A stretch of DNA of 64,000 nt, taken from positions 74,966 to 138,965 of the forward strand of contig CAMRWN010000001.1 of NCBI GenBank assembly GCA_947054455.1, read 5' to 3'. Source of the stretch: an uncultured Alphaproteobacteria bacterium. Its GTDB lineage: Bacteria > Pseudomonadota > Alphaproteobacteria > Rs-D84. This document shows positions 1 to 64,000 of the stretch, piece after piece (positions within the stretch are counted from its first letter, which is position 1; every line of letters starts with the position of its first letter). Below the pieces are notes generated by a model that saw only the letters and a program-made list of their open reading frames with translations, was not told the origin of the DNA and did no database searches. The translations under genes were made by a program, and so were the position numbers.

Positions 1-3000
1 GGCGCTCAGTGAATTGCTTTCCGTTGCCTTGACGATTTCGGCATCGGCCTTTTCATTCAGCAGCTTCAATTTCAGAACATGCTGTTCGCGCAGTTCGTCG
101 ATTTTAGCCTGGGCTTCCTTGTTCTTGACCACCAGTTTTTTAACATCCGCCGGCTTTATGCCTTCGAAAACTTCTTCGGTCAGTTTCTTGCCGATAAACG
201 GCTTCAGGCTGCCCGTGCCGTTTTCGATAACCATGCCTTCGGCAATCTGGAATATCTGGTCGGCAAAGCCTTTTTCGATAATGGATGTTTCTTCTTCGCG
301 GTCCTTGTTAATCTTTTCGATTTTCTGCAGTTCAATCATCTGTGTGCGTTCGTCTTTCTTTACGCCATGACGTGTCAAGACGTTTACACCGATAACTGTT
401 CCTTCTTCGTTCGGTCCGACCTTCAGCGAAGTATCCTTTACATTCAGCGCCTTTTCACCAAAGATGTTGCGCAACAGCGCTTCTTCCGGCGTCAGCAGCG
501 TTTCGGATTTCGGTGAAACACGGCCCACCAGAATGTCGCCCTGCTTCACGCGGGCACCGACATATATGATGCCGGATTCGTCCAGGTTTTTCAGTGCTTC
601 TTCGCTGACGTTGGGGATGTCGCGTGTCAGGGTTTCCGGGCCCAACTGCGTATCGCGGACCTTGAATTCCTTTTCCACAATCTTGATGGATGTAAACACG
701 TCGTCGCGGGAAATACGTTCGGAAATAACGATAGAGTCTTCGTAGTTGTATCCACGCCACGGCATGAACGCCACCAGAACATTGCGTCCCAGCGCCAATT
801 CGCCATAGTTCATCGACGAACCGTCCGCGATGATGTCGCCGGCCGCCACGCGGTCGCCAACCTTGACCAACGGTTTCTGATGAATCAGGGTTTCGCTGTT
901 GCTGCGTTCAAATTTTTCCAGATTGTAAATATCAACACCCGTCACGACATTGCGGCTGTTCATGCACTTTACCACAATACGGTTTGCATCAACGGATTCC
1001 ACAACACCGCTGTGCTTTGCCACCTTGCCGGTGCGGGAATCGCGCGCAACTTCGCGTTCAATGCCGGTACCGACCAGCGGGGCCTGAACACGCATCAACG
1101 GCACCGCCTGGCGCTGCATGTTCGAACCCATCAACGCGCGGTTCGCGTCATCGTTTTCAACGAACGGAATCAATCCAGTCGCAATGGACACCACCTGACG
1201 CGGTTCAACGTCAATCAGGTCGATTTCATCTTTGGGAACCATTGTAAATTCGCCGTCTACGCGCGCGGTCACCATGTCTTCGGCCAGAACGCCCGCAGAT
1301 GTTGTCGGGGTGTTTCCCTGTGCGATTTTGTGGCCCAGTTCCTCGTCCGCGGTCAGATACACCATCTTGTCGGTGATTTTGCTGTTCTCAACGACATAGT
1401 ACGGCGTTTCAATAAACCCATAGGGATTTACACGCGCATATGTCGACAAATGGTTAATCAAACCAATGTTCGCACCTTCGGGCGTGTGAATCGGGCACAG
1501 TCTGCCGTAATGTGTGGGATGAACGTCGCGGACGTCGATGCCGGCACGGTCGCGGTTCAAACCACCAGGACCCAGTGCGGAAATCAGACGCTTCTGTTCC
1601 AATTCGGTCAGGGGATTGTACGCTTCCATAAACTGGGACAACTGCGACGTTCCCAAGAATTCGGCAACCAAGGACATCAACGGTTTTACATTGATGGCAT
1701 CCTGGGGCTGCATATTGGCAATATTCGGGCTGGACAGCGCTTCGCGTACCAAGCGTTCGATACGAACCATTCCGGTGCGGAAATTCTGTTCCAGCAATTC
1801 GCCAACCGTGCGGACGCGGCGGTTTGCCAAGTTGTCGATGTCGTCGACAGTGTCCTTGCGGTCGATAATATTTGTCAGCGTCTTCAGCACCGCCAGGAAA
1901 TCTTCCTTGCTCAGCAGACGTTCGTCTTCCGGTTTCTTGCCGGATTCAATTTTCAGACGCTTGTTCATCTTAAAGCGGCCGACCGCGGACAAATCATAAT
2001 ATGCCGCGTCAAATCCTTGGCGCAGGAAGAGGTTTATCGCCGCCTCCAGCGTCGGACGTTCGCCCGGTCTGATGATGTTATAAATTTCAATCAGCGCTTC
2101 TTCGCGGTTCGTTGTCTTGTCCGCCATCAGCGTGTTGCGCATGTGCGCGCTGATTGTGGTGTTGTCAATGGCAATCAACGAGATGTTCTTGACGTTCATC
2201 TTGTCCAAATCAGACAGCACTTCTTCCGTTATTTCGGTACCCGCGGGGAACACGACCTCGTCGCCGGACATGACCGGTTCGAACAGATATTCGCCAACCA
2301 GCGATTCCGGTTTTATGCCAAACGTTTTCGACGTCGTCATAATTTTGCCCAAACGCTTTGCATTCAGGCGGTCGCCCTTGGACGCCATCGCCTTTTTATC
2401 CTTGGGGTTAATCAGGTCATAGTTCAAGCGATATTTATCCAGACCTTCGAAGCTGGCGACATCGCCAGTCCACATCGCGCCGTCAAACGACAGCGGTATG
2501 CGCTGATAGAACGCGTCCAGAATTTCCGTGTCGGACATGCCGCGAATTGATGTCTTGCGCGGGTCGGCCAGCCATTTCTTTTCATCTTCGGCCGTCGGCA
2601 GACAACGCAGCAGCACCGTCGCAGGAACCTTGCGGCGACGGTCGATACGAACATAGATAACGCCTTTGGCTTCTTCAAAATCAATCCAGCTGCCGTGTTC
2701 GGGAATGATACGCGCAGTATATGTCGTCGGATTTCCCGCAACTTTCGATTCTTTGGTGGTTGCAAACACAACGCCCTGGGCACGGTGCATCTGCGAAACA
2801 ATAACACGTTCCACACCCGATGCGATAAAGCTGCCGCGTTCAGTCATAAGCGGCACTTCGCCCATAAATATTTCTTGTTCCTTGATATCGCGCAAAGTCT
2901 TTTTGCCGTCTTCGGCGACATCCCATAAAATCAATCTCAGCTTCAATTTCAGCTTGCTGGAATATGTCATATTGCGCAGCATGCATTCTTTTACATTATA

Positions 3001-3237
3001 CACAGGCTTGTCCAGCGTGTATTCCACGAACTCCAGGTCCGCGATACCCGCATAATCCTTGATTGGGAACATGGAAGAAAACACGTTCTGCAATCCGATG
3101 TTTTTACGGTTTTGCGGCTCGACGTCTGCCTGCAGGAAATCTTTGTAGGAATTGTATTGAATTTCAACCAAATCTGGAAGCGGAGTTTGCAAAAAACTTT
3201 TACCAAAAGATTTTCTAAGTTTCTGGATAACTGCCAT
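1..3237 (-). CDS. rpoB: DNA-directed RNA polymerase subunit beta, N-terminal ~1079 aa; the gene's 3' end runs off the window start
   Basis: The reverse-strand translation from the ATG at 3237..3235 reads MAVIQKLRKSFGKSFLQTPLPDLVEIQYNSYKDF... and continues through conserved RpoB blocks (GPGGLNRDRAGIDVRDVHPTHYGRLCPIHTPEGANIGLI, NMQRQAVPL). There is no stop before position 1. It is absent from the ORF track because it is open-ended. Confidence 0.95.
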   Translation of the reverse strand, partial: MAVIQKLRKSFGKSFLQTPLPDLVEIQYNSYKDFLQADVEPQNRKNIGLQNVFSSMFPIKDYAGIADLEFVEYTLDKPVYNVKECMLRNMTYSSKLKLKLRLILWDVAEDGKKTLRDIKEQEIFMGEVPLMTERGSFIASGVERVIVSQMHRAQGVVFATTKESKVAGNPTTYTARIIPEHGSWIDFEEAKGVIYVRIDRRRKVPATVLLRCLPTAEDEKKWLADPRKTSIRGMSDTEILDAFYQRIPLSFDGAMWTGDVASFEGLDKYRLNYDLINPKDKKAMASKGDRLNAKRLGKIMTTSKTFGIKPESLVGEYLFEPVMSGDEVVFPAGTEITEEVLSDLDKMNVKNISLIAIDNTTISAHMRNTLMADKTTNREEALIEIYNIIRPGERPTLEAAINLFLRQGFDAAYYDLSAVGRFKMNKRLKIESGKKPEDERLLSKEDFLAVLKTLTNIIDRKDTVDDIDNLANRRVRTVGELLEQNFRTGMVRIERLVREALSSPNIANMQPQDAINVKPLMSLVAEFLGTSQLSQFMEAYNPLTELEQKRLISALGPGGLNRDRAGIDVRDVHPTHYGRLCPIHTPEGANIGLINHLSTYARVNPYGFIETPYYVVENSKITDKMVYLTADEELGHKIAQGNTPTTSAGVLAEDMVTARVDGEFTMVPKDEIDLIDVEPRQVVSIATGLIPFVENDDANRALMGSNMQRQAVPLMRVQAPLVGTGIEREVARDSRTGKVAKHSGVVESVDANRIVVKCMNSRNVVTGVDIYNLEKFERSNSETLIHQKPLVKVGDRVAAGDIIADGSSMNYGELALGRNVLVAFMPWRGYNYEDSIVISERISRDDVFTSIKIVEKEFKVRDTQLGPETLTRDIPNVSEEALKNLDESGIIYVGARVKQGDILVGRVSPKSETLLTPEEALLRNIFGEKALNVKDTSLKVGPNEEGTVIGVNVLTRHGVKKDERTQMIELQKIEKINKDREEETSIIEKGFADQIFQIAEGMVIENGTGSLKPFIGKKLTEEVFEGIKPADVKKLVVKNKEAQAKIDELREQHVLKLKLLNEKADAEIVKATESNSLSA

Positions 3238-3399
3238 GGGTATCAATCCTTTTTATTTGTGCGTTTTGCAAACGAAAATGTTTGTCTACATTTTACGCCT
3301 GTATGCCCGCTTGGGAATTTCATCCCCAAGCGGGCGTTGGCGGCCGCATATAAACCTGCGGCAAGTTTTTATAAAGAACCCGAAAGGTTCAAGACCGAA

Positions 3400-3765
3400 T
3401 TACTTCAATTCAATCTTGGCACCCGCCGCTTCCAATGTCGCCTTCATTTTTTCGGCTTCATCTTTGGCAACGGCTTCCTTCACGGCCTTCGGCGCGGATT
3501 CGACCAAAGCCTTGGCTTCGCCCAGGCCCAGACCAGTGATGTCTTTGACGGCCTTGATAACAGCCAGTTTGTTCGCACCGACTTCGGCCAGAACAACGTC
3601 GAATTCCGACTTTTCTTCCGCGGCGGCGGCAGCCGGGCCGGCTGCAACTGCAACAGCGGCGGCGGCGGAAACGCCCCATGTTTCTTCCAACGCCTTGGAC
3701 AGTTCAACAGCTTCCAAAACGCTCAATTTTGACAATTCTTCAACCAACTTTTGAATGTCTGCCAT
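3400..3765 (-). CDS. rplL: 50S ribosomal protein L7/L12
   Basis: The 121-aa ORF reads [32 protein letters not shown]... with an Ala-rich hinge and the C-terminal [12 protein letters not shown] motif. It sits in the canonical position downstream of rplJ. Confidence 0.95.
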
Positions 3766-3813
3766 TTTATTACTCCTATTCAGTAATTCAGAATGTTGCC
3801 ATTCTGCATGTTA

Positions 3814-4290
3814 TTAATTCTTTTTTCCATACTCTGCGGAAACGCGTGCCAAGCGCGAGGCCGGTTCGACCAAAATACGCGCGATTGTACCGCGGATTTC
3901 CAACAGGGAAGGAAGCTTGGATAATTGCACAACGCCGGCCTGATCCAGAACGTCCGCATCCATTTTACCGCCGACAATGGTCAAATTCGGATGTGATTCC
4001 GCAAACTTGGCCAATACTTTGGTAACCGCCAGTCCGTCCGTCGCAACAGCGACCGCGGTCGGGCGTTTCATCATATCGGATACGGGTTCGAAATCGGTGT
4101 CTTTCAACGCCAATTTCATCAAACGGTTTTTAACGACTTTGAACAATGAAACCAACGGGCGCAGTTCATTGCGCAAGGATTCCATTTCTTTAACAGTCAA
4201 GCCGTGGTTTTCAATAATGAAAACACCGTTCGCTTCTTTCAAGGACGACTGCAACGCTGAAATCAAATCTGATTTTTCTTCGCGTCTCAT
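3814..4290 (-). CDS. rplJ: 50S ribosomal protein L10
   Basis: A 158-aa ORF lying between rplA and rplL in the conserved order. Size and composition fit L10. Confidence 0.85.
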   Translation of the reverse strand: MRREEKSDLISALQSSLKEANGVFIIENHGLTVKEMESLRNELRPLVSLFKVVKNRLMKLALKDTDFEPVSDMMKRPTAVAVATDGLAVTKVLAKFAESHPNLTIVGGKMDADVLDQAGVVQLSKLPSLLEIRGTIARILVEPASRLARVSAEYGKKN

Positions 4291-4463
4291 CTATCTACCC
4301 TTACTTCTTCTTTTGTTAACTTTCCATGCCGGTCGCCCGGAATGGGGCCATTTTCCTGCCCCAAAGAATTTTTTCTTTGTCTATGATGGAAATTAAGCGT
4401 TATGCACCATCAGTCTCGGACAGAAATCTGTTTGGCGCGACGCCGTGCGGCGCCGCGCTGTTA
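4291..4463 (-). promoter_or_regulatory. rplJ leader region, probable L10(L12)4 autoregulatory leader
   Basis: There is a 173-nt untranslated gap between rplA and rplJ. In bacteria this leader is the established autoregulatory site for L10. The structure itself was not verified. Confidence 0.3.
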
Positions 4464-5138
4464 TTATTTTGTTTCGACCTTCAGACCCGGTCCCTGGGTT
4501 GTCGCGATTGCCGCACCCAAGATATACTGGCCCTTGGCGGACGCAGGCTTAATCTTTTTCAGCTGATCAATCAACGCTGTCGCGTTTTCAACCAACTGCT
4601 GCGTCGTGAAAGACATTTTGCCGATACCGGCGTGGATGATGCCCTTCTTTTCCGCACGATATTCAATCTGGCCGGCCTTGGCTGTCGCAACAGCTTCGGC
4701 AACGTTGTTTGTAACCGTACCCAGTTTCGGATTCGGCATCAAACCTTTCGGGCCCAGGATGCGCGCGATTTTAGACATCTTCGGCATCATGTCCGGGGTC
4801 GCAATTACGCGGTCGAAATCAATTTCGCCGTTTGCAACCTTTTCAATCAGGTCTTCACCGCCTACAACATCGGCACCCGCCTTTTTGGCTTCGTCCTGGC
4901 TGTTGATTGTAAAGACGGCAACGCGAACTGTCTTGCCCGTGCCGTTCGGCAGGGACAGCATGCCGCGAATATTCTGATCGGCCTTGGTCACGTCAATACC
5001 CAGACGGATGGCGATTTCCAAGCTTTCGTCAAATTTCTTGGACGCATACGGACGCAGGGCTTCAATCGCATCGGCGATTGCATAAACCTTTTCACGGTCC
5101 AGGTTGGCCCATGTTTTTTGTCTTTTCGTCAGTTTCAT
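4464..5138 (-). CDS. rplA: 50S ribosomal protein L1
   Basis: A 224-aa ORF with typical L1 sequence (..GKTVRVAVF.., ..AKKAGADVVGGEDLIEKV..) in the conserved rplK-rplA order. Confidence 0.95.
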   Translation of the reverse strand: MKLTKRQKTWANLDREKVYAIADAIEALRPYASKKFDESLEIAIRLGIDVTKADQNIRGMLSLPNGTGKTVRVAVFTINSQDEAKKAGADVVGGEDLIEKVANGEIDFDRVIATPDMMPKMSKIARILGPKGLMPNPKLGTVTNNVAEAVATAKAGQIEYRAEKKGIIHAGIGKMSFTTQQLVENATALIDQLKKIKPASAKGQYILGAAIATTQGPGLKVETK

Positions 5139-5141
5139 GTC

Positions 5142-5573
5142 TTATTCCTCCACCTTTACGCCCATAGAACGGCACTGACCCGCAACGATGTTCATCGCAG
5201 ATTCAATGGTAGAGCAATTCAAGTCCGGCATTTTCGCTTCCGCGATTTGCTTGATTTGGTCTTTGGAAATTGTTCCAACGAAATCACGACCCGGCTTGTG
5301 TGAACCGATTTTCAACTTCAACGCCTTTTTGATGTAATAGGACACCGGCGGCAGCTTCATGATAAATTCAAAGCTGCGGTCCGTATAAACCGTGATAATG
5401 CACGGAATCGGCATACCCGGTTCCTTGTCAGACGTTTTGTCGTTAAACTGTTTGCAGAATTCGGCGATGTTTACACCCGCCGCACCCAACGCCGGTCCAA
5501 TCGGAGGCGCAGGATTTGCCTGTTTTGCAGGGACGACCAGTTTGACCAGTCCCTTTACTTCTTTTTTTGCCAT
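5142..5573 (-). CDS. rplK: 50S ribosomal protein L11
   Basis: The 143-aa ORF reads [30 protein letters not shown]... and carries the L11 PPIGPALG motif. Confidence 0.95.
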
Positions 5574-5668
5574 TTTTTCACTCCATTTCTTTGGTTAGTG
5601 TCGTGGTACGATGTGGCGCATCCACCACCTGATTTGCGGCTTTTACTAAAACCGCGGAAAACTTTCTG

Positions 5669-6202
5669 TTATACGCGCTCGACCTGTTCAAAGTCCAATT
5701 CAACGCTGGTTTCGCGACCAAATACCAAAATGGTCACGGTCATCTTTTGCTTTATATTATCAACCTCGGACGCGATACCGTTAAAGCCCGCGAACGGCCC
5801 GTCGATAACATGCACTTCCTGTCCTACTTCGTATTCAATATCGTCAGATACTACACTGCCTTCCTCGACCTGCTTTTGCAGACGGCGTGCTTCTTCCTCG
5901 CTGACGGCGATGGGTTTGTTTTTCGCACCCAGGAACATAACCACCTGGGGCATCAGCTTAACCAGCGAAAACGTTTCGTTGTTCAGAACCATCTGAACGA
6001 CGATATAACCCGGGAAAAATTTCTTTTCAGATTTTACGCGCTTGCCGCCCTTGATTTCCGTGATTTCACGCGTCGGCACCAAAATTTCACCAAACAACGC
6101 GTTCAGACGCCGCTTGTCAATCTGTTCACGCAGACCGCGCGCAACCTTGTCTTCGCACCCGGTATGAACATTAACGACGAACCACTGCATTTTGTCTTCC
6201 AT
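5669..6202 (-). CDS. nusG: Transcription termination/antitermination factor NusG
   Basis: A 177-aa ORF with an NGN domain (WFVVNVHTGCEDKV) and a C-terminal KOW region (GQEVHVIDGPFAGFNGI). It is in the conserved position between secE and rplK. Confidence 0.9.
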   Translation of the reverse strand: MEDKMQWFVVNVHTGCEDKVARGLREQIDKRRLNALFGEILVPTREITEIKGGKRVKSEKKFFPGYIVVQMVLNNETFSLVKLMPQVVMFLGAKNKPIAVSEEEARRLQKQVEEGSVVSDDIEYEVGQEVHVIDGPFAGFNGIASEVDNIKQKMTVTILVFGRETSVELDFEQVERV

Positions 6203-6223
6203 TGCGCACTTCCTTTGCCAGTG

Positions 6224-6403
6224 TTAGAAAATCCAACCAACAATCGCGTTCAGCACACTGTCCACAACAAAAAAGAACAGCGCCGCCAAACCTGAAAACA
6301 CCAGAATCATAATCGTTGCACGTACAACACTGTCGCGCGACGGCCATACAATCTTGAACCATTCACTGCGCACCGATTTAATATATTCCAGTATTTTTTT
6401 CAT
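6224..6403 (-). CDS. secE: Preprotein translocase subunit SecE (59 aa, below the ORF-track cutoff)
   Basis: Manual reverse-strand translation gives MKKILEYIKSVRSEWFKIVWPSRDSVVRATIMILVFSGLAALFFFVVDSVLNAIVGWIF*. It has a single TM helix and the SecE signature (EL/V.KV.WPSR), and sits between tRNA-Trp and nusG. Confidence 0.85.
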   Translation of the reverse strand: MKKILEYIKSVRSEWFKIVWPSRDSVVRATIMILVFSGLAALFFFVVDSVLNAIVGWIF

Positions 6404-6455
6404 AAAACTTTATCCAATGTTGCCACTTTCCCTATCTATCCCAGGTTCAGCAATC

Positions 6456-6529
6456 TGGCAGGGGCAGAAGGAATCGAACCCTCATCCGCGGTTTTGGAGA
6501 CCGATATTCTACCGTTGAACTATGCCCCT
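6456..6529 (-). tRNA. trnW: tRNA-Trp (anticodon CCA)
   Basis: The reverse complement is AGGGGCATAGTTCAACGGTAGAATATCGGTCTCCAAAACCGCGGATGAGGGTTCGATTCCTTCTGCCCCTGCCA. It folds as a cloverleaf with anticodon loop CTCCAAA, a GGTTCGATTCC T-arm and a 3' CCA, and is close to E. coli tRNA-Trp. Confidence 0.9.
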
Positions 6530-6667
6530 ACTGTGCAAATTTACCGACCTTGCGTACCGCCGTACCCCGATAGTCTGCGCTAAGATAGCACATCAATACG
6601 AAAAATCAAGCAGAAAGTATTATATGATTTTAATCGCGAATGTGCAAGTAAAAATTCAAGTTATCTT

Positions 6668-6677
6668 TTGTATAATC
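6668..6677 (+). promoter_or_regulatory. Extended -10 promoter element TTGTATAATC upstream of virB8
   Basis: A TGnTATAAT-type extended -10 lies ~78 nt upstream of the virB8 GTG start. It is related to, but not identical with, the TGTGATATAAT motif found elsewhere in the window. Confidence 0.4.
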
Positions 6678-6754
6678 TGTATTTTATGCACTTTTTGCTT
6701 GCGCATGTCCGCCGTTTTTTTCTACAATCGCATTATCACGAGGGGGAGAAAAAC

Positions 6755-7432
6755 GTGCAAAACCGCATAGAACCGCCAATTTTGCTATCCAGACTGCTGA
6801 CATTCACATTTGCCGCGGCCTTGGTTGTGCTGTTCGCGCTGGTCATGACACTGGCAAAAATGTTTCCCCTGAACCGGCCCGAAGTGTTTTTTCTGACGAC
6901 CCAGAATCCCGCAAATCTGGAAATGTATGTCAATGAAATGCCGCCGGACGATGCAAATATGGATAATTACAAGCGCATGTTCATACGCGAATACATCAAG
7001 GCCAGGAACGAGGTTAATCCCGCACCATCGGCCATGGCAAAGAAATGGAACGCGGCCGACGGCGTTGTACGCACATGGTCCGCGACCGACGTGTTCGCCG
7101 ATTTTATGCAAACCGCGCTGTGGACAGACCTGATGACGGACGCACCGGATTTCGATTTTTCCTGTTCGGTGGAGTTCAAACCGGGCGCCATAACAAAATA
7201 TTCGACGGACGGCAGTACATATACCGTAAATTTTGCCTGGTTTTGCACAGATAATTATGGACAGACCGCCAAAAAAGATTATACAATAAAGATAAAGCTG
7301 GCAACAGACGACAACGCCGCGTTAAAATGGGCGGACCGGTTGGAAAATCCGTTGGGGATTCGCGTTGTAGAATATTCGGTCGAATCCGGCAACGGCGACC
7401 CACTGAACGCACTGGGGTCGGCAAGACAATAA
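6755..7432 (+). CDS. virB8: Type IV secretion system VirB8-like protein
   Basis: The ORF runs in frame from 6668, but the best start is the GTG at 6755, preceded by a strong RBS (GAGGGGGAGAAAAAC). The protein is ~225 aa with a short cytoplasmic N-terminus, one TM helix (LLTFTFAAALVVLFALVMTL) and a periplasmic domain that ends in the VirB8-family NPLGxxV signature (ENPLGIRVVEY). It is followed by virB9 and virB10 homologues. Confidence 0.8.
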   Translation: MQNRIEPPILLSRLLTFTFAAALVVLFALVMTLAKMFPLNRPEVFFLTTQNPANLEMYVNEMPPDDANMDNYKRMFIREYIKARNEVNPAPSAMAKKWNAADGVVRTWSATDVFADFMQTALWTDLMTDAPDFDFSCSVEFKPGAITKYSTDGSTYTVNFAWFCTDNYGQTAKKDYTIKIKLATDDNAALKWADRLENPLGIRVVEYSVESGNGDPLNALGSARQ

Positions 7433-7451
7433 CCACACCGAAACGGAAGGA

Positions 7452-8990
7452 ATGGGCATGACGTTTTCAAGAGTGATAAAATTAAATATTTCCGCACTGT
7501 GTCTGGTTGGCACATGCTTTGCCGCAGAACCTGCCATGTTCGGCATTCAAGAGGCGTGGGACAACCCCAACGCCAACATGGCCGCAGGCAGCATAAAGCC
7601 CGGATACGCACAACTGCCGTGGTCCCAGGGCAGTGTTTTGCCAATCAAGCTGCGCAACGGAATGGTTACGATGCTGACCCTGCCCAACGGTGAACAGATT
7701 GCGGACGCCGTCGTCGGTGATTCCGGCAAGTTTGTGATTGATACGACGGTCGGCGACCGCACCATGTTCATTTCGCCAGAGGCATCAAACCAAGGCAGCG
7801 ACACAAACATGATTGTGACGGGCAAATCCGGAAACAAATACATATTCTATCTGCGGGCAGAACCGTCAAATTCCAGCGAAATCACATATTCCCAGGTTGA
7901 CGTCATACTGGACGGGAACGCGGTACTGCCGGGTGCGTCAGCGTCGGCGACCGGCGCCCAGTCAACCGGAAAGATGAGTTCGATATTTAAAAAATCGACG
8001 TCGGGCGCAGCGGGCGTTGTCGGCGTTGACGGCGAAGATTACGGCTGGATAAAATCAATGAAAATCGACCCGTCGGAATTCCGTTTCGATTTGGACATAT
8101 TCGTGCCGAACCCCGACGATTATGTCATCGCGCCGGAACGCGTGTGGCGCGACAGAATATTTACATATATTGATTTCGGGGACAAGGTTATCGCAATGAC
8201 ACAGCGACCGGTGGTTTCACTGTTGGTCGAAGGTGGCGAATCCCCGGTCGGATTCCGCACGGACGGCGAAGACGGCCGCCTGTTGATAGTAGAGGCGGTT
8301 GGCGACATGGTTCTGCGCAGCGGACAGCGCATTGTCTGCATCAAAAAGCGTGAAAAGCCGTTCCTGATTGCCGACACGGCGTCGGTCATGGCCCTGGCAG
8401 AGGCGAATGTCGCCCAATCCATGATGTCCGGACAGTCGCTGAACAATATTGCATACACAATGGACCAGAACGCGATAAACGCGGCCGGGATAAATTATAC
8501 TGGCACGCCTGTGATGATTGGCAACACCGCATCAAGTGCCGGCGCGGGATACTACATGCCGGCGGGATTTTCCACCGCCGCCACATACGGCGCAACACCG
8601 ACGGGCACCCCCGTCATGATGCCGACCGAAAGAATAACGGCGGGTTCATATTTGCCGCAATCAAACATACCGCTGATTACCAGCAACCAATCCGGGGTCG
8701 CGGTGGAACTGAAATCCGATACATCAATCAAGGCACTGGACGAATACTGGGTTGGCCTGCTGGCAAAATTCAGCGGCGAAAACGGTGTGGGCGTGCTGAC
8801 CCCTTACAAGGACATGGTGTTCTTTGCGGTTGACGAACAGGGTGTCGGTGATTTGGGCGCGGGTTCGTCAACGGCGCGCCTGTATCGCCTGCGCATAGGG
8901 CCGATGTCAGATATTGAAACCGCGCAGAAACTGTGCGACCAGCTGTTGAAGTTCAGCGGCGCCAGCTGCAGCGTGGTGCGCATCCAGTAA
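7452..8990 (+). CDS. virB9: Type IV secretion system VirB9/TrbG-like protein with a C-terminal extension carrying a SPOR-like domain
   Basis: It has a signal peptide (ALCLVGTCFAAEP). The N-terminal domain matches the VirB9 pattern (VVGDSGKFVIDTT...TNMIVTGKSGNKYIFYLRA). The VirB9 C-terminal domain is present (IFTYIDFGDKVIAMTQ...LLIVEAVGDMVLRSGQRIVCIKK). An extra ~200 aa of Gly/Ala/Thr-rich sequence then ends in LYRLRIGPMSDIETAQKLCDQLLKFSGASCSVVRI, which resembles the second half of a SPOR peptidoglycan-binding domain. Confidence 0.8.
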   Translation: MGMTFSRVIKLNISALCLVGTCFAAEPAMFGIQEAWDNPNANMAAGSIKPGYAQLPWSQGSVLPIKLRNGMVTMLTLPNGEQIADAVVGDSGKFVIDTTVGDRTMFISPEASNQGSDTNMIVTGKSGNKYIFYLRAEPSNSSEITYSQVDVILDGNAVLPGASASATGAQSTGKMSSIFKKSTSGAAGVVGVDGEDYGWIKSMKIDPSEFRFDLDIFVPNPDDYVIAPERVWRDRIFTYIDFGDKVIAMTQRPVVSLLVEGGESPVGFRTDGEDGRLLIVEAVGDMVLRSGQRIVCIKKREKPFLIADTASVMALAEANVAQSMMSGQSLNNIAYTMDQNAINAAGINYTGTPVMIGNTASSAGAGYYMPAGFSTAATYGATPTGTPVMMPTERITAGSYLPQSNIPLITSNQSGVAVELKSDTSIKALDEYWVGLLAKFSGENGVGVLTPYKDMVFFAVDEQGVGDLGAGSSTARLYRLRIGPMSDIETAQKLCDQLLKFSGASCSVVRIQ

Positions 8991-9014
8991 ACCGACAAAC
9001 GCGGCGGATATGTT

Positions 9015-11384
9015 ATGAACAAAATAAAAATGCAGTTTTCACAGTTGCGCAACACAACGCCAAAGTACGTGCAATGGCTGCTGTTGCTGGCGGCGTTTCT
9101 GGTCGTAATTATATTGTTTACGCTGATGATGACGGGGTCTAAAAAAGCGCCTGTCATTGAAAAGGAATCCACCGCTGTCAAAATAACGGTGTCTGACGAA
9201 AACATAGACTGGGCCGCGACCAAGGTCGGCCAGAAAAAGACGCAGTCGATAAAAATAACCACGACCGCGCCCGCCCGCATCGCCGTCAGACGCACCAAGG
9301 ACATAGACGGATTCAAACCGCTGGATACATGCAACAACATAGGCGAGATAACGCCCCAGTTCCCGTGTACAATAACACTGGAATATGCACCGACGCATGA
9401 AATGCCGGTTCAGGGCGTACCACTCTTTATAGATTGGCGCGGCGCCGACATGCCCGAAAGCATGAACGAAACTATCAAGATTACCGTCGTACTGGGCGCC
9501 AGCGAACCAGAACCTGCGGTAATTGCCGAACCCGTCGTCGAACCGGTACCGGCGGTCATCCCAGAACCAAAGCCTGAGCCGCAGCCGGCCCCCACCCAGA
9601 TTCAGCGCGAGATAGAGGCAATCGCCCCGTCATACGATGAAATATTCGAACCCAAGCCAGCAGCCCAAAAGAAAAAGGAAGTTTTCCAACCGCAGACCCA
9701 GGCCGAGATGACAAAAGAGGCATGCTCGGATTTCGCGTTTCCTGGATACGATACATCCGGCAACCAAATCGGCTGGATAAAGCCGGAGGGCGGTGCATAC
9801 TATTTCCATCCGTTTTCGGACAAAAACTGCGACACACCGACCGGTGTTTACAACCCGGACAACGGAATCATAACCGACATAAAAAACACTGGCAATAAAA
9901 TCGGCACCGATGCGGAACACATCGGTTATACAATGATAAGCGCTGCCGCAATCCCACAGCTGTCAAACGCGCCGTCATCAAAACGTGTAAACCGCGCGGT
10001 ACAGGCGCCAACACCAATCAACAGCACCGGCATGGCCAGAATGAGCAATGATTGGACCACGCTGACACAAAGCATTGTCTCCCCGGCACCGCAAGAAGAT
10101 GTTATTTTCGGAACAACCGGTGATGTGGTTGTTGCCACCGCCCCGTACGACCGCACATTTATTCTGCGCCAGTACAAGCCGATTCCGGCAACAATCGTCT
10201 CTGACGTTCGCGCCGACACCGCGCTGGCGAAGGATAATTTGAAATTCCCCGTACGCGCAACCGTCGACCGCAATGTATATTCCGACAACGGTCGCACAAT
10301 TATCATACCGACGGGAACCCTGCTGATGGGATACGTATCGGGCGATGTGCCGGGCCCCTATAAGGCAATCGGCCGCATGAACATAAAATGGTACCAGTTT
10401 GTTTTGCCCAACGGGGTTGAATTTAATTTCGAAATCGGAGACGAACCGGAATCCGCCGACTCTCAGGGACGCATCGGCGTACCCGGCCGTGGCAGCACGG
10501 ATTACATGGAACAGTTTGTGATGCCGATGCTGACGGCGATTGTACCGGCGGCGGTGAATATGATTGCACCTGTCGCGGACAAGTTTGTAAACCAGATTGA
10601 CCTGGACAACAACACCGTCGTGCAATCCGGCACGCTGCGTTCGTCCGAACTGGCCAAGAACGAAATTATAACCGCATGGAACCAGGTTGCGCAAAAGCTG
10701 ATGGTGGACATGATGGACAACACCGTGCCGCCCTTTACAATCCCTGCCGGCACACGCATAACCGTATACGCCCCGACCGATTTGGCGGTATCATGTACGG
10801 ACTCTACAAAAAAATGCTATATGGAAGACCTGCGCAGCAAAGCGAATAATAAGCGCACGAATCCTAAGTGGAATGCGACCGAGGCAGATGATGATTCCTG
10901 GGTTGGACAGGTACGCTCATTCAATTCGCAACAATATTGCACCCAGGATGCACAAGGTTTATGGACAGCCCAAGAACGTTGCGCGCAATATGGTGTATGT
11001 GGCAACTATTCATACAGAACGTTGCTGCTGTACTGCCAATCGCTGAACTATCAGTCAAAAAACAACGCCCGCCAAGAACAGTTGTTCCAGAACCAGCAAG
11101 ATGCATCAAACAAAAACAGCATCGCCAGCATGGGCGGCGTCGGTTCGACGCAATATAATGAAAATGTCCTGGGATTGCAGTACGCCGACGAAGACAAGAC
11201 GACAATAGTAAATCCGTTCCAAACCCTGCCCAAGGAAGAGGCGCCCGCCGCACTCACATGCATGGACGGTTCCAATCCGGACATGAACGGATGCTGTGCC
11301 GGGGAAATATATACCGACATGGGCGATCAGGGATTCAATTGCTGTCCTGAAACGGGTGGCGACTGTTTCCCGCCGATACTGTAG
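9015..11384 (+). CDS. virB10: Type IV secretion system VirB10/TrbI-like protein (789 aa) with a Pro-rich linker and a Cys-rich C-terminal extension
   Basis: There is an N-terminal TM helix (WLLLLAAFLVVIILFTLMM) followed by a Pro-rich region (EPEPAVIAEPVVEPVPAVIPEPKPEPQPAP). The VirB10/TrbI barrel domain is present (VYSDNGRTIIIPTGTLLMGYVSGDVPG...WYQFVLPNGVEF...GRIGVPGRGSTDYMEQFVMPMLTAIV). About 200 further C-terminal residues contain 14 Cys. Confidence 0.85.
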   Translation: MNKIKMQFSQLRNTTPKYVQWLLLLAAFLVVIILFTLMMTGSKKAPVIEKESTAVKITVSDENIDWAATKVGQKKTQSIKITTTAPARIAVRRTKDIDGFKPLDTCNNIGEITPQFPCTITLEYAPTHEMPVQGVPLFIDWRGADMPESMNETIKITVVLGASEPEPAVIAEPVVEPVPAVIPEPKPEPQPAPTQIQREIEAIAPSYDEIFEPKPAAQKKKEVFQPQTQAEMTKEACSDFAFPGYDTSGNQIGWIKPEGGAYYFHPFSDKNCDTPTGVYNPDNGIITDIKNTGNKIGTDAEHIGYTMISAAAIPQLSNAPSSKRVNRAVQAPTPINSTGMARMSNDWTTLTQSIVSPAPQEDVIFGTTGDVVVATAPYDRTFILRQYKPIPATIVSDVRADTALAKDNLKFPVRATVDRNVYSDNGRTIIIPTGTLLMGYVSGDVPGPYKAIGRMNIKWYQFVLPNGVEFNFEIGDEPESADSQGRIGVPGRGSTDYMEQFVMPMLTAIVPAAVNMIAPVADKFVNQIDLDNNTVVQSGTLRSSELAKNEIITAWNQVAQKLMVDMMDNTVPPFTIPAGTRITVYAPTDLAVSCTDSTKKCYMEDLRSKANNKRTNPKWNATEADDDSWVGQVRSFNSQQYCTQDAQGLWTAQERCAQYGVCGNYSYRTLLLYCQSLNYQSKNNARQEQLFQNQQDASNKNSIASMGGVGSTQYNENVLGLQYADEDKTTIVNPFQTLPKEEAPAALTCMDGSNPDMNGCCAGEIYTDMGDQGFNCCPETGGDCFPPIL

Positions 11385-11407
11385 AAATACACGTCCAGAA
11401 ACAACCA

Positions 11408-11440
11408 AGGCGCGCATACATTGCGCGCTTTCTTTATTAT
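11408..11440 (+). terminator. Rho-independent terminator after virB10
   Basis: A GC hairpin, aaggcgcgca-tacat-tgcgcgcttt, followed by a T-rich tract, lies ~25 nt after the virB10 stop. Confidence 0.6.
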
Positions 11441-11622
11441 CCGGAAAAACAAAATGATAAAAAACCAGATTTTAACCGATTCGCTACAGACGCTATAAAA
11501 CCGCATTTCGATTCGAATTTCCGATTCGCCGTTCAACCGTCGGTTGTACCATTTTACAGACTTCAACTCTTGTTTTATACATCAAAGACATCAACGTCAT
11601 AAAAAACCAAAGGAGAGGACAC

Positions 11623-11964
11623 ATGACACAAACACAATCCGCATGCACACCGGAAAAATTTCAAAATTCGGAACAACTGTGGTTCTGGTTTCTATATTCC
11701 AAATCGGTGCAGTCCGGATTCATACGCACACATGGCAACGCGACGCGACGGCCGTGCGAATTGTTGGACGTTGAAACCCTTATCACTAAATTGTATTTGT
11801 CCGGCGCACTGACGGATGAACAACTGGCCGTTATGAAGCAGTTCGGCGACAGGCGCCGCGCACCGCACCAATACATATGGGCGGAAAATCGGGCGGCCGA
11901 CCTGTGGCGCCGCGCAATGGCGACACTGCAGAACGCCGCAGTCAAACGCGGCTGGATAGAATAG
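11623..11964 (+). CDS. Hypothetical protein (113 aa)
   Basis: An ORF with a strong RBS (AAAGGAGAGG) 7 nt upstream of its ATG. No recognisable family. It lies immediately downstream of the virB8-10 operon terminator. Confidence 0.5.
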   Translation: MTQTQSACTPEKFQNSEQLWFWFLYSKSVQSGFIRTHGNATRRPCELLDVETLITKLYLSGALTDEQLAVMKQFGDRRRAPHQYIWAENRAADLWRRAMATLQNAAVKRGWIE

Positions 11965-12016
11965 CTGGCACGCGCGCCGCCGATACGGGCGGTGCGCACA
12001 AACAACGGAAAATAAC

Positions 12017-12364
12017 ATGATAATAATCGCATTTACAAGTCATACGTCCAAAATACCGCCCCGCATATTCTGCAGACATTTCCGGCACTGCGCGGTCATC
12101 GTTCCCAACGGCGCCGGTGTCCGTTCAATGACGATGCACCAGTTCGTCCGCCGTCGAAATGTTGCGCAAATATCGCTGGCGCCGCGCGACATACGGATAC
12201 TTGGGGCGCACGGATGGCGCTTCATATATCTGGCGTGCGATATCGCGAACGATTTCAATCCGTCGCATGCGCGCACATGTGTGGATTTAAGCAAGCGCGC
12301 CATCGGAATTCACGCGCCGCTGATACAGACGCCGGATGCACTGTACAAATATTTGAAAAAATAA
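12017..12364 (+). CDS. Hypothetical protein (115 aa)
   Basis: An ORF with a weak RBS, followed directly by a bidirectional terminator. No family recognised. Confidence 0.4.
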   Translation: MIIIAFTSHTSKIPPRIFCRHFRHCAVIVPNGAGVRSMTMHQFVRRRNVAQISLAPRDIRILGAHGWRFIYLACDIANDFNPSHARTCVDLSKRAIGIHAPLIQTPDALYKYLKK

Positions 12365-12392
12365 ATCCGCCCCGTTTGGGGCGGATTTTTAC
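12365..12392. terminator. Bidirectional rho-independent terminator between the hypothetical ORF and yidC
   Basis: The sequence aaatccgcccc-gttt-ggggcggattttt is a perfect hairpin flanked by A and T runs on both sides. Confidence 0.75.
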
Positions 12393-12396
12393 ATCG

Positions 12397-13962
12397 TTAT
12401 TTCTGCATGCGACGCTTTATGATATACATCTGCGCGATTCCGAACAGATTGGAAACGGTCCAGTACAAAACCAGTCCCGCCGGCATCCACGCAAACAGAA
12501 CCGTAAACAGCACCGGCATCCATCGCATGGCCTTTTGCGTCTGCGCCAGCGCATCGCCGGTCGCACCCTTGTTCGACGCAGACTGCAAATACTGCTGCAG
12601 CCACATTGTCAGTCCCATCAGCACGGGCATGATGAAATACGGATCCATTGCCGCCAAATCCGATATCCACAGGAAATGCGCGTTGCGCATCTGCACGGAA
12701 ATCAGCAGCGCCTTGTACAACGCAAAGAAAATCGGAATCTGAATCAGCATCGGCAGACATCCCGACATCGGCGACGTCTTGTGTGTCTGGTACAGACGCA
12801 TGATTTCAACCTGCATGCGCGTCTTGTCGTTGGCATAGAGCTTTTGAATGCGCGCCATTTCCGGCTGCATCTTCTGCATCGCTATCATTGATGTGTATGA
12901 TTTGCGCGTCAGCGGCCACAGCAGCATGCGCAGCAAAATTGTCAGAATGATAATCGCAATGCCATAGTTCATCACGATTGCATTAATCGCGTTCAGCAAC
13001 CACAACATCGGACGCGCCAAAAACCAGAACCAGCCGTAATCCATCGTCTGATTTGCGCCGGCAATCAGTTTTGACGCCGCCCCCAGCGCATCACGTTCGC
13101 GCGGTCCGGCATACAGGTGCGTGGTTATGCGTGCTGTTGCGCCCGGCGCCACGGAAACGGCCGCCGCAGATGCGTCCGTCTGATAACGCGCGCCCTGCTT
13201 TTGCGCACGGATTGTCTGGTCAGGGCTGTCTATTGCAACCAGCGTTTCCCAGTATTGGTCGGCAAATCCCGTAAAGCCCTGCCCGGTTGTGTATGCCCGC
13301 GGCTTCTTATCCAAATCGCGCCAGTCGTCATGTTCCACATCGCCGTTGGCGTATGCGACCAGCCCAGTGTACACACCGGCCGATGCACGCGCGTCGGCAG
13401 GGCGCACAATGCGCGCATACGGCGCGAACGCGAAATCTTTTTTGGCGTTGTTTTTTATCTCGTCTATGACGGTTATGACATATCCGTCCGCAGACACTGT
13501 GCGCGTAAACAGCACGCCGTCAGAATTGCGCCATGTCTGCGCACCATTGGACGCACGCCATACTGTTTCGGCGGTCGGCGCCGCAGTTCCGCGCGCCACC
13601 ATGCCGATTTCCGCGAACGCATCTTCATCCGGCAACAGGCGCATCGGCGCATCCCCGTCGGCTTCGCGCTTGAAATCCTTTAAATCTATGTCGGATATAC
13701 GCAGACCGCGAACGCGGGCGGTTATCTTCTCGCCGTCCAATTCGGATACCGGAACGGCCGAAACGTCCGCCTCTATGACAGGCGCGGGCGTATTGGACGC
13801 ATCATGCTTTTTCGGCGCGACAAACGTACCAACCAGCCACCATGCCGCCACAAACAGCACGAACCACCACAACATACCTGAAAAACGCGATTTTCCGGCA
13901 CCAGATTGCTGACGTGCATTCCATTGATTGAATCCGGAGTTTTTATCCAAAAATTTTACCAT
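12397..13962 (-). CDS. yidC: Membrane protein insertase YidC
   Basis: A 521-aa ORF with a large periplasmic domain and the conserved C-terminal 60-kDa inner-membrane insertase region (LLWPLTRKSYTSMIAMQKMQPEMARIQKLY...GCLPMLIQIPIFFALYKAL...). Confidence 0.9.
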   Translation of the reverse strand: MVKFLDKNSGFNQWNARQQSGAGKSRFSGMLWWFVLFVAAWWLVGTFVAPKKHDASNTPAPVIEADVSAVPVSELDGEKITARVRGLRISDIDLKDFKREADGDAPMRLLPDEDAFAEIGMVARGTAAPTAETVWRASNGAQTWRNSDGVLFTRTVSADGYVITVIDEIKNNAKKDFAFAPYARIVRPADARASAGVYTGLVAYANGDVEHDDWRDLDKKPRAYTTGQGFTGFADQYWETLVAIDSPDQTIRAQKQGARYQTDASAAAVSVAPGATARITTHLYAGPRERDALGAASKLIAGANQTMDYGWFWFLARPMLWLLNAINAIVMNYGIAIIILTILLRMLLWPLTRKSYTSMIAMQKMQPEMARIQKLYANDKTRMQVEIMRLYQTHKTSPMSGCLPMLIQIPIFFALYKALLISVQMRNAHFLWISDLAAMDPYFIMPVLMGLTMWLQQYLQSASNKGATGDALAQTQKAMRWMPVLFTVLFAWMPAGLVLYWTVSNLFGIAQMYIIKRRMQK

Positions 13963-13964
13963 GA

Positions 13965-14507
13965 TTATTTACCACCTTTTGATTTTACAGAATTAATGCA
14001 GCGACGTCTGGCAAGAATCCAATTCAAAACATACAGCGCAACGCCCGTGCAGATACAGATGTCGGCGACATTGAACGCAGGCCAGTGATATCCGCCCAAA
14101 TGAAAATCCAGGAAATCTATCACCGCGCCGAAACGCACGCGGTCAATCAGGTTTCCAATCGCCCCGCCCGCAATCAGCGTCAGCGGCAGCATTTCATATT
14201 TCGCCGCGCGGCGCCACATATAATGCAGTATGAATCCGACGACCAGCCCCGTGCCGATTATCATGATTATCGGCGCGGCTTCGCCCATGTCGCTGAGCAT
14301 TGAAAACGATGCGCCAAAATTCCAGGTAAATACGACGTTGAACACATCGCACACCTGGGCCATCAGATAAGAAACCGGCACCAGTGTCAACGCCGCCCCG
14401 AATGCCGGAACGCGCCCTGTAATCAGGTACAGCAGAAAATCCTTGGACACCTGGTCAAGCAATATTATCGCAATTATGATTGCTGCGTATTTTAAAAACT
14501 TTTTCAT
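13965..14507 (-). CDS. lspA: Lipoprotein signal peptidase II
   Basis: The LspA motifs are present (NWGASFS-like NFGASFSML, GNLIDR, VIDFLDF). The likely start is the internal MKKFLKYAAII at 14507; the track ORF extends to 14660 from an upstream out-of-context Met. Confidence 0.8.
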   Translation of the reverse strand: MKKFLKYAAIIIAIILLDQVSKDFLLYLITGRVPAFGAALTLVPVSYLMAQVCDVFNVVFTWNFGASFSMLSDMGEAAPIIMIIGTGLVVGFILHYMWRRAAKYEMLPLTLIAGGAIGNLIDRVRFGAVIDFLDFHLGGYHWPAFNVADICICTGVALYVLNWILARRRCINSVKSKGGK

Positions 14508-14562
14508 ATTTCCTTTCCCGTTTGTCGGAAATATAGCAGTACGCCCCCGCAAAAGCAAATAA

Positions 14563-14590
14563 AATGTCCCCCGCAGGGGACATATTTTAC
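14563..14590 (-). terminator. Rho-independent terminator downstream of the kef-type antiporter gene
   Basis: The hairpin atgtcccc-cgca-ggggacat is followed by T-rich sequence on the minus strand. Confidence 0.6.
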
Positions 14591-14601
14591 GCATCAGGAA
14601 A

Positions 14602-16308
14602 TCATTCCTGCGCATCGGTATTGCCGTCCAGCGCGGCATAATTATCGGCCCGCATCGCATCCAGCATCCGCCCTATCCGCACATCGGAAATCCCAAGATG
14701 CGACATCACGCCCCGCGCCAAGAAGAACGAAGATTCAATCGTTTCAGGCAGCGCCTCGCATACACCGTGGCGCCGCAAAATTTTTGATTCGGCCAAGTTT
14801 CGCGCACGCGCAAATATGCGGACACGCGGCGCCACGGACTTTACCGTCAATACGGTGCGACGCGCCACCTCGGCATTGTCAAGCGCAACAACCACCGCGC
14901 GCGTTTTGCGCGGCGCCAGGCCAAAGTTTGATAAAACATCGCGGTTGGTCGTGTTTCCATATACGACGTTGAATCCGTTCTCGCGTCCCTGCATGACGGC
15001 GTTTACATCCATGTCTATGGCAACGTACGGCACGCCGCCCGCATCCAGCATCTGCGCCACAATCCGACCGACCCGTCCAAATCCGCATATAATGACATTG
15101 GGCACCGCGCCGGGCTGGGCGTCGTTCAACGCGCGCGTATTGGCCGACGCGAACAGCCGCCCGCTGCGCCGCAGATAATCGAACACCGCCAGCAGAACGG
15201 GCGTCGCCATAATCGACAGGATTATAACCGCACTCAAAATTTCCGCATGCGCATCCGGAATCGCATTTATTCCGCCCGCCTTCATCATATGCAGTATCAA
15301 CAGGCCGAATTCACCACCCTGGGCCAATATCAGCGCAATGAACGCCGCATCTGCAACAGGCACATGGCGCACGCGCGCGACCATGAACATCGCCATAAAC
15401 TTTACCGCAACCAATCCGACCAATCCGCCCAGCACAATGTACCACCGCCCAATCAGCAGCGACAAATCAAGCCCCATTCCCAGCGATATGAAAAAGAACG
15501 CCATGAACAACATCGCATAGGGATTTATCTCTGCGCTGATTTGATGCCGGTATATTGTTTCAGACATCAGCATGCCGGCCAAAAATGCCCCCAGTCCCGC
15601 AGGCAGCCCCATCAAATCCATAACAACGGCCCACAGCACGATATTAATCATCACGGCCAGCAGCAACGCCTCGCGGGATTTTAAATTGGCGACGCGCCGC
15701 AGCAGCGGGTTTAAAATAAAACGTCCAACCACAACAACCGACAGCACCAGCAAAACAGACAACACCGCGATATCAATCGCCGTCGCCCCCAGATTAAAAG
15801 ATTTTCCTGCAAACACCGGCAGCATCGCCAGCAGCGGAATCGACAGCAAATCCTGGAACAGCAGAATTGAAAAAGTCTGGCGGCCGGCACCGGTATTAAG
15901 CTGATTCCGTTCTGTCAGCAGATTCAGGTCTTCGGATGTGCTGGACATTGCCAGGACCAGCGCCACCATTATGCACCCCAGCACAGACCAGTGCGTCAGT
16001 CCGAACAGCAGCGGGAACATCATCACCGCCGCCATCATCACCTGGGCCGCGCCAAAACCGAATATGGTGCGCCGCATCGTCCACAAACGCTTTATATTTA
16101 TCTCCAGCCCGATGTTGAACCACAGAAACATTATACCCATGTTGCCCAGAAATTCCCACGTCTGGTTCAGTTCGAACAAATTTAGAACATACGGCCCCGA
16201 CAAAATGCCCGCCACCAGAAACGCAACCAGCGCGCCAATTTTCGCCATGCGCAGCGCGCATACAAAAACAAACAGAATTCCAAAAAATATTAAAACAGAC
16301 AGTGGCAT
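14602..16308 (-). CDS. Kef-type monovalent cation:proton antiporter (CPA2 family) with a TrkA-N/RCK domain
   Basis: A 568-aa ORF with ~12 TM helices and a C-terminal Rossmann RCK motif (VIICGFGRVGRIVAQML). Confidence 0.85.
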   Translation of the reverse strand: MPLSVLIFFGILFVFVCALRMAKIGALVAFLVAGILSGPYVLNLFELNQTWEFLGNMGIMFLWFNIGLEINIKRLWTMRRTIFGFGAAQVMMAAVMMFPLLFGLTHWSVLGCIMVALVLAMSSTSEDLNLLTERNQLNTGAGRQTFSILLFQDLLSIPLLAMLPVFAGKSFNLGATAIDIAVLSVLLVLSVVVVGRFILNPLLRRVANLKSREALLLAVMINIVLWAVVMDLMGLPAGLGAFLAGMLMSETIYRHQISAEINPYAMLFMAFFFISLGMGLDLSLLIGRWYIVLGGLVGLVAVKFMAMFMVARVRHVPVADAAFIALILAQGGEFGLLILHMMKAGGINAIPDAHAEILSAVIILSIMATPVLLAVFDYLRRSGRLFASANTRALNDAQPGAVPNVIICGFGRVGRIVAQMLDAGGVPYVAIDMDVNAVMQGRENGFNVVYGNTTNRDVLSNFGLAPRKTRAVVVALDNAEVARRTVLTVKSVAPRVRIFARARNLAESKILRRHGVCEALPETIESSFFLARGVMSHLGISDVRIGRMLDAMRADNYAALDGNTDAQE

Positions 16309-16355
16309 TTTCCCTCTCCCCGACGCCTTGGTAAAATTATATCAAAAATCCGCCG

Positions 16356-17177
16356 CTATGGCATCAAAATTTGTGCAATGCGTGCAAATGTTTCGGGCGA
16401 CAACTGCTCGGCCCGTTCGGTTCCGGTCAGACCAACGCGCGCCCAGTCAACGCCCGGCATTATGCCGCGTATCATTTTGCGGCGCTGGCCAAACAATTTG
16501 GCGGTCAGCGCCTCTATCCGCGCCAGGTTTTCAATCGCGCGAATCTTGTCCGCATTTGGAATGATTTGCACAACCGCACTCTGAACCTTGGGACGCGGAA
16601 CAAATGCGGTGTTTGGCACATCAAACAAAATGCGCGCGTCGGCAATCAACGCGGTCAGCACCCCCAGACGACCGTACTGCGGCGTTGCGGGACGCGCGAC
16701 AATACGCTGCGCCACCTCGCGCTGGAACATCAGTGTCATGGATTTTATCGGCGCGCCAGATGCCATCTGCTGCAGCCATCCAATCAACAGTTCGGTCCCC
16801 ACATTGTACGGCAGATTCGCACATATCGCATATTCATCAATCCCCAGCGCGGAAAAATCCACATTCAGCGCATCGTCATAAACAACGCTCAGACGCCCCT
16901 GGGACGCATCGGCGATGCGTGTCAAAATCGGTGCGGTGGCGCTGTCCTTTTCTATCGCGACCAACCGCGGGGCGCCCGCCGTCAAAATGGCGCGCGTCAG
17001 TCCGCCCGGGCCGGGTCCAACCTCTACCACGGGGATGTTTTCAATATCCGGTACACTGCGCGCTATGCGGCCCGTCAGATTTAAATCAAACAAAAAATTT
17101 TGTCCGAATTGCTTCTTGGGTTCCAATCCGCCTTCGCGCATCATTTCCGCCACCGGCGGCAGTTGTTCAATTGTCAT
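16356..17177 (-). CDS. rsmA: 16S rRNA (adenine1518/1519-N6)-dimethyltransferase
   Basis: The KsgA/RsmA motifs are present (KKQFGQNFLFD, VVEVGPGPGGLT, ANLPYNVGT). Confidence 0.9.
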   Translation of the reverse strand: MTIEQLPPVAEMMREGGLEPKKQFGQNFLFDLNLTGRIARSVPDIENIPVVEVGPGPGGLTRAILTAGAPRLVAIEKDSATAPILTRIADASQGRLSVVYDDALNVDFSALGIDEYAICANLPYNVGTELLIGWLQQMASGAPIKSMTLMFQREVAQRIVARPATPQYGRLGVLTALIADARILFDVPNTAFVPRPKVQSAVVQIIPNADKIRAIENLARIEALTAKLFGQRRKMIRGIMPGVDWARVGLTGTERAEQLSPETFARIAQILMP

Positions 17178-17767
17178 AATGCCTTGCGCCCCCCGAACGC
17201 CAATGTCAACGTGCCGTCATCCAAATAATCCAAATCCCCGCCCAGCGGCACGCCCGAGGCCAGTTCTGAAAACGCGGCGGCATCGGCCCCGATGACTGAC
17301 ATGACGTAGTGCTGGGTTGTCTTGCCTTCGACCGTATTGGGCAGTGCGAAAATAACCTCTGCCACGTTTTCATCATGTATGCGCGCCGGCAGGTTTGATA
17401 TATTCAAATCATCGGGCATCGTGCCGGACGCCCCCGACAACAATCCGCCTATTATATGATAACGTCCGCGAAACACCGACGATTTTTCCAACGTCCAGAC
17501 ATCGGACAAATCGCGCACAACACACAGCTGGCCGTTGGCGCGCGACGCATCGCGACAGAATTCGCACGGCGCGCCCGCATCCGTCAAAACACCGCAGTTT
17601 GCGCACGGTGCAATTGTAGCTGACGCTTCCAGCAGGGCCGCGGCCATGTTTTCGGCGCGACCGCCCCTGTCCTGCAGCAGCGACAGAACTATGCGCTGCG
17701 CTGCGCGGTTGCCGACGCGCGGCAATTTTGCAAATTGTTTTATTAACTTTTCAATCTTTGGATTCAT
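17174..17767 (-). CDS. recR: Recombination protein RecR
   Basis: A 197-aa ORF with the HhH N-terminus (LPRVGNRAAQRI), a C4 zinc finger (CANCGVLTDAGAPCEFC) and a Toprim region. It overlaps the rsmA start by 4 nt. Confidence 0.9.
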   Translation of the reverse strand: MNPKIEKLIKQFAKLPRVGNRAAQRIVLSLLQDRGGRAENMAAALLEASATIAPCANCGVLTDAGAPCEFCRDASRANGQLCVVRDLSDVWTLEKSSVFRGRYHIIGGLLSGASGTMPDDLNISNLPARIHDENVAEVIFALPNTVEGKTTQHYVMSVIGADAAAFSELASGVPLGGDLDYLDDGTLTLAFGGRKAL

Positions 17768-17776
17768 ATGCAGAGC

Positions 17777-18946
17777 CTAATGAAATATATAGCTGTCGAT
17801 GCCGGCCGCCGCCGCCGCGGATTTCAATTTTCCGGCCGCCGCATCCGACAGATTGTTTACACGCACGCGGTGCATGCCGGTTCCGGTGTCTTCGACGACC
17901 GGCGAAACCCCCAGTTTGTTTTTTACATTCCGCACCTGGTTTTGCGCGGCTGCGCGCGATGAAAACGCCCCGAACTGCACACCGGCATGGCCCGCCTTCA
18001 ACGCGGGCGCGGTGGCGGCCGATACCGGCGCGGCGCCCGTTGCTGCGTTATATGCCGCAGAAAATGTCCACGGCGGCGTGCTTGATACCGGTGCGGCGAC
18101 AGGCGCGGATGATGTCTGACGCGAAACGGGCGCCGCCTTTTCCCCCAGCATTTTAAATCCGCGGTTCAGCATCTGTGCCGCAATATTGGCACGAACATCC
18201 TTGTTCTCGGCCCCCAGCACGACCGCCAAAACACGCGAATTCCCGCGGTGCGCGGTCGCAACCAAAGAATATTTTGATTTGTTGGTGAATCCGGTTTTCA
18301 TCCCGTCGCATCCCGCGTACATCCCCAGCAAACGGTTTCCGTTTGTATATGTTTTGCCGTTGTATGTCCACGACTTTATCCCGAAATATTTCCAGTACTG
18401 CGGAAAATGCTTATACACCGCCATAGACATCAGCGCGATATCACGCGCCGTCGACAGGTGGTCGTCATCAGGCAATCCGGACGAGTTTTCAAAATTTGTC
18501 TGCGACAGTCCGATTTCAGATGCAACGCGCGTCATCAAGGTTGCAAAATTCCCTTCCTTGCCGCCCTTTAAATTTTCCGCCAACACGCGCGCCACATCGT
18601 TGGCACTGTGTACGGCGACCGCCTTAATCGCGTCTTCGACGGTGATTTTACTGCCCGCGGGCAGCCCCAGTTTCACCGGCGACGCATTCGCCGCCGTCTG
18701 CGACACAATCAGATAATCATCCAAATGCAGGCGTCCATGTTCCAGCGCATCAAACGTCAGATACAGCGTCATGATTTTCGTCAGGCTGGCGGGATAATTC
18801 AAATCACCCGCATTTTCAGAATACAAAACGCGTCCTGAATCCATATCCGCAACCAGCGCCGCGCGATACTGCGCCCCATGCGCCGCAATTGCGGGCATCG
18901 CCACCGCGGCCAGCGCGGCAAAAAAAACATTTCGAATATTCATCAA
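17777..18946 (-). CDS. dacA: D-alanyl-D-alanine carboxypeptidase (PBP5/6 family) fused to a C-terminal SPOR domain
   Basis: It has a signal peptide, the SxxK active site (ASLTKIMT), the SGN and KTG motifs, and a C-terminal SPOR-like segment (GVQFGAFSSRAAAQNQVRNV...GMHRVRVNNLSDAAAGKLKSAAAAAG). Confidence 0.85.
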   Translation of the reverse strand: MMNIRNVFFAALAAVAMPAIAAHGAQYRAALVADMDSGRVLYSENAGDLNYPASLTKIMTLYLTFDALEHGRLHLDDYLIVSQTAANASPVKLGLPAGSKITVEDAIKAVAVHSANDVARVLAENLKGGKEGNFATLMTRVASEIGLSQTNFENSSGLPDDDHLSTARDIALMSMAVYKHFPQYWKYFGIKSWTYNGKTYTNGNRLLGMYAGCDGMKTGFTNKSKYSLVATAHRGNSRVLAVVLGAENKDVRANIAAQMLNRGFKMLGEKAAPVSRQTSSAPVAAPVSSTPPWTFSAAYNAATGAAPVSAATAPALKAGHAGVQFGAFSSRAAAQNQVRNVKNKLGVSPVVEDTGTGMHRVRVNNLSDAAAGKLKSAAAAAGIDSYIFH

Positions 18947-18969
18947 ACGAATACTACAAAAAATCCGCC

Positions 18970-18998
18970 CCTGTGGTCAAGGGCGGATAAGTCGCATT
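18970..18998 (-). terminator. Rho-independent terminator after pyk
   Basis: The hairpin atccgccc-ctgtggtca-agggcggat has a T-rich tail on the minus strand. Confidence 0.6.
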
Positions 18999-19008
18999 CG
19001 ACGACAAA

Positions 19009-20379
19009 TTATCCCAGTTTGCGCAGGGAAATTTTTTCGCCGTCAACGATAACCAACACACCGGATTCCAGTCCGAACCACTTGGCCGCGGCAATCGCGT
19101 CGCGGGATTCGAACATTTCCTTGTCGCACTTGGCGCATACGCCGCGCGACAGGCACAGCTGGTTCGCAACAACGTCTTCGCGCGTGATTGCAAACACCGG
19201 AACATCCGGACGACGGCACGAAATCAGTGTCGCGGCCTTGGTTGTTTCCGCGAACACGACAATAGCCGCCGCTTCGTTCAATTCCGCCATGACGGTGATG
19301 GACAACGCCCAATCGTTTTCCGGCAAATCTTCGGCATCGGACCAGTCCTGGCTGTTTTCAATAGAATCGATGTCCGCATTTTCCAAAATCTTGGCCATGG
19401 TTTCTACAACAAACGGCGGATTTTCGCTGATTGTTGTTTCTTCGGACGTCATTGTGGCGTCAACATGCAGATATGCGGCGGTCGCGATATCGGAAATTTC
19501 CGCGCGGGTCGGGAAATCGCTGCCGACCATGGACCCCAGCATCTGGGTGGCCATGATAACCGGCTTGTTCTTTTCACGGCACATGCGGATGATGCGACGG
19601 GAAATCGCCGGCACCTTTTCAAACGGAACTTCGACCGCCAGGTCGCCGCGCGCAATCATTATGCCATCGGCCGCATCAATAATGGCATCAAGTTTATCAA
19701 CCGCCTGGGGGCGTTCGATTTTCGCGATGATTTTAACCGGGTGCGATGTGCGCGCCGTTATGAATTCACGTGTTTCGACAACATCTTCGGGTTTCTGGAC
19801 AAATGAAATCGCGACGAAATCCGGATTCTTGGTCAGAACATATTCCAAATCCGCACGATCCTTGGCAGTCAGAACGGATGTGGCAACTTCGGTGTCGGGC
19901 AGGTTAAAGCCACGACGGGACCATATTTCGGTTCCGCGGACAACAACGGCCTCGATGCTGTCGGAATTGACCTTTTCCACCTTCATTTCAATCTTGCCGT
20001 CGTTTAACAAAACGCGGTCGCCGGATTTCAAAGACTTGATAACATCCATATCGGGCAACTGCACGCGGTTAGAATTTCCCGGTGTCGGGTCGGAATCGAA
20101 AACGAATTTCTGGCCGGGGACAATCGGAAACTTGTCTTCGGTTTCAAAATTACCGATACGGTGCTTTGGCCCCTGCAAGTCCGCCAGAACCGCAACGGGA
20201 CGGCCCATTTCGGCCGCAATTTCACGGATATAGTCAATTTTTTGTCCCTGTACATCGCCGGTGTCGTGGCTAAAGTTCAGACGGCATACGTTTACACCGG
20301 CGGAAATCATTTTTTCCAGAACTTCGCGGCTGCCGCTTTTGGGGCCGATGGACGATGTAATTTTGGTAAATCTTTTCAT
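19009..20379 (-). CDS. pyk: Pyruvate kinase
   Basis: A 456-aa ORF with the PK family signature (KIIAKIERPQAV, MIARGDLAVE, MATQMLESM-like ATQMLGSM). Confidence 0.9.
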   Translation of the reverse strand: MKRFTKITSSIGPKSGSREVLEKMISAGVNVCRLNFSHDTGDVQGQKIDYIREIAAEMGRPVAVLADLQGPKHRIGNFETEDKFPIVPGQKFVFDSDPTPGNSNRVQLPDMDVIKSLKSGDRVLLNDGKIEMKVEKVNSDSIEAVVVRGTEIWSRRGFNLPDTEVATSVLTAKDRADLEYVLTKNPDFVAISFVQKPEDVVETREFITARTSHPVKIIAKIERPQAVDKLDAIIDAADGIMIARGDLAVEVPFEKVPAISRRIIRMCREKNKPVIMATQMLGSMVGSDFPTRAEISDIATAAYLHVDATMTSEETTISENPPFVVETMAKILENADIDSIENSQDWSDAEDLPENDWALSITVMAELNEAAAIVVFAETTKAATLISCRRPDVPVFAITREDVVANQLCLSRGVCAKCDKEMFESRDAIAAAKWFGLESGVLVIVDGEKISLRKLG

Positions 20380-20475
20380 TTCCTTGCTCTCTTTTATATG
20401 GTGATTGTTGTTTTTCTTGATTTTTAGCTTTTATGGTATATCATACAATTTTGAAATACACAAGGGGAAATCGAT

Positions 20476-20724
20476 ATGAAAAACGCAAATCATGGTGCCA
20501 TTGACAACCAGCAGTTAACCAGCATTATCGAACGTATTGAAAAGCTGAACGAGGATACAGCCGCAATCGCCGCCGACATCAAGGAAATCTATAGCGAGGC
20601 GAAATCCGCCGGATTCGACCCGAAATATATCCGCCAGATGATACGCCTGCGCAAGCTGGATCCGGATGAACTGGACGAAGCGGACGAACTGACCCAGATG
20701 TACCGCAACGCGCTGGGGCTGTGA
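20476..20724 (+). CDS. gapR: GapR-like DUF2312/UPF0335 nucleoid-associated protein
   Basis: The 82-aa protein contains QLTSIIERIEKLNEDTAAIAADIKEIYSEAKSAGFDPKYIRQMIRLRK, matching the conserved alphaproteobacterial GapR/DUF2312 core. Confidence 0.7.
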   Translation: MKNANHGAIDNQQLTSIIERIEKLNEDTAAIAADIKEIYSEAKSAGFDPKYIRQMIRLRKLDPDELDEADELTQMYRNALGL

Positions 20725-20732
20725 TTTTTGTC

Positions 20733-21047
20733 ATGAAATCATTCACCAAGACAGTAGAAGATTTTACATGCGCCCATTGCGGCGCATGTGTTTGTGGAAA
20801 CGGGTATACAAACCATTGTCCGCAATGCCTGTGGTCGCGTCATGTCGACAACAATCCCGGCGACCGCGCGGCATCATGCGGCGGCATGATGCGTCCAATT
20901 GCCGTCAACGGGGCCGGCGACGGATTTATCATAACCCACCGCTGCGAAACATGCGGCAAGACAATACGCCAACGCAGCGCCCAAAACGACAACATTGACG
21001 AGATAATAAAAATATCCGCAAATAATTCCTTTATATTCGGCGAATAA
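20733..21047 (+). CDS. RNHCP domain-containing protein
   Basis: It carries the RNHCP-like motif FTCAHCGACVCGNGYTNHCPQCLWSRHVD..PGDRAASCGGMM...HRCETCG. It is probably co-transcribed with gapR, starting 8 nt after the gapR stop. Confidence 0.6.
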   Translation: MKSFTKTVEDFTCAHCGACVCGNGYTNHCPQCLWSRHVDNNPGDRAASCGGMMRPIAVNGAGDGFIITHRCETCGKTIRQRSAQNDNIDEIIKISANNSFIFGE

Positions 21048-21064
21048 ATTCCTATACTTTTCCC

Positions 21065-23002
21065 ATGCGGAATTGGTTGCAAAATAACATCGGGGACGCC
21101 TTTGTGTTCGCACCGTTTATAATTGCGGGCGGGGCCGCGCTGTATTTCACATGCGGCGCCGAACCCGGCATACCAATGTGGGCCGCAGGCGCGGCGATTG
21201 CGGCATCTATCATGATGCTGCAAAAAACACAAATTATTACGCGGGCAATCGCACTGTTTGCATTCGGATTTTTCTATGCCATGGTCTATACGAATGCAGT
21301 CGACACGCCGCTGATGACCCGAAACATGCGCGACGCCGCATTGGACGCAACGGTTGAAAACATAGATTACACACCCGACAAACACAGAATTTATCTGCAG
21401 GTCGATGCATCCGACATAAATGCCGGCGACGGTCGTGCAATCGTGCGTGTTTCCGCGCCAGGGGATTCGACGCCACCGCAAATCGGCGACAAAATCCGTG
21501 CAAACGTCGGCTTGTTTCGTCCCGCGCCCGCGGATGCACCCGGCGCGTTCGACTATGCACGCTGGGCATATTTCAACAAACTGTCCGCGACTGGATACAT
21601 GGACGAATACACAGTACTGGCCGACAACGGCGGCGGTGGAATAAATTCCGTGCGAAAGTTTCTGCATGAAAAGGCCAATTCCCACCTGACAGACGGGCTG
21701 GTGCTGGGATATAAAAACATCCTGACCCAGGACGAGCGGCAATATTGGACCACCGCCGGCATCGGACACGTCTGGTCAATCAGCGGATTTCACATGACAC
21801 TGGTGGCGGGATGGCTGTTTGCAATATTCTATATGATATTCAGATGCATTCCACGCATCACCCGTGCATATCCGGCGCGCATTCCAGCGATGTTCGCCGC
21901 ATGGTGCGGACTGGTCGGGTACCTGATGATTTCGGGCGTGGGCGTCGCGACGGTGCGCGCATTTCTGATGACAAGCCTGATGTTCGCGGCGGTGGCCCTG
22001 GGGCGCAGCGCGATTTCAATGCGAAACATATGCATTGCGTTCTGCATTATATTTCTGATTAATCCGCACAATGTCATGCAGGCCGGATTCCAGTTGTCTT
22101 TCGCCGCGATTTTCGGTCTGATTTGGTTTTGGGGCGTTGTGCGTCCTAAAATGCCGCGTGGCAGAATATCAAAAATTATTTTCACAGCGGTGATGACATC
22201 GCTGGTGGCGACAATATTCACAACGCCGTTCGTCGCCGCGCACTTTCACACCATACCGACATACGGGCTGATTGGCAATCTGACGCTGCTGCCTATATTT
22301 TCCCTGTTGATAATGCCGCTGGTTATGGTGGGGACGTTTGCGGCCGCGATCGGAATTCATGCCCCGCTGGAATTGGCGCATTGGATTTATGATTTTGCAC
22401 TGCTGGGCGCGCGGCAAATATCGGCGCTGCCGATGGCTGAAATAATAACACCGCATATTCCAGGTATCGCACTGGTCATTATGACGGCCGGACTGGTTGG
22501 ACTGATGTTTATCAAGCCCGGCAGATATAAAATCAACGTTATTATATGCAGCCTGGCCATGGCCGCCGGATGCACGATGACGGCATTGGCGCCGCGTCCG
22601 ATGTTTTTCGCAACAAGCGACCACGAACTGGTCGCGTTCGCGAACGATGATGCAATCGAGTTCAACAAGGCGCGCGCATCAAATCACTATTTTACATTCG
22701 ACACATGGAAGCAGATGCTGGGGCTGCCCGCCGGCACCAAAAATATTCGCCGCGCACACGACCGGGGCGTGTACGATTTCAAGACGCAGAACTTTCACTT
22801 GGTATACATTCAAAAATTCGTGCCGCTGATGCGCAACATTGAAAAACTGTGCCATGACCCGGACATTGATTACATAGTGTCATATTTTGATATTCAATCG
22901 CCGTCATGCGGGGACAAAATTCTGCGCGGCGGATTTGTAATCGACCCGTCGGGTCGTGTCAGAAACGCGCAGCTTAATCGTCGCTGGCATAATCACAGCT
23001 GA
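21065..23002 (+). CDS. comEC: ComEC/Rec2 family DNA internalisation channel protein; no C-terminal metallo-beta-lactamase domain evident
   Basis: A 645-aa ORF with an N-terminal DUF4131-like region and the polytopic competence domain (HVWSISGFHMTLVAGWLF, VRAFLMTSLMFAAVALGRS, QLSFAAIFGLIWFW). Confidence 0.8.
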   Translation: MRNWLQNNIGDAFVFAPFIIAGGAALYFTCGAEPGIPMWAAGAAIAASIMMLQKTQIITRAIALFAFGFFYAMVYTNAVDTPLMTRNMRDAALDATVENIDYTPDKHRIYLQVDASDINAGDGRAIVRVSAPGDSTPPQIGDKIRANVGLFRPAPADAPGAFDYARWAYFNKLSATGYMDEYTVLADNGGGGINSVRKFLHEKANSHLTDGLVLGYKNILTQDERQYWTTAGIGHVWSISGFHMTLVAGWLFAIFYMIFRCIPRITRAYPARIPAMFAAWCGLVGYLMISGVGVATVRAFLMTSLMFAAVALGRSAISMRNICIAFCIIFLINPHNVMQAGFQLSFAAIFGLIWFWGVVRPKMPRGRISKIIFTAVMTSLVATIFTTPFVAAHFHTIPTYGLIGNLTLLPIFSLLIMPLVMVGTFAAAIGIHAPLELAHWIYDFALLGARQISALPMAEIITPHIPGIALVIMTAGLVGLMFIKPGRYKINVIICSLAMAAGCTMTALAPRPMFFATSDHELVAFANDDAIEFNKARASNHYFTFDTWKQMLGLPAGTKNIRRAHDRGVYDFKTQNFHLVYIQKFVPLMRNIEKLCHDPDIDYIVSYFDIQSPSCGDKILRGGFVIDPSGRVRNAQLNRRWHNHS

Positions 23003-23717
23003 CAAAATACAAGCCGGCCGCCGGCGCGGTTGGCCCGGCCGCAGAGCGGCGCGCCGCAGCAAAAATTTCATCAATATCGTACGGCTTGCCCAATCCGATT
23101 TCAACCAGTGTTCCGACAATATTGCGCACCTGGTGATGCAGGAATGAACGCGCGGAAAATTCAAACACCACCGCGTCGCCGGATTTCGTTATCCGGCACA
23201 CGTCCAATGTTTTCATCGGGCTTTTCGCCTGGCACTGGGTTGCGCGGAAACTGGTGAAATCATGTTCGCCGATAAGACGCATGGCGGCATTTTTCATCGC
23301 ATTCAAATCCAGTTCGCGCGGCACCCACCAAACGCGGTTTTTATCCAGCACCGCCGGCGCACGACGGTTCAACACAACATATTTGTAATGACGCGCGACG
23401 CAGTCAAAGCGCGCGTTGAAATCATCGGCGACGATATCGCATTTCAAAACGGCGACGGGCTTTTCCGCCAGATAAAAATTCAGCGCGCGCATCACCGTCG
23501 ACGCATCGCGCGCATCCGGCAAATCAAAATGCGCGCACATCCCCAGCGCATGGACCCCCGCATCAGTGCGACCCGCCGCGACAACATCCGGACGCACGCC
23601 ACAGAATTCGCAAATCGCGTCCTTCATAATCGACTGGACCGACGGGCCCTGGCGGTTTTCCTGCCAGCCTATCAGGCCCGTGCCGTCGTATTCCAAAATC
23701 ACCCTGTATCGTGTCAT
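22974..23717 (-). CDS. truA: tRNA pseudouridine(38-40) synthase TruA
   Basis: The protein reads MTRYRVILEYDGTGLIGWQ...GRTDAGVHALGMCAHFDLP and carries the catalytic Asp motif (RTDAGVHA). It converges on and overlaps comEC by 29 nt. Confidence 0.9.
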   Translation of the reverse strand: MTRYRVILEYDGTGLIGWQENRQGPSVQSIMKDAICEFCGVRPDVVAAGRTDAGVHALGMCAHFDLPDARDASTVMRALNFYLAEKPVAVLKCDIVADDFNARFDCVARHYKYVVLNRRAPAVLDKNRVWWVPRELDLNAMKNAAMRLIGEHDFTSFRATQCQAKSPMKTLDVCRITKSGDAVVFEFSARSFLHHQVRNIVGTLVEIGLGKPYDIDEIFAAARRSAAGPTAPAAGLYFVSCDYASDD

Positions 23718-23719
23718 GA

Positions 23720-23938
23720 TTATTTTGCTTTCTGTACGTACCGGCGGCACAGGTCGCATTTCGTGTTGTCAAGGCTTCTTAATAGCTCGGCAATTTTTCT
23801 GCCGTATTCCGAACAGCTCTTGCAGTTCAGGCCGTTGCAGTCCATACACCGGCACCTACCGTTATCATTGTGGTGCGACACGTCGATATGTTCCCCAAAC
23901 AGGCCGCAAAATCTTTTGATATTCTTATTGTTGTTCAT
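23720..23938 (-). CDS. Hypothetical Cys-rich small protein (72 aa; 8 Cys in CxC/CxxC spacing, possible zinc ribbon)
   Basis: An ORF wedged between fmt and truA in the same orientation. It contains CRCMDCNGLNCKSC...CDLC. Confidence 0.4.
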   Translation of the reverse strand: MNNNKNIKRFCGLFGEHIDVSHHNDNGRCRCMDCNGLNCKSCSEYGRKIAELLRSLDNTKCDLCRRYVQKAK

Positions 23939-23943
23939 AATTT

Positions 23944-24750
23944 TTATTCCCCGTATTTTATGTCCGCGCCACGCAGACCGTTTACAAAACTTTTCCAGTC
24001 CATGGGTTTCTTGCCTGCAGGCTGGATTCGCAAAATTTCCAGTGCGCCGTCATTGACGCGCGTTTCCAGAATCTTGACGTCCGTGCCGTTTATCCGTGTC
24101 CGCCCCGCCCCCAGCGCGCGAACCAGATTATGTATTTCGCGTGGTGTTTTCGACCAGTCTATTATTTCATCCGCACCGGTGAATTTTCGCGTATATGTTG
24201 CGTCCCCGGATTGCGGTACCGGCGGATATGCGCCCGGATTTTTCAGATATTCGACCAGCATTTTCGCACCGATTTCAGACACGCGCTTTTCAACCACTTC
24301 GTTGGTGTCGTTTTCACCGATTTCAAACGGCGCGCGCATAAAGACGTCGCCCGCATCCATCTGGGCTGTGATGCGCATCAGACAGACCTGGGACTGGGTG
24401 TCGCCATTGTAAACGGCGGTTCGTATCGGCGACGGCCCGCGGTATTGTGGCAGACGGCTGGGATGTATGTTTATGCACGGCGCGGAATTCAGCACGTTGT
24501 CGCGCAATATAACACCATAAGACACCACGACAACCATGTCCGGCGTGAAATCGTATTCGCTGATATTGGTATAGACCGGCAAATTTTTTGACATCGCCCA
24601 GACATGCACCGGCGACGGGGTCAAAACCTGTCTGCGGCCGGCGGGCTTGGGCGCGCGCGTAAACACCGCCATAACTTCGTGCCCCGCATTTAAAACCGCG
24701 TCAAAAATCGGGACGACAAAATCGTTCGTCCCCATCAGGACCAATTTCAT
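23944..24750 (-). CDS. fmt: Methionyl-tRNA formyltransferase
   Basis: The likely start is MKLVLMGTNDFVVP. It has the formyltransferase motif (NIHPSRLPQYRG) and the conserved def-fmt arrangement. Confidence 0.85.
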   Translation of the reverse strand: MKLVLMGTNDFVVPIFDAVLNAGHEVMAVFTRAPKPAGRRQVLTPSPVHVWAMSKNLPVYTNISEYDFTPDMVVVVSYGVILRDNVLNSAPCINIHPSRLPQYRGPSPIRTAVYNGDTQSQVCLMRITAQMDAGDVFMRAPFEIGENDTNEVVEKRVSEIGAKMLVEYLKNPGAYPPVPQSGDATYTRKFTGADEIIDWSKTPREIHNLVRALGAGRTRINGTDVKILETRVNDGALEILRIQPAGKKPMDWKSFVNGLRGADIKYGE

Positions 24751-25256
24751 TTCTTGTGCCTCCGAACCTTGCGCATGACCATTTCGCGGCGCACCGGCGA
24801 CAGATGGTCTATGAATAAAACACCGTCCAGATGGTCTGCTTCGTGTTGTACGATGCGTGCAGCCAGACCGGACATTTCTGCGGCGCACGACGCGCCCGTT
24901 TCATCCGTCCATTCAACGCACACCGCTTGGGGACGTGAAACATTTGAAAACACCGGCAGATTATCCGGCCCCAGAACGGACAGGCAGCCCTCCTCCATTG
25001 TGCATACCTCGTCGCTCTTGGATACAATTTTCGGATTCAGCATTTTAAACACCTGGTCGGTGTCCGGATTCATCATGACCAGAAAACGCTGGGTTATGCC
25101 GACCTGGGGCGCGGCCAGGCCGACGCCGTTCTGTTCGCGCATCATCCCCACCATTTCATCCAGCACCGCCAGCAGCTGCGGCGTTATATCCGCAACCGGC
25201 GCACATTTTTCGCGCAGGGTCAAATCCCCGCAAAGTTTCATTTCCAAATTACTCAT
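24747..25256 (-). CDS. def: Peptide deformylase
   Basis: The three PDF motifs are present: GVGLAAPQVG, EGCLS and HEADHLDG. The start is placed at MSNLEMK; the track ORF extends further upstream. Confidence 0.9.
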   Translation of the reverse strand: MSNLEMKLCGDLTLREKCAPVADITPQLLAVLDEMVGMMREQNGVGLAAPQVGITQRFLVMMNPDTDQVFKMLNPKIVSKSDEVCTMEEGCLSVLGPDNLPVFSNVSRPQAVCVEWTDETGASCAAEMSGLAARIVQHEADHLDGVLFIDHLSPVRREMVMRKVRRHKK

Positions 25257-26469
25257 CCCTGTATTCCAATGATATTTTCTTGTTTGTTGTGATGCCGCTT
25301 TTCTGTTTGATTTTTTCAAACCAAACCGACATGTTTCCCTTGCCTTCGGCCAACTGGCCCAGGGCGCCGTCATACGCGCGCTGGGCGCCCGTGATTGCGC
25401 GCCCGACGGCGGCGAAATTTTCGGTAAATCCGACATATTTCTCGTACAGTTTGTTCACCATTTCCACGACTTCGGAAATATTCCTGTTCTGGCGGTCCAA
25501 TTTCAGCAGCATTTCCACCGTCTTGAGTATCGGGAACAGCAGCGACGAAGTTATCAGCGCCACATTTTTCATCTGGGCGCCGGCATACAGTTCAGGCTTT
25601 CTGCGCATGGCCAGAATATACGCCGATTCCAGCGGCATGAACATGAATACATAGTCCAGTCCGCAATCCTTGACCTTTTTCTGATAATCCTTGGCCCCCA
25701 GTTTGTTTATATGAGTTTCGGTGGCGCGAATGAATTCATCGGCAAAGCGTTCGCGGTCCGCATCGTTGTCCGCGTTTTCATAGTTCATATAGCTTTCCAA
25801 TGAAACCTTGGAATCTATGATGATGCGTTTGTTGTTGGGCAAATTCAGAATAAAGTCCGGACGAATGTCGCCGTCATCACTGTGGAAAAACTCCTCTTTG
25901 GTATAGTCCACGTTTTCCACAAACCCCAGCATCTGCAGCACGTTTTCAAGATACGCCTCGCCCCAGCAGCCCTGGGTCTTTTTATTACGCAGCGCATTTG
26001 CCAGGTTTGTCGCCTCCTGCTGCAGGCTGTCGCTTTTTGCCAGCATGTTTTTTATCTGTTCGTCAATGCTGGTTTTGTTTTCAACGGAATTTTTCAGCAT
26101 TTCCTGAATGCGGCGGTCAAAGCCTTCCTTCAGTTCCTTCATCTCTTGTTGAACGGGCATCAAGACAGTTTTCTGCGTGCCGATGACGGATTCCTTTTGC
26201 CGCTCTATCAATTCGGCGGAAACCGCCTTGAAATCGTTCAGCATTTTTTCACGCACACTGCGCAGGGTTTCCACCTCGCGCGCGGCGGCGGCGGCATCCG
26301 CCACCAAACGGTCGTTCTTTATACGCAGGTTTTCAATATCCTGGCGCTGTTGTTTCAACAACGCCTCCAGCCGCGCCAAATTCAGCGCGCCCGAACGGTC
26401 GCGCGGACGCAGCACAAACCCCAGCACACCGCCAACCGCCAGACCTATCAACAGACCGATATAATCCAT
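25249..26469 (-). CDS. rmuC: DNA recombination protein RmuC
   Basis: A 406-aa ORF with an N-terminal TM helix and coiled coils, and a conserved RmuC C-terminal region (DFILNLPNNKRIIIDSKVSLESY). Confidence 0.8.
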   Translation of the reverse strand: MDYIGLLIGLAVGGVLGFVLRPRDRSGALNLARLEALLKQQRQDIENLRIKNDRLVADAAAAAREVETLRSVREKMLNDFKAVSAELIERQKESVIGTQKTVLMPVQQEMKELKEGFDRRIQEMLKNSVENKTSIDEQIKNMLAKSDSLQQEATNLANALRNKKTQGCWGEAYLENVLQMLGFVENVDYTKEEFFHSDDGDIRPDFILNLPNNKRIIIDSKVSLESYMNYENADNDADRERFADEFIRATETHINKLGAKDYQKKVKDCGLDYVFMFMPLESAYILAMRRKPELYAGAQMKNVALITSSLLFPILKTVEMLLKLDRQNRNISEVVEMVNKLYEKYVGFTENFAAVGRAITGAQRAYDGALGQLAEGKGNMSVWFEKIKQKSGITTNKKISLEYRDE

Positions 26470-26545
26470 ATTTGAACCTTTTTACGCATTATATACCAAA
26501 AAAGAGGCATTTCAAGCGGCGCCGCGCAATAAAAACAGGGGAATT

Positions 26546-26905
26546 TTATTTCCCCTGTTTTTTTGTCTTTTTTACCGTTTTTACAGTTTTGATCGAACGC
26601 GCGGCCTTTGTCTTTCCCGCCGCCGGGGGCGCATCCGCGGCGGACGACGCACTCATAATCTGCATTTGCATTTCCAGAATCATGTTCTCTTTGGTTTGGA
26701 TGACGCTTTCCTTTTCGCGTATCATTTCCAACAGGCGGTCGTTTTCCAGTTGGACTTTTGCCAGCTCTTTGCGCCCCAGAACAACCTGGTCGGACAATTG
26801 ACGACGGCGTCCGCGACTGAATAGACCGGTCACAATCGCCCCGACCAGCGCGCCCGATGTCGCGCTGACCAAATCAAACAAAGTATCTATCAACGGTGTT
26901 GCCAT
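26546..26905 (-). CDS. Hypothetical membrane-anchored coiled-coil protein (YhcB/ZapG-like architecture)
   Basis: A 119-aa ORF with an N-terminal TM segment, a coiled coil and a Lys-rich tail. A terminator hairpin follows at 26531..26562. Confidence 0.45.
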   Translation of the reverse strand: MATPLIDTLFDLVSATSGALVGAIVTGLFSRGRRRQLSDQVVLGRKELAKVQLENDRLLEMIREKESVIQTKENMILEMQMQIMSASSAADAPPAAGKTKAARSIKTVKTVKKTKKQGK

Positions 26906-26938
26906 GCATCAAATATAACACGGCGGTTTAAAAAATCA

Positions 26939-27541
26939 CTAGGCGTGTTTTCTTAATCCCGTCTTGGGGTTTATCCAAACCTCTTCGGCCGCGATTTCCA
27001 TCATCGGCATGTCGGCACGGCTGTCGGAATAGCTGCGCACGACGCGCGGGATGAACTTGTTTTTCTTGGCCCATTCGTCCAGTGCTAAAACCTTGTTCGC
27101 GCCCCAGCACAAAAACTTGTATTTCGCGGGATGGCGCCGGTTCATTTGTGAACAGATAACCGCGTCAAACTTGATATCGCGAACCAGTTGCGGAATCAGA
27201 TAGTCCGGCCCCGCAGAAATCAAAACCACCTTGCGGCCGGCGGCTTTTTCCGCCTCGACCTGGTCGCGCGACCATCCAAAGCGTTCACGCTTGTGCTGTT
27301 TTATAAATGCAGGCGACAATTTTTCCACCATCTCTGGCGTCATAAAGCGACGCATGTTTTCACGCCACCACAATCCCCCCGGACGCAGCCGGTGCGCAAC
27401 CCCGCACACCGCCATCAGCGGCAGATACAACCACGGCCGCGCACGGTGGCGGAAACAGTACTTTACAAATCCGACGTTGCAGTCCCCGGCGGACAAAGTG
27501 CCGTCAAAATCAAACACGACGACATCAACTTTCTTTAACAT
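26939..27541 (-). CDS. HAD-superfamily hydrolase (HAD-IB/phosphoserine phosphatase-like)
   Basis: The HAD motif I (VVVFDFDGTL) sits at the start MLKKVDVVVFDFDGTL. The start was chosen at the internal Met at 27541. Confidence 0.65.
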   Translation of the reverse strand: MLKKVDVVVFDFDGTLSAGDCNVGFVKYCFRHRARPWLYLPLMAVCGVAHRLRPGGLWWRENMRRFMTPEMVEKLSPAFIKQHKRERFGWSRDQVEAEKAAGRKVVLISAGPDYLIPQLVRDIKFDAVICSQMNRRHPAKYKFLCWGANKVLALDEWAKKNKFIPRVVRSYSDSRADMPMMEIAAEEVWINPKTGLRKHA

Positions 27542-27641
27542 GTATAATATTCCTTTATTTGTACGGCGCGTATTATAACAACCTTTTGCACGCACCGCAA
27601 ATTTTATATTGCGGAACAAAAAAACGGGGTTTCCCCCGTTT

Positions 27642-30600
27642 TTATTTTTTCTTTTTGCGTGCCATTTTGCGTGCGCGACGCGCGGCCTTGACGCGCTGGC
27701 GCATACCTTCTAGCAGGAAGAACAGCGCGGGCGTCAGCGTGAACGTCCATACCAGGGACGCCGCCATGCCGCCAATCATAACCGCGGACATCGCGACCTT
27801 CATCCCGTCGGTCGACCACAGCTGCGGCAGCATTCCTGTGATAACCGCAATGGATGTCATCAGAACCATGTTCTTTTTCTCGGTCAGTTCGGTCCACAAC
27901 GCGACACGCGCGACCGCACCTTCGGATATGCGCTTGATGGTCGGTTCCAGCACCAGAATATTGTTGTTAACCACCAATCCGACCAGCATGACGAACGCCA
28001 ACATCGCACCCACGTTCATCGACGCCCCTGACAGGAACAGCATTATAAACACACCCGCAAAGCTGGTTATAATCGATGTCGCGATTGTAAAGGGATGAAC
28101 CAGCGAATTCAGAATCGCCGCCAGCAACATAAATGTCAGTATCGTCGCCAACAGGAACGCCTGGCCGATTTCGCCGGTGGTTTCGCTTTGCGTTTCCGAC
28201 ATGCCACCGAACTGGGCGCTGTATCCGGCCTGCCATTCCATTTCATCCAGCGCGGCCTGAATCTTCTGCTGGACCGGGCCCATTGTGGATTTACCGATGT
28301 TTATGTCGATTTCGGTGATACGGCTTTTGTCCAGACGACGGATTTCCGGCGTGGCCGGCACAGACTGCACCGCCCCCAGCTGGGACAACGCAACCATGCC
28401 CTTTTGCGAATTCACGTACACGTTGTCAAACAGTTCGGAATTCTTAAACGGTCGGGCGAATTCCAATATAATCGGATATTCTTCGCCGCGTTCCTTGTAC
28501 TTGTAATCGTCGTTTCCATACAGTGCGGCACGCAGCGCGGTACCCGCATACGCATTCGAAACGCCCCATGAATTCATTCTGTTTTCATCGGGGATGAAAC
28601 GAATTTCATTGTTCGGGGTCTGCTGCGCCAGGACGGCGGTCGACACCTCTGGGATACGGTTTATCATCTCTACGATTTTGACCGCATATGCGTTGCGCGT
28701 GGCATCGTCTTCGCCGTATACATTCAACACCATGTCGGATGTGGAACTGGACGACATGCCGGCGCCCGCGACAATCTGGATTTCAGCGTCCGGAATTTCC
28801 GACAGCACCGGCAGCATTTCGCGCACCAGTTTCTTATCGGAAACCTTGCGTTCACCCAGTTCGCGCAAATCAACCTTCATGGAAATGTTCTGCAGACCCT
28901 GGTCCCCGATTTTCGCAGTGGTCGCGACCACATCAGGAAACGCCTGCAGCTTTTCTTCAATCTGGCGGACAATCTGTGCGGACTTTTCATATGTCGCACC
29001 CATGGGCGCACGCGCCGTGATGTTTATTTCGTTCGTGTCGGTCGCCGGCGAAAATTCGTTTCCGACAAACCGCATCAGCATCGACGATGCAAACAATATC
29101 ACCACCGCCCCCAGAACCACGCGGCCGGGATGACGGAACTGATAATCAAACCACTGGCGCAGCGGCGTCTTTTCAACAGGCACCGGGGCGTCTGCCGCCA
29201 CGGGCGACTTTTGGTCCTTGGGTGCGGTCAGACGCAGGAACTTTGCAATCATCATAGGCGCCAGCGTGAACGAGAACATCAGCGACAACAGCGTCAGATA
29301 CACGACGGTCATACCGAACTGCGCCATGAACTGGCCCGCGATTCCGCCCATAAACGCCAGCGGCAAAAACACCACGACGTTTGTTCCGACACCGGCCAGA
29401 ACGGAAACCGCAACCTTTTTCGTTCCGTCGATGGCCGCGTTTTCAGGATTCTTGCCCTTGTGCATTTCCTGCAACGCGGATTCAATCAGAATAATTGCAT
29501 TCGACACCAGCGTACCCAGCGCCGACGAATACGCCAGCAATGTCATCGCATTGATTGTAAATCCGGCCCCGTCCATAAAGAAGAATCCCGCGACCAGTGA
29601 TGCCGGAATAACCGCGCCCGCGATAATTGTCGAACGCCAGTTTCCTGTGAACACCAGCAACACCAGAACGGTGAAGATGATACCAAGCACGATACCCCAA
29701 ATTGTGCTGTACGTTTCATCCGCAATCGATGTGGATGAATCAGACACAATCATCATTTCCGCGTTGGGAAAACGGGACTGCAAATCCGCGCTCAGCTGCG
29801 GCAGGCGCTGGTTCAGCGCGGTCGAAATCTTGATTGCGTTGCCATCGTCGGCCTTGACAACGGATGCAATCACGACATCCGCGCCGTTATAGCGCGCACC
29901 GGTTTCGATATCGCGCGCGGCATCAGACACCGCGGCAACGTCGGCCAATTTGAACTTCTGTCCTTCGGCTGTGATGACCTGCAGGTTTTCAATTTCATCA
30001 ATCGACTGGAATTCACCAATAAAGCGAACGTTCGACGACGATGCGGACGTTTCGATTTTACCGCCCGGCACGTTCAGGTTCTTATTTCCCAGCGCGGAAA
30101 CAATATCAACAATCGTAACACCGCGCGCGGCCATCAAATCCGGATCCATTTCGATACGCACCGCACGCTCGCGGCCACCGAAAACATCGACGCTGGCGAC
30201 ACCGGAAATGGCTGTGATTTTGTTCGACAGGACATTGTCCACATATTCTTCCAAATCACGGGCGTCCGCACCGCGTAGAACGATGTCAACGACGGATTCC
30301 TGCAGTGGGTTCAGCTTTTCAACAACAGGCTGCTTCATTGCATCCGGAAAATCGGACGCCAACGCGTCTATCTTTGTCTTGACCTCGGCCGCCTTGTCGT
30401 TGACGTTTACGCCCAGATTAAATTCAGCCATTACATATCCGCCGTTTTCAAACGCGCGCGACGTCAGCTTTTTCAGGCCGGCAACCTCCGCAATCGCGTC
30501 TTCGGCCTTTTTGATTACCTGGGATTCGATTTCGGCGGGTTCGGCGCCCGGGTACACGAACGTTGCCGTAACCATCGGGAAATCCAGCGACGGCGTGCGT

Positions 30601-30698
30601 TCTATATTCATTTTGGGGAACGAAACCAGCCCCAGCACAACCCAGAACAACACGAACATCAGGGTCGTGATTGGTCTGCGAACAAAAAATTTCAACAT
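27642..30698 (-). CDS. RND-family efflux transporter permease (AcrB/AcrD-like)
   Basis: A 1018-aa ORF with 12 TM helices and two large periplasmic loops, typical of HAE1 RND pumps. It is the last gene of the marR-tolC-MFP-RND operon. Confidence 0.9.
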   Translation of the reverse strand: MLKFFVRRPITTLMFVLFWVVLGLVSFPKMNIERTPSLDFPMVTATFVYPGAEPAEIESQVIKKAEDAIAEVAGLKKLTSRAFENGGYVMAEFNLGVNVNDKAAEVKTKIDALASDFPDAMKQPVVEKLNPLQESVVDIVLRGADARDLEEYVDNVLSNKITAISGVASVDVFGGRERAVRIEMDPDLMAARGVTIVDIVSALGNKNLNVPGGKIETSASSSNVRFIGEFQSIDEIENLQVITAEGQKFKLADVAAVSDAARDIETGARYNGADVVIASVVKADDGNAIKISTALNQRLPQLSADLQSRFPNAEMMIVSDSSTSIADETYSTIWGIVLGIIFTVLVLLVFTGNWRSTIIAGAVIPASLVAGFFFMDGAGFTINAMTLLAYSSALGTLVSNAIILIESALQEMHKGKNPENAAIDGTKKVAVSVLAGVGTNVVVFLPLAFMGGIAGQFMAQFGMTVVYLTLLSLMFSFTLAPMMIAKFLRLTAPKDQKSPVAADAPVPVEKTPLRQWFDYQFRHPGRVVLGAVVILFASSMLMRFVGNEFSPATDTNEINITARAPMGATYEKSAQIVRQIEEKLQAFPDVVATTAKIGDQGLQNISMKVDLRELGERKVSDKKLVREMLPVLSEIPDAEIQIVAGAGMSSSSTSDMVLNVYGEDDATRNAYAVKIVEMINRIPEVSTAVLAQQTPNNEIRFIPDENRMNSWGVSNAYAGTALRAALYGNDDYKYKERGEEYPIILEFARPFKNSELFDNVYVNSQKGMVALSQLGAVQSVPATPEIRRLDKSRITEIDINIGKSTMGPVQQKIQAALDEMEWQAGYSAQFGGMSETQSETTGEIGQAFLLATILTFMLLAAILNSLVHPFTIATSIITSFAGVFIMLFLSGASMNVGAMLAFVMLVGLVVNNNILVLEPTIKRISEGAVARVALWTELTEKKNMVLMTSIAVITGMLPQLWSTDGMKVAMSAVMIGGMAASLVWTFTLTPALFFLLEGMRQRVKAARRARKMARKKKK

Positions 30699-30720
30699 TG
30701 CTTACCCTCTTGTGATGAAA

Positions 30721-31350
30721 TTATTTTTTAATCTGAATCTTGTCGCCGTCGGCAATCTGGGACAATATAACCATGTCCCCGTCGGCCAGACCGGACGTGA
30801 TATACGCGGTATCGGCATCTGTGCGCGCAACCGACACGGGACGCGCAACCGCAACATTATCCTGTGCGACGAACACCACACCGTTTTTTACCGCATAGAC
30901 GGGAACGAAATATCCGTCGGCACGAAATTCTGCGTACTGCAGCCCGTCCGCCACACCGCGCGTGCGAACCGCATGCATACCGGTGTCCAGATTTATTCCG
31001 TCCGCCACCGAAACAACGACGCCGTCGCCGATTTTCTGTCCGGGACGTATCAGCGCGACGCGCGCACCGGAAATATATGCGCGGTTATTCCTTATCGTAA
31101 TCGGTTCGCGCAACACACCCTGGTGGCGGGATACGGTCATAACCTCTACAACGGTGCCGTCGGTCAGCGCCGCGCGCGCCGGGTTATAGACAACCAGACG
31201 GTTCTGGGCGCCAACAACCGCGAAACGAAACGCGACCCAGCACGCAACCAGCACAACCAGCGCCGCATACATTCTTTTTTTGGTGCGCGGTCTTTTCGCC
31301 CACACCTTCAGATTTTCCATTTTTTCCTTTAAACCTTCCATTTTACTCAC
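30721..31350 (-). CDS. Unusually short (209 aa) membrane-fusion/periplasmic adaptor-like protein of the RND operon
   Basis: It has an N-terminal TM helix followed by beta-barrel/membrane-proximal-like sequence (GARVALIRPGQKIGDGVVV...AVKNGVVFV...VILSQIADGDKIQIK). There is no alpha-hairpin region. It is tightly packed between tolC and the RND gene. Confidence 0.6.
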   Translation of the reverse strand: MSKMEGLKEKMENLKVWAKRPRTKKRMYAALVVLVACWVAFRFAVVGAQNRLVVYNPARAALTDGTVVEVMTVSRHQGVLREPITIRNNRAYISGARVALIRPGQKIGDGVVVSVADGINLDTGMHAVRTRGVADGLQYAEFRADGYFVPVYAVKNGVVFVAQDNVAVARPVSVARTDADTAYITSGLADGDMVILSQIADGDKIQIKK

Positions 31351-32671
31351 CCAACTTTTTTACAGATTCAGCCGACATCAAAATATTGTACTTGGCGTTC
31401 AACAGCGCCATGTCCAATTGATACAGGCCTGCCGAAACCTCGGCCAGTTCGATGGCCGACGTCTGGCCCGCGGCAAAACGTTCCTGAGAGAACTGGTACG
31501 CCTTGGCCGCCAGATTTCGCGCATTCTCCAGCGTCGCCAGATTGCCGCGCAAATGATTGTACTTCTTTATCGCCGTGTTGTATTCTTCTGTCTTCAGCTT
31601 TTTGGACTTGTCCAAATCCTGGCGTGCGGCCTCGGCGTCCATGGCGGAAACCGTGGCGTTCGCACGGTGCAGACCGCCGCTGAAAATCGGCATCTGCAAC
31701 GCCAGTCCCCACGACGCGGACTGCGAACCCTTTTTATCAAACATTCCGTCGAATTCGGAACCCATCGCATAATAATTGTAAGACGCGGTCGCCGCCAGTG
31801 TCGGCAGATATTCCGCACGCGACGACTTCGCTTTGGATTCGTACATGCTGACCTGCTGGGCCAGGATTTCCCATTCCGGATTGTTCTTCAGTTTTCCCGC
31901 ATCCAACGCCGAAAACTTGGTGGGGAAATTATCGGTCAGAACGATTTCCTCGTCCATGTCGATGCCCGCCAAAATCTTCAGCATGCGGTACGCCGTGTCG
32001 CGGTTGAATTCCGCATCGGACAAATTTATTTCCTTGCTGGCGATATCGGATTCGATTTTCACCAGATTGCTGCGCGACGCGCGGCCGGCCGCCCCCAGGT
32101 TGCGACGTGCGCTTTTCGCCGCCTGCAGGTCGGAACGTGCAATCTTTACTATATCATCGGTCATTTTGGCCGTCCAATACAGGTCGACCGCGCTGTATTT
32201 AACCTCGCGGCGGGTCAGCTCGCGGCTGGCCTCGGACATCTTTATTGCGGACTTTACGCTTTTGACCGCATTGCCTATCTTGCCAAATGTGTAAATTGGC
32301 TGGGACACGCTGACGCCGGCCATAAATATGTTGTCCGGTATTTCAATATACACAGACTGGTTCTTCAACGATTCCGAAATCAGTCCCCCGAACGCAGGCG
32401 GCAGCTCTATGCCCTTGGACTTGGACGGATCTTCTACGTTGACCATGTTCATATACGACGCCGTACCCTTGATATTGAACCAGCGGTTTGCATTCGCCGC
32501 ATCCAACTGGGCCTGGGCTTTTTGCACGTTGGCCTCGGCCTTTTTCAAGTCCTGGGATTCATGCATGATTTTTTCAACCGCGCCGTTCAGCGACAAATCC
32601 ATACACATCGCGTTGCCGCACAAACACGCAACACCGGCCCCTATGACAATCGCCGGTCTGATTTTAATCAT
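31343..32671 (-). CDS. tolC: TolC-family outer membrane efflux protein
   Basis: A 442-aa ORF with a signal peptide and two tandem repeats of the OEP/TolC coiled-coil pattern. Confidence 0.85.
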   Translation of the reverse strand: MIKIRPAIVIGAGVACLCGNAMCMDLSLNGAVEKIMHESQDLKKAEANVQKAQAQLDAANANRWFNIKGTASYMNMVNVEDPSKSKGIELPPAFGGLISESLKNQSVYIEIPDNIFMAGVSVSQPIYTFGKIGNAVKSVKSAIKMSEASRELTRREVKYSAVDLYWTAKMTDDIVKIARSDLQAAKSARRNLGAAGRASRSNLVKIESDIASKEINLSDAEFNRDTAYRMLKILAGIDMDEEIVLTDNFPTKFSALDAGKLKNNPEWEILAQQVSMYESKAKSSRAEYLPTLAATASYNYYAMGSEFDGMFDKKGSQSASWGLALQMPIFSGGLHRANATVSAMDAEAARQDLDKSKKLKTEEYNTAIKKYNHLRGNLATLENARNLAAKAYQFSQERFAAGQTSAIELAEVSAGLYQLDMALLNAKYNILMSAESVKKLGE

Positions 32672-33113
32672 TATTCAACTCCATCTTTGTTAAAACATTG
32701 TTCATTGTCTTCAGCGCGCCGGTCAGAACCTCTTCATCCTCGCGGCTGATGTTTTCGAACATGTGCGCAATGTCTTCACGGAACACCTCCATCGCCTGGC
32801 GGGCTATTTCCTCGCCTGCGGGCGTGCAGGAATACCATGTATTGCGACGGTCGTGTTCGTCAACGGTACGCGCGACCATTCCGTCCTGTTCCAGTTTGCG
32901 GAACGTGGCGCACAAATTCGGCGCCGGAACCATTTCGCGGCGTGCGATATCTTTTAGACGGGCACGCCCCCCAATGCTCAGCCGCACCAAAACCATCAGT
33001 TGGTTGCGCGGATATCCGGTACGGATATGCGGTGCGCGCTTTAACCGGTCAGCCAGTCTGTCTAAAATCAAGATATTTGATTCAAACAAACGAATAAATT
33101 CCTTGCGGGCCAT
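32664..33113 (-). CDS. MarR-family transcriptional regulator
   Basis: A 149-aa ORF with a winged-helix motif (RLKDIARREMVPAPNLCATFRKLEQDGMVAR). It is the first gene of the efflux operon. Confidence 0.85.
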   Translation of the reverse strand: MARKEFIRLFESNILILDRLADRLKRAPHIRTGYPRNQLMVLVRLSIGGRARLKDIARREMVPAPNLCATFRKLEQDGMVARTVDEHDRRNTWYSCTPAGEEIARQAMEVFREDIAHMFENISREDEEVLTGALKTMNNVLTKMELNND

Positions 33114-33257
33114 ATTTTATCCTTTATAATAACATCGTTCGGCCTTTAATAATTAAAAACCTGAATTATTATATTTTTTAACAAATTAATTGCAAGCACA
33201 AAATTAAAAAAATTTCAAAAATCTTTGCCTGAATATTGAAAAAAGCATTTTTTGTTA

Positions 33258-33285
33258 TTGCAAAAGCCGTAAAGTTCTTTATAAT
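33258..33285 (+). promoter_or_regulatory. Sigma70-type promoter for tRNA-Gln (TTGCAA-N16-TATAAT)
   Basis: The -35 TTGCAA lies at 33258-33263 and the -10 TATAAT at 33280-33285. The tRNA 5' end is 12 nt downstream. Confidence 0.55.
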
Positions 33286-33297
33286 CTGTGATGCCTT

Positions 33298-33371
33298 TGG
33301 GGTGTCGTCTAATGGTAGGACAAGAGATTTTGGTTCTCTTTATCATGGTTCGAATCCGTGCGCCCCAACCA
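33298..33371 (+). tRNA. trnQ: tRNA-Gln (anticodon UUG)
   Basis: The sequence is TGGGGTGTCGTCTAATGGTAGGACAAGAGATTTTGGTTCTCTTTATCATGGTTCGAATCCGTGCGCCCCAACCA. It has a 7-bp acceptor stem, anticodon loop ATTTTGG(T), a GGTTCGAATCC T-arm and an encoded CCA. Confidence 0.85.
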
Positions 33372-33383
33372 GTTTCAAAACAA

Positions 33384-33410
33384 ATGCCCCAGACGGGGCA
33401 TTTATTTTGA
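33384..33410 (+). terminator. Rho-independent terminator after tRNA-Gln
   Basis: The hairpin aaatgcccc-agac-ggggcattt is followed by a T-run. Confidence 0.65.
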
Positions 33411-33636
33411 AATGATGTATCGCGCGGATTGTAATCGTCCGTTTCACACGATTACAGCAAAACGTTATTAACGTTTTGTACGCGTTTTGTTCCAAAACGC
33501 TAGTGGGGCCATCCCCACACCCCTGTGTGCGCCCCAACCAGGATAAACAAAGTCAGCACACAGGCGACTTTTTCTTTGGTTTTCCAGTGTTTGATTTCGG
33601 AAAATAGCAATTTTTTTGAACTTTCGAACTTTTTTA

Positions 33637-33645
33637 TGATAAAAT
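33637..33645 (+). promoter_or_regulatory. Extended -10 element TGATAAAAT placed 9 nt upstream of the protease ATG (leaderless-type architecture)
   Basis: TATGATAAAAT-gcacatgaa-ATG. No -35 match. The architecture parallels the TGTGATATAAT promoters found elsewhere in the window. Confidence 0.4.
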
Positions 33646-33654
33646 GCACATGAA

Positions 33655-34581
33655 ATGCGTAAGATATTTGTATTTTTATCATGTTTAATAACAGCGCCAG
33701 CGATTGCGGCTGATGATGCCTGCACAAAGCCGAAAGAGTTCACAGTCGATAAACGTTGCTATGTTACCAGTGCACAAAAAAAACAAAAGCCATTTAATGC
33801 AACAGTCGGCTTAGTTAATGGTGATTTAAAAGCATACTGTACGGGCACAATCGTGAAGGGATACTACGGATATAACGGCGATAAAGCAACCACACAAGAA
33901 AAAGAAACCATATATGTTTATACTGCCAAACATTGCACCGACCGCAACAAAGACGGCAAACCCGACACTTATCTGGATATAGTATTACAAAATGGCGACA
34001 GTTATAAAATTAAATTTGCACGTGCTGGTCAATACAAGATTCTGTCAGACGAAAAAGCTGCAGGCGACTATGCATTATATACTATAGATGAGCAAACTGA
34101 CATTCCAGGCAGCAAAATACCATATACAACAATAAGCGACAAATGGGGGTTCCTGGGACTCAGACAACTGGATGCACGTGTTGTTGGATATGGCACATTA
34201 AAGATTATGTCCGACAAAGAAATAAAAATATTCAAAAGCAAATATATTAATTTTATGAAACAACAAGGTATGTCTGCCAAGGATTCTGGTGTAAAGATAA
34301 GCACGAAGTGGGGTACAAAATTTATGCAAAACTTAGATCATGACTACCAGAACGATTTATTCGCCAACCATAGCTTGAAAGTTTCAAATTGTAAATACCA
34401 CAGTGTCGGCACACAAATAGGCTGTCAAGCATGGAGCGGTAATTCTGGGGGTGGCATATTTGATAATAATGGCGAACTGATGGGAATTTATACCAGAGGG
34501 CATCGTATCGTAGGCGGGGAAAATCATGCAGCCTCAATTACCACAACAAAATACCCATCAACAATTCCTATCGCATTTTAA
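33655..34581 (+). CDS. Secreted trypsin-like (S1/chymotrypsin-fold) serine peptidase, island-encoded
   Basis: It has a signal peptide (FVFLSCLITAPAIAADD) and a His motif (YTAKHC). An Asp lies in DYALYTID, and the Ser motif GNSGGG is a variant of GDSGGP. The gene is AT-rich relative to the window. Confidence 0.65.
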   Translation: MRKIFVFLSCLITAPAIAADDACTKPKEFTVDKRCYVTSAQKKQKPFNATVGLVNGDLKAYCTGTIVKGYYGYNGDKATTQEKETIYVYTAKHCTDRNKDGKPDTYLDIVLQNGDSYKIKFARAGQYKILSDEKAAGDYALYTIDEQTDIPGSKIPYTTISDKWGFLGLRQLDARVVGYGTLKIMSDKEIKIFKSKYINFMKQQGMSAKDSGVKISTKWGTKFMQNLDHDYQNDLFANHSLKVSNCKYHSVGTQIGCQAWSGNSGGGIFDNNGELMGIYTRGHRIVGGENHAASITTTKYPSTIPIAF

Positions 34582-34601
34582 CAAAATTTAAGGAGCGCAC
34601 A

Positions 34602-34955
34602 ATGAAACAAAAAACAGATAAGATAAAAAACTTGAAACGCGCTGGTACGATAATTGCAATCGCGGGCAGTTTGGCACTGGGTAGCGTGTCAATTTCACGC
34701 ACCACCAAAGACGACTCCACAGATCCTACAGAAAACAAGGAATATATTAAACACTTGGAACATGTTGCGGATGAAATGACACATGAGCAAAAACTGCAAT
34801 TTATTCACGATGGAAAAGAAGTATTGAATAATCTGCAACAGAAAATTGATTCTGATGAAACCAATCCCGAAGAACGCTTTGAGGCATTAAGATCAAAACG
34901 TTTGGTTAATAAGGAAATTGAAGTAATGCAGAAAAAGTTGAATAACGGAAGATAG
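34602..34955 (+). CDS. Hypothetical small secreted or membrane-anchored protein (117 aa)
   Basis: A good RBS (AAGGAG) lies 7 nt before the ATG. The N-terminal hydrophobic segment is TIIAIAGSLALGSVSIS. The gene is AT-rich and followed by a terminator hairpin at ~34984..35010. Confidence 0.5.
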   Translation: MKQKTDKIKNLKRAGTIIAIAGSLALGSVSISRTTKDDSTDPTENKEYIKHLEHVADEMTHEQKLQFIHDGKEVLNNLQQKIDSDETNPEERFEALRSKRLVNKEIEVMQKKLNNGR

Positions 34956-35029
34956 ATATCGGCAGAATATTCTACTAATACAAAGTCGCATCTAATGGTG
35001 CGATTTTTATATTCAGATTGCATACGAGC

Positions 35030-35974
35030 TCAAAACGCTTCTTCGCAACGGTGGGTTTCTTTAATAATCTTGTTTATCTTGGTCAAACTCGCAATATTAA
35101 ATCCGGTTGAAACACCACTCAGCACAGTTGTCGCACCCGCCATCACATTCGCGGTTGTATTCAGGTTCTTTTCCTTCTTTTTGCCAGATTCTGAATTATC
35201 ATTACGAATGCCCGATGAATTTGCCACGGCACTGTTTACTGTGCCGGTTGCACCGGTAACGCCCCCCGCAATACTTGTTCCCATGACAACAGTTTGCTGT
35301 TTTTCAAATTTTTCTATTTCTGTGGCGTCAATGTTTCCACACCATGTTTTTATATTATCAAGTTTCCGAACAATTGGATTTTCCATAGGATTCAGCCCGC
35401 CTACATCCGCATTTTTGACCGATGCAACCGCGTTATTACATGCAGTTATCTGCTGTATTAAATCAGACTGATTATGATTGACACCCGACACAATCGCAGA
35501 CGTAATATTTGTTGCCGTTGCACCCGCCATCAGGCCCGTACGCCAATTTCCCATTCTTTTTGAACGTTTTTCCGCATCCACCAATTGCTGTTGCAATTCG
35601 GCAATTTCAGACATCGGCAGTATAACACTGTTAAAGAAAGTATCCGGGCTCATTTGCGCCACCGTATCGGGATTACACCCGCCGGCATCACAAATCTGCT
35701 TTTCCAAGCGTTCTATTTCTTTATCTATCTGAGCCTTGGATAATCCTGCATATAATGCACCACCAGCCGCAACGGCACCAACACCGGACACAACCGTGCC
35801 TGCCGTCGTCATATTTTTCAAATGTTGCAATTCATCGGATATACCACTACAAACAGCGCTTGTTGCATTATAAAGTTGTGTAAGTTGTAAAATTCTGTCC
35901 GCATCATCTGCATGCGCTGATGTATTAAGCGTCAACACCGCAACCATAAACAAGAACAAATAACCGGATTTCAT
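35030..35974 (-). CDS. Hypothetical secreted protein (314 aa) with Gly/Ala/Thr-rich segments and scattered Cys
   Basis: It has a signal peptide (MKSGYLFLFMVAVLTLNTSAHA). The ATG lies 9 nt from a TGTGATATAAT extended -10. The gene sits in the AT-rich island. Confidence 0.6.
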   Translation of the reverse strand: MKSGYLFLFMVAVLTLNTSAHADDADRILQLTQLYNATSAVCSGISDELQHLKNMTTAGTVVSGVGAVAAGGALYAGLSKAQIDKEIERLEKQICDAGGCNPDTVAQMSPDTFFNSVILPMSEIAELQQQLVDAEKRSKRMGNWRTGLMAGATATNITSAIVSGVNHNQSDLIQQITACNNAVASVKNADVGGLNPMENPIVRKLDNIKTWCGNIDATEIEKFEKQQTVVMGTSIAGGVTGATGTVNSAVANSSGIRNDNSESGKKKEKNLNTTANVMAGATTVLSGVSTGFNIASLTKINKIIKETHRCEEAF

Positions 35975-35982
35975 GATGATGA

Positions 35983-35995
35983 ATTATATCACAAC
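35983..35995 (-). promoter_or_regulatory. TTGTGATATAATT extended -10 promoter motif; 9 nt separate TATAAT from the ATG of the 35030..35974 gene
   Basis: This is an exact copy of the 11-mer TGTGATATAAT, read on the minus strand. Confidence 0.55.
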
Positions 35996-36295
35996 ATCTA
36001 AATACAATCTATAATAAATAACATAGGTTAGCTGTTGTCCTATGTTTTTAATATATCTATAACTTGCTCGATTTCCGGTGCCATTTTTATCAAATCATTA
36101 TAATAATTAGTTCAAAGATTGTTTATCACGCACAACCAAAAACACCCCGCGGGGTGTTTTTATTTATTTACACTTTCGAGCTGCGTGGTTGTGGTCGGCC
36201 AGCATGATGCATTGATTTTTATTTAGCAGAAACTATATATATGGTATAATTTATTGGATATTTGATTTTATTGTAAAAATAACAGAGTAGCGCTT

Positions 36296-36913
36296 ATGAC
36301 AAAAGATAGTTTTTACCAAGGGATCAAACAGATAGAACTACATAAATTTTATCATGGTTCCGCAACAAAAATCAAAGGCGATTTTTTACAACCCAGAGAA
36401 CAATTTAATAGCATTCAAAACGAACGTGTAGTCGGAGCATTTGTCACATCCGACATAAAGCACGCTAAGTTTTTTGCGATTTGGAAATGTTTAACTGGTG
36501 GTGGCCAAACACAACAAGATGTAAAAAAAGGGACAAAAAGAATTTTTTTTGAAAAATTGTCTGATAATATAAAACCAGAGTTCAATTTGTATACAGTATA
36601 CGAAGCGCCCGACACAAAATTTATTCACGACAAAGGCACAGAATATTATTCGCCTGCACCAATAAAAATCTCAGAACACCAAATATGCAATACTGTTGAA
36701 GAAATAGAAAAATTAGGATATGAAATTTATGTATTAAACGAACCATTAAAAAACAAACCCGACAAACAAACTAATAACAATCAAGCTGTCCAATCTGAAA
36801 TGCATCAAGCAATTGAAAATGGAGCGTATCATCGTGTTGATATTGCAAACTTAATTGAACAACAGAAATCAAAAAACATATTTTATAAACTATTTAATTG
36901 GCAAAAAGATTAA
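36296..36913 (+). CDS. Hypothetical protein (205 aa), island-encoded, with no signal peptide
   Basis: An AT-rich ORF preceded by a TGGTATAAT extended -10 at ~36245. A terminator hairpin (aaaccgcc-aatct-gggcggttt) lies at ~36952-36975. Confidence 0.5.
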   Translation: MTKDSFYQGIKQIELHKFYHGSATKIKGDFLQPREQFNSIQNERVVGAFVTSDIKHAKFFAIWKCLTGGGQTQQDVKKGTKRIFFEKLSDNIKPEFNLYTVYEAPDTKFIHDKGTEYYSPAPIKISEHQICNTVEEIEKLGYEIYVLNEPLKNKPDKQTNNNQAVQSEMHQAIENGAYHRVDIANLIEQQKSKNIFYKLFNWQKD

Positions 36914-37098
36914 ACTGTTCGCATCACGCTGACAGACCACAACCAAGATAAACAAAACCGCCAATCTGGGCGGTTTAATATTGGTATTGGGCCACGGGTT
37001 CGCAATCGCGACAAATGTCGCCGGTTCGACTATGAGTTGGCGTTTGGCGCATGAGCGCGGCGAACGCCATACGAATGCCCCGCAGGCGCAAATGGGTA

Positions 37099-37701
37099 CT
37101 AAAGCTCCCGCTGGCGATTGCGACGTATTGTTTCCTTTATTTCCGCGCGGCGGATTTGCACGCTGTATATCAAATCCAATACATGCCGCCCATGACAGCG
37201 ACGCCCCAGAACACGGCTGTAATATCTCCGGGACAAAACAGGCGCATCATTGCTGCCCAAAACCTGGTATGCGGCCGCATCCAAAGACGATGCAAATGTT
37301 CCTTCATCCATATTAATTTCGTAAACAAAGTCCGGACTTAAAACAGCACGCGACGCAACCGCGGTCGTATCCGCACGCATGCCGGCGTCTTTTTTGCGCA
37401 TGCGCTGTTCCAATTTTTTATTTTTCGCAACCAATTCATTGTACAACGCGTTCAGCCGCACCGTGTCATGCGCCAGCATTCCTATCAGCGACGCGTCCGC
37501 AACAGGACAATGAGACGTATCACGCATATGGCGCGCGGCATAGTTATAGTGCAGCCATACCGGCCCCATATAGGCCACAAATTTATGGACTGGTTCCTCT
37601 TCCCAGACCTGGATATAAATTCTTTGGCTGCATGCGGTCGCCATCAGTGTCATCGACGCCAAGGATGCCTTTAGAACCGCATTTTTTATCTTGTTTTCCA
37701 T
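37099..37701 (-). CDS. Hypothetical lipoprotein (200 aa)
   Basis: The N-terminal signal ends in the lipobox LMATAC. No family recognised. Confidence 0.5.
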   Translation of the reverse strand: MENKIKNAVLKASLASMTLMATACSQRIYIQVWEEEPVHKFVAYMGPVWLHYNYAARHMRDTSHCPVADASLIGMLAHDTVRLNALYNELVAKNKKLEQRMRKKDAGMRADTTAVASRAVLSPDFVYEINMDEGTFASSLDAAAYQVLGSNDAPVLSRRYYSRVLGRRCHGRHVLDLIYSVQIRRAEIKETIRRNRQREL

Positions 37702-37837
37702 TTGTTTAAATTCCGGATATGCATAATTTCATAGTTATTCCTGTAAACATAACCACAAATCAGCAAAAATGCAATATGACGATTTTAAAAAAAATTTGAT
37801 GACAAAAATCAAAACAATGTTATTATAGGGTACGTCC

Positions 37838-37912
37838 GCTCCCATCGTCTAGCGGTTAGGACATCAGATTCTCATTCTGACGACACGGGTTCGAGTCCCG
37901 TTGGGAGTGCCA
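37838..37912 (+). tRNA. trnE: tRNA-Glu (anticodon CUC)
   Basis: The sequence is GCTCCCATCGTCTAGCGGTTAGGACATCAGATTCTCATTCTGACGACACGGGTTCGAGTCCCGTTGGGAGTGCCA. It folds as a cloverleaf with anticodon loop TTCTCAT (CTC), a GGTTCGAGTCC T-arm, a G1-U72 wobble in the acceptor stem and a 3' CCA. A terminator hairpin follows (gcccc-aaa-gggc, T-run). Confidence 0.75.
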
Positions 37913-37965
37913 AGATAAAAAAATTGCCCCAAAGGGCATTTTTTTTACGCCAAACTACCCACTAA

Positions 37966-38700
37966 TCAATTTTTATCCCCGTAATACAGACGCTTGTATT
38001 CACGGTGCACGACGTTCATCAGTTCGCGGCGGGGCGTGCGCTGTTCGGCGGAAAAGACGTATGAAAAATCGCCGTACATATTGTCTTCCCAATCTATAAA
38101 GGTGGTGATTTCCATTGTTTCTGGATTCACCAAAAAATTGTCGCATATATCACCCTGGAACCATCCGTACATAAATCCGGGCGCACCCGCGTCGGCCGGT
38201 TTCAAATCGCGCAATTGGGCCGGATCCCGACGCGCGATTTCATGGATAAAAACCGCAATCTGACGCGCCAGCGTATCAATATTGGCCAACACATCTTCGG
38301 TCGACAACTGACGCAGCGTGCATCCGCGAATAAATTCATACTTGCGAACAATGTGTCCGTCATAGTCCAGCAGCTCCACCCCCGGTATCGGTATTGGCGA
38401 GACGGCATGAAACACATCGACAACACGCTTTTCACGCAGCGCAAGTTCGCGCGAATTGTCCCGGCGCAGCGGAAACTTGTATATATATTCGTCGTTAACG
38501 CCTATAATCAGATTGCGCGTCTGCTGACCGACGAACATCTTGACCCGGCGCAGCGGCTGCTTCAAATCTTTTTTAATAAACTTTATATGCCGTATTGTCG
38601 GCGAATTCAATACCGCACGCAGCGTTTTGCGCCGATGCTTGTTATAAACCAGCGCACAAATAATATTCGTAAAAAAACGCCTGATTTTTGAGCTTTCCAT
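37966..38700 (-). CDS. Phosphotransferase/kinase-like protein (aminoglycoside phosphotransferase/choline kinase fold)
   Basis: A 244-aa ORF with a Brenner-like motif (QGDICDNFLV) and a downstream IDWED motif resembling the APH catalytic and Mg-binding loops. Confidence 0.5.
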   Translation of the reverse strand: MESSKIRRFFTNIICALVYNKHRRKTLRAVLNSPTIRHIKFIKKDLKQPLRRVKMFVGQQTRNLIIGVNDEYIYKFPLRRDNSRELALREKRVVDVFHAVSPIPIPGVELLDYDGHIVRKYEFIRGCTLRQLSTEDVLANIDTLARQIAVFIHEIARRDPAQLRDLKPADAGAPGFMYGWFQGDICDNFLVNPETMEITTFIDWEDNMYGDFSYVFSAEQRTPRRELMNVVHREYKRLYYGDKN

Positions 38701-38718
38701 TATGCATCCACCGCGCGG

Positions 38719-39096
38719 TTATGATACCGACAATATTTCGCGCGCCTTGCGCAGCATCGAAAGCGCCAATTCTATTTCCGCCCGCGCCGGCGCCGCATCA
38801 CACTGCGCCGCCACAGGCGTGTCGGCCGGCGCCTGAATTTCATCAACGGATTTTGGCAATGTGCCGTCGCGCAGCAATTTCTTGACGCCCGCGATTGTCA
38901 TTCCGCGCGTATACAGCAAGTCCTTGATGACGGCCAGTCGCGACACGGTTTCCGCACGATAATAACGGCGGCCACCCGCGCCTGTTGTCGGCTTTATCAC
39001 GACGGGAAACTGCTTTTCCCAATAGCGCAGGGTATGCGCCGGCACGGACAGACGTTTTGAAACCTCGTTAATGGATGCAAAGTATTCGTTATCCAT
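38719..39096 (-). CDS. MerR-family transcriptional regulator
   Basis: It has the N-terminal HTH (SINEVSKRLSVPAHTLRYWEKQF) and the MerR signature RRYYRAETV. Confidence 0.8.
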   Translation of the reverse strand: MDNEYFASINEVSKRLSVPAHTLRYWEKQFPVVIKPTTGAGGRRYYRAETVSRLAVIKDLLYTRGMTIAGVKKLLRDGTLPKSVDEIQAPADTPVAAQCDAAPARAEIELALSMLRKAREILSVS

Positions 39097-39108
39097 GCCG
39101 GCCCCCGT

Positions 39109-41862
39109 TTATTGTTGCGCGTCCGTACCGGCATCAGTGTCGATGACGGCTTCTTCTTCGGCGCTGTCGTCTTTTTCAATCGAAATGGCAGAGACAACCT
39201 TTTCGTTTTCCGCCGTGCGGAACAGCGTCACACCCGCCGTCGCGCGGCCCGCGATGCGAACATCGGACACCGGCGTGCGAATTATCTTCCCGCCGTCAGT
39301 TACCATTATTATGTCATGGTCGTCGGATACCGGGAACGAACCGGCGACAGCCGTGTTCTTGCCACCCAGTTTTATATTCGCAAACCCGCCGCCGCCGCGA
39401 TGCGTGATTCGATATTCATAGGAACTGGTGCGCTTGCCGAATCCGTTTTCCGAAATGGTCAGGATAAATTCTTCGGCCGCGGCCATTTCGGCCATCTTGG
39501 CGTCGTCCAGAATCATGTTTGTCGTCTCTTCATCGGCGTCGCCGGCATCTTCCTCTATTCCGGTGGCGGCGCGGCGTGCGGCACGCGACTGACGTATATA
39601 TGCGGCGCGGACGGCGGAATCAGCCTCGCCGTGGTTCAGCATGGCCATGCCGATGATGCGGTCGTCGGCCCCCAGTGTCATTCCGCGCACGCCGGTCGAA
39701 TTGCGGCCTGCGAACACGCGGATTTCCGGAACGGGGAATCTGATGCAGCGGCCGCGGTACGTCGCCAGAAATACATCCTGGTCTTCGGTACACGGCAGAA
39801 CTGAAATCAGGCTGTCGCCCTCGTCCAGTTTCATCGCGATTTTACCGTTGGCACGGATTGAATCAAAATCGGACATGCGGTTGCGGCGAACTGTTCCGGA
39901 CGCGGTTGCGAACATCAGGAAATGTTCCTTGCCGGATTCGCGCGCGCGTTGCACGTCCTCGTCGGCGACGGGCAGAATCGCGGTTATTGTCTCGCCGTTT
40001 TCCAACGGCAACAGATTGACCAACGGGCGCCCCTTGGCCGCGGCGGCCGCCTCTGGCAGCTTATAGGTCTTGAGTTTATAGCATATTCCCTTGGAACTGA
40101 AGAACAGCAGCGGTGTATGCGTGTTTGCGACAAACACCTGAACCACATAATCGTCGTCCTTGGTCGCCATGGCATTGCGTCCCTTGCCGCCGCGTTTTTG
40201 CGCACGGTAAGTATCCAGCGCCACGCGCTTGATATACCCGGTGTTCGACACGGTTATAACCATGTCCTCGCGGGCGATTAAATCTTCGATATCAATATCG
40301 ATTTCGGCATCGGATATGTCCGTGCGGCGCGGCTGGGCCCAGTTGTCGCGCACAGCCGTGGTTTCGTCGCGGATGATTTGGACAATGCGTTCATGACTGC
40401 CCAGAATTTCCAACAAATCCTTAATCTGCGCACCCAACCCGGTCAGGTCGTCGTGAATCTTGTCGCGTTCCAGCCCGGTCAAACGGTGCAGCTGCAGTTC
40501 CAGAATCGCGCGCGCCTGGTCTTCGGACATGCGGAACATTCCGTCCTTGTATTCGGTATTCGGGTCGTCAATCAGCTGAATATAATATTCAATGTCAGAC
40601 GCGGCCCATGTGCGCGCAACCAACGCGTTGCGTGCCGCCTCTGGATTTTCACTGGATTTTATCAGTTCTATAACCTCGTCCAGGTTGCCGACCGCCACCG
40701 ACAGCCCCAGCAAAGTATGCGCACGGTTGCGCGCCTTGTTCAGGTCGAATATCGTGCGACGGCGAATAACCTCTGTCCGGAATTCAACGAACGCGTCCAA
40801 AACACCGCGGATATTAAACAGCATCGGCCGGCCACGGTTCAGCGCCATCATATTAACCGGGAAATTCGTCTGCATTTCCGTGTATTGGAACAAATGGTTC
40901 AATACCACGTCCGCAATTGCGTCGCGCTTTAGTTCAATAACGATGCGCAATCCTTCCTTTGACGACTCGTCTCGGATTTCGGATATTCCTTCGATGCGCT
41001 TGTCCTTTATCAGTTCGGCGATTTTGATAATCATCTGCGCCTTGTTCACCTGATACGGTATTTCATCAACGATAATCGCCTGATGGTCGCGAAATTCCTC
41101 GATATGGGTCTTGGCGCGAACAATAATCGAACCGCGGCCTGTGGTGTGCGCCTTGTATGCGCCGGCGCGCCCCATTATGACCGCCCCCGTCGGGAAATCC
41201 GGCCCCGGGATAATCGTAAACAATTCGTCGTCGGTTATCTGCGCGTTGTCCAGCACGGCCAGGATGCCGTTGCAAACCTCGCCCAGGTTATAGGTCGGGA
41301 CGTTTGTCGCCATACCGACGGCAATACCGCTGCCGCCGTTGACCAGGAAATTCGGGAACTTGGTCGGCAAAACCACAGGTTCGGACAGCGTGCCGTCGAA
41401 ATTCGGCATCCAGTCAACGGTGTCCTTTTCCATATCGTCCATCAACGACGCCCCCAGTTTGGACAACCGCGCCTCTGTATAACGCATGGCGGCGGGTTTG
41501 TCGCCGTCGCGTGAACCGAAGTTTCCCTGCCCCTGAACCAGCATTTCGCCCATGGAAAAATCCTGGGCCATACGGGCCATCGCCTCGTATATAGAACTGT
41601 CGCCGTGCGGATGATACTTACCCATAACATCACCGACGATACGCGCGGATTTAACGGTCGCCTTGGTTGCGGGCGCCACGTCGTTCATGACGTAGAGAAT
41701 GCGGCGATGCACGGGCTTGCACCCGTCGCGCACATCGGGCAGCGCACGGTCAACGATAACCGACATCGCGTAATCCAAAAAGCTGGTCCGCATTTCGTGT
41801 TCCAGGGAAGACTGCGGAATTTTTATTTCGTTTGTTTCATTAACATTGTTGATTTCGGACAT
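39109..41862 (-). CDS. gyrA: DNA gyrase subunit A
   Basis: The GyrA N-terminus is present ([31 protein letters not shown]; active-site region ..AMRYTEARL..), with C-terminal beta-pinwheel repeats. The start is placed at MSEINNV (41862); the track ORF begins 20 codons upstream. Confidence 0.9.
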
Positions 41863-41944
41863 ACTTAACCTTTCCCTATTTTTAACATGCAAAATATAGC
41901 AAATATTTCGGCTTTTGGTCAAGAAATAAACCCCAAATTTTAGA

Positions 41945-41973
41945 TTGACAAAACCACGATTTGTGGTATTATT
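41945..41973 (+). promoter_or_regulatory. Near-consensus sigma70 promoter (TTGACA-N17-ATTATT/TATTAT)
   Basis: The sequence ttgaca-aaaccacgatttgtggt-attatt lies upstream of the small ORF at 42001. Its spacer contains a 5-bp inverted repeat (accac...gtggt). Confidence 0.5.
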
Positions 41974-42000
41974 ATTTTGTTTAAACCAAGGTATAAAAAC

Positions 42001-42186
42001 ATGAGTGTTATAAAGTCGGCAATTCAGGATAACCTGAAAAACGTGGAAGAAACAATATCTGACCCGAAAACAAACGGTCTGCAGCGTACCCAGCTGTATG
42101 GAATGCAGATGAACATGTTATGCATGCTGGCCATTACAGAGGCGGTTGAAAAAATAATCGCAAAATGCCGCGGCCGTCAAAAATAA
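42001..42186 (+). CDS. Hypothetical small protein (61 aa from MSVIK; 69 aa from the upstream Met)
   Basis: An ORF downstream of a strong promoter and upstream of rpmH. No family recognised. Confidence 0.35.
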
Positions 42187-42358
42187 AGGCAAACAGCACA
42201 ATGAACATATTTTTACCGGCATACAGATTTTTTATAGCGATTTTTGTCTACTACCTGATGCTGGAGGCATTAAAAAAGCTTGGACTGATAAAATCCAAAT
42301 AAAAAGGTTGCTTTTTTATAAAACGTATGCTTAAATATGCGCACAAAAGGATTTAGTT

Positions 42359-42511
42359 ATGGCAACAAAACGTACTTATCAACCTTCTAAAACGCGCCGC
42401 GTGCGTACGCACGGGTTCCGTGAAAGAATGTCAACCAAGGGCGGACGCGAGGTTTTGAACCGTCGTCGCGCGTGCGGTCGCAAAAGATTGGCGGCAACTG
42501 CTGCAAATTAA
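42359..42511 (+). CDS. rpmH: 50S ribosomal protein L34 (50 aa, below the ORF-track cutoff)
   Basis: Manual translation gives [50 protein letters not shown], the canonical L34 sequence. An RBS AAAGGA lies 8 nt upstream. The terminator hairpin aaaatcccccgattgggggatttttatttt follows at 42511-42545. Confidence 0.9.
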
Positions 42512-42611
42512 AAAATCCCCCGATTGGGGGATTTTTATTTTTCCAAAAATCAATAAGTGCCGCCTTTACCCCGCAACAATTAACTGTTAAGGCATTGATT
42601 CCATGCAGTGG

Positions 42612-42624
42612 TTGTGATATAATC
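42612..42624 (+). promoter_or_regulatory. TTGTGATATAATC extended -10 promoter motif upstream of the secreted repeat-protein operon
   Basis: An exact TGTGATATAAT 11-mer, 56 nt upstream of the ATG at 42680. Confidence 0.5.
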
Positions 42625-42679
42625 AAACGTAAAAATTATATTCGCAATTTGGATTTTATGATAAGGGGGAAATTTTTCA

Positions 42680-42954
42680 TGAAGCATCGATTGCTGCCGA
42701 TAGTTTTTACGGCTCAATGCTTTATATTATCTATGCCGTCTTTTGGTGCCACACCAAACGAACAGGTGGCATCTGCGGCATATGTCGACAACCGCGTCAA
42801 CGAAATGGAAAGCCGCACCGTCAACAAGGACGAATTCAAAACATTTTCCGACGAACTGCCCAATCGCTTTGTCGACACCACCGAAAATCAGACAATTTCC
42901 GGTGTAAAAACTTATACGTCTTCCCCGATTGTTCCGACGCCGCCGCTGCCGTAA
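42680..42954 (+). CDS. Small secreted hypothetical protein (91 aa), first gene of a two-gene operon
   Basis: A strong RBS (AAGGGGGA) lies 7 nt before the ATG. It has a signal peptide (MKHRLLPIVFTAQCFILSMPSFGA). Its stop overlaps the next gene's start (TAATG). Confidence 0.6.
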
Positions 42955-44231
42955 TGATAAAACGTCTGCTGATTCTTTTTTGCATATTGTTCGCACCCGC
43001 CGCCCGGTCGGCGGAAATGGTCAGCGTCGAATACATTCACAACGCCATCGAACAACGCTGCGGCATCGTCGTGCCGTACAATCCCGCGCTGGGCAACAAG
43101 AAAGTCGCCGCAAATATGAAATATCTGCTGACGGCGATTGACCGGGCGAACGAAATACAAAACAACCGGGCCGTTTCACACTACGGCGACAATTCGACAT
43201 TTGCAACAATGGCGGCCGCCGACACGGTCGCGACAAATGACGCGATTGACCGCCTGATAAAGATGCCGTTTACCATCACCACAACGCCCGATACAACCGT
43301 GTTCAACTTTGACCTGTCCGCGCGCGGAACATTTGCGGTCAACTGGGGCGACGGCACGTTCCAAACAATCCAGCGCGATAATACAGAATTACAAACATAT
43401 TCCCACACATACGCCAAGGCCGGCAAATATAAAATCGGAATTGCCGGAACGGCAACAGGATATAGCATTGCGGACGACACCCCAAACACAACCGCGGCAA
43501 TACATTTTAGAAAGAACGAAAACATTGCGGAAATTCATGGCTCGGTTGGGGCAATATTCGGCACCATCGGCGATGGCACGATTGCCGGAAATCAACCGAA
43601 TTTTCGCAACACATTCCGCGAATGCCCCAACCTGACCAGCGAAATTCCCGCCGAATTGTTCGACGGCGTTCATGGCGCGCCCGTTCCATGGATGTTTGCC
43701 GGAACTTTTGAAGCCACGCCGTTTTCTGGTTCCATACCTGAAAATTTGTTTTCCGGCATACAGGGCAGTCCGATATTCGCAATGTTTAACAACACATTCA
43801 AAGAAAGTAAGATTTCCGGCACGATACCCGCAAAACTGTTCAGCGGGATACACGGCGCGCCCGCGCCCTATATGTTCGCCGGCACATTTTACTGGGTGGA
43901 AAACTTGACCGGTAGCATCCCCGCAGGCATGTTTGCCGGAATTCGTGGTGAACCTGCAATATATATGTATCACGGCTTGTTTGTTAATTGTTCCGGTCTG
44001 ACCGGCCAGATTCCCGAAAATTTGTTTGGCGACATTTCCGGCCCCGCCGCCGAATTCATGTTTCGTTATACATTCCAAAACTGCAGCGGTCTGACCGGGC
44101 CGTCGGCGCGTATCAACGGCAAATATCTGTATGAAATATGGCCCGACGCGCCCGCCAACGCAACCCAGTTATGCTATAAAAGCGTAACAGGCTTATCCGA
44201 TTATGCCACGATACCGGCGGCATGGAAATAA
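42954..44231 (+). CDS. Secreted protein with ~6 tandem ~31-aa LRR-like repeats of pattern MF.GTF...L(T/S)G.IP..LF.GI.G.P (DUF285/BspA-like character)
   Basis: It has a signal peptide (MIKRLLILFCILFAPAARSA). Six repeats cover aa ~215-400, for example MFAGTFEATPFSGSIPENLFSGIQGSPIFA, MFNNTFKESKISGTIPAKLFSGIHGAPAPY and MFAGTFYWVENLTGSIPAGMFAGIRGEPAIY. The ORF is translationally coupled to the upstream small gene. Confidence 0.7.
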   Translation: MIKRLLILFCILFAPAARSAEMVSVEYIHNAIEQRCGIVVPYNPALGNKKVAANMKYLLTAIDRANEIQNNRAVSHYGDNSTFATMAAADTVATNDAIDRLIKMPFTITTTPDTTVFNFDLSARGTFAVNWGDGTFQTIQRDNTELQTYSHTYAKAGKYKIGIAGTATGYSIADDTPNTTAAIHFRKNENIAEIHGSVGAIFGTIGDGTIAGNQPNFRNTFRECPNLTSEIPAELFDGVHGAPVPWMFAGTFEATPFSGSIPENLFSGIQGSPIFAMFNNTFKESKISGTIPAKLFSGIHGAPAPYMFAGTFYWVENLTGSIPAGMFAGIRGEPAIYMYHGLFVNCSGLTGQIPENLFGDISGPAAEFMFRYTFQNCSGLTGPSARINGKYLYEIWPDAPANATQLCYKSVTGLSDYATIPAAWK

Positions 44232-44255
44232 AAATCCCCGCGAACGCAGGGATTT

Positions 44256-44453
44256 TTATCTGATGCGCAGCGCATCCAAAATTCGCATAAAATCATGCAC
44301 GGCGACAATTTCCGCGCCGCGTTCAATTGCGCGATAACTCCGGGCCGGAATTCCGGACATAGATGCCGCATCATGCACGGTTATATTTCGCCGGCAACGC
44401 AGACCGCACAGCTCGCGCCCTAATTTTGTATAAAATATTTCTTCGTCCGTCAT
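44256..44453 (-). CDS. XRE-family HTH transcriptional regulator (65 aa)
   Basis: It has an HTH_XRE-like core (LRCRRNITVHDAASMSGIPARSYRAIERG). Confidence 0.55.
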   Translation of the reverse strand: MTDEEIFYTKLGRELCGLRCRRNITVHDAASMSGIPARSYRAIERGAEIVAVHDFMRILDALRIR

Positions 44454-44462
44454 ATGCGCCCC

Positions 44463-44813
44463 CTATTTTACCGACGCCAGGCGGTCAATCAACGCGCAGA
44501 CCATTGCGCGGTCGGATTCCCCCATCAGACACAGCCCCTCGATTGCGCGGCGCGTATCCGCATCGTATATGTCGCCACGGCGAAGCTCGGTAAACACACC
44601 GTCAAACGGCGCGTCCAGTATTTTCAAAATATTATAAAATCGCGAAACCGACATGCGGTTTGCGGCAACCTCGTACTTTTGCATTTGCTGAAAGGTTATT
44701 CCCAATTGCGCGGCCAATGCCTTTTGCGACAGGCCTTGCCTGCGCCGCAATATACTGACCAGTTGCCCGGCCTGAACATCAATGGCCGTCGGCGTGAATG
44801 GTTTTCCAGACAT
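44463..44813 (-). CDS. XRE-family HTH transcriptional regulator (116 aa)
   Basis: It has a canonical HTH_XRE (LRRRQGLSQKALAAQLGITFQQMQKYE). The RBS is GGGGGAG. Confidence 0.7.
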   Translation of the reverse strand: MSGKPFTPTAIDVQAGQLVSILRRRQGLSQKALAAQLGITFQQMQKYEVAANRMSVSRFYNILKILDAPFDGVFTELRRGDIYDADTRRAIEGLCLMGESDRAMVCALIDRLASVK

Positions 44814-45343
44814 TCATCTCCCCCCGTTGTCTTAAACAAAAAACCACCGGAAATTATTTCGAGGTGGTTGGAGGTAGAAAACAATAAACCAGAGTAATTG
44901 CCTGTCTTATTCAATATATTCGACAGCCCCCAACCATTCAGTTGAAGTATGTGCCTGCGCCTGCATCAGGCGCATCTGGTTTAGAGGTTTTCCAGCCTCA
45001 CATTCGCAATGGGTGTACGAATTATGCAATTACATTATATCCCATCGGGCGCAAAATTCAACCGATAAAAATATAATGCCCGCCGTCAAAGACAAAGCGG
45101 GACTGGAGCTAGTAATAGCACAATACCATGCCAGTGATTTATTGATTATTCATCACCATCCAGTCCCATTGGACTGGCATTTAACGCATGCAGGCGGGTA
45201 TTGTGCGGGATTACTAGTCCCGCATAATGGATTCCCATTACAGGTGATATTATATCCTATATCATATGAAATTTCAAATAAAAAACATAATCCAATTGAC
45301 AGAGGCAAATAAAAATCCCCGCATTCGCGGGGCACAGGAGTAT

Positions 45344-53539: not shown

Positions 53540-55606
53540 CTATAAAACCTCTACAAAATTTTTCATGACATTTTTTATTCCGCACGAACCGAACGCCACG
53601 GTCAGCACGTCGCCGTTTTCCGCGATAACGGTGCCGCGGCCCATTTCCGCATGCGCGACCAGTTTGCCGACCATCGTGGTCGAAATTCTGGGGCGCGGGG
53701 CCGGGCGCGGGCCGTATGCACGCGGAACGTCGGCATATGCACGGCGCGGCGCACCGCCCTGGAAATCCAAAAACGCACCGTCCATTTCAGTGATGAACCG
53801 GCTGGGCGAATTATACTGTCGCGTACCGAAAACCATGCGCGACATCGCGTTTAATATAACCGCACGGCGGCGCGCACGCGTTATCGCGACATAGGCCAGA
53901 CGACGCTCCTCTTCCAGGGCGCCCTCCGACACGGCCTTGTCGTTGGGGAATATTCCCTCCTCCCAGGCGGGCATGAACACCGTGTCAAATTCCAGACCCT
54001 TGGCCGCATGTATTGTCATTATACTGACCACGTTGCCGTTTTGGCGGACTTCGCCCTCGTCATCATCGGTGGTCATCAGGGCGGCTTGCTCTAAAAATTC
54101 GGGCAGGCTTTCATACTTTGCAATTACGTTCGTTATCAGTTCGCGAATATTGTCCAGTCGGTCTGACGCGTCGGCATCCTTGGATTCACGCCACATCTTC
54201 AGGTATCCGCTGCGTTCCAGCAGGGTCTGTGCCGCCTCACGCGGGGGCATGGTCGCCCAGTCGAAATCAAACGCCCCCAGAAATTCGTCCGCCGCCGCAC
54301 GTTGTTTCGCCGGCAGCGCGGCTGCACGCAACCCGGTCATCAAATCGGCGCCCGCCGCACGCAGCTTGTCTATTGCGGCCGCACCGAAACCGCGCCGCGG
54401 CTTTGCAATAACGCGCAGAAACGATATATCGTCAAACGGATAGACCAGCAGTCGCAAATATGCAATCGCATCACGGATTTCCATCCTGTCATAAAACTTG
54501 GTCGCGCCGACAAGGCGGTACGCAATGCCGCGGCGCGCAAACTCTTCTTCAAACAGGCGCGACAGACTGCCCGCGCGTATCAAGACCGCATGCCGACTAA
54601 GATTTTCAGTACCTTCGCGGGAAATCGCATCGGCGACGACGCGCGCCTCGTCCAAATCGGACGGCACCGTCAGGATATATACCGGCTCGCCGTCGTTAAC
54701 GTCGGGCGCGCTGCGCAAATCCTTGCCCAGGCGGCCGCGATTGTGCCGTATCAGGGAATTTGCCGCCCCCAGGATGCGGGGCGTGCTGCGATAATTTGTT
54801 TCCAGACGGATTATCTGAACATCATCATATGTCTTGTCAAAATTCAGGATATGTTTTATCTCGGCCCCGCGCCATGAATATATGGACTGGTCGTCATCGC
54901 CGACGCAGCATATGTTCGGTTGCGGACGGACACGGGTCAGCATCTCCAGAAACTGCATCTGCGCGCTGTTGGTATCCTGGAATTCATCAACCATTATATA
55001 TTTGAACTGGTTTTGATAACGCCCCAGAATTTCTGGATTGGAATCAAACAGCTGCAAGACCTTTAGTATTATGTCCCCGAAATCAACCGCGTTCAGCCGC
55101 GCCAGTTCCGCGTTGTACGCGGCAAACATCTTGTCCGGATGGGACAGCGCGTCCAGCCCCCGGTCCTTGATTGCGGAAAACTGTTCCACATAATCGCCGG
55201 GTGTTTTTGTCGCACCGCCCGACGCGGTCAGCAGGCTTTTCACGACAGCCTTTTGGTCGTCTTCGCCAAATATTATGAAATCCCGGCGCAATCCGGCGGC
55301 GGCCGCATTCGCACGCAGTATCCGCAGACATACCGAATGAAACGTGCCGCACCACAAATCCGCGGCGTTCCACGTGGCGGACGCGTCCGCAAAATCTGCG
55401 ATACGCCGCTTCATTTCATTGGCCGCCTTGTTCGTGAATGTCAGGGCCAGCACCTGCCACGGCATCGCCAGACCGGTGTTCAATATATGCGCGACGCGCG
55501 TTGTCAGAACGCGCGTCTTGCCCGTCCCCGCCCCCGACAGAACCAACAGCGGCCCTTCGGTCGTTTCGACGGCCAGACGCTGTTCGTTGTTAAGATTTTC
55601 TAGCAT
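53540..55606 (-). CDS. uvrD: UvrD/Rep/PcrA-family ATP-dependent DNA helicase
   Basis: The Walker A (LVLSGAGTGKTRVLT) and UvrD helicase motifs are present (TFTNKAANEM, VDEFQDTN, TIHAAKGLEFD, VAITRAR). The start is placed at MLENLN. Confidence 0.85.
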   Translation of the reverse strand: MLENLNNEQRLAVETTEGPLLVLSGAGTGKTRVLTTRVAHILNTGLAMPWQVLALTFTNKAANEMKRRIADFADASATWNAADLWCGTFHSVCLRILRANAAAAGLRRDFIIFGEDDQKAVVKSLLTASGGATKTPGDYVEQFSAIKDRGLDALSHPDKMFAAYNAELARLNAVDFGDIILKVLQLFDSNPEILGRYQNQFKYIMVDEFQDTNSAQMQFLEMLTRVRPQPNICCVGDDDQSIYSWRGAEIKHILNFDKTYDDVQIIRLETNYRSTPRILGAANSLIRHNRGRLGKDLRSAPDVNDGEPVYILTVPSDLDEARVVADAISREGTENLSRHAVLIRAGSLSRLFEEEFARRGIAYRLVGATKFYDRMEIRDAIAYLRLLVYPFDDISFLRVIAKPRRGFGAAAIDKLRAAGADLMTGLRAAALPAKQRAAADEFLGAFDFDWATMPPREAAQTLLERSGYLKMWRESKDADASDRLDNIRELITNVIAKYESLPEFLEQAALMTTDDDEGEVRQNGNVVSIMTIHAAKGLEFDTVFMPAWEEGIFPNDKAVSEGALEEERRLAYVAITRARRRAVILNAMSRMVFGTRQYNSPSRFITEMDGAFLDFQGGAPRRAYADVPRAYGPRPAPRPRISTTMVGKLVAHAEMGRGTVIAENGDVLTVAFGSCGIKNVMKNFVEVL

Positions 55607-55673
55607 TAAATTCACGCCTCTATTATAATACACAAAGTTTGTTAATCAAAAATATATTTTATGGGGAAGGAAA

Positions 55674-56351
55674 ATGAAACGCGTCATCTGCTTTGACATT
55701 GAAACAACCGGATTTGATTACCTGCGCGGGGACCGGTGCATCGAAATCGGCGCGGTGGAACTGATAGACGGAAAACTGACCGACAATTCATTTCACGAAT
55801 ACATAAACCCCGAAGGAAAAATCATTCCGCCTGAAACATACATGGTTCACAAAATTTCAAACGCATTTCTGGAAGACAAGCCAAAGATGTCCGAAATTGC
55901 GCCGAAATTTCTGGAATTCATCGGCGACAGCCCCGTCATCGCCCACAACGGACTGGACTTTGACTTTCCCTTTGTAAATCATGAACTGTCAAAACTGGGC
56001 CTGCCCCAGATTCCGCGTGAACAGCAATTCGACACGCTGGTCATCGCGCGCAACCGCGTATTCGGCCCCAAGAGCTATACTTTGGACGCACTGGCAAAAT
56101 GGTTTGGAATATCGCTGGCGACGCGTGCGGACGCGCACGGGGCGCTAATCGACTCTGAAATTCTGGCCAAGGTGTATGTGGAACTGGAAAACACCGCACC
56201 GGCGCCCGACATCCGCGATATAATTGCCGACCATCACAAGGCCATGCTGGCCCATCCGAAAATAGGCGCAGATTTTCCACGACGCAAATTTGCCCCGCAT
56301 GCGGACGAACTGGCCAATCATACGGCGTTTATGGAAAAGATAACGGCATAA
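55674..56351 (+). CDS. dnaQ: DNA polymerase III epsilon subunit-like 3'-5' exonuclease
   Basis: The three DEDDh exonuclease motifs are present: Exo I (FDIETTG), Exo II (IAHNGLDFDFPF) and Exo III (HGALIDSEILAKVY). Confidence 0.85.
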   Translation: MKRVICFDIETTGFDYLRGDRCIEIGAVELIDGKLTDNSFHEYINPEGKIIPPETYMVHKISNAFLEDKPKMSEIAPKFLEFIGDSPVIAHNGLDFDFPFVNHELSKLGLPQIPREQQFDTLVIARNRVFGPKSYTLDALAKWFGISLATRADAHGALIDSEILAKVYVELENTAPAPDIRDIIADHHKAMLAHPKIGADFPRRKFAPHADELANHTAFMEKITA

Positions 56352-56352
56352 A

Positions 56353-56396
56353 AAAAATCCCGCGCAGTTTGATGCGCGGGATTTTTTTTATTTTGT
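56353..56396. terminator. Bidirectional rho-independent terminator between dnaQ and the 743-aa secreted protein gene
   Basis: The 10-bp GC stem atcccgcgca-gtttga-tgcgcgggat is flanked by A and T runs. Confidence 0.75.
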
Positions 56397-58619
56397 TTCC
56401 TGTTGTGTACAGATACCGCCCTTCATGCTGTATCCCTCATCACATACGCATTGGCCCGTGGTCGGGTTGCGCTTTGAATTGGCGCCACAGTTCAAAACAC
56501 AGGCCGTCCCCCACAGCGTATATCCAACATTGCAGGTGCATCTGGCGTTGACATAACACTTCTGGGTAGGCGACGCAACGCAACCGTTTACGCTCAACGT
56601 CGATTCTTCCTGCTGATATGTGGAATTTTCCGGACACAGCAACGACTGATAGAACATTTCGGAAATATTACTGATGCATGTATCCGGGCTATCGGCGGGG
56701 CATAGCGCTTTATCATCATTATCCGTGGCATCCTGGAACACCGCATACGCACAGGTCAGCGCAACATTGCGGCACGCACCACGCATTACGTTGTAAATGC
56801 TGTTGATTGTTGCTGACGAAGACCATGAATTAACCTGGGTCACCTGCTGGTTATAACATGTCGCGATTTCAGTCATGCATGTTGACGCATAATCCGAAAT
56901 AATCTTTTGCTGCGCGGCCTTGATGTTTACCATCGCACGCTGTACATAATTTACAACAACATCGTTATACGGCTCATAAGTTCCGGACGACGAATATGTG
57001 TAATTCTGACACTTGTCCAAAACCGCACGGCACAGACCACCATCGGTGGTTTTTTGCCCCGTTCCGATTTTCGTCATCAGATATTTTACATTGCACGCTC
57101 CGTCGCCGCCTTTACCGTCATCACCAACGCAGGCGTCCTTGCTGATTGAAGACATTTTGTCCGCGGCTGCCAGAAAACCGCGGTTAATATCCGCATTGTT
57201 ATAGTTTTCCATAAACGTGGTTATATCGGTTATATTCTGCCCCAGGACGACATTGCCGTTTTCGTCGATATATCTTTTCGTCGGGTCCAGACACTTGTTG
57301 TAATCGGCACCGCACACCATGTCGTCGGTCATGCATGCATCCAGCGCGGCGATGCATCCCTTGGCATCGTATTGGTTCTTGTTCTGCAAAACGGCCAGAC
57401 GCGCCTTTTGCAGCATGCGACCCGCACTGCGCACATTTGACACCAGCGTTTCATTCATCTTGGTCAATCCCTGCTCGTACGCGATACAGTCCTTGTCAAT
57501 CGCCAGGTCGTAATTGCCGGTTATCTGCTGGGACGTGGCGCCAACCTCCTTGCACTGGGTCAGGATTGTGTTGCAGCGCCGTTTTGCCGCATTATACAAT
57601 TCCGTTCCGCGCAGGTTTGAAAAACTGCTGCTGGCGCCGGCATTCAGGAAATCCAGACTAAACATGTCGGAATTGTCGGCCGAAAAATCCAAATCTATAT
57701 CAAATCCGTTGTATGTGTCCGCGGAATAGGAGGTCGCACTGACCGGGTCTTTTATCAGCTTTTCAATTTCATCAAGCATGCTGCGCGTTTCGGTGCTATC
57801 CACCTTGCCCGACAGTGCCTCTTCCGCCTCTGTCGCGGTCATAATCGCACGTATTTCATCAGCCGACAAACCAACATAGCGAATACGCTGCGCGACATCG
57901 TTAAGCTGGGTGTTGGCCTCTTTCACGGCATTTTCAACCTTGGTGTATCGCGACAGGTTTGCACTGCAGCTGCAGCGTTTCTGATTTGCGTCGACAACCG
58001 CGCAGAACTGGTCCATGCAGTCATTATACTGTTCCTGGCAGGATTTGTTAAGCTCCGCCGTTTGTTCCAGACGCTCCTTGGCCTCTGCTATGGATTCGCG
58101 GGTTGTTTGTGCTGCGGCACGGGCGCTGACACTGCGGGCGCTGGACGCAACGTTTGACCCCGTCTGAATATTTGTTTCACCGATTGTGGCGCGGCCCCCG
58201 ACCTCTGCCGTGCTGGGGCGCAGCGTCACGCCCACCCGGCGCAACGCGGGGTCGTTGTTTATTGCAGCGGCGCTGACGCGGGCGTTGCGACCAACCGTGT
58301 TCACCGCCGCATCCAGACCGGCGCGCGACGCGACGGCCGCAGACGACGACTGGGCCGCGCGATGCGCGACACTGGATTGACGCACACTGGCCGTATCACG
58401 CGTTGGCGCGGCGGCCGACGCATCAGACGCCGTACGTGAAATTGTGCGCGACGGCGCGGCCGCGGTGCGCGCGACGGCCGTGCGGGCGGTGTCGGTCGAC
58501 GACGGCGCCGCAGTTGCGCCCGATGACGGAATCACGCGCGATGCAGTCGCACCGTCGGCCGCAAACGCGCCGGGTGCAAAAAACATTCCGCAGAAAAAGC
58601 ACAGTGCAAGTTTATTCAT
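56388..58619 (-). CDS. Large secreted Cys-rich hypothetical protein (743 aa) with a ~190-aa Ala/Ser/Thr/Arg-rich low-complexity N-terminal region
   Basis: It has a signal peptide (MNKLALCFFCGMFFAPGAFAADG). More than 45 Cys are concentrated in the C-terminal 550 aa, with no recognisable repeat family. Its ATG lies 10 nt from a TGTGATATAAT extended -10. Confidence 0.65.
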   Translation of the reverse strand: MNKLALCFFCGMFFAPGAFAADGATASRVIPSSGATAAPSSTDTARTAVARTAAAPSRTISRTASDASAAAPTRDTASVRQSSVAHRAAQSSSAAVASRAGLDAAVNTVGRNARVSAAAINNDPALRRVGVTLRPSTAEVGGRATIGETNIQTGSNVASSARSVSARAAAQTTRESIAEAKERLEQTAELNKSCQEQYNDCMDQFCAVVDANQKRCSCSANLSRYTKVENAVKEANTQLNDVAQRIRYVGLSADEIRAIMTATEAEEALSGKVDSTETRSMLDEIEKLIKDPVSATSYSADTYNGFDIDLDFSADNSDMFSLDFLNAGASSSFSNLRGTELYNAAKRRCNTILTQCKEVGATSQQITGNYDLAIDKDCIAYEQGLTKMNETLVSNVRSAGRMLQKARLAVLQNKNQYDAKGCIAALDACMTDDMVCGADYNKCLDPTKRYIDENGNVVLGQNITDITTFMENYNNADINRGFLAAADKMSSISKDACVGDDGKGGDGACNVKYLMTKIGTGQKTTDGGLCRAVLDKCQNYTYSSSGTYEPYNDVVVNYVQRAMVNIKAAQQKIISDYASTCMTEIATCYNQQVTQVNSWSSSATINSIYNVMRGACRNVALTCAYAVFQDATDNDDKALCPADSPDTCISNISEMFYQSLLCPENSTYQQEESTLSVNGCVASPTQKCYVNARCTCNVGYTLWGTACVLNCGANSKRNPTTGQCVCDEGYSMKGGICTQQETK

Positions 58620-58628
58620 TCTCAGCTA

Positions 58629-58641
58629 AATTATATCACAA
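58629..58641 (-). promoter_or_regulatory. TTGTGATATAATT extended -10 promoter motif; 10 nt separate TATAAT from the ATG of the 743-aa secreted protein gene
   Basis: An exact TGTGATATAAT 11-mer, read on the minus strand. Confidence 0.55.
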
Positions 58642-58683
58642 GTATATTTGTTTTGAAAAACAAATTTTCAACACGGTCAAAAT

Positions 58684-59412
58684 TTACATCGGGGCCCAGC
58701 GGCATATGACAGAGGCATGATCCACATCGCCGGTGCGAATCTTGTGATACGACACCAGGCCGTCAATCGCGACATCAACCTGAACCTGGGGGGTGTCCGG
58801 ACTGATTTCACGTTTGAAATTCAATTCTATTCCCGTCAGCCGGTGCGCATTGCGATATTCGTATCCGACGCTTTCGGTCGCCCAGACGGCATACACCGCA
58901 TTGTTTATATGCTGATTTACGTCGACATCATCAAAACGGCATTTCATGGTATGGGTTTTTGTCGGGGTAAAATCCGGAAACTTTTCAAATTTTCTGTCCC
59001 ATGCGCGGCATTCGTTCACCGTCCACCGCGGCAGATTTTCATCCAGACGCAGCGGCCGGCGACGCGCCATATCAATCAGAACCCACTGCGACGTGGCCCG
59101 CACCAGCAGGCGCCCGTCCGCACCGCGAATTTCAAAATCGCGCGTCGCGCGCACCGCATCCTGGCACGACGGCCATGTCTTTATGCTTAATTTTTCCAGT
59201 TCGGTCGGCATTTCAACAATGTCGACCAGATAGTGCGTTACAACCCACGCGATACCGTGTGCCTGACAGTACTGATATCCGACCCCCAGCATTTCGGCAT
59301 GCCTGTCCCCCATGCCCTGCAGTTCGTTCATCAAAATCAACGGACGCACGTTCCCGTACCGGTCGCATTGATACGCCTGAAGCGTTCTGTTTTCGGTCAG
59401 TATTTCAGACAT
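58684..59412 (-). CDS. Acyl-ACP thioesterase family protein
   Basis: A 242-aa tandem hot-dog fold protein. The conserved acyl-ACP thioesterase blocks are present (YQCDRYGNVRP, VDVNQHINNAVY). Confidence 0.7.
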   Translation of the reverse strand: MSEILTENRTLQAYQCDRYGNVRPLILMNELQGMGDRHAEMLGVGYQYCQAHGIAWVVTHYLVDIVEMPTELEKLSIKTWPSCQDAVRATRDFEIRGADGRLLVRATSQWVLIDMARRRPLRLDENLPRWTVNECRAWDRKFEKFPDFTPTKTHTMKCRFDDVDVNQHINNAVYAVWATESVGYEYRNAHRLTGIELNFKREISPDTPQVQVDVAIDGLVSYHKIRTGDVDHASVICRWAPM

Positions 59413-59423
59413 GCCGGCCCCCC

Positions 59424-61814
59424 TTATGCCGCGACAACAAAATCTATTGCATCGCCCAGCTGAACATCGCCGGCGCGCGCCGCCGACTTTATCACGCCAT
59501 GCAGCGCCGCGGGCGTTGACGACGGAATTACCAATGTTTCCAGTTTGGCGCCGTTGCCAACCTTGCGTTCGGTACGCAGTCCGCGCACCGTTTTCAAAAT
59601 ATCCAGCGCAATCTGCATTTCCGACACGTCCGTCGCGCGTGCGGCGTCAATATCCGGATATGCGGTCAGATGCAGTGTTTCGCCACCTTCGAACGGTTTG
59701 TAAATTTTCTGCCACAGTTCTTCGGTCAGGAACGGAATAAACGGCGCATACAGGCCGATGACCGCACGCAGCACCTGCCACAGCGTCCACTGCGCCGACA
59801 GCTTTGACGTTGCGCTGTATTTTTCCGGCGACCAGAAACGGTCCTTGATGAATTCCAGATACTGGTCGCAGAACACGTCATAGAAAAACGTGTCAATCGC
59901 CGCACGGGAATTATAGTTGTCATACTTGTCCAAATTACGACGGACATCGGCAATTGTTTTGTTCAGTTCGTCCAACACCCAGCGGTCTTCGATAAATCTG
60001 TCGGCAATGTCCACGGGCGTGGCCGCATCCGGTTCAAAATCAGTCAAATTCATCAAAACGTACTTTGACGCGTTCCACAGTTTTGTCAGCAGACGGCTGC
60101 CGCGTTTTACCTCGTCATCGCTATAGCGAATGTCAGTACCAATCGGCGCCGTGGCAATCCAATAGCGCAGCGCGTCCGCACCGAACTTTTCAACCGTGTC
60201 CAGCGGGTCCGTGCCGTTGCCCTTGGTCTTGGACATTTTCTGTCCCTTGCTGTCGCGGACCAGGCCATGGAAATTAACCGTGCGGAACGGAACGTCGCCC
60301 ATGACATACATTCCCATCATGACCATGCGCGCAACCCAGAAGAATATGATGTCCGGCCCGGTGTACAGCAAGTCGGTCGGATAATATTTTTCCAATTCCG
60401 CCGTCGCGTCCGGCCACCCCAGCGTTGAAAACGGCCACATACCGGATGAAAACCATGTGTCCAAGCACGACGTTTCGCGCGTCAATTCACGCCCGCCCGC
60501 CTGTTTTATGGCATCCTGTTCGGTTTCGGCGACGTAGATGTTTCCGTCCGCGTCATACCATGCGGGAATCTGGTGTCCCCACCACAATTGACGCGATATT
60601 GACCATTCGTGTATGTCCTTCATCCACGCCATAAACAGATTATAGCGGTGTTCGGGCATGAATTTTATTTTTCCGGCCTCTACCGCGGCGACGGCGGGCG
60701 CGGCCAGTTTACGCGCATCGACAAACCATTCGTCGCGAACCATGTATTCAACGACAACACCGCCGCGTTCGGAATAAGGCGTCGGGATAACCTTGTCCTC
60801 TATGCGCGTCAGCAAACCCGCCGCATCAATATCCTTGATTATTTCCGCGCGCGCCGCAAAGCGGTCCATCCCGCGGTATTTTTCCGGCACCTGTTCAATG
60901 TCCGCCATCTTGGCATCGTTTGTCAGAACGCACAGCGGCGTCAGATTATGGCGCAATCCGACCGCCCAGTCGTCCTTGTCGTGCGCGGGTGTTATCTTTA
61001 CCGCGCCGGTTCCCTTTTCAGGGTCCGCATGCACGTCCGCAATCACCGGAATTTCAATATCAGTCAACGGAATCACCGCCGTCTGTCCAATCAGATGCGC
61101 CAGCTTTTCATTTTCCGGATGAACAGCAATCGCCTGGTCCCCGAACAATGTTTCCGGACGCGTCGTTGCAATTTCAATGACGCCGCCGTCCTTTAACGGA
61201 TAATTGAAATAATAGAATTTACCTTTTTCGTCGCGGACATCAACCTCCAAATCAGAAATCGACGTCTGCTGTTTCGGACACCAGTTGACCAACCGACGCG
61301 CCCTGTAAATCAGTCCGTCGTTGTACATTTTCACAAACATCCGAATCACCGCGCGCGACAATCCCTCGTCCATGGTGAAGCGCTGGCGCCCCCATGCCGG
61401 GGTGGTCCCCAGCGTATGCAGCTGGCCCACAATCTGGCCGCCCTTGTCTTCCTTATACGCCCATGCGGCGTCCAACAACTGCTCCTTGGTAAGTGCGCGG
61501 GGATTTATTCCGCGTTTTGACAAATCACGTTCCACCATCAGCTGCATCGCGATTGATGCATGGTCGGTTCCCGGCTGCCACAGAACGTCATAACCACACA
61601 TGCGCTTGTACCGGCAAACGATGTCGGTCAGAACATTGTCCAGCGCATGGCCCATGTGCAGGTTGCCCGTGACATTTGGCGGCGGCATCATTATGCAAAA
61701 CGGCTGTTTGTCGGATTTTACATCGTTTTCCCAGAAACGGTTTGAATCCCAGAACTGCTGTATGCGGGTTTCTATTTCACGTGGATTTATGTTTTTGCCA
61801 AGTTCGATATTCAT
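59424..61814 (-). CDS. valS: Valine--tRNA ligase, short form (796 aa) without the C-terminal coiled-coil
   Basis: The class I HIGH motif (PNVTGNLHMGHAL) and KMSKS motif (KMSKTKGN) are present. The editing domain and anticodon-binding blocks are typical of ValRS. Confidence 0.9.
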   Translation of the reverse strand: MNIELGKNINPREIETRIQQFWDSNRFWENDVKSDKQPFCIMMPPPNVTGNLHMGHALDNVLTDIVCRYKRMCGYDVLWQPGTDHASIAMQLMVERDLSKRGINPRALTKEQLLDAAWAYKEDKGGQIVGQLHTLGTTPAWGRQRFTMDEGLSRAVIRMFVKMYNDGLIYRARRLVNWCPKQQTSISDLEVDVRDEKGKFYYFNYPLKDGGVIEIATTRPETLFGDQAIAVHPENEKLAHLIGQTAVIPLTDIEIPVIADVHADPEKGTGAVKITPAHDKDDWAVGLRHNLTPLCVLTNDAKMADIEQVPEKYRGMDRFAARAEIIKDIDAAGLLTRIEDKVIPTPYSERGGVVVEYMVRDEWFVDARKLAAPAVAAVEAGKIKFMPEHRYNLFMAWMKDIHEWSISRQLWWGHQIPAWYDADGNIYVAETEQDAIKQAGGRELTRETSCLDTWFSSGMWPFSTLGWPDATAELEKYYPTDLLYTGPDIIFFWVARMVMMGMYVMGDVPFRTVNFHGLVRDSKGQKMSKTKGNGTDPLDTVEKFGADALRYWIATAPIGTDIRYSDDEVKRGSRLLTKLWNASKYVLMNLTDFEPDAATPVDIADRFIEDRWVLDELNKTIADVRRNLDKYDNYNSRAAIDTFFYDVFCDQYLEFIKDRFWSPEKYSATSKLSAQWTLWQVLRAVIGLYAPFIPFLTEELWQKIYKPFEGGETLHLTAYPDIDAARATDVSEMQIALDILKTVRGLRTERKVGNGAKLETLVIPSSTPAALHGVIKSAARAGDVQLGDAIDFVVAA

Positions 61815-61818
61815 CTCA

Positions 61819-62343
61819 TTATTTCCTGATTGTGGGTTTCCAGCCGGCTGTGTCCGTGTTCTTTAATTGGGCGGGCAACTGCGCCGTCGTCAGCGCGTTC
61901 CATTTCTGCGTACGGCCAAACGGTCCGATTTTTCCGCGCACGTTCAGCGTGCCGGGCGCATCCTGCCATATTACGCTGGAATAAACCTTGCCGGATGTGG
62001 GGTCCATGATTTTTCCGTCTTCAAATTTGTTGTCGTCCGCATCCCATTCCATATCCCATATGATGTCCATGCCGACATATTTCGGCGCACCCGGCACGCC
62101 GGCGGCAACCTTTACCGGTGCGGCCAATGTTTCCGAAACCACGCCGTCCGCATTGTATAGCGCAACAATCCGCCCTGCCAGTTCAACATCATCACCGTCG
62201 GTGTATTCATACAGCGCGACAATAGATTTTGGACGATTTGTCTCGTCATCTATTGTCTGATAAAAACCGACATGCGGCAATGCGGCCGCCGCCGCGTTTA
62301 CAAACGCCAGCCCCGCCACGGCAAAAGTAAAGCAAAGTTTCAT
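61819..62343 (-). CDS. DUF2147 domain-containing periplasmic protein
   Basis: It has a signal peptide (MKLCFTFAVAGLAFVNAAAA). The DUF2147 pattern is present (GFYQTIDDETNRPKSIVALYEY...GRIVAL...GKIMDPTSGKVYSS). The start is at MKLC; the track extends upstream. Confidence 0.6.
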   Translation of the reverse strand: MKLCFTFAVAGLAFVNAAAAALPHVGFYQTIDDETNRPKSIVALYEYTDGDDVELAGRIVALYNADGVVSETLAAPVKVAAGVPGAPKYVGMDIIWDMEWDADDNKFEDGKIMDPTSGKVYSSVIWQDAPGTLNVRGKIGPFGRTQKWNALTTAQLPAQLKNTDTAGWKPTIRK

Positions 62344-62493
62344 ATACAACCCTTTTATCTTAAATGTAAATCCTATCAGATTAAAATCAAAATTCAAGCG
62401 TGCATATATAAAGTATCCGAATAAATACTTGACAAATTATATTTTATGTATTATATTTTCACACAGAAATATAAATACCAAAGGAATAACATA

Positions 62494-62883
62494 ATGAACA
62501 AATTGTTGGAAAAGACGATTATAGATACAATAAAAAATAACGACGTACGCGAATTCAACGACTGGAACTACAACTCGTACACGGTTGTAAACCATTCCGG
62601 CCACACACTGATTCAGGCAACAATGTCATGGAAATACAATACCTGCAAGATTAACGTAAACGGCAAAAACCTGGCCACGGTAAAATTGTTCAGTAAACCA
62701 ACAAACGAAATGCCGGCCGACCAGCAGTCCGCACACAACATCATCAACGCATGCGCGGACAGGGTCAAGGAACAAAAAATAGCCAAGCGCAACATTGAAA
62801 CTGAATACAGCCAAGTATTGCGCCTGAAATCCGAAGAACGCGAATTCTATTCATTTCTGCGTCAAAACGCAAAACAACACTAA
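62494..62883 (+). CDS. Hypothetical protein (~129 aa from MNKLLEK)
   Basis: An AT-rich promoter lies upstream (TTGACA...TATATT). The bidirectional terminator tgcggcc-aaac-aggccgca lies at 62895-62930. Confidence 0.4.
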   Translation: MNKLLEKTIIDTIKNNDVREFNDWNYNSYTVVNHSGHTLIQATMSWKYNTCKINVNGKNLATVKLFSKPTNEMPADQQSAHNIINACADRVKEQKIAKRNIETEYSQVLRLKSEEREFYSFLRQNAKQH

Positions 62884-62922
62884 TAAATCAAAAATAAATG
62901 CGGCCAAACAGGCCGCATTTTT

Positions 62923-63669
62923 TTATTCGGTACGCGCAACGCGACAAAATGTCAAACCGTAAACAGCCGACGCGCCCGAACGATGCAACACACGGTATAA
63001 TTCGTAAAACGTTGCACCGGTCGTCATAACGTCGTCAACCAGCAATATGCGTTTCCCACGGATTTTGTCGGGATTGACAACCTCGAACACACCGCGGATG
63101 TTTTCAGCGCGTTGGCGCGCGTTTTTATGTCCCATGTCTTCGCGGTAAATTCTGCGCACGGATTCCAAATCCATGGGAACACCCATTGCGCGTGCAATCG
63201 GCCGCGCCAGCAATGTCGCCTGATTATAACCGCGGTGCCGCAATCTGCGCCCGGCCAGCGGCACAGGCATTATAACATCCGGCGAAATATCCGCATCACG
63301 CAGCGCCCAAATCATCCCGCGCGACATAAATCGGGCATACTGTATCCGACCGCCGTGCTTGAACGGCAGCATGGACGCCCGCGAAGCATCGTCGTAAACG
63401 CACGCGCTGCGTATCAAATCCATCGGACATGCGCCGGACGCGCATGCAGGACACACCGGCAATGCCCCCGGTTCAAACCCGCCCGCAACCGGATATCCGC
63501 AACGCGCGCAATGCATATCACCAATCCAGTTGAACGCCGTCCAGCAATCACCGCACAGTTCGCCATGCACGGACACCGGCGCCGCGCAAAGTGGACACGC
63601 AGTCGGAAACAAAAATTCAACCAATGATTTTCCAATTCCCAAAATGCGGGATTTTAAAATGTTTACCAA
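62923..63669 (-). CDS. comF: ComF-family protein (phosphoribosyltransferase-domain competence protein)
   Basis: It has an N-terminal double zinc ribbon (CPLCAAPV...CGDCW...CARCGYPV...CPAC) and a C-terminal PRTase motif (ILLVDDVMTTGAT). Confidence 0.8.
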   Translation of the reverse strand: MVNILKSRILGIGKSLVEFLFPTACPLCAAPVSVHGELCGDCWTAFNWIGDMHCARCGYPVAGGFEPGALPVCPACASGACPMDLIRSACVYDDASRASMLPFKHGGRIQYARFMSRGMIWALRDADISPDVIMPVPLAGRRLRHRGYNQATLLARPIARAMGVPMDLESVRRIYREDMGHKNARQRAENIRGVFEVVNPDKIRGKRILLVDDVMTTGATFYELYRVLHRSGASAVYGLTFCRVARTE

Positions 63670-64000
63670 GACATGCTCTTGTATGATTTCTTGCCGACAG
63701 TGTCGCCGAACATGTTTCGCTGACGTTGGGTAAGGGTTTCATACTGGTCGCTGGAAATGATGCGCAGGACGAACCCCTCCTCGTCGCGGGCGGACAAAAC
63801 GGGCATTATGCGCTGCTCGGAAACACCGGTATCGCGCAATACCTGTTCCACAATCGCCAGGCGGCGCGCCGCCAGTTTACGTTCATCCATGTTTTTGGTT
63901 GCGTTCTGCGGAATCGAAACCTGAATTGCGCGCTTGGGATTGCTGACAACAATTGACGCATATTCCGAAAGCAAATTGTAATTATCGCGCGACAGGGCCG
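63663..64000 (-). CDS. Hypothetical protein, 3' portion only (the ORF runs to the window end with no start visible)
   Basis: The reading frame is open from 63663 to the window edge. Weak OmpA-C-like pattern. It overlaps the comF start. Confidence 0.3.
   Translation of the reverse strand, partial: ALSRDNYNLLSEYASIVVSNPKRAIQVSIPQNATKNMDERKLAARRLAIVEQVLRDTGVSEQRIMPVLSARDEEGFVLRIISSDQYETLTQRQRNMFGDTVGKKSYKSMSW

Follow-up and report, generated by a model that had tools for sequence, protein, structure and literature searches.

A recurring 11-mer in an Enterousia-like alphaproteobacterium very probably represents the full sigma70 extended -10 promoter consensus

The VirB6-like locus and the motif-bearing sites

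The window analyzed here is a stretch of 64,000 nucleotides (GCA_947054455.1, CAMRWN010000001.1:74966-138965) from a 'Candidatus Enterousia'-like gut alphaproteobacterium (order Rs-D84) with a reduced genome. It contains exactly four copies of the 11-mer TGTGATATAAT and four further copies with a single mismatch, all of which are listed in Table 1 together with the conventional promoters referred to below.

Two of these sites lie back to back and diverge, one toward VirB6-like paralogue A and the other toward the B-E operon, so that each TGTGAT supplies the other promoter's -35 position as ATCACA (4/6 to TTGACA). The locus encodes five adjacent polytopic VirB6-like paralogues of approximately 400-480 amino acids, whose families have a median of 7-8 predicted transmembrane segments. 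The VirB6 name given in a preliminary description of this DNA finds no echo in profile or sequence searches, which returned no TrbL/VirB6 Pfam match even at E<=10, no NCBIfam match and no PDB sequence match. However, when one paralogue (49582-50802) was modeled with AF2 at low confidence (pLDDT 62), the top two Foldseek matches in the PDB were TrwI/VirB6 of R388 (E 0.012-0.017, prob 1.0, TMt 0.5), while every other match had a TM below 0.2. The model thus gives weak but specific structural support for a VirB6-like fold. The sole Pfam-verified type IV secretion genes in the window are virB8-10.

No signal peptide or transmembrane segment is predicted for the product of the 169-aa gene (Table 1). 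The gene at 42679 encodes a 91-aa signal-peptide protein whose stop codon overlaps the start of a repeat protein (42954-44231); their promoter lies downstream of the rpmH terminator. The near-copy at 45034 is followed by approximately 190 nt of structured non-coding sequence with a terminal hairpin and T-run; two XRE-type HTH genes come next. MarR, MerR and XRE genes are all present in the window, but nothing connects them with the motif.

Table 1. Copies of the 11-mer and other promoters in the window
Feature	Coordinates	Strand	Sequence	Downstream genes	Distance to start codon
tRNA-Trp-secE-nusG-rplKAJL cluster promoter	6582-6609	-	TTGATT-N16-TGTGcTATCTT		
virB8-virB9-virB10 operon promoter	6699-6728	+	TTGCGC-N18-TACAAT (-35/-10, without TG extension)		
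KefB-like transporter (Na+/H+ exchanger/TrkA-N) promoter	16336-16346	-	TTTGATATAAT	14602-16308	
314-aa signal-peptide protein promoter	35983-35993	-	TGTGATATAAT	35030-35974 (40% GC island)	8 nt to ATG at 35974
rpmH-linked promoter	41945-41972	+	TTGACA-N16-TGTGgTATTAT	small ORFs and rpmH (L34, 42359-42511)	
Promoter of two-gene operon of signal-peptide proteins	42613-42623	+	TGTGATATAAT	42679-42954, 42954-44231	55 nt to ATG at 42679
Near-copy upstream of non-coding stretch	45034-45044	-	TGGGATATAAT		
169-aa gene promoter	46894-46904	-	TCTGATATAAT	46376-46885	8 nt to ATG at 46885
VirB6-like paralogue A promoter	48249-48259	-	TGTGATATAGT (extended -10)	46954-48240	8 nt to ATG at 48240
VirB6-like B-E operon promoter	48271-48281	+	TGTGATATAAT (extended -10)	48313-53527	31 nt to TTG at 48313
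Cys-rich 743-aa signal-peptide protein promoter	58630-58640	-	TGTGATATAAT	56388-58619	10 nt to ATG at 58619

The fourfold exact occurrence, as reported in the preliminary description, is far above chance: dinucleotide shuffles of the window give an expectation of 0.06, and four copies were reached in 0/100 shuffles. Allowing one mismatch, the eight copies compare with 1.16 expected, and TGnTATAAT occurs nine times against 1.6 expected. The sites described earlier are real, although their 13-nt spans were offset by 1-2 nt, and the near-copies at 46894 and 48249 had been recognized while those at 16336 and 45034 had been missed. The exact copies and the near-copies then listed do stand upstream of gene starts in the correct orientation, 8-55 nt away. 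The same holds more widely, in that motif sites in the window and in relatives fall between genes, point the right way and lie at a promoter-like distance from a gene start. In the window together with the first 80 related loci, intergenic DNA contains TGnTATAAT at 11-24 times the density of coding DNA, and TGTG-type patterns at 17-24 times.

Promoter architecture and conservation

At the level of single positions, the hexamer TATAAT is exact in the four exact copies and in three near-copies, with TATAGT at 48249. One nucleotide upstream of the hexamer, T-15 G-14 is found in 7/8 copies and is replaced by GG at 45034. Positions -17/-16 are TG at 35983, 42613, 48271, 48249, 58630 and 45034, TC at 46894, and TT at 16336. 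The best -35 match reaches only 3-4/6, and lacks TTG, at 35983, 48271, 48249, 58630, 46894 and 16336. The earlier statement that no copy has a convincing -35 is accordingly borne out for five of the six promoters then listed, but not for 42613, which has TTGATT at the optimal spacing of 17 nt. Conversely, window promoters with an imperfect hexamer have a -35 box matching at 5-6/6.

This arrangement equals a published consensus. [quoted passage not shown] The proposal that the motif is an extended -10 promoter element, mostly without a good -35, is upheld.

The window was compared with 80 orthologous loci in relatives spanning 35-54% GC. Three orthologous promoters keep the motif exact, in 73, 74 and approximately 30-35 of 80 species, while neighboring intergenic columns vary. 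Conservation at orthologous loci, which had been proposed as a check, is thus clear at the B-E operon (73/80, consensus AAATGTGATATAATTGA) and at the 169-aa gene (74/80 with TCTGATATAAT exact, including C at -16), and the 11-mer is often kept base for base before the Cys-rich protein gene. At the 169-aa gene the entire 68-nt intergenic region is conserved, as is the spacing from motif to ATG (median 8 nt in 73 orthologues). Where the motif does vary, it does so as the TRTGn consensus allows: paralogue A has T[A/G]TGATATA[C/G]T, with either G or A at -16; the Cys-rich protein gene has TGTG[A/T/G]TATAAT in about 45-50 of 55 relatives, with a variable -13; and mraY has TGTG[A/G]TA[A/G]AAT, with A or G at -13, followed by a Shine-Dalgarno leader, in 46/50.

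As the example of mraY illustrates, the extension is found before housekeeping genes; it also occurs at tRNA-Trp-secE-nusG (TGTG in 55/61 and TRTG in 59/61 distinct metagenomic orthologues), at ftsW/rodA ([G/C]ATG[G/A]TATAAT in relatives), at the rpmH-linked promoter and at the KefB-like gene. In the window, TGn with a TAnnnT hexamer is found at the KefB-like, gyrA, tRNA-Glu, lspA, marR and HAD-hydrolase genes. Housekeeping promoters had been considered ordinary -35/-10 promoters; this is true of tRNA-Gln, which, like the gene for L31, belongs to the translation apparatus and has a -35-type promoter, but the promoters at 41945 and at tRNA-Trp both carry TGTG. The motif is absent from PBP1A. 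It is absent likewise from virB8, which has a -35-type promoter: in the variant once assigned to it at 6668 the TG is out of register, and the conserved promoter is instead the one at 6699-6728 (Table 1), where all 37 distinct upstream regions of orthologues have TTGCnn-N16-19-TAnnAT and none has TG at -15/-14.

The identity, placement and conservation of the motif, and its presence at housekeeping genes, were computed directly, and they make it very probable that TGTGATATAAT is the full consensus of an ordinary sigma70-type extended -10 element, part of the general promoter architecture of Enterousia/Rs-D84. We infer that these promoters depend on RpoD and that they are strong. The housekeeping holoenzyme would read TATAAT through sigma domain 2 and TGTG through sigma domain 3, a contact that would render the -35 box largely dispensable. 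Genes without a usable -35 would then carry a near-perfect extended -10, while those with a -35, such as the tRNA-Trp/nusG cluster, the rpmH-linked promoter and gyrA, would tolerate a weaker hexamer and retain TG or TGTG. The exact repeats would be independent copies of one optimal polymerase-binding sequence, which purifying selection maintains at promoters that are strong and probably constitutive.

Some features qualify this picture. The -10 element of Alphaproteobacteria is reportedly less conserved at its 3' end, which makes the strict TATAAT/TRTG of this lineage somewhat unusual. Furthermore, a pure polymerase consensus would not demand conservation as tight as that of A at -13 or, at the 169-aa gene, of C at -16, and conservation extends 3-6 nt past the 11-mer at the 169-aa and B-E promoters. 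An additional signal may therefore overlap these two promoters.

The spacing to the start codon suggests a further property. At least five genes have a -10 hexamer ending 8-10 nt upstream of the ATG, which leaves no space for a Shine-Dalgarno sequence. Several of these promoters would thus initiate at the ATG or within approximately 2 nt of it and yield leaderless mRNAs; that of the 169-aa gene, at 8 nt, is probably leaderless or nearly so. Start positions and leaderless translation are what we infer from this layout, which characterizes only about half of the motif-bearing genes. Shine-Dalgarno leaders are present at mraY, the B-E operon, the KefB-like gene and, within 55 nt, the operon at 42679.

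Alternative readings of the recurrence

One alternative grants the RpoD extended -10 identity, but holds that the -35-less, often leaderless promoters are a subset that serves envelope and secretome genes by preference and is modulated as a class, whether by a factor targeting sigma domains 3/4, by temperature or by supercoiling. Envelope products do predominate (MraY, FtsW, VirB6-like A and B, an MliC-like lipoprotein and Cys-rich secreted proteins), L31, tRNA-Gln and virB8 use -35-type promoters, and factors such as RbpA are known to act differently on extended -10 promoters. Yet the survey of relatives' promoters covers two genomic neighborhoods, so that gene content is confounded with locus, and there are exceptions in both directions, with PBP1A and VirB8 lacking the motif and the cytoplasmic-looking 169-aa protein possessing it. 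We consider this reading unlikely. Were it true, a block of genes could be tuned through a sigma domain 3/4 factor or through DNA topology, a minimalist replacement for dedicated regulators in a genome below 1 Mb, and that extra layer would explain why A-13 and the flanks of the 11-mer are so tightly conserved.

The preliminary description had gone further, proposing a dedicated type IV secretion/secretome regulon in which an alternative sigma factor, or an activator recognizing TGTGA, co-regulates VirB6-like channel genes and secreted substrates. Five of the six copies on which it was based stand before genes for membrane or signal-peptide proteins; in the two neighborhoods sampled, most families that keep a -35-less extended -10 are membrane or secreted; and conservation at the VirB6-like locus is very strong. 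The motif does stand before VirB6-like, secreted and envelope genes, but the 169-aa gene does not fit this description. TATAAT with TGTG is the consensus of group-1 sigma factors and matches no known alternative sigma factor, and virB8-10 use TTGCnn-N16-19-TACAAT without TG in all 37 sequences. Because the extension is shared with cell-wall, ribosomal-cluster and transporter genes (mraY, tRNA-Trp-secE-nusG, the rpmH-linked promoter and the KefB-like gene), the 11-mer does not mark a dedicated secretion regulon. Consensus match and housekeeping occurrences together point to a generic housekeeping -10, the very outcome that had originally been named as refuting the regulon, and we regard such a regulon as very unlikely.

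A dimeric regulator of the CRP/FNR type is harder still to credit. TGTGA is a CRP half-site, which here would overlap the -10 element, and the divergent A/B copies form an inverted repeat, ATATCACA-N11-TGTGATAT. However, this repeat is everted (TCACA...TGTGA) and is fully accounted for by back-to-back promoters, -16 can be A or C, and the single sites elsewhere have no partner. The palindrome TGTGA-N6-TCACA is found in no copy, the bases at the partner position in the eight copies being TCATC, CAAAC, TGAAA, TTAGC, TCATA, TAAAA, TTTAC and GTAAT.

Finally, spread by duplication or transposition as a dispersed repeat or mobile promoter cassette, as four identical 11-mers above chance and one copy in a low-GC island adjoining a duplicated tRNA-Gln 3' end might suggest, can be dismissed, since the 40-nt flanks of all pairs are about as similar as random sequence (7-19/40 upstream, 4-18/40 downstream) and every site keeps its own orthologous position in approximately 70 species.

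Comparison with known systems

In gene context only, five adjacent polytopic paralogues with a separate virB8-9-10 cluster recall the rvh type IV secretion system of Rickettsiales, which has five tandem VirB6 paralogues; the proteins here are much shorter than rickettsial RvhB6 and lack a TrbL/VirB6 profile match. Housekeeping promoters of the Campylobacter/Helicobacter type combine a TGn-extended -10 with a T-rich upstream region in place of the -35. The 169-aa and Cys-rich promoters similarly have T-runs (CTTTTTT, TCTTTT) 17-19 nt upstream of TATAAT and no TTGACA, but the spacing of the T-tract is not uniform, and other promoters in the genome keep TTGACA-like -35 boxes. Leaderless mRNA promoters are familiar from Actinobacteria, Deinococcus and Caulobacter, and the short, conserved distance from hexamer to ATG is shared with them, whereas only about half of the motif genes here have this layout.

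The closest counterparts are the TRTGn promoters of sigma70/sigmaA, among them M. tuberculosis sinP3 (TGTGcTATAAT), E. coli galP1 and many in Firmicutes, with which the sequence is identical except for the free -13 base. Shared features are the TG one nucleotide upstream of TATAAT, T-17 R-16, the weak or absent -35 and the position before gene starts. Those here differ in their alphaproteobacterial host, in a preference for A at -13 and in base-for-base conservation in approximately 70 species.

Recurrence and identity of the 11-mer

The 11-mer TGTGATATAAT is present in four exact copies in the window, where 0.06 would be expected, and at least four copies arose in 0 of 100 dinucleotide-preserving shuffles. 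Sites with at most one mismatch number eight, against an expected 1.16. The recurrence of the motif and its placement before genes, both asserted in the preliminary description, are thereby borne out, as the four exact copies and the two near-copies listed there each stand shortly before a start codon in matching orientation. The gene starting at 42679 encodes a 91-aa signal-peptide protein, and its stop codon overlaps the start of a repeat protein (42954-44231).

Promoter motifs in the window (intervals give close -10/start spacing)
Feature	Position	Strand	Start codon	-10/start interval	Remark
Exact TGTGATATAAT	35983-35993	-	ATG 35974 at 8 nt	35974-35993	
Exact TGTGATATAAT	42613-42623	+	ATG 42679 at 55 nt		
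Exact TGTGATATAAT	48271-48281	+	TTG 48313 at 31 nt		
Exact TGTGATATAAT	58630-58640	-	ATG 58619 at 10 nt	58619-58640	
One mismatch, TCTGATATAAT	46894	-	ATG 46885 at 8 nt	46885-46904	Listed in preliminary description
One mismatch, TGTGATATAGT	48249	-	ATG 48240 at 8 nt	48240-48259	Listed in preliminary description
One mismatch, TTTGATATAAT	16336	-			Before KefB-like transporter gene; missed in preliminary description
One mismatch, TGGGATATAAT	45034	-			Missed in preliminary description
tRNA-Trp-secE-nusG promoter	6582-6609	-			TTGATT-N16-TGTGcTATCTT
rpmH-ward promoter	41945-41972				TTGACA-N16-TGTGgTATTAT
Close -10/start spacing				33635-33657	
Close -10/start spacing				26905-26917	

Promoters of the extended -10 class carry T-17 R-16 T-15 G-14 one nucleotide upstream of TATAAT, an extension that is read by sigma domain 3, with the contact between the -35 element and sigma-4 bypassed (PMC6212719). 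The sequence TGTGcTATAAT has been termed 'the perfect extended -10 consensus' (PMC6212719). Judged by its sequence, the 11-mer of the window is this published consensus with A at the unconstrained position -13, which supports the earlier reading of it as a promoter. Variation in relatives likewise fits TRTGn: paralogue A, the divergent VirB6-like gene, has G or A at position -16, and at position -13 the promoter of the 743-aa Cys-rich protein has A, T or G and that of mraY has A or G. The -35 region is poor (3-4 of 6 positions, no TTG) at the sites beginning at 35983, 48271, 48249, 58630, 46894 and 16336, and the promoter at 42613 has TTGATT at 17 nt. A -35-like T-tract was rejected as a fixed element: some promoters do have T-runs, yet with spacings that vary (13-19 nt).

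The near-copy TGGGATATAAT has no ORF directly after it. Instead, it is followed by ~190 nt that end in a hairpin with a T-run, and two small XRE-type HTH genes (44463-44813 and 44256-44453), with their Shine-Dalgarno sequence and ATG, come only after this stretch. The ~190 nt have a folding energy of -66.3 kcal/mol (z = -4.45), and an Rfam search relaxed to E<=1 found no match for them; the region 44838-45044(-) is a candidate small RNA or long structured leader.

Conservation in relatives and occurrence at housekeeping genes

The comparison sample, which stands in for a genome-wide census, comprised 160 related loci (2.4 Mb) in two neighbourhoods. Homologues of the VirB6-like product of 49582-50802 are abundant, and the first set consists of 80 orthologous loci from a genome scan (1.58 Mb, 35-54% GC). 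Their sources are gut and rumen MAGs that go under the names Candidatus Enterousia, uncultured Alphaproteobacteria or 'Rickettsiales', one of them a closed MAG of 958,618 bp. Enterousia (order Rs-D84) is described as having genomes under ~1 Mb and a lifestyle that is probably partner-dependent (PMC12306168). The second set is made up of 80 metagenomic loci centred on nusG.

Across the first set, TGTGATATAAT is the commonest 11-mer besides poly-A/T tracts (117 copies), TCTGATATAAT occurs 87 times, and the copies keep fixed orthologous positions. The operon of VirB6-like paralogues B-E is preceded by TGTGATATAAT in 73 of the 80 loci, with the consensus AAATGTGATATAATTGA, and TCTGATATAAT stands 8 nt upstream of the gene for a 169-aa protein in 74, its C at -16 included. 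Upstream of the Cys-rich protein, TGTGATATAAT is found in ~30-35 of the 80, and at paralogue A the divergent promoter has the form T[A/G]TGATATA[C/G]T. Since the intergenic columns beside the motif are far less conserved than the motif itself, comparison of the 80 loci indicates that the conserved positions are functional sites under purifying selection. At the 169-aa gene (46376-46885(-)), the first ~30 coding nucleotides (ATGAAACAGTTTCCGATTCTTTATTGG) are also conserved at the nucleotide level, many synonymous sites included, among species of 35-54% GC, as is the entire 68-nt upstream intergenic region; no family match was found for the protein.

The preliminary description had taken the motif to mark a dedicated T4SS/secretome regulon. 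However, the same extension is found at genes of quite ordinary function. In relatives, mraY (identity confirmed by Pfam) has TGTG[A/G]TA[A/G]AAT with a normal Shine-Dalgarno leader in 46/50 loci, and ftsW/rodA has [G/C]ATG[G/A]TATAAT 8-9 nt from its ATG. In the nusG set, the tRNA-Trp-secE-nusG promoter is CTTGATT-N-TGTG[C/G]TAnnnT, with the TG extension in 61/61 distinct sequences, TRTG in 59/61 and TGTG in 55/61. The rpmH-ward promoter bears the extension as well, the KefB-like transporter gene promoter carries TTTGATATAAT, and TGn-extended hexamers stand in the window at gyrA, tRNA-Glu, lspA, marR and a HAD hydrolase gene. Conversely, virB8-virB9-virB10, the only profile-verified T4SS genes in the window, are served by TTGCnn-N16-19-TACAAT in 37/37 distinct orthologous upstream regions, and TG at -15/-14 is present in 0/37 of these. 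The 169-aa product has neither a signal peptide nor a TM segment. On account of these housekeeping occurrences, the virB8-10 promoter and the 169-aa product, the motif is essentially a generic housekeeping -10, the outcome that the preliminary description had itself named as refuting its proposal, and the dedicated regulon is not supported: the apparent 'virulence regulon motif' is the organism's best ordinary promoter.

Upstream of tRNA-Trp, two tandem promoters are conserved in the nusG set and in the window (6582-6650(-)), namely CTTGCn-N17-TATAAT and, downstream of it, CTTGATT-N-TGTGcTAnnnT. Some motif counts scored as 'coding' are probably intergenic, because greedy ORF calling put false plus-strand ORFs over the minus-strand rplKAJL-rpoB cluster (1-6300), as L10 and NusG Pfam matches showed.

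A further reading is that the -35-less extended -10 promoters form a distinct expression class wired preferentially to envelope and secretome genes. In its favour, the families with such conserved promoters are mostly envelope proteins, conservation of A-13, and of C-16 before the 169-aa gene, is stricter than contacts with RNAP would by themselves demand, and at two promoters conservation runs a few bases past the 11-mer. Yet with only two genomic neighbourhoods sampled the envelope predominance may be an artefact, and we regard such a class as improbable. The alternative sigma factor or TGTGA-recognizing activator proposed earlier is unsupported, given that the 11-mer equals the extended -10 consensus and stands at housekeeping genes; we know of no alternative sigma factor with a TATAAT-type consensus. 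A CRP/FNR-type operator, TGTGA-N6-TCACA, was rejected, its partner half being found in no copy. Finally, a mobile cassette or repeat element is ruled out by the 40-nt flanks, which match at 7-19/40 positions upstream and 4-18/40 downstream, no more than random, so that the copies are independent sites and not a dispersed repeat.

Predicted transcription and leaderless starts

At these sites, RpoD holoenzyme would bind through sigma domains 2 and 3 with no need for a -35 element, and the near-perfect match to consensus would give strong, probably constitutive transcription. In the window and the 80 orthologous loci, many genes start 6-10 nt past the -10 hexamer and are without a Shine-Dalgarno sequence, an arrangement that would imply leaderless or near-leaderless mRNAs. 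For genes with only 8-10 nt between the end of the hexamer and the ATG, the leader is predicted to be 0-3 nt long, and translation would be leaderless because the gap leaves no room for a Shine-Dalgarno sequence. The putative leaderless set comprises the 314-aa island protein (35030-35974(-)), the 169-aa gene, paralogue A, the Cys-rich protein, ftsW in relatives and the island protease. At the 169-aa gene, the 8-nt spacing is kept in 73 orthologues.

The island itself (~33400-37800, between tRNA-Gln and tRNA-Glu) has 40% GC, compared with ~52% elsewhere, and codes for a trypsin-like protease and signal-peptide proteins. At its edge, the 3' end of tRNA-Gln (GTGCGCCCCAACCAG, 33358-33372) is repeated exactly 169 nt downstream (33527-33541); together, repeat and island look like the att-site remnant of an integrated element.

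The finding adds an example of a familiar promoter type from a little-studied lineage, of use for annotation and no surprise, and it removes a tempting false lead, the presumed virulence regulon motif. To our knowledge, Rs-D84 and Enterousia are uncultured and without promoter information. A usable lineage model is now at hand, TRTGnTATAAT lacking a -35, beside -35 types TTGAYT and TTGCnn, together with leaderless starts that are probably frequent in the lineage and promoters of the VirB6-like operon, mraY and the 169-aa gene held invariant across ~70 species. These should aid gene-start annotation, expression prediction and heterologous expression.

Divergent promoters and the VirB6-like paralogues

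Paralogue A and the B-E operon have back-to-back promoters (48249-48281), with 11 nt between their oppositely oriented 11-mers (ATATCACA-N11-TGTGATAT), an arrangement conserved in ~70 species. The TGTGAT of each reads as ATCACA, a 4/6 match to TTGACA, at the -35 position of the other; such mutual -35 supply may explain the conserved spacing. Simultaneous occupancy by two polymerases is probably not possible. A CRP-like inverted repeat was rejected at this locus: the repeat is everted and explained by the two divergent promoters. Elsewhere in the window, a UvrD/Rep-like helicase gene and a dnaQ-like gene diverge from a ~65-nt region (55600-55675) centred on the palindrome ATTATAAT (55623-55630), which could be a -10 element shared by both directions.

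The genes served are five adjacent polytopic paralogues of ~400-480 aa (46954-53527), one divergent and four in an operon, and the block is present in essentially all Enterousia-like genomes. None of the five matched Pfam or NCBIfam, and a PDB profile search with an alignment of one of them (49582-50802) found no match. For an AlphaFold model of that one paralogue (pLDDT 62), the two best PDB matches are to TrwI/VirB6 of the R388 T4SS, a weak signal (E 0.012-0.017, prob 1.0, target TM 0.5), with all remaining matches at TM <0.2. The assignment to VirB6 is thus plausible, though not proven. In its layout, the block of five paralogues is reminiscent of Rickettsiales, with their five RvhB6 genes in tandem.

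Follow-up and report, generated by a model that had tools for sequence, protein, structure and literature searches.

Genes and start sites in the window

The DNA analyzed here, a stretch of 64 kb referred to as the window, is of chromosomal origin. Among its genes are rpoB, ribosomal protein genes, gyrA, pyk, yidC, uvrD, an aminoacyl-tRNA synthetase gene, virB8, virB9 and virB10, with the identity of virB8 based on a weak NCBIfam match only. An Rfam search of the window returned three tRNAs only. The closest relatives of the encoded UvrD (59-75% amino acid identity) are found in MAGs of animal and human gut origin that bear the labels Alphaproteobacteria or Candidatus Enterousia. The latter is a member of Rs-D84, an uncultured order in which most genomes are smaller than 1 Mb (PMC12306168). 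In five genes of the window a -10 box lies almost directly in front of the start codon. These genes are:

g35030 CDS, 35030..35974, minus strand: 314 aa; signal peptide MKSGYLFLFMVAVLTLNTSAHA/DD; large hypothetical-protein family of gut Alphaproteobacteria
g33655 CDS, 33655..34581, plus strand: 308 aa; trypsin-like serine protease with a signal peptide, in an AT-rich island
g46376 CDS, 46376..46885, minus strand: 169 aa; no family match; no obvious signal peptide
g46954 CDS, 46954..48240, minus strand: 428 aa; helical membrane protein, possibly VirB6-like
g56388 CDS, 56388..58619, minus strand: 743 aa; signal peptide MNKLALCFFCGMFFAPGAFA/AD; no family

Searches of the five products against Pfam and NCBIfam matched only the trypsin-like protease (Pfam Trypsin_2 1e-06, Trypsin 1.7e-05), and megablast of the AT-rich island against plasmids gave no match. 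The initial annotation had placed N-terminal signal peptides directly at the start Met in three of the products. By eye these are indeed present in g35030, g33655 and g56388, and the N-terminus of g46954 also looks like a signal or transmembrane segment. The promoter and start regions are:

g35030 promoter and start, 35972..35991, minus strand: extended -10 TGATATAAT at 35983-35991; 8-nt spacer TCATCATC; ATG 35972-35974
g46376 promoter and start, 46883..46902, minus strand: extended -10 TGATATAAT at 46894-46902; 8-nt spacer TCATATCA; ATG 46885
g46954 (annotated as virB6-A) promoter and start, 48238..48257, minus strand: extended -10 TGATATAGT at 48249-48257; 8-nt spacer TAAAAGTG; ATG 48240
g56388 promoter and start, 58617..58638, minus strand: extended -10 TGATATAAT at 58630-58638; 10-nt spacer TTAGCTGAGA; ATG 58619
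g33655 promoter and start, 33637..33657, plus strand: extended -10 TGATAAAAT at 33637-33645; 9-nt spacer GCACATGAA; ATG 33655

The sites were read base by base and their coordinates re-checked by script. This confirmed the observation of -10 boxes abutting five start codons without a Shine-Dalgarno (SD) sequence. The gap of 8-10 nt between hexamer and ATG reported earlier is real, although for g35030 it is 8 nt and not 9. The first T of the hexamer lies at -14 in g35030, g46376 and g46954, at -15 in g33655 and at -16 in g56388, the last being borderline for the position of about 12 nt (roughly 11-15) in TA-led genes. The dinucleotide TG stands one base 5' of the hexamer at all five sites (TGATATAAT, TGATATAGT or TGATAAAAT), and four of them can be read as TGTGA- or CTGA-TATAAT. 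This common TG extension was absent from the initial annotation. Matches to the -35 element in a consensus scan reached only four of six positions and occurred at two of the five sites (ATCACA and TTGAAC, the latter 18 nt upstream in g33655), with none at the others.

Translation initiation signals

Free energies of the SD:anti-SD duplex, scored with an assumed canonical anti-SD sequence, were +0.3 to +0.6 kcal/mol for the five original sites as compared to -2.4 to -11.8 kcal/mol in 37 other genes. When four additional candidates described below were included, all nine had values of at least -1.7 kcal/mol (mean +0.4), while the 37 other genes were all at or below -2.4 kcal/mol (mean -6.4). The separation is complete (Mann-Whitney p = 2e-6), but the test is not fully independent of the -10 criterion, since the scored region includes some of the AT-rich box. 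Candidates and other genes were alike in the predicted folding of their 5'-terminal 25 or 40 nt (p = 0.6).

In-frame stop codons are located 3-5 codons 5' of all five starts, often as a TAA or TAG within the -10 box itself, and the only other in-frame upstream start is a GTG adjoining ATG 48240. The same Met opens the N-termini and signal peptides of orthologues, and by eye the first codons differ mostly by third-position changes. This is also the case for g46376, where N-terminal codons are kept and differences fall mainly in third positions (by eye). Such conservation from one Met makes alternative starts, upstream or downstream, unlikely; a true start at a downstream in-frame Met had been named in the initial annotation as a possible refutation of its own reading. 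Judged from these stops and alignments, the start codons of the candidates are correctly assigned.

Conservation in related genomes

We compared loci around uvrD, around pyk and around g35030 homologues, with orthologous starts anchored by tblastn. Between genes whose products share 50-85% amino acid identity, the box is kept at the same spacing from the start codon, while the spacer and the upstream DNA diverge, and the sequence between the preceding terminator and the box varies freely. The results for the five genes are:

g46376 orthologues: box TGATATA(A/C)T in 14/14 loci, gap 8 (12 loci) or 7 (2 loci)
g46954 orthologues: box TGnTATA(C/A/G)T in 14/14 loci, gap 6-9, mode 8
g56388 orthologues: box TGnTATAAT in 10/11 loci, gap 10-12
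g35030 orthologues: box in 4/5 loci, gaps 7, 7, 8 and 10
g33655 orthologues: box in 2/3 loci, gaps 9 and 10

The TG of the extended -10 was kept in 12-14 loci per gene. For the two genes of the island, g35030 and g33655, the gaps span 7-10 nt. Orthologues of g35030 have TGATATAAT at gap 7 in locus L082, TGGTATACT at gap 7 in L081 and TGATAAAAT at gap 10 in L083; the proximal box is the sole conserved block in a 340-nt alignment of the region upstream of this gene. In L081 the g33655 orthologue carries TGATATAAT 10 nt from its start. Among more distant g35030 homologues, those in two loci (L165 and L168) are leadered, and a third (L017) has an SD-like AGAGG together with a gap of 15 nt; the architecture therefore appears to be evolutionarily labile. 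A motif-anchored scan of 715 kb of clade loci was usable only once its hits had been clustered by orthologue, internal ATGs being noise.

Additional genes with the same architecture

Screening all gene starts of the window, followed by the same comparative test, added four genes:

comEC, 21053..21067, plus strand: -10 TATACT; 6-nt spacer TTTCCC; ATG 21065; Pfam Competence 5e-50
uvrD, 55613..55627, minus strand: -10 TATAAT; 6-nt spacer AGAGGC; GTG 55615; Pfam UvrD
dacC (D-Ala-D-Ala carboxypeptidase), 18941..18956, minus strand: -10 TAGTAT; 7-nt spacer; ATG 18943; adjoins the pyk terminator
g26546, 26903..26920, minus strand: 119 aa; TGTTATATT; 6-nt spacer; ATG 26905

Orthologues of comEC have TATA(C/A)T at a gap of exactly 6 nt in seven of eight loci, those of dacC have TAnnAT at gap 7 in 11 of 14, and those of g26546 keep gap 6 in all four loci available. 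For uvrD the gap is 6 nt in 16/19 loci, and the start alternates between GTG and ATG at a fixed position, which is a strong start-codon signature. The Neisseria DUS was found once in the window, where no uptake-sequence-like k-mer was enriched, and a Neisseria origin was rejected on these grounds.

With these genes, the -10 box lies at the start in about 9 of roughly 27 transcription units of the window, counts which reflect our approximate operon calls, and in 7 of the 14 first genes with examinable orthologues. Four independent loci of distant relatives, for which third-party gene calls were available, showed the pattern in about 7 of 53 first genes; the genes bearing it included choline-kinase-like, LysM/M23 peptidase, U32 peptidase and TatD genes. 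By eye, seven of the nine candidates in the window look like envelope proteins, a sample too small to call enrichment.

Possible relationship of g46954 to VirB6

One of five paralogues, g46954 is separate from the other four, which form a tandem array on the plus strand at 48313-53527. No match to Pfam or NCBIfam was found for these proteins, even at E <= 1 for 9 members, and none to PDB sequence profiles. The AF2 model of g46954 has low confidence (pLDDT 58). With this model, the top five Foldseek matches in the PDB were all TrwI/VirB6 of R388 (E 0.025-0.17, probability 0.98-1.0, TM 0.29-0.47), and the next matches had probabilities of at most 0.16. The virB6 label of the initial annotation thus finds a weak match at the level of the fold and none to TrbL/VirB6 sequence families, and a VirB6-like nature of g46954 is plausible but unproven.

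Predicted transcription start sites and leaders

We favor the reading that these genes are leaderless or nearly so, and that their starts represent one of two ordinary gene-start architectures in the Rs-D84 lineage, not special to secreted or T4SS genes; we put its probability at about 80%. The boxes would be sigma-70-type promoters, mostly of the extended -10 form (TGnTATAAT), located so near the start codon that transcription would begin at the AUG or 1-5 nt before it. Sigma-70 transcription starts at the 7th base past the -10 hexamer, with a range from the 6th to the 10th. At gaps of 6-8 nt, the A or G of the start codon is the 7th-9th base after the box and could serve as +1 within this normal range, while gaps of 9-12 nt would leave a stub of about 2-5 nt. 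An SD sequence would not fit into such mRNAs ahead of the start codon, and their translation would be leaderless and dependent on the 5'-terminal AUG, classically by 70S ribosomes. Leaders of 0-5 nt are thus predicted from the position of the box, from which we also infer the transcription start and the mode of initiation.

The initial annotation had predicted leaderless mRNAs for all five genes. The conserved box and spacing and the lack of SD sequences favor this prediction; for g56388 (gap 10-12), however, a leader of 3-5 nt is to be expected. Both g56388 and g33655 (gap 9-10) are at or beyond the usual start window and probably have leaders of 2-5 nt. In E. coli, leaders of 2-5 nt lower leaderless-type initiation. 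Transcripts of g46954 may also read through into g46376, which is possible because the latter lies 68 nt downstream on the same strand.

The same box occurs at a distance from other genes, which have normal leaders. Two of these promoters served as controls:

g48313 promoter, 48273..48281, plus strand: TGATATAAT; divergent from g46954; 25-35 nt leader with SD in relatives
kefB promoter, 16336..16344, minus strand: TGATATAAT; 27-nt leader; SD GGGGAGAGGG

For kefB, both box and leader are retained in relatives. The box of g42679 is 55 nt from an SD-bearing ATG, that of g20476 is likewise distant from an SD-bearing start, and in virB8 about 78 nt separate the -10 box from the start GTG 6755, which is preceded by the SD GAGGGGGAG. 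Together, these boxes lie 25-70 nt (virB8 about 78) upstream of SD-bearing starts. Occurrence of the box at long and variable distances before SD-bearing genes points to a promoter element and not a translation signal. Genes virB9 and virB10 follow directly 3' of virB8 at distances of 20 and 25 nt and are presumably leadered along with it.

The genes named in the initial annotation as examples of strong ribosome binding sites bear it out: virB8 (GAGGGGGAG, GTG 6755), 11623 (AAGGAGAGG), 42679 (AAGGGGGA) and 34602 (AAGGAG). The third of these had been written as 42680; the correct coordinate is 42679. Two further starts were considered as leaderless and rejected. For virB8, an ATG at 6686 (TATAAT-9-ATG) was set aside in favor of the true start at GTG 6755. 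A marR-like gene at 33113 (TGTTATTAT, gap 12) has AAGGA at a proper SD distance.

Alternative explanations

Transcription could instead start further upstream, with the AT-rich box acting as a translational element (an unstructured A/U-rich enhancer bound by S1 and independent of SD) or as a repressor operator. SD-independent initiation on leadered mRNAs is widespread in some bacteria (PMC4117421). Further consensus promoter matches do exist upstream, such as the palindromic ATTATAAT at 36098-36105, but in g35030 conservation is seen for the proximal box and not for the upstream candidate promoter. The boxes of g46954 and g48313 together form a palindrome, a possible site for a dimeric regulator. 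Reading the TGTGA...TCACA at 48249-48281 as a CRP-like site was rejected: its half-sites point outward and correspond to two divergent extended -10 boxes. Against an upstream start, the conserved letters spell exactly the extended -10 consensus of sigma-70 (TG-n-TATAAT), with A2 and T6 invariant, and the same motif stands at variable distances before SD-bearing genes. Terminators lie directly 5' of the boxes of dacC and g46376. On balance we consider transcription from further upstream improbable.

A dedicated regulon is another possibility, in which the GTGATATAAT box at a fixed spacing would mark secreted and T4SS genes for co-regulation and special leaderless expression. This is close to the initial annotation, which had regarded its five genes as a distinct class of secreted and T4SS-associated genes and not a genome-wide habit. 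The sequence (G/C)TGATATA(A/G)T common to four of the five sites, signal peptides in three or four of the products, the prevalence of envelope-like products among the nine candidates and the weak VirB6-like fold of g46954 are in line with a regulon. However, comEC, uvrD, dacC and g26546 carry the same conserved architecture, as do unrelated genes in the relatives. The identical GTGATATAAT box also drives leadered g42679 and g48313, and kefB with TTGATATAAT, and virB8 is itself leadered with a strong SD. The notion of a class restricted to secreted or T4SS genes is thus largely refuted here, and we see only a slim chance of a dedicated regulon.

Lastly, TATAAT-like hexamers could arise by chance in AT-rich intergenic DNA, or start codons could be mis-assigned. 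Hexamers matching at five of six positions are indeed frequent: among all ATG triplets on both strands of the window (n = 2430), 3.3% have one at a gap of 5-12 nt, and a consensus scan gave 55 promoter-like sites in 16 kb compared to 27 in shuffled sequences. With the TG also required, the fraction of ATG triplets drops to 0.37% (9). Of 46 curated gene starts, 7 follow an extended -10 at this gap, as compared to 2 among 2384 other ATGs (Fisher p = 2e-11). In the 64 kb, exact TGATATAAT was counted six times where 0.44 would be expected, and none of 100 shuffles reached six. In a reversed-sequence control the motif was 2.4 times commoner than its mirror image; this control gave no usable gap histogram, as reversed DNA is without long ORFs.

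Other pipelines do place some starts differently: they gave g35030 orthologues lengths of 328 and 352 aa (upstream-extended) compared to 314 aa, and a copy of g46954 with 99% identity a length of 404 aa compared to 428. Gene finders trained on SD sequences usually misplace the starts of leaderless genes, and differing calls of this kind are typical of them. With box and spacing kept over 10-19 loci per gene, stops closely 5' of the starts and protein conservation beginning at the proposed Met, an origin by chance or by mis-assignment has hardly any probability and appears already refuted by the conservation data.

Our preferred reading of ordinary leaderless or near-leaderless starts can be taken a step further. 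Initiation on such mRNAs could be a major, maintained mode in Rs-D84 (Enterousia), used by one fifth to one third of transcription units, with two conserved geometries: a gap of 6-7 nt, giving a true 5'-AUG or 5'-GUG, and an extended -10 at 8-12 nt, giving a fixed stub of 1-5 nt. The second geometry may be favored for envelope and secreted proteins, including the VirB6-like paralogue. We regard this extended proposal as rather unlikely; if true, it would suggest a ribosome adapted to initiation on very short leaders.

Comparison with known leaderless genes

Leaderless genes known as 'TA-led' are predicted from a -10-like TANNNT located about 12 nt before the start codon, which in some low-GC taxa has a TG extension (Zheng et al. 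2011, PMC3160421). Leaderless genes have been mapped experimentally in Mycobacterium (PMC3898074) and Deinococcus (PMC4007540, PMC12340547), and also in Streptomyces. The genes described here share with TA-led genes a -10 box immediately 5' of the start, the lack of an SD, AUG or GUG as start codon and the presence of SD-led genes alongside; their TG extension matches the pattern of low-GC taxa such as Lactococcus (PMC3160421). They differ in lineage, an uncultured alphaproteobacterial order with reduced genomes (Rs-D84), and in spacing: several have gaps of 8-12 nt and not the approximately 6 nt of TA-led genes, implying stubs of 1-5 nt. What we describe is thus a signature already known from TA-led leaderless genes, seen here in a further lineage, an uncultured gut alphaproteobacterium. 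A TG one base 5' of the hexamer at all five original sites is also characteristic of extended -10 promoters (TGnTATAAT, or TRTGnTATAAT with the '-16 region'), although the textbook class is defined by function, namely -35 independence, and the sites here by sequence.

Within Alphaproteobacteria, Caulobacter crescentus has 375 leaderless mRNAs, corresponding to 9.6% of its CDSs (PMC4117421), and Sinorhizobium meliloti has 171 (PMC3616915; PMC4117421). As in these two species, the architecture here is found in a sizeable minority of transcription units with diverse functions, and genes of DNA metabolism are among them (dnaQ and dnaX in Caulobacter and Sinorhizobium, uvrD here). The evidence differs in kind, with global 5'-end mapping and ribosome profiling in Caulobacter and Sinorhizobium and conserved promoter geometry here. 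SD usage appears much stronger here than in Caulobacter. Our results would add a reduced-genome, host-associated alphaproteobacterial order to the routine users of leaderless mRNAs, which fits Caulobacter and Sinorhizobium and opens no new question.

The main value of these findings is practical and lies in correcting the start codons of MAG annotations. As a consequence of misplaced start calls, signal peptides and N-termini in MAG annotations of this abundant uncultured gut lineage will often be wrong. Conserved extended -10 boxes also offer a direct route to mapping promoters and transcription units in Rs-D84-type genomes for which transcriptomes are not available.

Overlapping promoters and terminators

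Among the genes with predicted leaderless mRNAs, dacC, encoding a D-Ala-D-Ala carboxypeptidase, directly follows the pyk terminator, and the two signals share sequence.

18951-18995 (-), pyk terminator hairpin and dacC promoter

The hairpin has the form CCGCCC-TTGACCACAG-GGGCGG, then TTTTTT, and its loop contains a -35-like TTGACC with the dacC -10 box 18 nt downstream. Since this -35-like element lies within the terminator loop, a single 45-nt segment is predicted from its sequence to combine terminator and promoter roles. Several relatives keep the pyk hairpin with TTGACC in the loop.

A second compact arrangement separates g46954, which possibly encodes a VirB6-like membrane protein, from its divergent paralogue g48313.

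48249-48281, palindromic divergent promoters of g46954 (-) and g48313 (+)

The palindrome is ATATCACAT-N9-ATGTGATAT, in which the "-35" position (ATCACA) of either promoter is the complement of the TGTGAT extended -10 of the opposite one. Because these elements overlap as complements, use of the two promoters by RNA polymerase should be mutually exclusive. The arrangement is kept in nearly all relatives examined. One gene of the pair is predicted to be leaderless and the other leadered.

The AT-rich island

33298-37912, AT-rich island bounded by tRNA-Gln (33298-33371) and tRNA-Glu (37838-37912)
36010-36161 (+), TATAAT and terminator-like hairpin between the divergent genes g35030 and g36296

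The island has a GC content of about 40%, compared with about 52% elsewhere, and carries a trypsin-like protease gene, g34602, g35030 (also predicted to be leaderless), g36296 and g37099. Homologues of g35030 in relatives have between one and three genes for trypsin-like proteases as neighbours, a grouping that resembles a conserved module. About 120 nt beyond a consensus TATAAT (36010-36015) comes a hairpin resembling a strong terminator, AAAAACACCCCGCGGGGTGTTTTT (36138-36161); as both lie within the g35030/g36296 intergenic region, they could delimit a small RNA or tiny ORF. This candidate had no match in Rfam and was not conserved in the two loci of relatives compared, L081 and L082, which carry g35030 orthologues.

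Proposed gene-call corrections and domain matches

880-2550 (+), 556-aa ORF, opposite region 1-3300 (-)
42679-44231 (+), apparent two-gene region under long ORF 42717-44231
9015-11384 (+), virB10, with domain matches in VirB10 and VirB9

The 556-aa ORF scores poorly for coding potential, matches nothing in Pfam and is probably a spurious antisense ORF; we infer that rpoB lies opposite, where it would follow rplL and extend past the end of the window. In place of long ORF 42717-44231 there seem to be two genes, both encoding a signal peptide: the first (42679-42954) encodes 92 aa beginning MKHRLLPIVFTAQCF, and the second begins near 42957 with MIKRLLILFCILFAPAARSAE. At its 5' end, the long ORF is an out-of-frame artefact. 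VirB10 is unusually long (789 aa), with weak matches to ASH and Cep192-like Ig-type domains N-terminal to its TrbI domain. A SPOR (peptidoglycan-binding) domain is found at the C-terminus of VirB9 and likewise of DacC.

Follow-up and report, generated by a model that had tools for sequence, protein, structure and literature searches.

A candidate two-gene attachment cassette with leucine-rich-type repeats in gut alphaproteobacteria of the order Rs-D84

The closest described systems to the locus studied here are the BspA-like or TpLRR proteins (LRR_5, PF13306), exemplified by Tannerella forsythia BspA and Trichomonas vaginalis TvBspA, which are likewise repeat proteins that host-associated microbes secrete or carry on their surface and whose repeat spans approximately 23 residues. 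BspA-like families are large, with paralogues differing mainly in repeat number (PMC2843621), and an adhesion role in other organisms is reported for BspA-like LRR proteins (PMC2843621, PMC6701047). A second group, DUF285/PARCEL (PF03382, TIGR02167), is found in Mycoplasma, Listeria and phages and is, as the family described below, associated with reduced-genome, host-dependent bacteria. The lineage in question, Rs-D84 / Ca. Enterousia, is widespread in human and animal guts; most of its genomes fall below 1 Mb and are devoid of the majority of biosynthetic pathways, and an obligate symbiotic or parasitic lifestyle, at the expense of a partner, has been proposed (PMC12306168).

Based on sequence analysis of one locus within a 64-kb window (the whole stretch of DNA analysed, 64,000 nucleotides), combined with comparisons to homologous loci and structure prediction, we propose that the locus is probably one of many copies of a two-gene cassette, particular to this lineage, for extracellular attachment or recognition, operating by a mechanism that we infer as follows. 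A small and a large protein would act as a pair outside the cytoplasm, as a module directed toward another cell or a host surface. The small protein would be the obligate partner of the large one, as stalk, adaptor or assembly subunit, with the repeat domain of the latter as the presumed ligand-binding head. The many diversified paralogues, carrying 5 to 17 repeats, may then differ in specificity. Such a module fits the very small genome and the presumed dependence on a partner organism.

The gene for the small secreted protein and that for the 425-residue repeat protein appear to form one operon, as the original prediction had it (Table 1). A promoter is found at the 5' end, terminators lie at both boundaries, and stop and start codons overlap. 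The TAATG coupling proposed earlier is real, as the small-gene TAA occupies 42952-42954 and the large-gene ATG 42954-42956; the small gene, too, is present, with its start at 42679 and not at 42680, one base off. A strong, constitutive-type sigma-70 promoter with extended -10 would yield a single mRNA carrying both genes, and the overlap would couple their translation. The overlap, or a short spacing, is kept in orthologues despite differing flanking genes. An exact copy of the TGTGATATAAT box is indeed located 56 nt upstream; its interpretation as a regulon motif, however, was rejected, as the box is a generic, canonical extended -10 element (TGnTATAAT) that occurs at 8 sites in the window, ahead of unrelated genes, and again in another MAG, where it lies 65 nt upstream of an orthologous small gene. 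The hairpin at the 3' end is common to the operon and to two convergent XRE genes. Annotated flanking genes are gyrA, rpmH, inositol monophosphatase and rpmE, the GC content of cassette and XRE genes displays no anomaly, Rfam gave no match at 44.78-45.36 kb or near the operon, and no further copy of either gene was found in the window.

Table 1. Coordinates of the cassette, its signals and the adjacent XRE genes (window positions).
Feature	Position	Strand	Evidence or remark
Terminator of upstream rpmH (hairpin + T-run)	42511..42536	+	-16.7 kcal/mol; 5' boundary of the operon
Sigma-70-type promoter TTGATT-N17-TATAAT, extended -10, upstream TG	42595..42623	+	sequence
TGTGATATAAT box	42613-42623	+	exact copy; last base 56 nt before A of small-gene ATG
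Shine-Dalgarno-like AAGGGGG	42663..42669	+	9 nt before small-gene ATG; read from sequence
Small partner gene, 91 aa plus stop	42679..42954	+	ORF
Large gene, 425 aa	42954..44231	+	ORF; stop codon included
Large protein, putative signal peptide, aa 1-19	42954..43010	+	sequence; pLDDT below 50; conserved cleavage context
Large protein, N-terminal helical domain, aa 20-105	43011..43268	+	family alignment, AF2
Large protein, PKD-like beta-sandwich, aa 106-196, WGDG motif	43269..43541	+	AF2: seven strands
Large protein, 5.5 tandem repeats of 30-31 aa, aa 217-382	43602..44099	+	family HMM, AF2
Large protein, C-terminal cap, aa 383-425 (...ARINGKYLYEIWP...GLSDYATIPAAWK), conserved, plus stop	44100..44231	+	alignment, AF2
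Bidirectional hairpin terminator	44228..44259	both	-15.1 kcal/mol on +, -20.9 kcal/mol on -, z -5.5
xre65, 65 aa	44256..44453	-	HTH_3 (PF01381) 23.5 bits
xre116, 116 aa	44463..44813	-	HTH_3 (PF01381) 27.6 bits

The large protein was predicted by AF2 with high confidence (pLDDT 91.8, pTM 0.86; 95-98 in the repeat region), residues 1-19 being the sole low-confidence part. The AlphaFold check that had been suggested for this protein gave a predicted LRR-like solenoid. In the predicted architecture a helical N-domain precedes a PKD-like Ig domain, and the solenoid that follows is built of leucine-rich-type repeats 29-31 residues long. In the helical domain Y27, H29, N54, M55, Y57, L59, D63 and N66 are invariant across the family; internal triplication of this domain and a relationship to the small protein were both considered and rejected (hhalign probabilities <=4.5%). 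For the second domain, a PKD assignment was taken to demand a PF00801 or PF18911 score at the cut-off and an Ig-like beta-sandwich. The window protein scores 16.3 bits against PKD_4 (E 0.01, cut-off 27), PKD and PKD_4 match 13 and 5 of 60 homologues, respectively, at E<=0.01, and the PKD cut-off of 23.5 is exceeded by homologues such as P0270 (30.4 bits) and P0246 (25.6 bits). Foldseek against the viral models of BFVD yielded 22 matches at E<=1e-3, with names such as 'Leucine-rich repeat protein' (4.6e-15), 'Leucine rich repeat 5', 'Bacterial surface protein 26-residue repeat' and 'BspA family LRR surface protein', as well as PKD-domain proteins; the best TM-scores were 0.48 (query) and 0.61 (target). 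No solved structure in the PDB, LRR ones included, matched at E<=1e-3, so that the fold assignment rests on comparison of predicted with predicted models. A division into constant anchor and variable head was also rejected, since pairwise identities are 50-59% in every domain.

The tandem repeats of the original prediction are present, with a length of 30-31 aa and a count of 5.5 instead of six: a family-trained HMM places units at aa 217-243, 247-273, 277-304, 307-335 and 338-366 (35-49 bits each) and an extra half unit at aa 369-382. Across 120 homologues the period is 29, 30 or 31 aa, with the family consensus MFxxTFxxCxGLTGxIPxxLFAGIxGAPAxx, in which variable positions lie between fixed F/L/I/P/G scaffold residues. 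The corresponding ~93-nt periodicity of the DNA is real but weak, consisting of a 26-nt segment that occurs 4 times, at intervals of 90, 93 and 93 nt, the copies being 65-81% identical; Tandem Repeats Finder called no repeats on the DNA.

Likeness to BspA/DUF285-type LRRs, as claimed earlier, appears to hold at the level of the predicted fold, through the BFVD matches, but not at that of curated models: the proposed HMMER comparison to Pfam LRR and DUF285, widened to NCBIfam, gave no repeat model at threshold for the window protein, its repeat region or 60 homologues. LRR_5 (PF13306, gathering cut-off 27.7 bits) found no match in the whole protein (E<=1), the repeat region (E<=10) or the 60 homologues (E<=0.01); homologue P0119 scores 25.9 bits (E 1e-5). 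TIGR02167 reaches 11.2 bits in the window protein (E 0.24, cut-off 30 bits), and PF03382 (DUF285) has no match in the window protein, its repeat region or the 60 homologues. Judged by score and by period, the repeats appear to belong neither to LRR_5, with its ~23-residue unit, nor to the 26-residue DUF285/TIGR02167 repeats. The scaffold motif F..C..L..IP...F is nevertheless similar to that of BspA-like proteins, the recurring MF...C..L signature is shared with DUF285/PARCEL, and phage proteins annotated with the 26-residue repeat are structural neighbours of the large protein (Foldseek ranks 7, 17 and 18). We therefore read the repeats as divergent LRRs of the BspA/DUF285 type that existing models do not cover, the solenoid probably being akin to those of BspA, LRR_5 and DUF285 surface proteins. 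As in BspA-like families, paralogues are expanded and repeat number is the main difference between them; unlike BspA-like proteins, the window protein has the conserved helical N-domain and the PKD-like domain, and its gene has a presumably obligate small upstream partner.

Both proteins were earlier claimed to be secreted, in agreement with N-termini that, read by eye, resemble Sec signal peptides: MKHR followed by a hydrophobic stretch and SFG|A in the small protein, and MIKR followed by LLILFCILFAPA and ARS|A in the large one. Among large-protein homologues the cleavage-site context AxA|A(E/Q)xVNVEYIH is kept. Inspection by eye of the signal-peptide ends for a lipobox, [LVI][ASTVI][GAS]C, found TAQC (small) and ILFC (large), which do not fit, and the cysteine is not conserved among homologues; in contrast to DUF285/PARCEL proteins, neither product appears to be a lipoprotein. 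No device for outer-membrane translocation or anchoring, i.e. lipobox, autotransporter or sorting domain, was found in the two proteins. In diderm bacteria a Sec signal peptide leads only as far as the periplasm; both products would be exported via Sec-type signal peptides, to a destination that we infer.

The small gene is a conserved partner of the large family, a feature overlooked in the original prediction. A large-family gene lies directly after a small-family gene in 53 of 56 cases, and a small-family gene directly before a large-family gene in 52 of 76; members of the two families also carry neighbouring NCBI locus tags (IJN91_02905, large; IJN91_02910, small). About the remaining third of large-family genes, mostly in two MAGs, stand without a small gene, and the partner is hence not universally required. 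Co-divergence of the two is weak (r = 0.29). In the small protein the putative signal peptide is followed by a helix predicted at aa 31-50, and the C-terminus carries the conserved motif NQTISGVKTYTSSPIVPTPPLP; orthologues are 52-55% identical, Q71, G75, L90 and P91 are invariant, and variants have inserts of varying length between the conserved ends, the long ones without Pfam matches. The mature protein measures roughly 50-70 residues. Modelled alone it is poorly defined (AF2 pLDDT 62, pTM 0.20), which is consistent with folding only in complex.

These genes belong to what appears to be a very large, unnamed and lineage-specific family, again not recognised earlier, that amounts to 8,857 clusters at 50% identity (E<=1e-3) and may be the largest protein family of Rs-D84 / Ca. 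Enterousia. It is located in MAGs of uncultured gut alphaproteobacteria, many labelled Ca. Enterousia (order Rs-D84), with at least 15 loci in MAG JAAVBP01. Giant members of 4,000-7,600 aa match the family profile in as many as 24 stretches, for the most part over its PKD plus repeat region, and also carry Listeria-Bacteroides repeats. A metagenome scan for close relatives, for comparison of strains, retrieved one distant fragment only.

Other explanations of the locus were weighed against attachment or recognition. The operon had been linked to the two XRE regulators of 65 and 116 aa downstream on the opposite strand, which are bona fide HTH_3 proteins, both passing the Pfam cut-off of 23 bits (PF01381). 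That the operon is the regulated target of this pair, through a cI/Cro-like or otherwise dedicated switch, is suggested by their position, beginning 25 nt past the operon stop codon, and by a 530-nt gene-free stretch with promoter-like sites upstream of xre116. A cI/Cro switch, however, consists of two divergent repressor genes around a shared operator within a prophage, whereas xre116 and xre65 follow each other on one strand with 9 nt between them and run toward the operon, from which the shared terminator separates them. XRE genes are found beside none of four orthologous cassettes (L001-L004), xre65 homologues at none of 79 loci, and an xre116 homologue in locus L054 lies next to housekeeping-type genes, other housekeeping genes filling the ~3 kb between it and a cassette. 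The annotated flanks showed no phage genes, and GC content displays no anomaly. With the pair in tandem, convergent and not conserved at orthologous cassettes, the cI/Cro idea is unsupported and a dedicated switch of any kind highly improbable; the XRE genes are most likely unrelated neighbours. A phage origin, with the cassette as a receptor-binding or tail-fibre module left by a prophage or tailocin and not a cellular surface protein, we also consider very unlikely. All structural neighbours are phage proteins, in libraries of viral models and the PDB, phrog_9915 is matched at 8.9e-15, the small protein matches phrog_38418 (4e-7, function unknown) and the 'tail fiber' phrog_16641 (1.4e-3), and tblastn against sequenced phages gave weak matches only, among them jumbo-phage proteins, e.g. 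gp353 of Bacillus phage G. The small-protein motif QTISGVKTYTSSP, moreover, presumably resembles xQTIxGxKTF in the N-terminal region of phage tail-fibre and receptor-binding proteins, e.g. BppL of lactococcal phage TP901-1. Yet BppL_N (PF18338) scores 11 bits (E 0.35, cut-off 25.8 bits), matches to named families are all below curated thresholds, and the small protein, a separate ~70-residue polypeptide with its own signal peptide and without fibre shaft or head, appears to lie outside the BppL_N family. Virion proteins normally lack N-terminal Sec signal peptides, which both products seem to have; neighbours are housekeeping genes, capsid, tail and integrase genes were not seen in the inspected flanks, paralogues occur by the dozen per chromosome, often in tandem, and sequenced phages share no more than 32% identity, along half of the protein.

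It is unlikely, too, that the products are soluble periplasmic or released factors (for example a binding protein, an effector directed at a eukaryotic host, or a decoy) instead of a cell-attached adhesin, with the small protein as an independent secreted peptide. Other bacteria also use LRR proteins as secreted effectors. The two proteins show no anchor, lipobox or outer-membrane secretion domain, and a DUF285 protein of Mycoplasma bovis, reported to be secreted and to act on host cells (PMC8707762), offers a precedent. Conversely, the tight, conserved gene pairing with its stop/start overlap argues for joint function, homologous modules are embedded in giant multi-domain proteins bearing Listeria-Bacteroides surface repeats, and the strongly conserved mature N-termini of both proteins suggest an assembly or attachment interface.

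Within the preferred reading as an attachment or recognition cassette, a more specific possibility, which we hold to be tentative and rather doubtful, is that the two proteins constitute an undescribed two-component extracellular attachment organelle with which Rs-D84 / Ca. Enterousia would recognise and grip their partner cells. The small subunit, with its phage-fibre-like motif, would form or dock a stalk, topped by a head of PKD domain and 30-residue LRRs. The head would then have been diversified into dozens of paralogues and giants of 6,000-7,600 aa. Current domain libraries do not recognise the cassette family, for which the domain architecture, the 29-31-residue LRR-like repeat and the conserved small partner gene serve as hallmarks. 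Its definition supplies concrete candidate proteins for attachment or recognition in this lineage, baits for partner or ligand discovery, and the basis of a repeat model with which thousands of proteins would lose the label 'hypothetical protein'. The analysis also corrects two over-readings, as the promoter box is no regulon signal and the association of XRE genes with the cassette is not conserved.

The repeats additionally share the sub-motif (N/C)xGL(T/S)GxIPxxL(F/G) with plant LRR ectodomains of FLS2, BRI1 and other receptor kinases. The repeat profile matches FLS2 at E 4.7e-14, a score that sums about 25 weak repeat matches, and BRI1 and others are matched as well via LTGxIPxxLF; an uncharacterised PDB chain, 4fs7, is found at E 4.9e-3. 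The plant repeats differ in having ~24 residues, as judged from match spacing, with 10-14 residues per unit aligning to the window repeats. The resemblance may be convergent.

The locus has, on its sequence, the structure of an operon: two co-oriented plus-strand genes, a small and a large one, are joined by overlapping stop and start codons (TAATG), in agreement with the originally predicted translational coupling. The rpmH hairpin terminator, the operon's own promoter, the AAGGGGG element and the downstream hairpin define a self-contained transcription unit, terminated on both sides and with a 55-nt leader that includes a Shine-Dalgarno sequence. The small gene stands as proposed, except that its start had been placed one base off, at 42680, in a frame containing stops. 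For the large gene a longer in-frame ORF begins at 42717; we retain 42954, since the MIKRLL... signal peptide is where homologues start and the small ORF that the longer frame would overlap shows conservation of its own. Both products have signal-peptide-like N-termini, in the large protein a predicted Sec-type peptide (aa 1-19: MIKR, hydrophobic core, then ARS|A).

Features of the two-gene cassette, its product and the surrounding sequence
Feature	Position	Strand	Remark
Near-consensus promoter TTGACA-16-TATTAT with TG	41945-41972		ahead of 69-aa ORF
69-aa ORF	41977..42186		between gyrA and rpmH
rpmH hairpin terminator	42511-42536	+	upstream of operon
Promoter TTGATT-N17-TATAAT, extended -10 box	42595-42623	+	from sequence
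TGTGATATAAT box	42613-42623	+	last base 56 nt ahead of small-gene ATG
AAGGGGG	9 nt 5' of small-gene start codon	+	
Small gene	42679..42954	+	91 aa
Stop/start overlap	TAA 42952-42954, ATG 42954-42956	+	small gene to large gene
Large gene	42954..44231	+	425 aa
Three helices	large protein aa 25-36, 55-70, 91-101		AlphaFold2 model
Seven-strand beta-sandwich, WGDG motif	large protein aa 106-196		AlphaFold2 model
Hairpin, 15-bp arms, U-runs on both strands	44228-44259	both	between operon and convergent XRE genes
Gene-free stretch, 530 nt	44814..45343		upstream of xre116
Structured element, ~130 nt	45097-45225	both	long imperfect inverted repeat, three inner hairpins
TGTGATATAAT-type box	35983-35993	-	ORF 35030..35974
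TGTGATATAAT-type box	46894-46904	-	ORF 46376..46885
TGTGATATAAT-type box	48249-48259	-	ORF 46954..48243
TGTGATATAAT-type box	58630-58640	-	ORF 56388..58619
Divergent promoters TGTGATATA(A/G)T	48249-48281		membrane-protein array
Five consecutive paralogous polytopic membrane-protein genes	46954..53527	-, then +	429 aa (-); 422, 406, 476, 433 aa (+)

The proposed regulon motif upstream of the operon is present as an exact copy at the expected position, but not as a regulon mark. TGTGATATAAT is a textbook extended -10 box (TGnTATAAT), found in the window at four exact and four one-mismatch sites against 1.2 expected; every site precedes an unrelated ORF, and the same box also precedes the orthologous small gene at L003, from another MAG. 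Judged by these sites, it is the strong-promoter consensus of the organism. Four minus-strand boxes sit just 6-11 nt 5' of annotated start codons, unlike that of the operon, pointing to mRNAs without a leader or to start codons set wrongly.

The main new point of the analysis is the small protein. Its signal peptide leads into a mature N-terminus that is conserved, (D/N)(I/L)(A/P)S..YV, followed by a variable middle that can hold extra modules (lengths 65 to ~200 aa) and a conserved end, (K/R)VDTsAxANQTmAGtYTVsGxxxVPTPPLP, which in the window reads VDTTENQTISGVKTYTSSPIVPTPPLP; Q71, G75, L90 and P91 do not vary across 28 sequences. Profile searching returned at least 294 homologues, every one named 'hypothetical protein [Alphaproteobacteria bacterium]' and none with a Pfam domain. 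Across the fetched loci and the window, a large gene, i.e. one encoding the family's N-terminal domain and repeats, lies directly 3' of the small gene in 53 of 56 cases, one more small-family gene sitting at a locus edge, and a small gene lies 5' of 52 of the 76 large genes with enough upstream sequence. Most exceptions belong to two MAGs; unpartnered large genes are found in JAAVBP01 (L007-L009, L014, L016, L022, L024, L028, L030, L037, L049, L072) and CATNBF01 (L006, L011, L012, L020, L033). Small-large-small arrangements at several loci indicate tandem cassettes. In four orthologous cassettes (L001-L004), whose large proteins of 423-427 aa are 64-65% identical to that of the window, the small gene is retained at 52-55% identity, abutting the large-gene start, and the neighbours are alaS, an HU-like and a LemA-like gene instead of gyrA, rpmH and rpmE; the pair therefore stays joined while its surroundings change. 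On this comparative evidence the pairing is conserved and the association strong. Modelled alone, the small protein reaches pLDDT 62 with one helix (aa 31-50), a poor model that fits a subunit folding only in complex.

For the large protein, AlphaFold2 (60-sequence alignment as input) returned a confident model (pLDDT 91.8, pTM 0.86). Hardly any regular DSSP structure is assigned in aa 197-425, yet pLDDT is ~90-98, a combination typical of a solenoid built from short strands, and the architecture is confidently predicted as PKD-like domain plus solenoid. A family-trained repeat HMM places five complete units and a half unit at 30-31-aa spacing in aa 217-382 (family consensus MFxxTFxxCxGLTGxIPxxLFAGIxGAPAxx), confirming tandem repeats but not six full units. 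The ~93-nt DNA periodicity exists but is weak: copies of a 26-nt segment, 65-81% identical, follow one another at 90/93/93-nt intervals, and TRF called nothing in the repeat DNA.

The suggested resemblance to BspA/DUF285-type leucine-rich repeats is favoured by predicted fold and weak sequence links, not by curated models. Searches with Pfam and NCBIfam gave no LRR or DUF285 match for the large protein, the repeat region alone or 60 homologues; TIGR02167 (26-residue repeat) reached 11 bits where its cut-off demands 30, and LRR_5 25.9 bits in one family member, just below its 27.7-bit cut-off. Curated models detect the PKD-like domain alone, sub-threshold in the large protein and with some homologues exceeding the cut-off. 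A Foldseek comparison with viral structure predictions yielded 22 matches at E<=1e-3, with names including 'Leucine-rich repeat protein' (4.6e-15), 'Leucine rich repeat 5', 'Bacterial surface protein 26-residue repeat', 'BspA family leucine-rich repeat surface protein' and 'PKD domain-containing protein' (best TM-scores 0.48 by query and 0.61 by target, 347 columns). The 29-position repeat profile matches plant LRR receptor ectodomains via the common sub-motif LTGxIPxxLF (FLS2, 4.7e-14, then BRI1 and others), and the uncharacterised PDB chain 4fs7 (4.9e-3). In our reading, the repeats belong to the BspA/DUF285-type class as a diverged form of 29-31 residues for which current libraries contain no model, and the large protein would resemble such proteins in action despite the absence of formal matches. 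The cassette differs from them in this repeat, its distinctive architecture and the conserved small partner gene.

More than 797 large-protein homologues, nearly all unnamed and from gut MAGs, were retrieved by word-indexed search, and a profile search run exhaustively over 1.84 billion cluster representatives returned 8,857 proteins at E<=1e-3, 4,231 at E<=1e-10 and 1,779 at E<=1e-30; no description of the family was found. Relatives are encoded at no fewer than 372 loci of GTDB species representatives, all in MAGs labelled Alphaproteobacteria bacterium, Candidatus Enterousia sp., uncultured Rickettsiales or bacterium, and JAAVBP01 has at least 15 family loci. The 120 homologues compared have between 5 and 17 repeats, the number rising with protein length (r = 0.72); judging by their lengths, L001-L004 very probably share the repeat number of the window protein. 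Genomes of Rs-D84 / Ca. Enterousia are mostly <1 Mb and devoid of most biosynthetic pathways; the lineage has been proposed to live as an obligate symbiont or parasite (PMC12306168). By homology, the family is very large and diversified in this genome-reduced gut lineage. The top profile matches are giants of 4,000-7,626 aa, very large relative to such genomes, with up to 24 stretches matching the family profile, chiefly PKD plus repeat region. These giants (P0241-P0333) come from alphaproteobacterial gut MAGs outside the window; MBO4480294.1 (6,326 aa) is named 'InlB B-repeat-containing protein [Alphaproteobacteria bacterium]', and Listeria-Bacteroides (Flg_new) repeats are present in some, another giant carrying five such domains besides its family stretches.

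We propose that the small and large proteins form a complex acting outside the cytoplasm, in which the small protein would serve as stalk, adaptor or assembly subunit and the solenoid as ligand-binding head. By analogy to BspA-like adhesins (PMC2843621, PMC6701047), variable positions and repeat number may determine which partner cell or host surface is recognised. A soluble secreted or periplasmic factor is an alternative that we consider unlikely. A phage-derived module would accord with the viral Foldseek matches, with PHROG 9915 (1,813 positions, a phage family without assigned function; 8.9e-15 to aa 214-381) and with the small protein's C-terminal motif, weakly similar to the N-terminal region of phage fibre and receptor-binding proteins (phrog_38418, without assigned function, 4e-7; tail-fibre phrog_16641, 1.4e-3; Pfam BppL_N, E 0.35; actinophage hypothetical proteins, E 0.03-0.09). 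The annotated flanks (gyrA, rpmH, inositol monophosphatase, rpmE) showed no phage genes, and the cassette and XRE genes no compositional anomaly; we judge such an origin very improbable.

Least probable of all, and given little credence, is a module controlled by the neighbouring XRE genes, xre65 (44256..44453) and xre116 (44463..44813). Both encode genuine HTH_3 proteins on the opposite strand, as predicted, but not in a cI/Cro-like arrangement: they lie in tandem, 9 nt apart, converging on the operon terminator. Homologues of the xre65 product are absent from 79 related loci; those of xre116 occur at seven, ~3 kb off a cassette with housekeeping genes between (at L054, adjoining a phosphoglycerate-mutase-like and other housekeeping-type genes). 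As XRE genes adjoin none of the four orthologous cassettes and no phage genes turned up in the annotated flanks, the cI/Cro analogy and a dedicated XRE link are unsupported. The original observation is thus confirmed with minor corrections, and its interpretation in part. LRR surface families expanding in host-dependent microbes are already familiar; the two-gene cassette and family size in such small genomes nevertheless offer a concrete handle on how these uncultured bacteria contact partners.

Within the gene-free stretch, the structured element folds at -55 to -57 kcal/mol (z -5.0 on one strand, -6.2 on the other). Rfam yields no hit for it, and the window contains a single copy; candidate identities are a small RNA of unknown type, the remnant of a MITE-like element and an operator region. 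A hairpin at 45306-45332, sharing 85% identity with the operon terminator (44226-44251), closes the stretch. Elsewhere, Pfam gave no match for the 69-aa ORF, nor did Pfam and NCBIfam for the five membrane paralogues. Each of the latter has 5-7 TM-like segments, and the 406-aa protein matches the 429-aa (E 2e-11) and 422-aa (2e-4) proteins; this tandem array may resemble the duplicated VirB6-like genes of Rickettsiales.

Follow-up and report, generated by a model that had tools for sequence, protein, structure and literature searches.

The gene and its transcription signals

The 64-kb stretch of DNA analysed here (the window) carries on its minus strand, at 56388..58619, a real open reading frame that starts with ATG and encodes a product of 743 aa, as a sequence-only reading of this DNA had proposed, and that has relatives in many genomes; the coordinates include the stop codon at 56388–56390. 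The mature protein comprises ~722 aa, with a mass of 77 kDa and a pI of 5.1. The promoter lies on the same strand (58630..58659) and consists of a weak −35 element, TTTTCA (58654–58659), a spacer of 18 and an extended −10 element, TGaTATAAT (58630–58638), the sigma-70 extended −10 consensus being TGnTATAAT. The exact TGTGATATAAT promoter noted in the earlier reading was found at 58630–58640 (minus strand), 10 nt upstream of the ATG. A gap of only 10 nt between the −10 element and the ATG means that the mRNA should be nearly leaderless, with a predicted leader of about 2–4 nt. A script located the extended −10 element 9–17 nt upstream of the ATG in 65 of 73 orthologous loci, and by eye it is visible in seven of the eight loci that the script missed. 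Downstream, a bidirectional intrinsic terminator (56348..56391), formed by a 19-bp stem between an A-run and a T-run, is common to this gene and a convergent dnaQ-like gene, and the gene is therefore a monocistronic unit.

The same 11-mer also occurs at 48271–48281 (plus strand), 31 nt upstream of the first of four tandem membrane-protein genes, and the window contains four exact copies where 0.06 would be expected by chance. This agrees with the claim that one motif precedes both our gene and the first gene of the neighbouring block, although the virB6 label given to that block lacks profile support. The further claim of a co-regulation signature is unsupported, since TGTGATATAAT is a generic sigma-70 extended −10 element that also lies upstream of unrelated genes: nine sites of the TGnTATAAT type are present in the window, one of which precedes a Na+/H+ exchanger gene. 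The notion of a type IV secretion system (T4SS) regulon marked by this motif and by the genes nearby is corrected accordingly.

Organization of the protein

The protein begins with a Sec-type signal peptide (aa 1–21; 58557..58619, minus strand), which can be read directly as MNKLALCFFCGMFFAPGAFA followed by AD, with predicted cleavage between AFA and AD. As the earlier reading had it, this is a Sec-like N-terminus; it is the sole hydrophobic stretch and Kyte–Doolittle peak of the protein, is conserved in the ortholog alignment and shows no lipobox. It is followed by a variable low-complexity arm (aa 22–99; 58323..58556, minus strand) that is rich in T/S/A/R/V, features an Arg every 5–12 residues and is predicted to be disordered (pLDDT <40 in the first AlphaFold run); among orthologs its length ranges from 71 to 118 aa and its pairwise identity is 24%. 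The adjoining conserved basic segment (aa 100–165; 58125..58322, minus strand; …VGRNARVSAAxINNxPxxRRxGxTLRPSTAEVGGRAxI…QTGSN…) has a constant length of 66 aa and 73% pairwise identity among orthologs, with zero non-synonymous changes relative to a 95%-identical strain, and is a candidate anchoring or docking element. Arm and segment jointly have a pI of 11.9, against 4.8 for the acidic body. An arm of ~190 aa made "almost exclusively" of A/S/T/R/V had been described; a basic Ser/Thr/Ala/Arg arm is indeed present, but these five residues account for 69% of positions 22–190 and only aa 22–99 are of variable low complexity.

Alignment and AlphaFold define the next region as a Cys-stapled alpha-helical core (aa 166–630; 56730..58124, minus strand) with 18 framework cysteines and 77% identity among orthologs; it includes two helices of ~50 residues each and a disordered, variable loop (aa 295–330). 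The C-terminal tip (aa 631–743; 56391..56729, minus strand) is variable in length and 44% identical among orthologs, and consists of a hypervariable stretch (aa 631–690) and two EGF-like beta-hairpin Cys knots (nt 56409–56558, minus strand; C688/C694/C696/C707 and C711/C724/C726/C737). EGF-like domains are six-Cys modules with a C-x-C-x2-G-[FYW]-x4-8-C signature and a beta-hairpin fold. The CxC..G[YF]..C pattern appears twice here (aa 694–707 and 724–737), and the hairpins are modelled at a pLDDT of about 90. No Pfam EGF match was obtained, and Foldseek returned only non-significant matches for the knots (the EGFR furin-like domain and ephrin-receptor-like Cys-rich domains), such that the term EGF-like denotes a possible resemblance, based on the sequence pattern and these non-significant hits.

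The protein contains 34 cysteines, 32 of them after the signal peptide, and not the more than 45 that had been counted. The core framework is made up of Cys194, 201, 206, 216, 218, 349, 356, 378, 422, 429, 436, 443, 530, 537, 581, 588, 616 and 623, and each of these 18 positions is retained in at least 373 of 376 family members, across clades that are only 28–46% identical. Many of the cysteines recur at C-x6-C spacing (i/i+7). Comparison of the two halves of the core by hhalign gave a probability of 3.5%, and a duplication within it was rejected. The statement that there is no obvious internal repeat therefore stands for domains but not for the recurring C-x6-C pairs and the two EGF-like modules. 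An AlphaFold model built from a 107-sequence alignment spanning two clades (pLDDT 83.6, pTM 0.70) displays an elongated all-helical body with C-terminal beta-hairpin Cys knots; it replaced a poor earlier run with 20 close orthologs (pLDDT 52). Analysis of Cys co-loss in the family alignment yielded no inferable disulfide pairs, because the framework cysteines are almost never lost. The 18 invariant cysteines probably form about nine disulfides, and a framework of this kind implies folding in an oxidising compartment. Together, the Sec-type signal and the 34 cysteines support the view that the protein is secreted and Cys-rich.

Searches for known domains agree with the earlier statement that none is present. 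Pfam and NCBIfam scans (E≤10) returned only noise far below the cut-offs (DUF2959, 0.048; Ppl_antiphage, 0.0021), 17 diverse members of the family were likewise without a Pfam match, a sequence-profile search of the PDB was empty, and Foldseek comparison of the AlphaFold model with PDB and BFVD, the remote-homology route that had been suggested, found nothing at E≤1e-3. Neither a toxin nor an enzyme domain was detected among 27 family members scanned. The pilus-associated T4SS protein VirB5/TrbJ is small, a three-helix bundle of about 220 aa; our 743-aa protein has no Pfam or NCBIfam match (E≤10) and no Foldseek PDB match to it. A phage origin was rejected, given non-significant BFVD matches to tape-measure and tail proteins and a conserved chromosomal context.

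No outer-membrane translocation or anchoring device was recognised (autotransporter barrel, lipobox, type 1 or type 9 secretion signal), so that the protein may remain periplasmic. In Brucella outer-membrane proteins an N-terminal Ala-Asp is covalently attached to peptidoglycan. Only about half of the orthologs would give a mature AD N-terminus, and this mode of attachment was set aside as speculation.

A large family with a conserved core and a variable tip

The protein belongs to a large undescribed family that is confined to gut Alphaproteobacteria with tiny genomes (Candidatus Enterousia and its relatives, Rs-D84); a search of the literature on Enterousia, Rs-D84 and gut Alphaproteobacteria with T4SSs found no description of it. 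More than 1,000 relatives were retrieved at E≤1e-3, relatives occur in 277 species genomes of Rs-D84/Ca. Enterousia, and the wider family forms 703 clusters at 50% identity. The window protein has all the features by which the family is defined, namely the signal peptide, the Ser/Thr/Arg-rich arm, a C-x2-3-[YF]-x2-C-M-D-x2-C…R-C-x-C motif and the 18-Cys helical core. This motif is confined to its ORF within the window and to two gene families in related loci, and no paralog was found elsewhere in the 64 kb. Genomes of the lineage, with about 900 genes in <1 Mb, each encode at least three paralogs of more than 700 aa. In the same genomes, two paralog clades sit beside genes for cardiolipin synthase, OmpA, Lpt proteins (LptD, LptF/G) and PagL, which are envelope-biogenesis rather than T4SS contexts. 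Long relatives, of up to 2,338 aa, carry C-terminal extensions of 600–1,600 aa with 4–11% Cys, Cys knots and PT-rich linkers. Four of ten long members scanned (P0127, P0128, P0129 and P0133) contain 2–5 copies of the Listeria–Bacteroides repeat (PF09479) downstream of the conserved module, and precomputed annotation assigns PF09479 to P0277 as well; a Pfam scan found no such repeat in the window protein itself.

Ortholog identity falls from 77% in the core and 73% in the basic segment to 44% in the tip and 24% in the arm. Comparison with the 95%-identical strain places 22 of 38 differences in the last 113 residues. For this single sequence pair, with small counts (26.5 non-synonymous versus 5.5 synonymous changes in aa 631–690), dN/dS is 0.02–0.04 in the core, 0.76 in the arm and 1.33 in aa 631–690. 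The core is under strong purifying selection and aa 631–690 are hypervariable. Median identity is 63%, versus 70% for a UvrD-like helicase, and conservation of the core is comparable to that of housekeeping neighbours.

The neighbouring membrane-protein block

A block of five tandem paralogs at 46954–53527, encoding polytopic proteins with 4–11 hydrophobic segments each, ends 2,861 bp from the gene (53527 to 56388), in agreement with the 2.8 kb previously given. These genes had been labelled virB6. VirB6 is a polytopic inner-membrane protein encoded in the virB operon near virB3, virB4, virB5 or virB8. No vir gene adjoins the block, which is not beside virB3 or virB4; real virB8, virB9 and virB10 genes are present in the window, about 36–45 kb away. 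The block proteins have no TrbL/VirB6 (PF04610) match in Pfam (E≤10) or NCBIfam, their orthologous loci carry no precomputed Pfam entry, PDB profile searches were empty, and hhalign against five plasmid VirB6 proteins gave probabilities of 0.3% and 5.4%, with shallow profiles that could miss very remote homology. A VirB6 identity is unsupported. Two further ORFs that had been considered as possible T4SS neighbours (880–2550 and 3112–3732, plus strand) are shadows of minus-strand rpoB. The distance between our gene and the block is less than 12 kb in about 43 of 80 species, in three arrangements, and large in about 30 of 80; in L004, L054 and L060 the gene is directly 3′ of the block on the same strand. 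Such linkage is weak evidence because the genomes are small and broadly syntenic, and the T4SS link of the protein is weak, no result of the analysis connecting it with that system.

Proposed role and alternatives

We propose, with about even confidence, that the gene encodes an abundant protein of the envelope or surface, laid out as anchor, stalk and tip and restricted to the gut lineage Rs-D84 with its reduced genomes; its most likely location is the cell surface. In the proposed scheme, the consensus extended −10 element 10 nt from the ATG would yield a monocistronic mRNA with almost no leader, terminated by the strong hairpin, and expression would be high. The product would be exported by the Sec pathway and its signal peptide cut after AFA21, as predicted from the sequence. 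In the oxidising periplasm the 18 cysteines could then form about nine disulfides that staple an elongated helical bundle of ~450 residues, with cysteines at i/i+7 on one helix face, a placement seen in the conservation pattern and the helical model, presumably bridging adjacent helices. The basic N-terminal part may tether the acidic body to an anionic component of the envelope or to some docking partner, which is the weakest step. The C-terminal tip, to judge from its variability and domain content, would face outward and contact partner cells, host material or phages. A surface-displayed factor that interacts with a host or a partner, close to one of the roles that had been suggested, is the best reading, on the indirect basis of the hypervariable tip and of the C-terminal PF09479 repeats and Cys knots of the relatives.

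The chief competitor is a structural protein that remains in the periplasm as a disulfide-rich helical scaffold between the two membranes, for example an envelope spacer or tether. We consider this unlikely, even though the Sec signal is the only targeting feature that could be recognised, the core dN/dS resembles that of housekeeping neighbours, and paralogs adjoin the LptD, LptF/G, OmpA and cardiolipin synthase genes. A purely periplasmic role does not readily explain a hypervariable tip with dN/dS of about 1 or more, or relatives of up to 2,338 aa with features typically seen outside the cell (Listeria–Bacteroides repeats, EGF-like knots and PT-rich linkers), and a 7-nm helical body with large extensions is hard to fit into the periplasm.

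Somewhat less probable again is a T4SS-associated surface component or substrate. After Sec export and folding in the periplasm, it would rely on a T4SS for display or release, much as pertussis toxin does on Ptl, and would act in concert with the five-gene block. The real virB8–virB10 genes in the window, the proximity to the block in about 43 of 80 species, the identical 11-mer upstream of the gene and of the first block gene, and the lack of any other apparent route of surface export all point in this direction. However, the block proteins match no TrbL/VirB6 model and are not beside virB3/virB4, virB8–virB10 are 45 kb off, the shared motif is a generic extended −10 element that also precedes unrelated genes, the gene is far from the block in about 30 species, the two paralog clades neighbour envelope rather than T4SS genes, and synteny in small genomes devalues the linkage. 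Effectors of VirB/D4-type systems lack a Sec signal; a coupling protein takes them up from the cytoplasm by means of a secretion signal at the C-terminus. On established knowledge of VirB/D4 substrates, neither such recruitment nor function in a reducing cytosol suits a protein with a cleavable Sec signal and an invariant set of 18 framework cysteines, and these two features argue against an effector or toxin translocated by a T4SS into the host cytosol. The C-terminus, the usual site of the secretion signal, is moreover the least conserved part, no toxin or enzyme domain was found in the 27 members scanned, and the core evolves at the pace of housekeeping genes. The nearby putative T4SS-related genes, on which the sequence-only reading had based its "T4SS-dependent" effector, and the prediction that the lineage is an obligate symbiont or parasite (PMC12306168) speak for this role, which we nevertheless regard as highly improbable.

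Rs-D84/Candidatus Enterousia occur widely in human, livestock, bird and termite guts, have genomes of <1 Mb without standard nutrient transporters, and are predicted to depend on partner cells for their living and to encode numerous envelope proteins that lack an explanation (PMC12306168). At least three paralogs of more than 700 aa among about 900 genes amount to a heavy investment in an undescribed disulfide-stapled secreted protein, one paralog of which is preceded by a consensus promoter that other species retain. The family provides a candidate attachment factor, an apparently new protein scaffold, and a concrete antigen or marker with which these bacteria could be detected, enriched and imaged. 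A bolder proposal, which we hold only tentatively and think rather improbable as a whole, is that the helical module with its 18 cysteines ("twin C-x6-C") represents a new fold and forms the conserved base of the main surface spikes of Enterousia and other Rs-D84 bacteria, that interchangeable hypervariable or expanded tips let the spikes attach these obligately partner-dependent bacteria to other cells, and that the spikes are exported by the lineage's unusual T4SS or the unexplained five-gene block. If the spike reading is true, the protein would be key to partner contact by a widespread uncultured gut lineage.

Comparison with known systems

The Trypanosoma brucei haptoglobin–haemoglobin receptor (PDB 4x0j), one of the elongated three-helix-bundle receptors on the trypanosome surface, is among the top Foldseek matches, and both are long helical-bundle extracellular proteins on the reading preferred here; the match is non-significant (E 2.4, TM 0.12–0.23, rmsd 28 Å) and shows no more than the general likeness that any two long helical bundles share. 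Cys-containing helical hairpins or repeats are known from CHCH twin-Cx9C proteins, the small Tim proteins (twin Cx3C), and Helicobacter CagY and Hcp, the last of which, like other Sel1-like proteins, is built from Sel1 repeats (PF08238) of disulfide-bridged helix pairs. Fixed-spacing Cys pairs on one helix face (C-x6-C in our protein) are common to all of these, and the presumed disulfide staples between antiparallel helices may be as well, if the model is correct. Spacing, size and compartment differ, and the protein has no internal repeat and, like its family, no Sel1 or CHCH Pfam match.

Chlamydial OmcB (60 kDa), in which a basic N-terminal stretch binds host glycosaminoglycans and the body is formed of beta-sandwich repeats, is similar in several respects: both are Sec-exported envelope proteins of ~60–77 kDa from obligately host-associated, small-genome bacteria, with many conserved cysteines in presumed structural disulfides and a basic N-terminal stretch before a Cys-rich body. 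There is no sequence relationship, as neither the protein nor 17 diverse family members have a Pfam match, Chlam_OMP6 and DUF11 included; the body of our protein is an elongated, all-alpha helical bundle, and its variable region is the C-terminal tip. The modular PF09479 (Flg_new) adhesins of Gram-negative and Gram-positive bacteria lack a counterpart of the 18-Cys helical base (Foldseek PDB, none at E≤1e-3, TM-score ≤0.14), and the window protein lacks their repeat, but they combine a conserved base with a variable distal end, as the present family does.

Gene and promoter

The ORF at 56388-58619 (minus strand, ATG start) is present as the sequence-only reading had claimed, encoding a secreted protein of 743 aa with a Sec-like N-terminus. 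The segment MNKLALCFFCGMFFAPGAFA|AD, the only hydrophobic stretch in the whole protein, reads as a Sec signal peptide with predicted cleavage at AFA|AD. The count of more than 45 Cys was too high: there are 34, of which 32 are in the mature part, all within residues 194-737. The gene is convergent with a dnaQ-like gene, and the two share a bidirectional intrinsic terminator (56348-56391; near-perfect, its 19-bp stem bordered by runs of A8 and T8) that overlaps the target stop codon, thus indicating that the target is a self-contained monocistronic unit.

An exact 11-mer, TGTGATATAAT, is found 10 nt before the ATG (58630-58640, minus strand). Four exact copies occur in the window (0.06 expected), one of them 31 nt ahead of a tandem array of four membrane-protein genes (48313-53527). 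Of 73 orthologous loci, 65 were found by script to carry an extended −10 element (TGnTAnAAT) 9-17 nt upstream of the ATG; for seven of the other eight, the element is visible in the sequence, the script having taken an ATG inside ATGATATAAT as the start. Given this near-universal placement, transcription from a consensus promoter with almost no leader appears to be a conserved trait of the ortholog group. In the two paralogs inspected, the leader is of ordinary type and contains a Shine-Dalgarno-like sequence. TGnTATAAT, the generic extended −10 consensus of sigma-70, has nine sites in the window (1.6 expected), including one before a Na+/H+ exchanger gene, and marks strong promoters rather than a T4SS regulon. 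The motif does precede both the target and the membrane-protein genes, but the reading of it as a T4SS co-regulation signature is not supported.

Another exact copy of TGTGATATAAT lies 8 nt from the ATG of a gene for a 314-aa protein whose function is not known (35030-35974, minus strand). This gene and that of a trypsin-like peptidase (33655-34581) are in a low-GC island (~32000-38000; GC 0.40-0.46 vs 0.52-0.55 elsewhere in the window) that may have been horizontally acquired. A further copy (42613-42623, plus strand) precedes one or two putative secreted-protein genes within 42613-44231: a signal-peptide ORF beginning near 42657 and a 504-aa ORF (42717-44231, plus strand; boundaries and frame approximate) with repeated IPxxLFxGIxGxP units, whose sole Pfam match is a weak PKD (E 0.02).

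Architecture and fold

Ortholog and cross-clade alignments divide the protein into five parts: the signal peptide (aa 1-21; 48% identity among orthologs), a variable arm (aa 22-99; 24%) of 71-118 aa that is rich in T, S, A, R and V with recurring Arg, a conserved basic segment (aa 100-165; 73%) with a fixed length of 66 aa, an 18-Cys helical core (aa 166-630; 77%) and a C-terminal region, or tip, of variable length (aa 631-743; 44%). A low-complexity N-terminal arm had been described as almost exclusively A/S/T/R/V; these account for 69% of residues 22-190. Variable low complexity is confined to aa 22-99, and the conserved, fixed-length segment that follows is more than mere low complexity. 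Arm and basic segment together have a pI of 11.9, while core (4.8) and tip (4.4) are both acidic.

The 18 core Cys (194, 201, 206, 216, 218, 349, 356, 378, 422, 429, 436, 443, 530, 537, 581, 588, 616 and 623), many with i/i+7 spacing, are kept by no fewer than 373 of 376 members from all clades, and are presumed to form disulfides. AlphaFold modelling gave low confidence with an alignment of 20 close orthologs (pLDDT 52) but high confidence with 107 sequences from two clades (pLDDT 83.6, pTM 0.70). The latter model features an all-helical core with two ~50-residue helices, a disordered loop (aa 295-329) and C-terminal beta-hairpin Cys knots, a part in which the EGF-like sequence pattern C-x-C-x2-G-[YF]-x4-5-G-x2-C is matched twice. 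A search for internal duplication found none. The target has no Pfam domain, and no relative was found among PDB sequences or by Foldseek against PDB (best E 1.4, TM at most 0.14) and BFVD (best E 0.09), in agreement with the earlier statement that no known domain is present. Judged on the model against PDB and BFVD, the protein would provisionally be without a known fold relative.

Family and paralogs

Far from being an orphan, the target belongs to a large family. At E<=1e-3, over 1,000 relatives were retrieved, the top 120 being full-length and 61-100% identical; in a scan with a single genome for each GTDB species, 277 stretches encoded a relative, and an exhaustive profile search gave 703 clusters at 50% identity (227 at E<=1e-30). 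No family member has a name, nor does the shared module have a Pfam domain. Homologs are labelled "Alphaproteobacteria bacterium", "uncultured Rickettsiales bacterium" or "Candidatus Enterousia sp." and come from human, ruminant, bird and termite guts. The order in question is Rs-D84; its genomes are 0.75-1.0 Mb and lack the TCA cycle, respiration and standard nutrient transporters, and its members are predicted to be obligate symbionts or parasites that take metabolites from other cells (PMC12306168). Two sequences labelled "Bacteroides fragilis" and "Muribaculaceae bacterium" (locus L003, CAVGNU010000001.1, and protein P0295) carry the gene in full Enterousia-type synteny, which most likely reflects mis-binning or mislabelling of contigs in public MAGs.

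The same genomes contain at least three clades of paralogs: the orthologs of the target, a clade with ~35-40% identity to the target (of which P0173 and P0347 share contigs with the orthologs P0112 and L019), and the more distant fam10 (~725 aa, 28 Cys; 6581-8752 in locus L002, plus 27 other loci; 5949-8768 in L088), which likewise has the signal peptide, Ser/Thr/Arg arm and C..Y..CMD..C motif. The order fam10-rplU-rpmA-target occurs in 28 of 80 loci, with fam10 just upstream of the target ortholog, and a PagL-like lipid A deacylase gene adjoins fam10. In the 64-kb window, which contains no target paralog, this side is occupied by ValRS and acyl-ACP thioesterase genes.

Variability and proposed role

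Compared with a 95%-identical strain (locus L090), the target shows 38 substitutions, of which 22 are in the C-terminal 113 residues, seven in the arm and six in the loop of aa 295-330; aa 100-165 has none. Nei-Gojobori dN/dS for this one pair, with small counts, was 0.02-0.04 in the core, 0 in aa 100-165, 0.76 in the arm and 1.33 in aa 631-690; the neighbouring dnaQ and thioesterase genes gave 0.07 and 0.14. In the disordered loop (aa 295-330; 57630-57737), dS is ~10-fold higher than in the remaining gene (0.86 vs ~0.09), which suggests a recombination patch.

Many relatives are 1,000-2,338 aa long, keeping the module N-terminally and adding 600-1,600 aa at the C-terminus. These extensions contain 4-11% Cys, with repeated small Cys knots separated by Pro/Thr/Glu-rich linkers. 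Listeria-Bacteroides repeats (PF09479) were detected in four of ten long members scanned, and precomputed annotation places this domain in P0277. Variable distal ends on a conserved base, and Cys-knot/PF09479 extensions, are hallmarks of extracellular, surface-exposed proteins and support the "secreted surface protein" part of the sequence-only reading. The most likely reading, to which we give about an even chance, is that the target is an abundant envelope or surface protein specific to this lineage and composed of anchor, stalk and tip: the basic N-terminal part would act as tether, the disulfide-stapled helical body would form a stalk with a previously unseen fold, and the hypervariable Cys-knot tip would contact partner cells or host material. 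That it is instead a strictly periplasmic scaffold seems unlikely.

Somewhat less likely still is a component displayed by a T4SS. The window does contain genuine virB8 (6668-7432), virB9 (CagX; 7452-8990; C-terminal peptidoglycan-binding SPOR domain) and virB10 (TrbI; 9015-11384; 789 aa with an N-terminal ASH-like beta-sandwich match), all on the plus strand and directly adjoining the ribosomal cluster rpoB, rplL, rplJ, rplA, rplK and nusG; no virB11 or virD4 follows this virB cluster. The window also carries ordinary housekeeping genes. The target adjoins dnaQ, uvrD and a block of five mutually paralogous genes for polytopic membrane proteins (46954-48243, minus strand; 48313-49581, 49582-50802, 50799-52229 and 52226-53527, plus strand) in ~40-50 of 80 species, lying directly downstream on the same strand in three loci (L004, L054, L060) and 6 kb away with intervening genes in two (L012, L023). 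Together with a 169-aa leaderless gene (46376-46885, minus strand), the block is syntenic in ~40 species, and three of its five proteins have an N-terminal C-[WF]-x-C motif. The distance of 2,861 bp between its four-gene run and the target was correctly noted, but the name virB6 is not supported: neither Pfam, NCBIfam and PDB profiles nor precomputed annotations link the block proteins to a TrbL/VirB6 model, comparison by hhalign with five VirB6 proteins of plasmids gave probabilities of 0.3-5%, no vir gene is adjacent, and the proteins could be placed in no family. Moreover, the target lies elsewhere in ~30 of 80 species, and paralogs adjoin envelope genes (cardiolipin synthase, OmpA, LptD, LptF/G, PagL).

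A translocated effector, as had also been proposed, is not supported and appears very improbable. Substrates of VirB/D4 systems undergo coupling-protein-dependent translocation, to which a Sec signal and an invariant disulfide framework are ill-suited. The sole T4SS route left to the target would be a possible periplasmic one like that of pertussis toxin.
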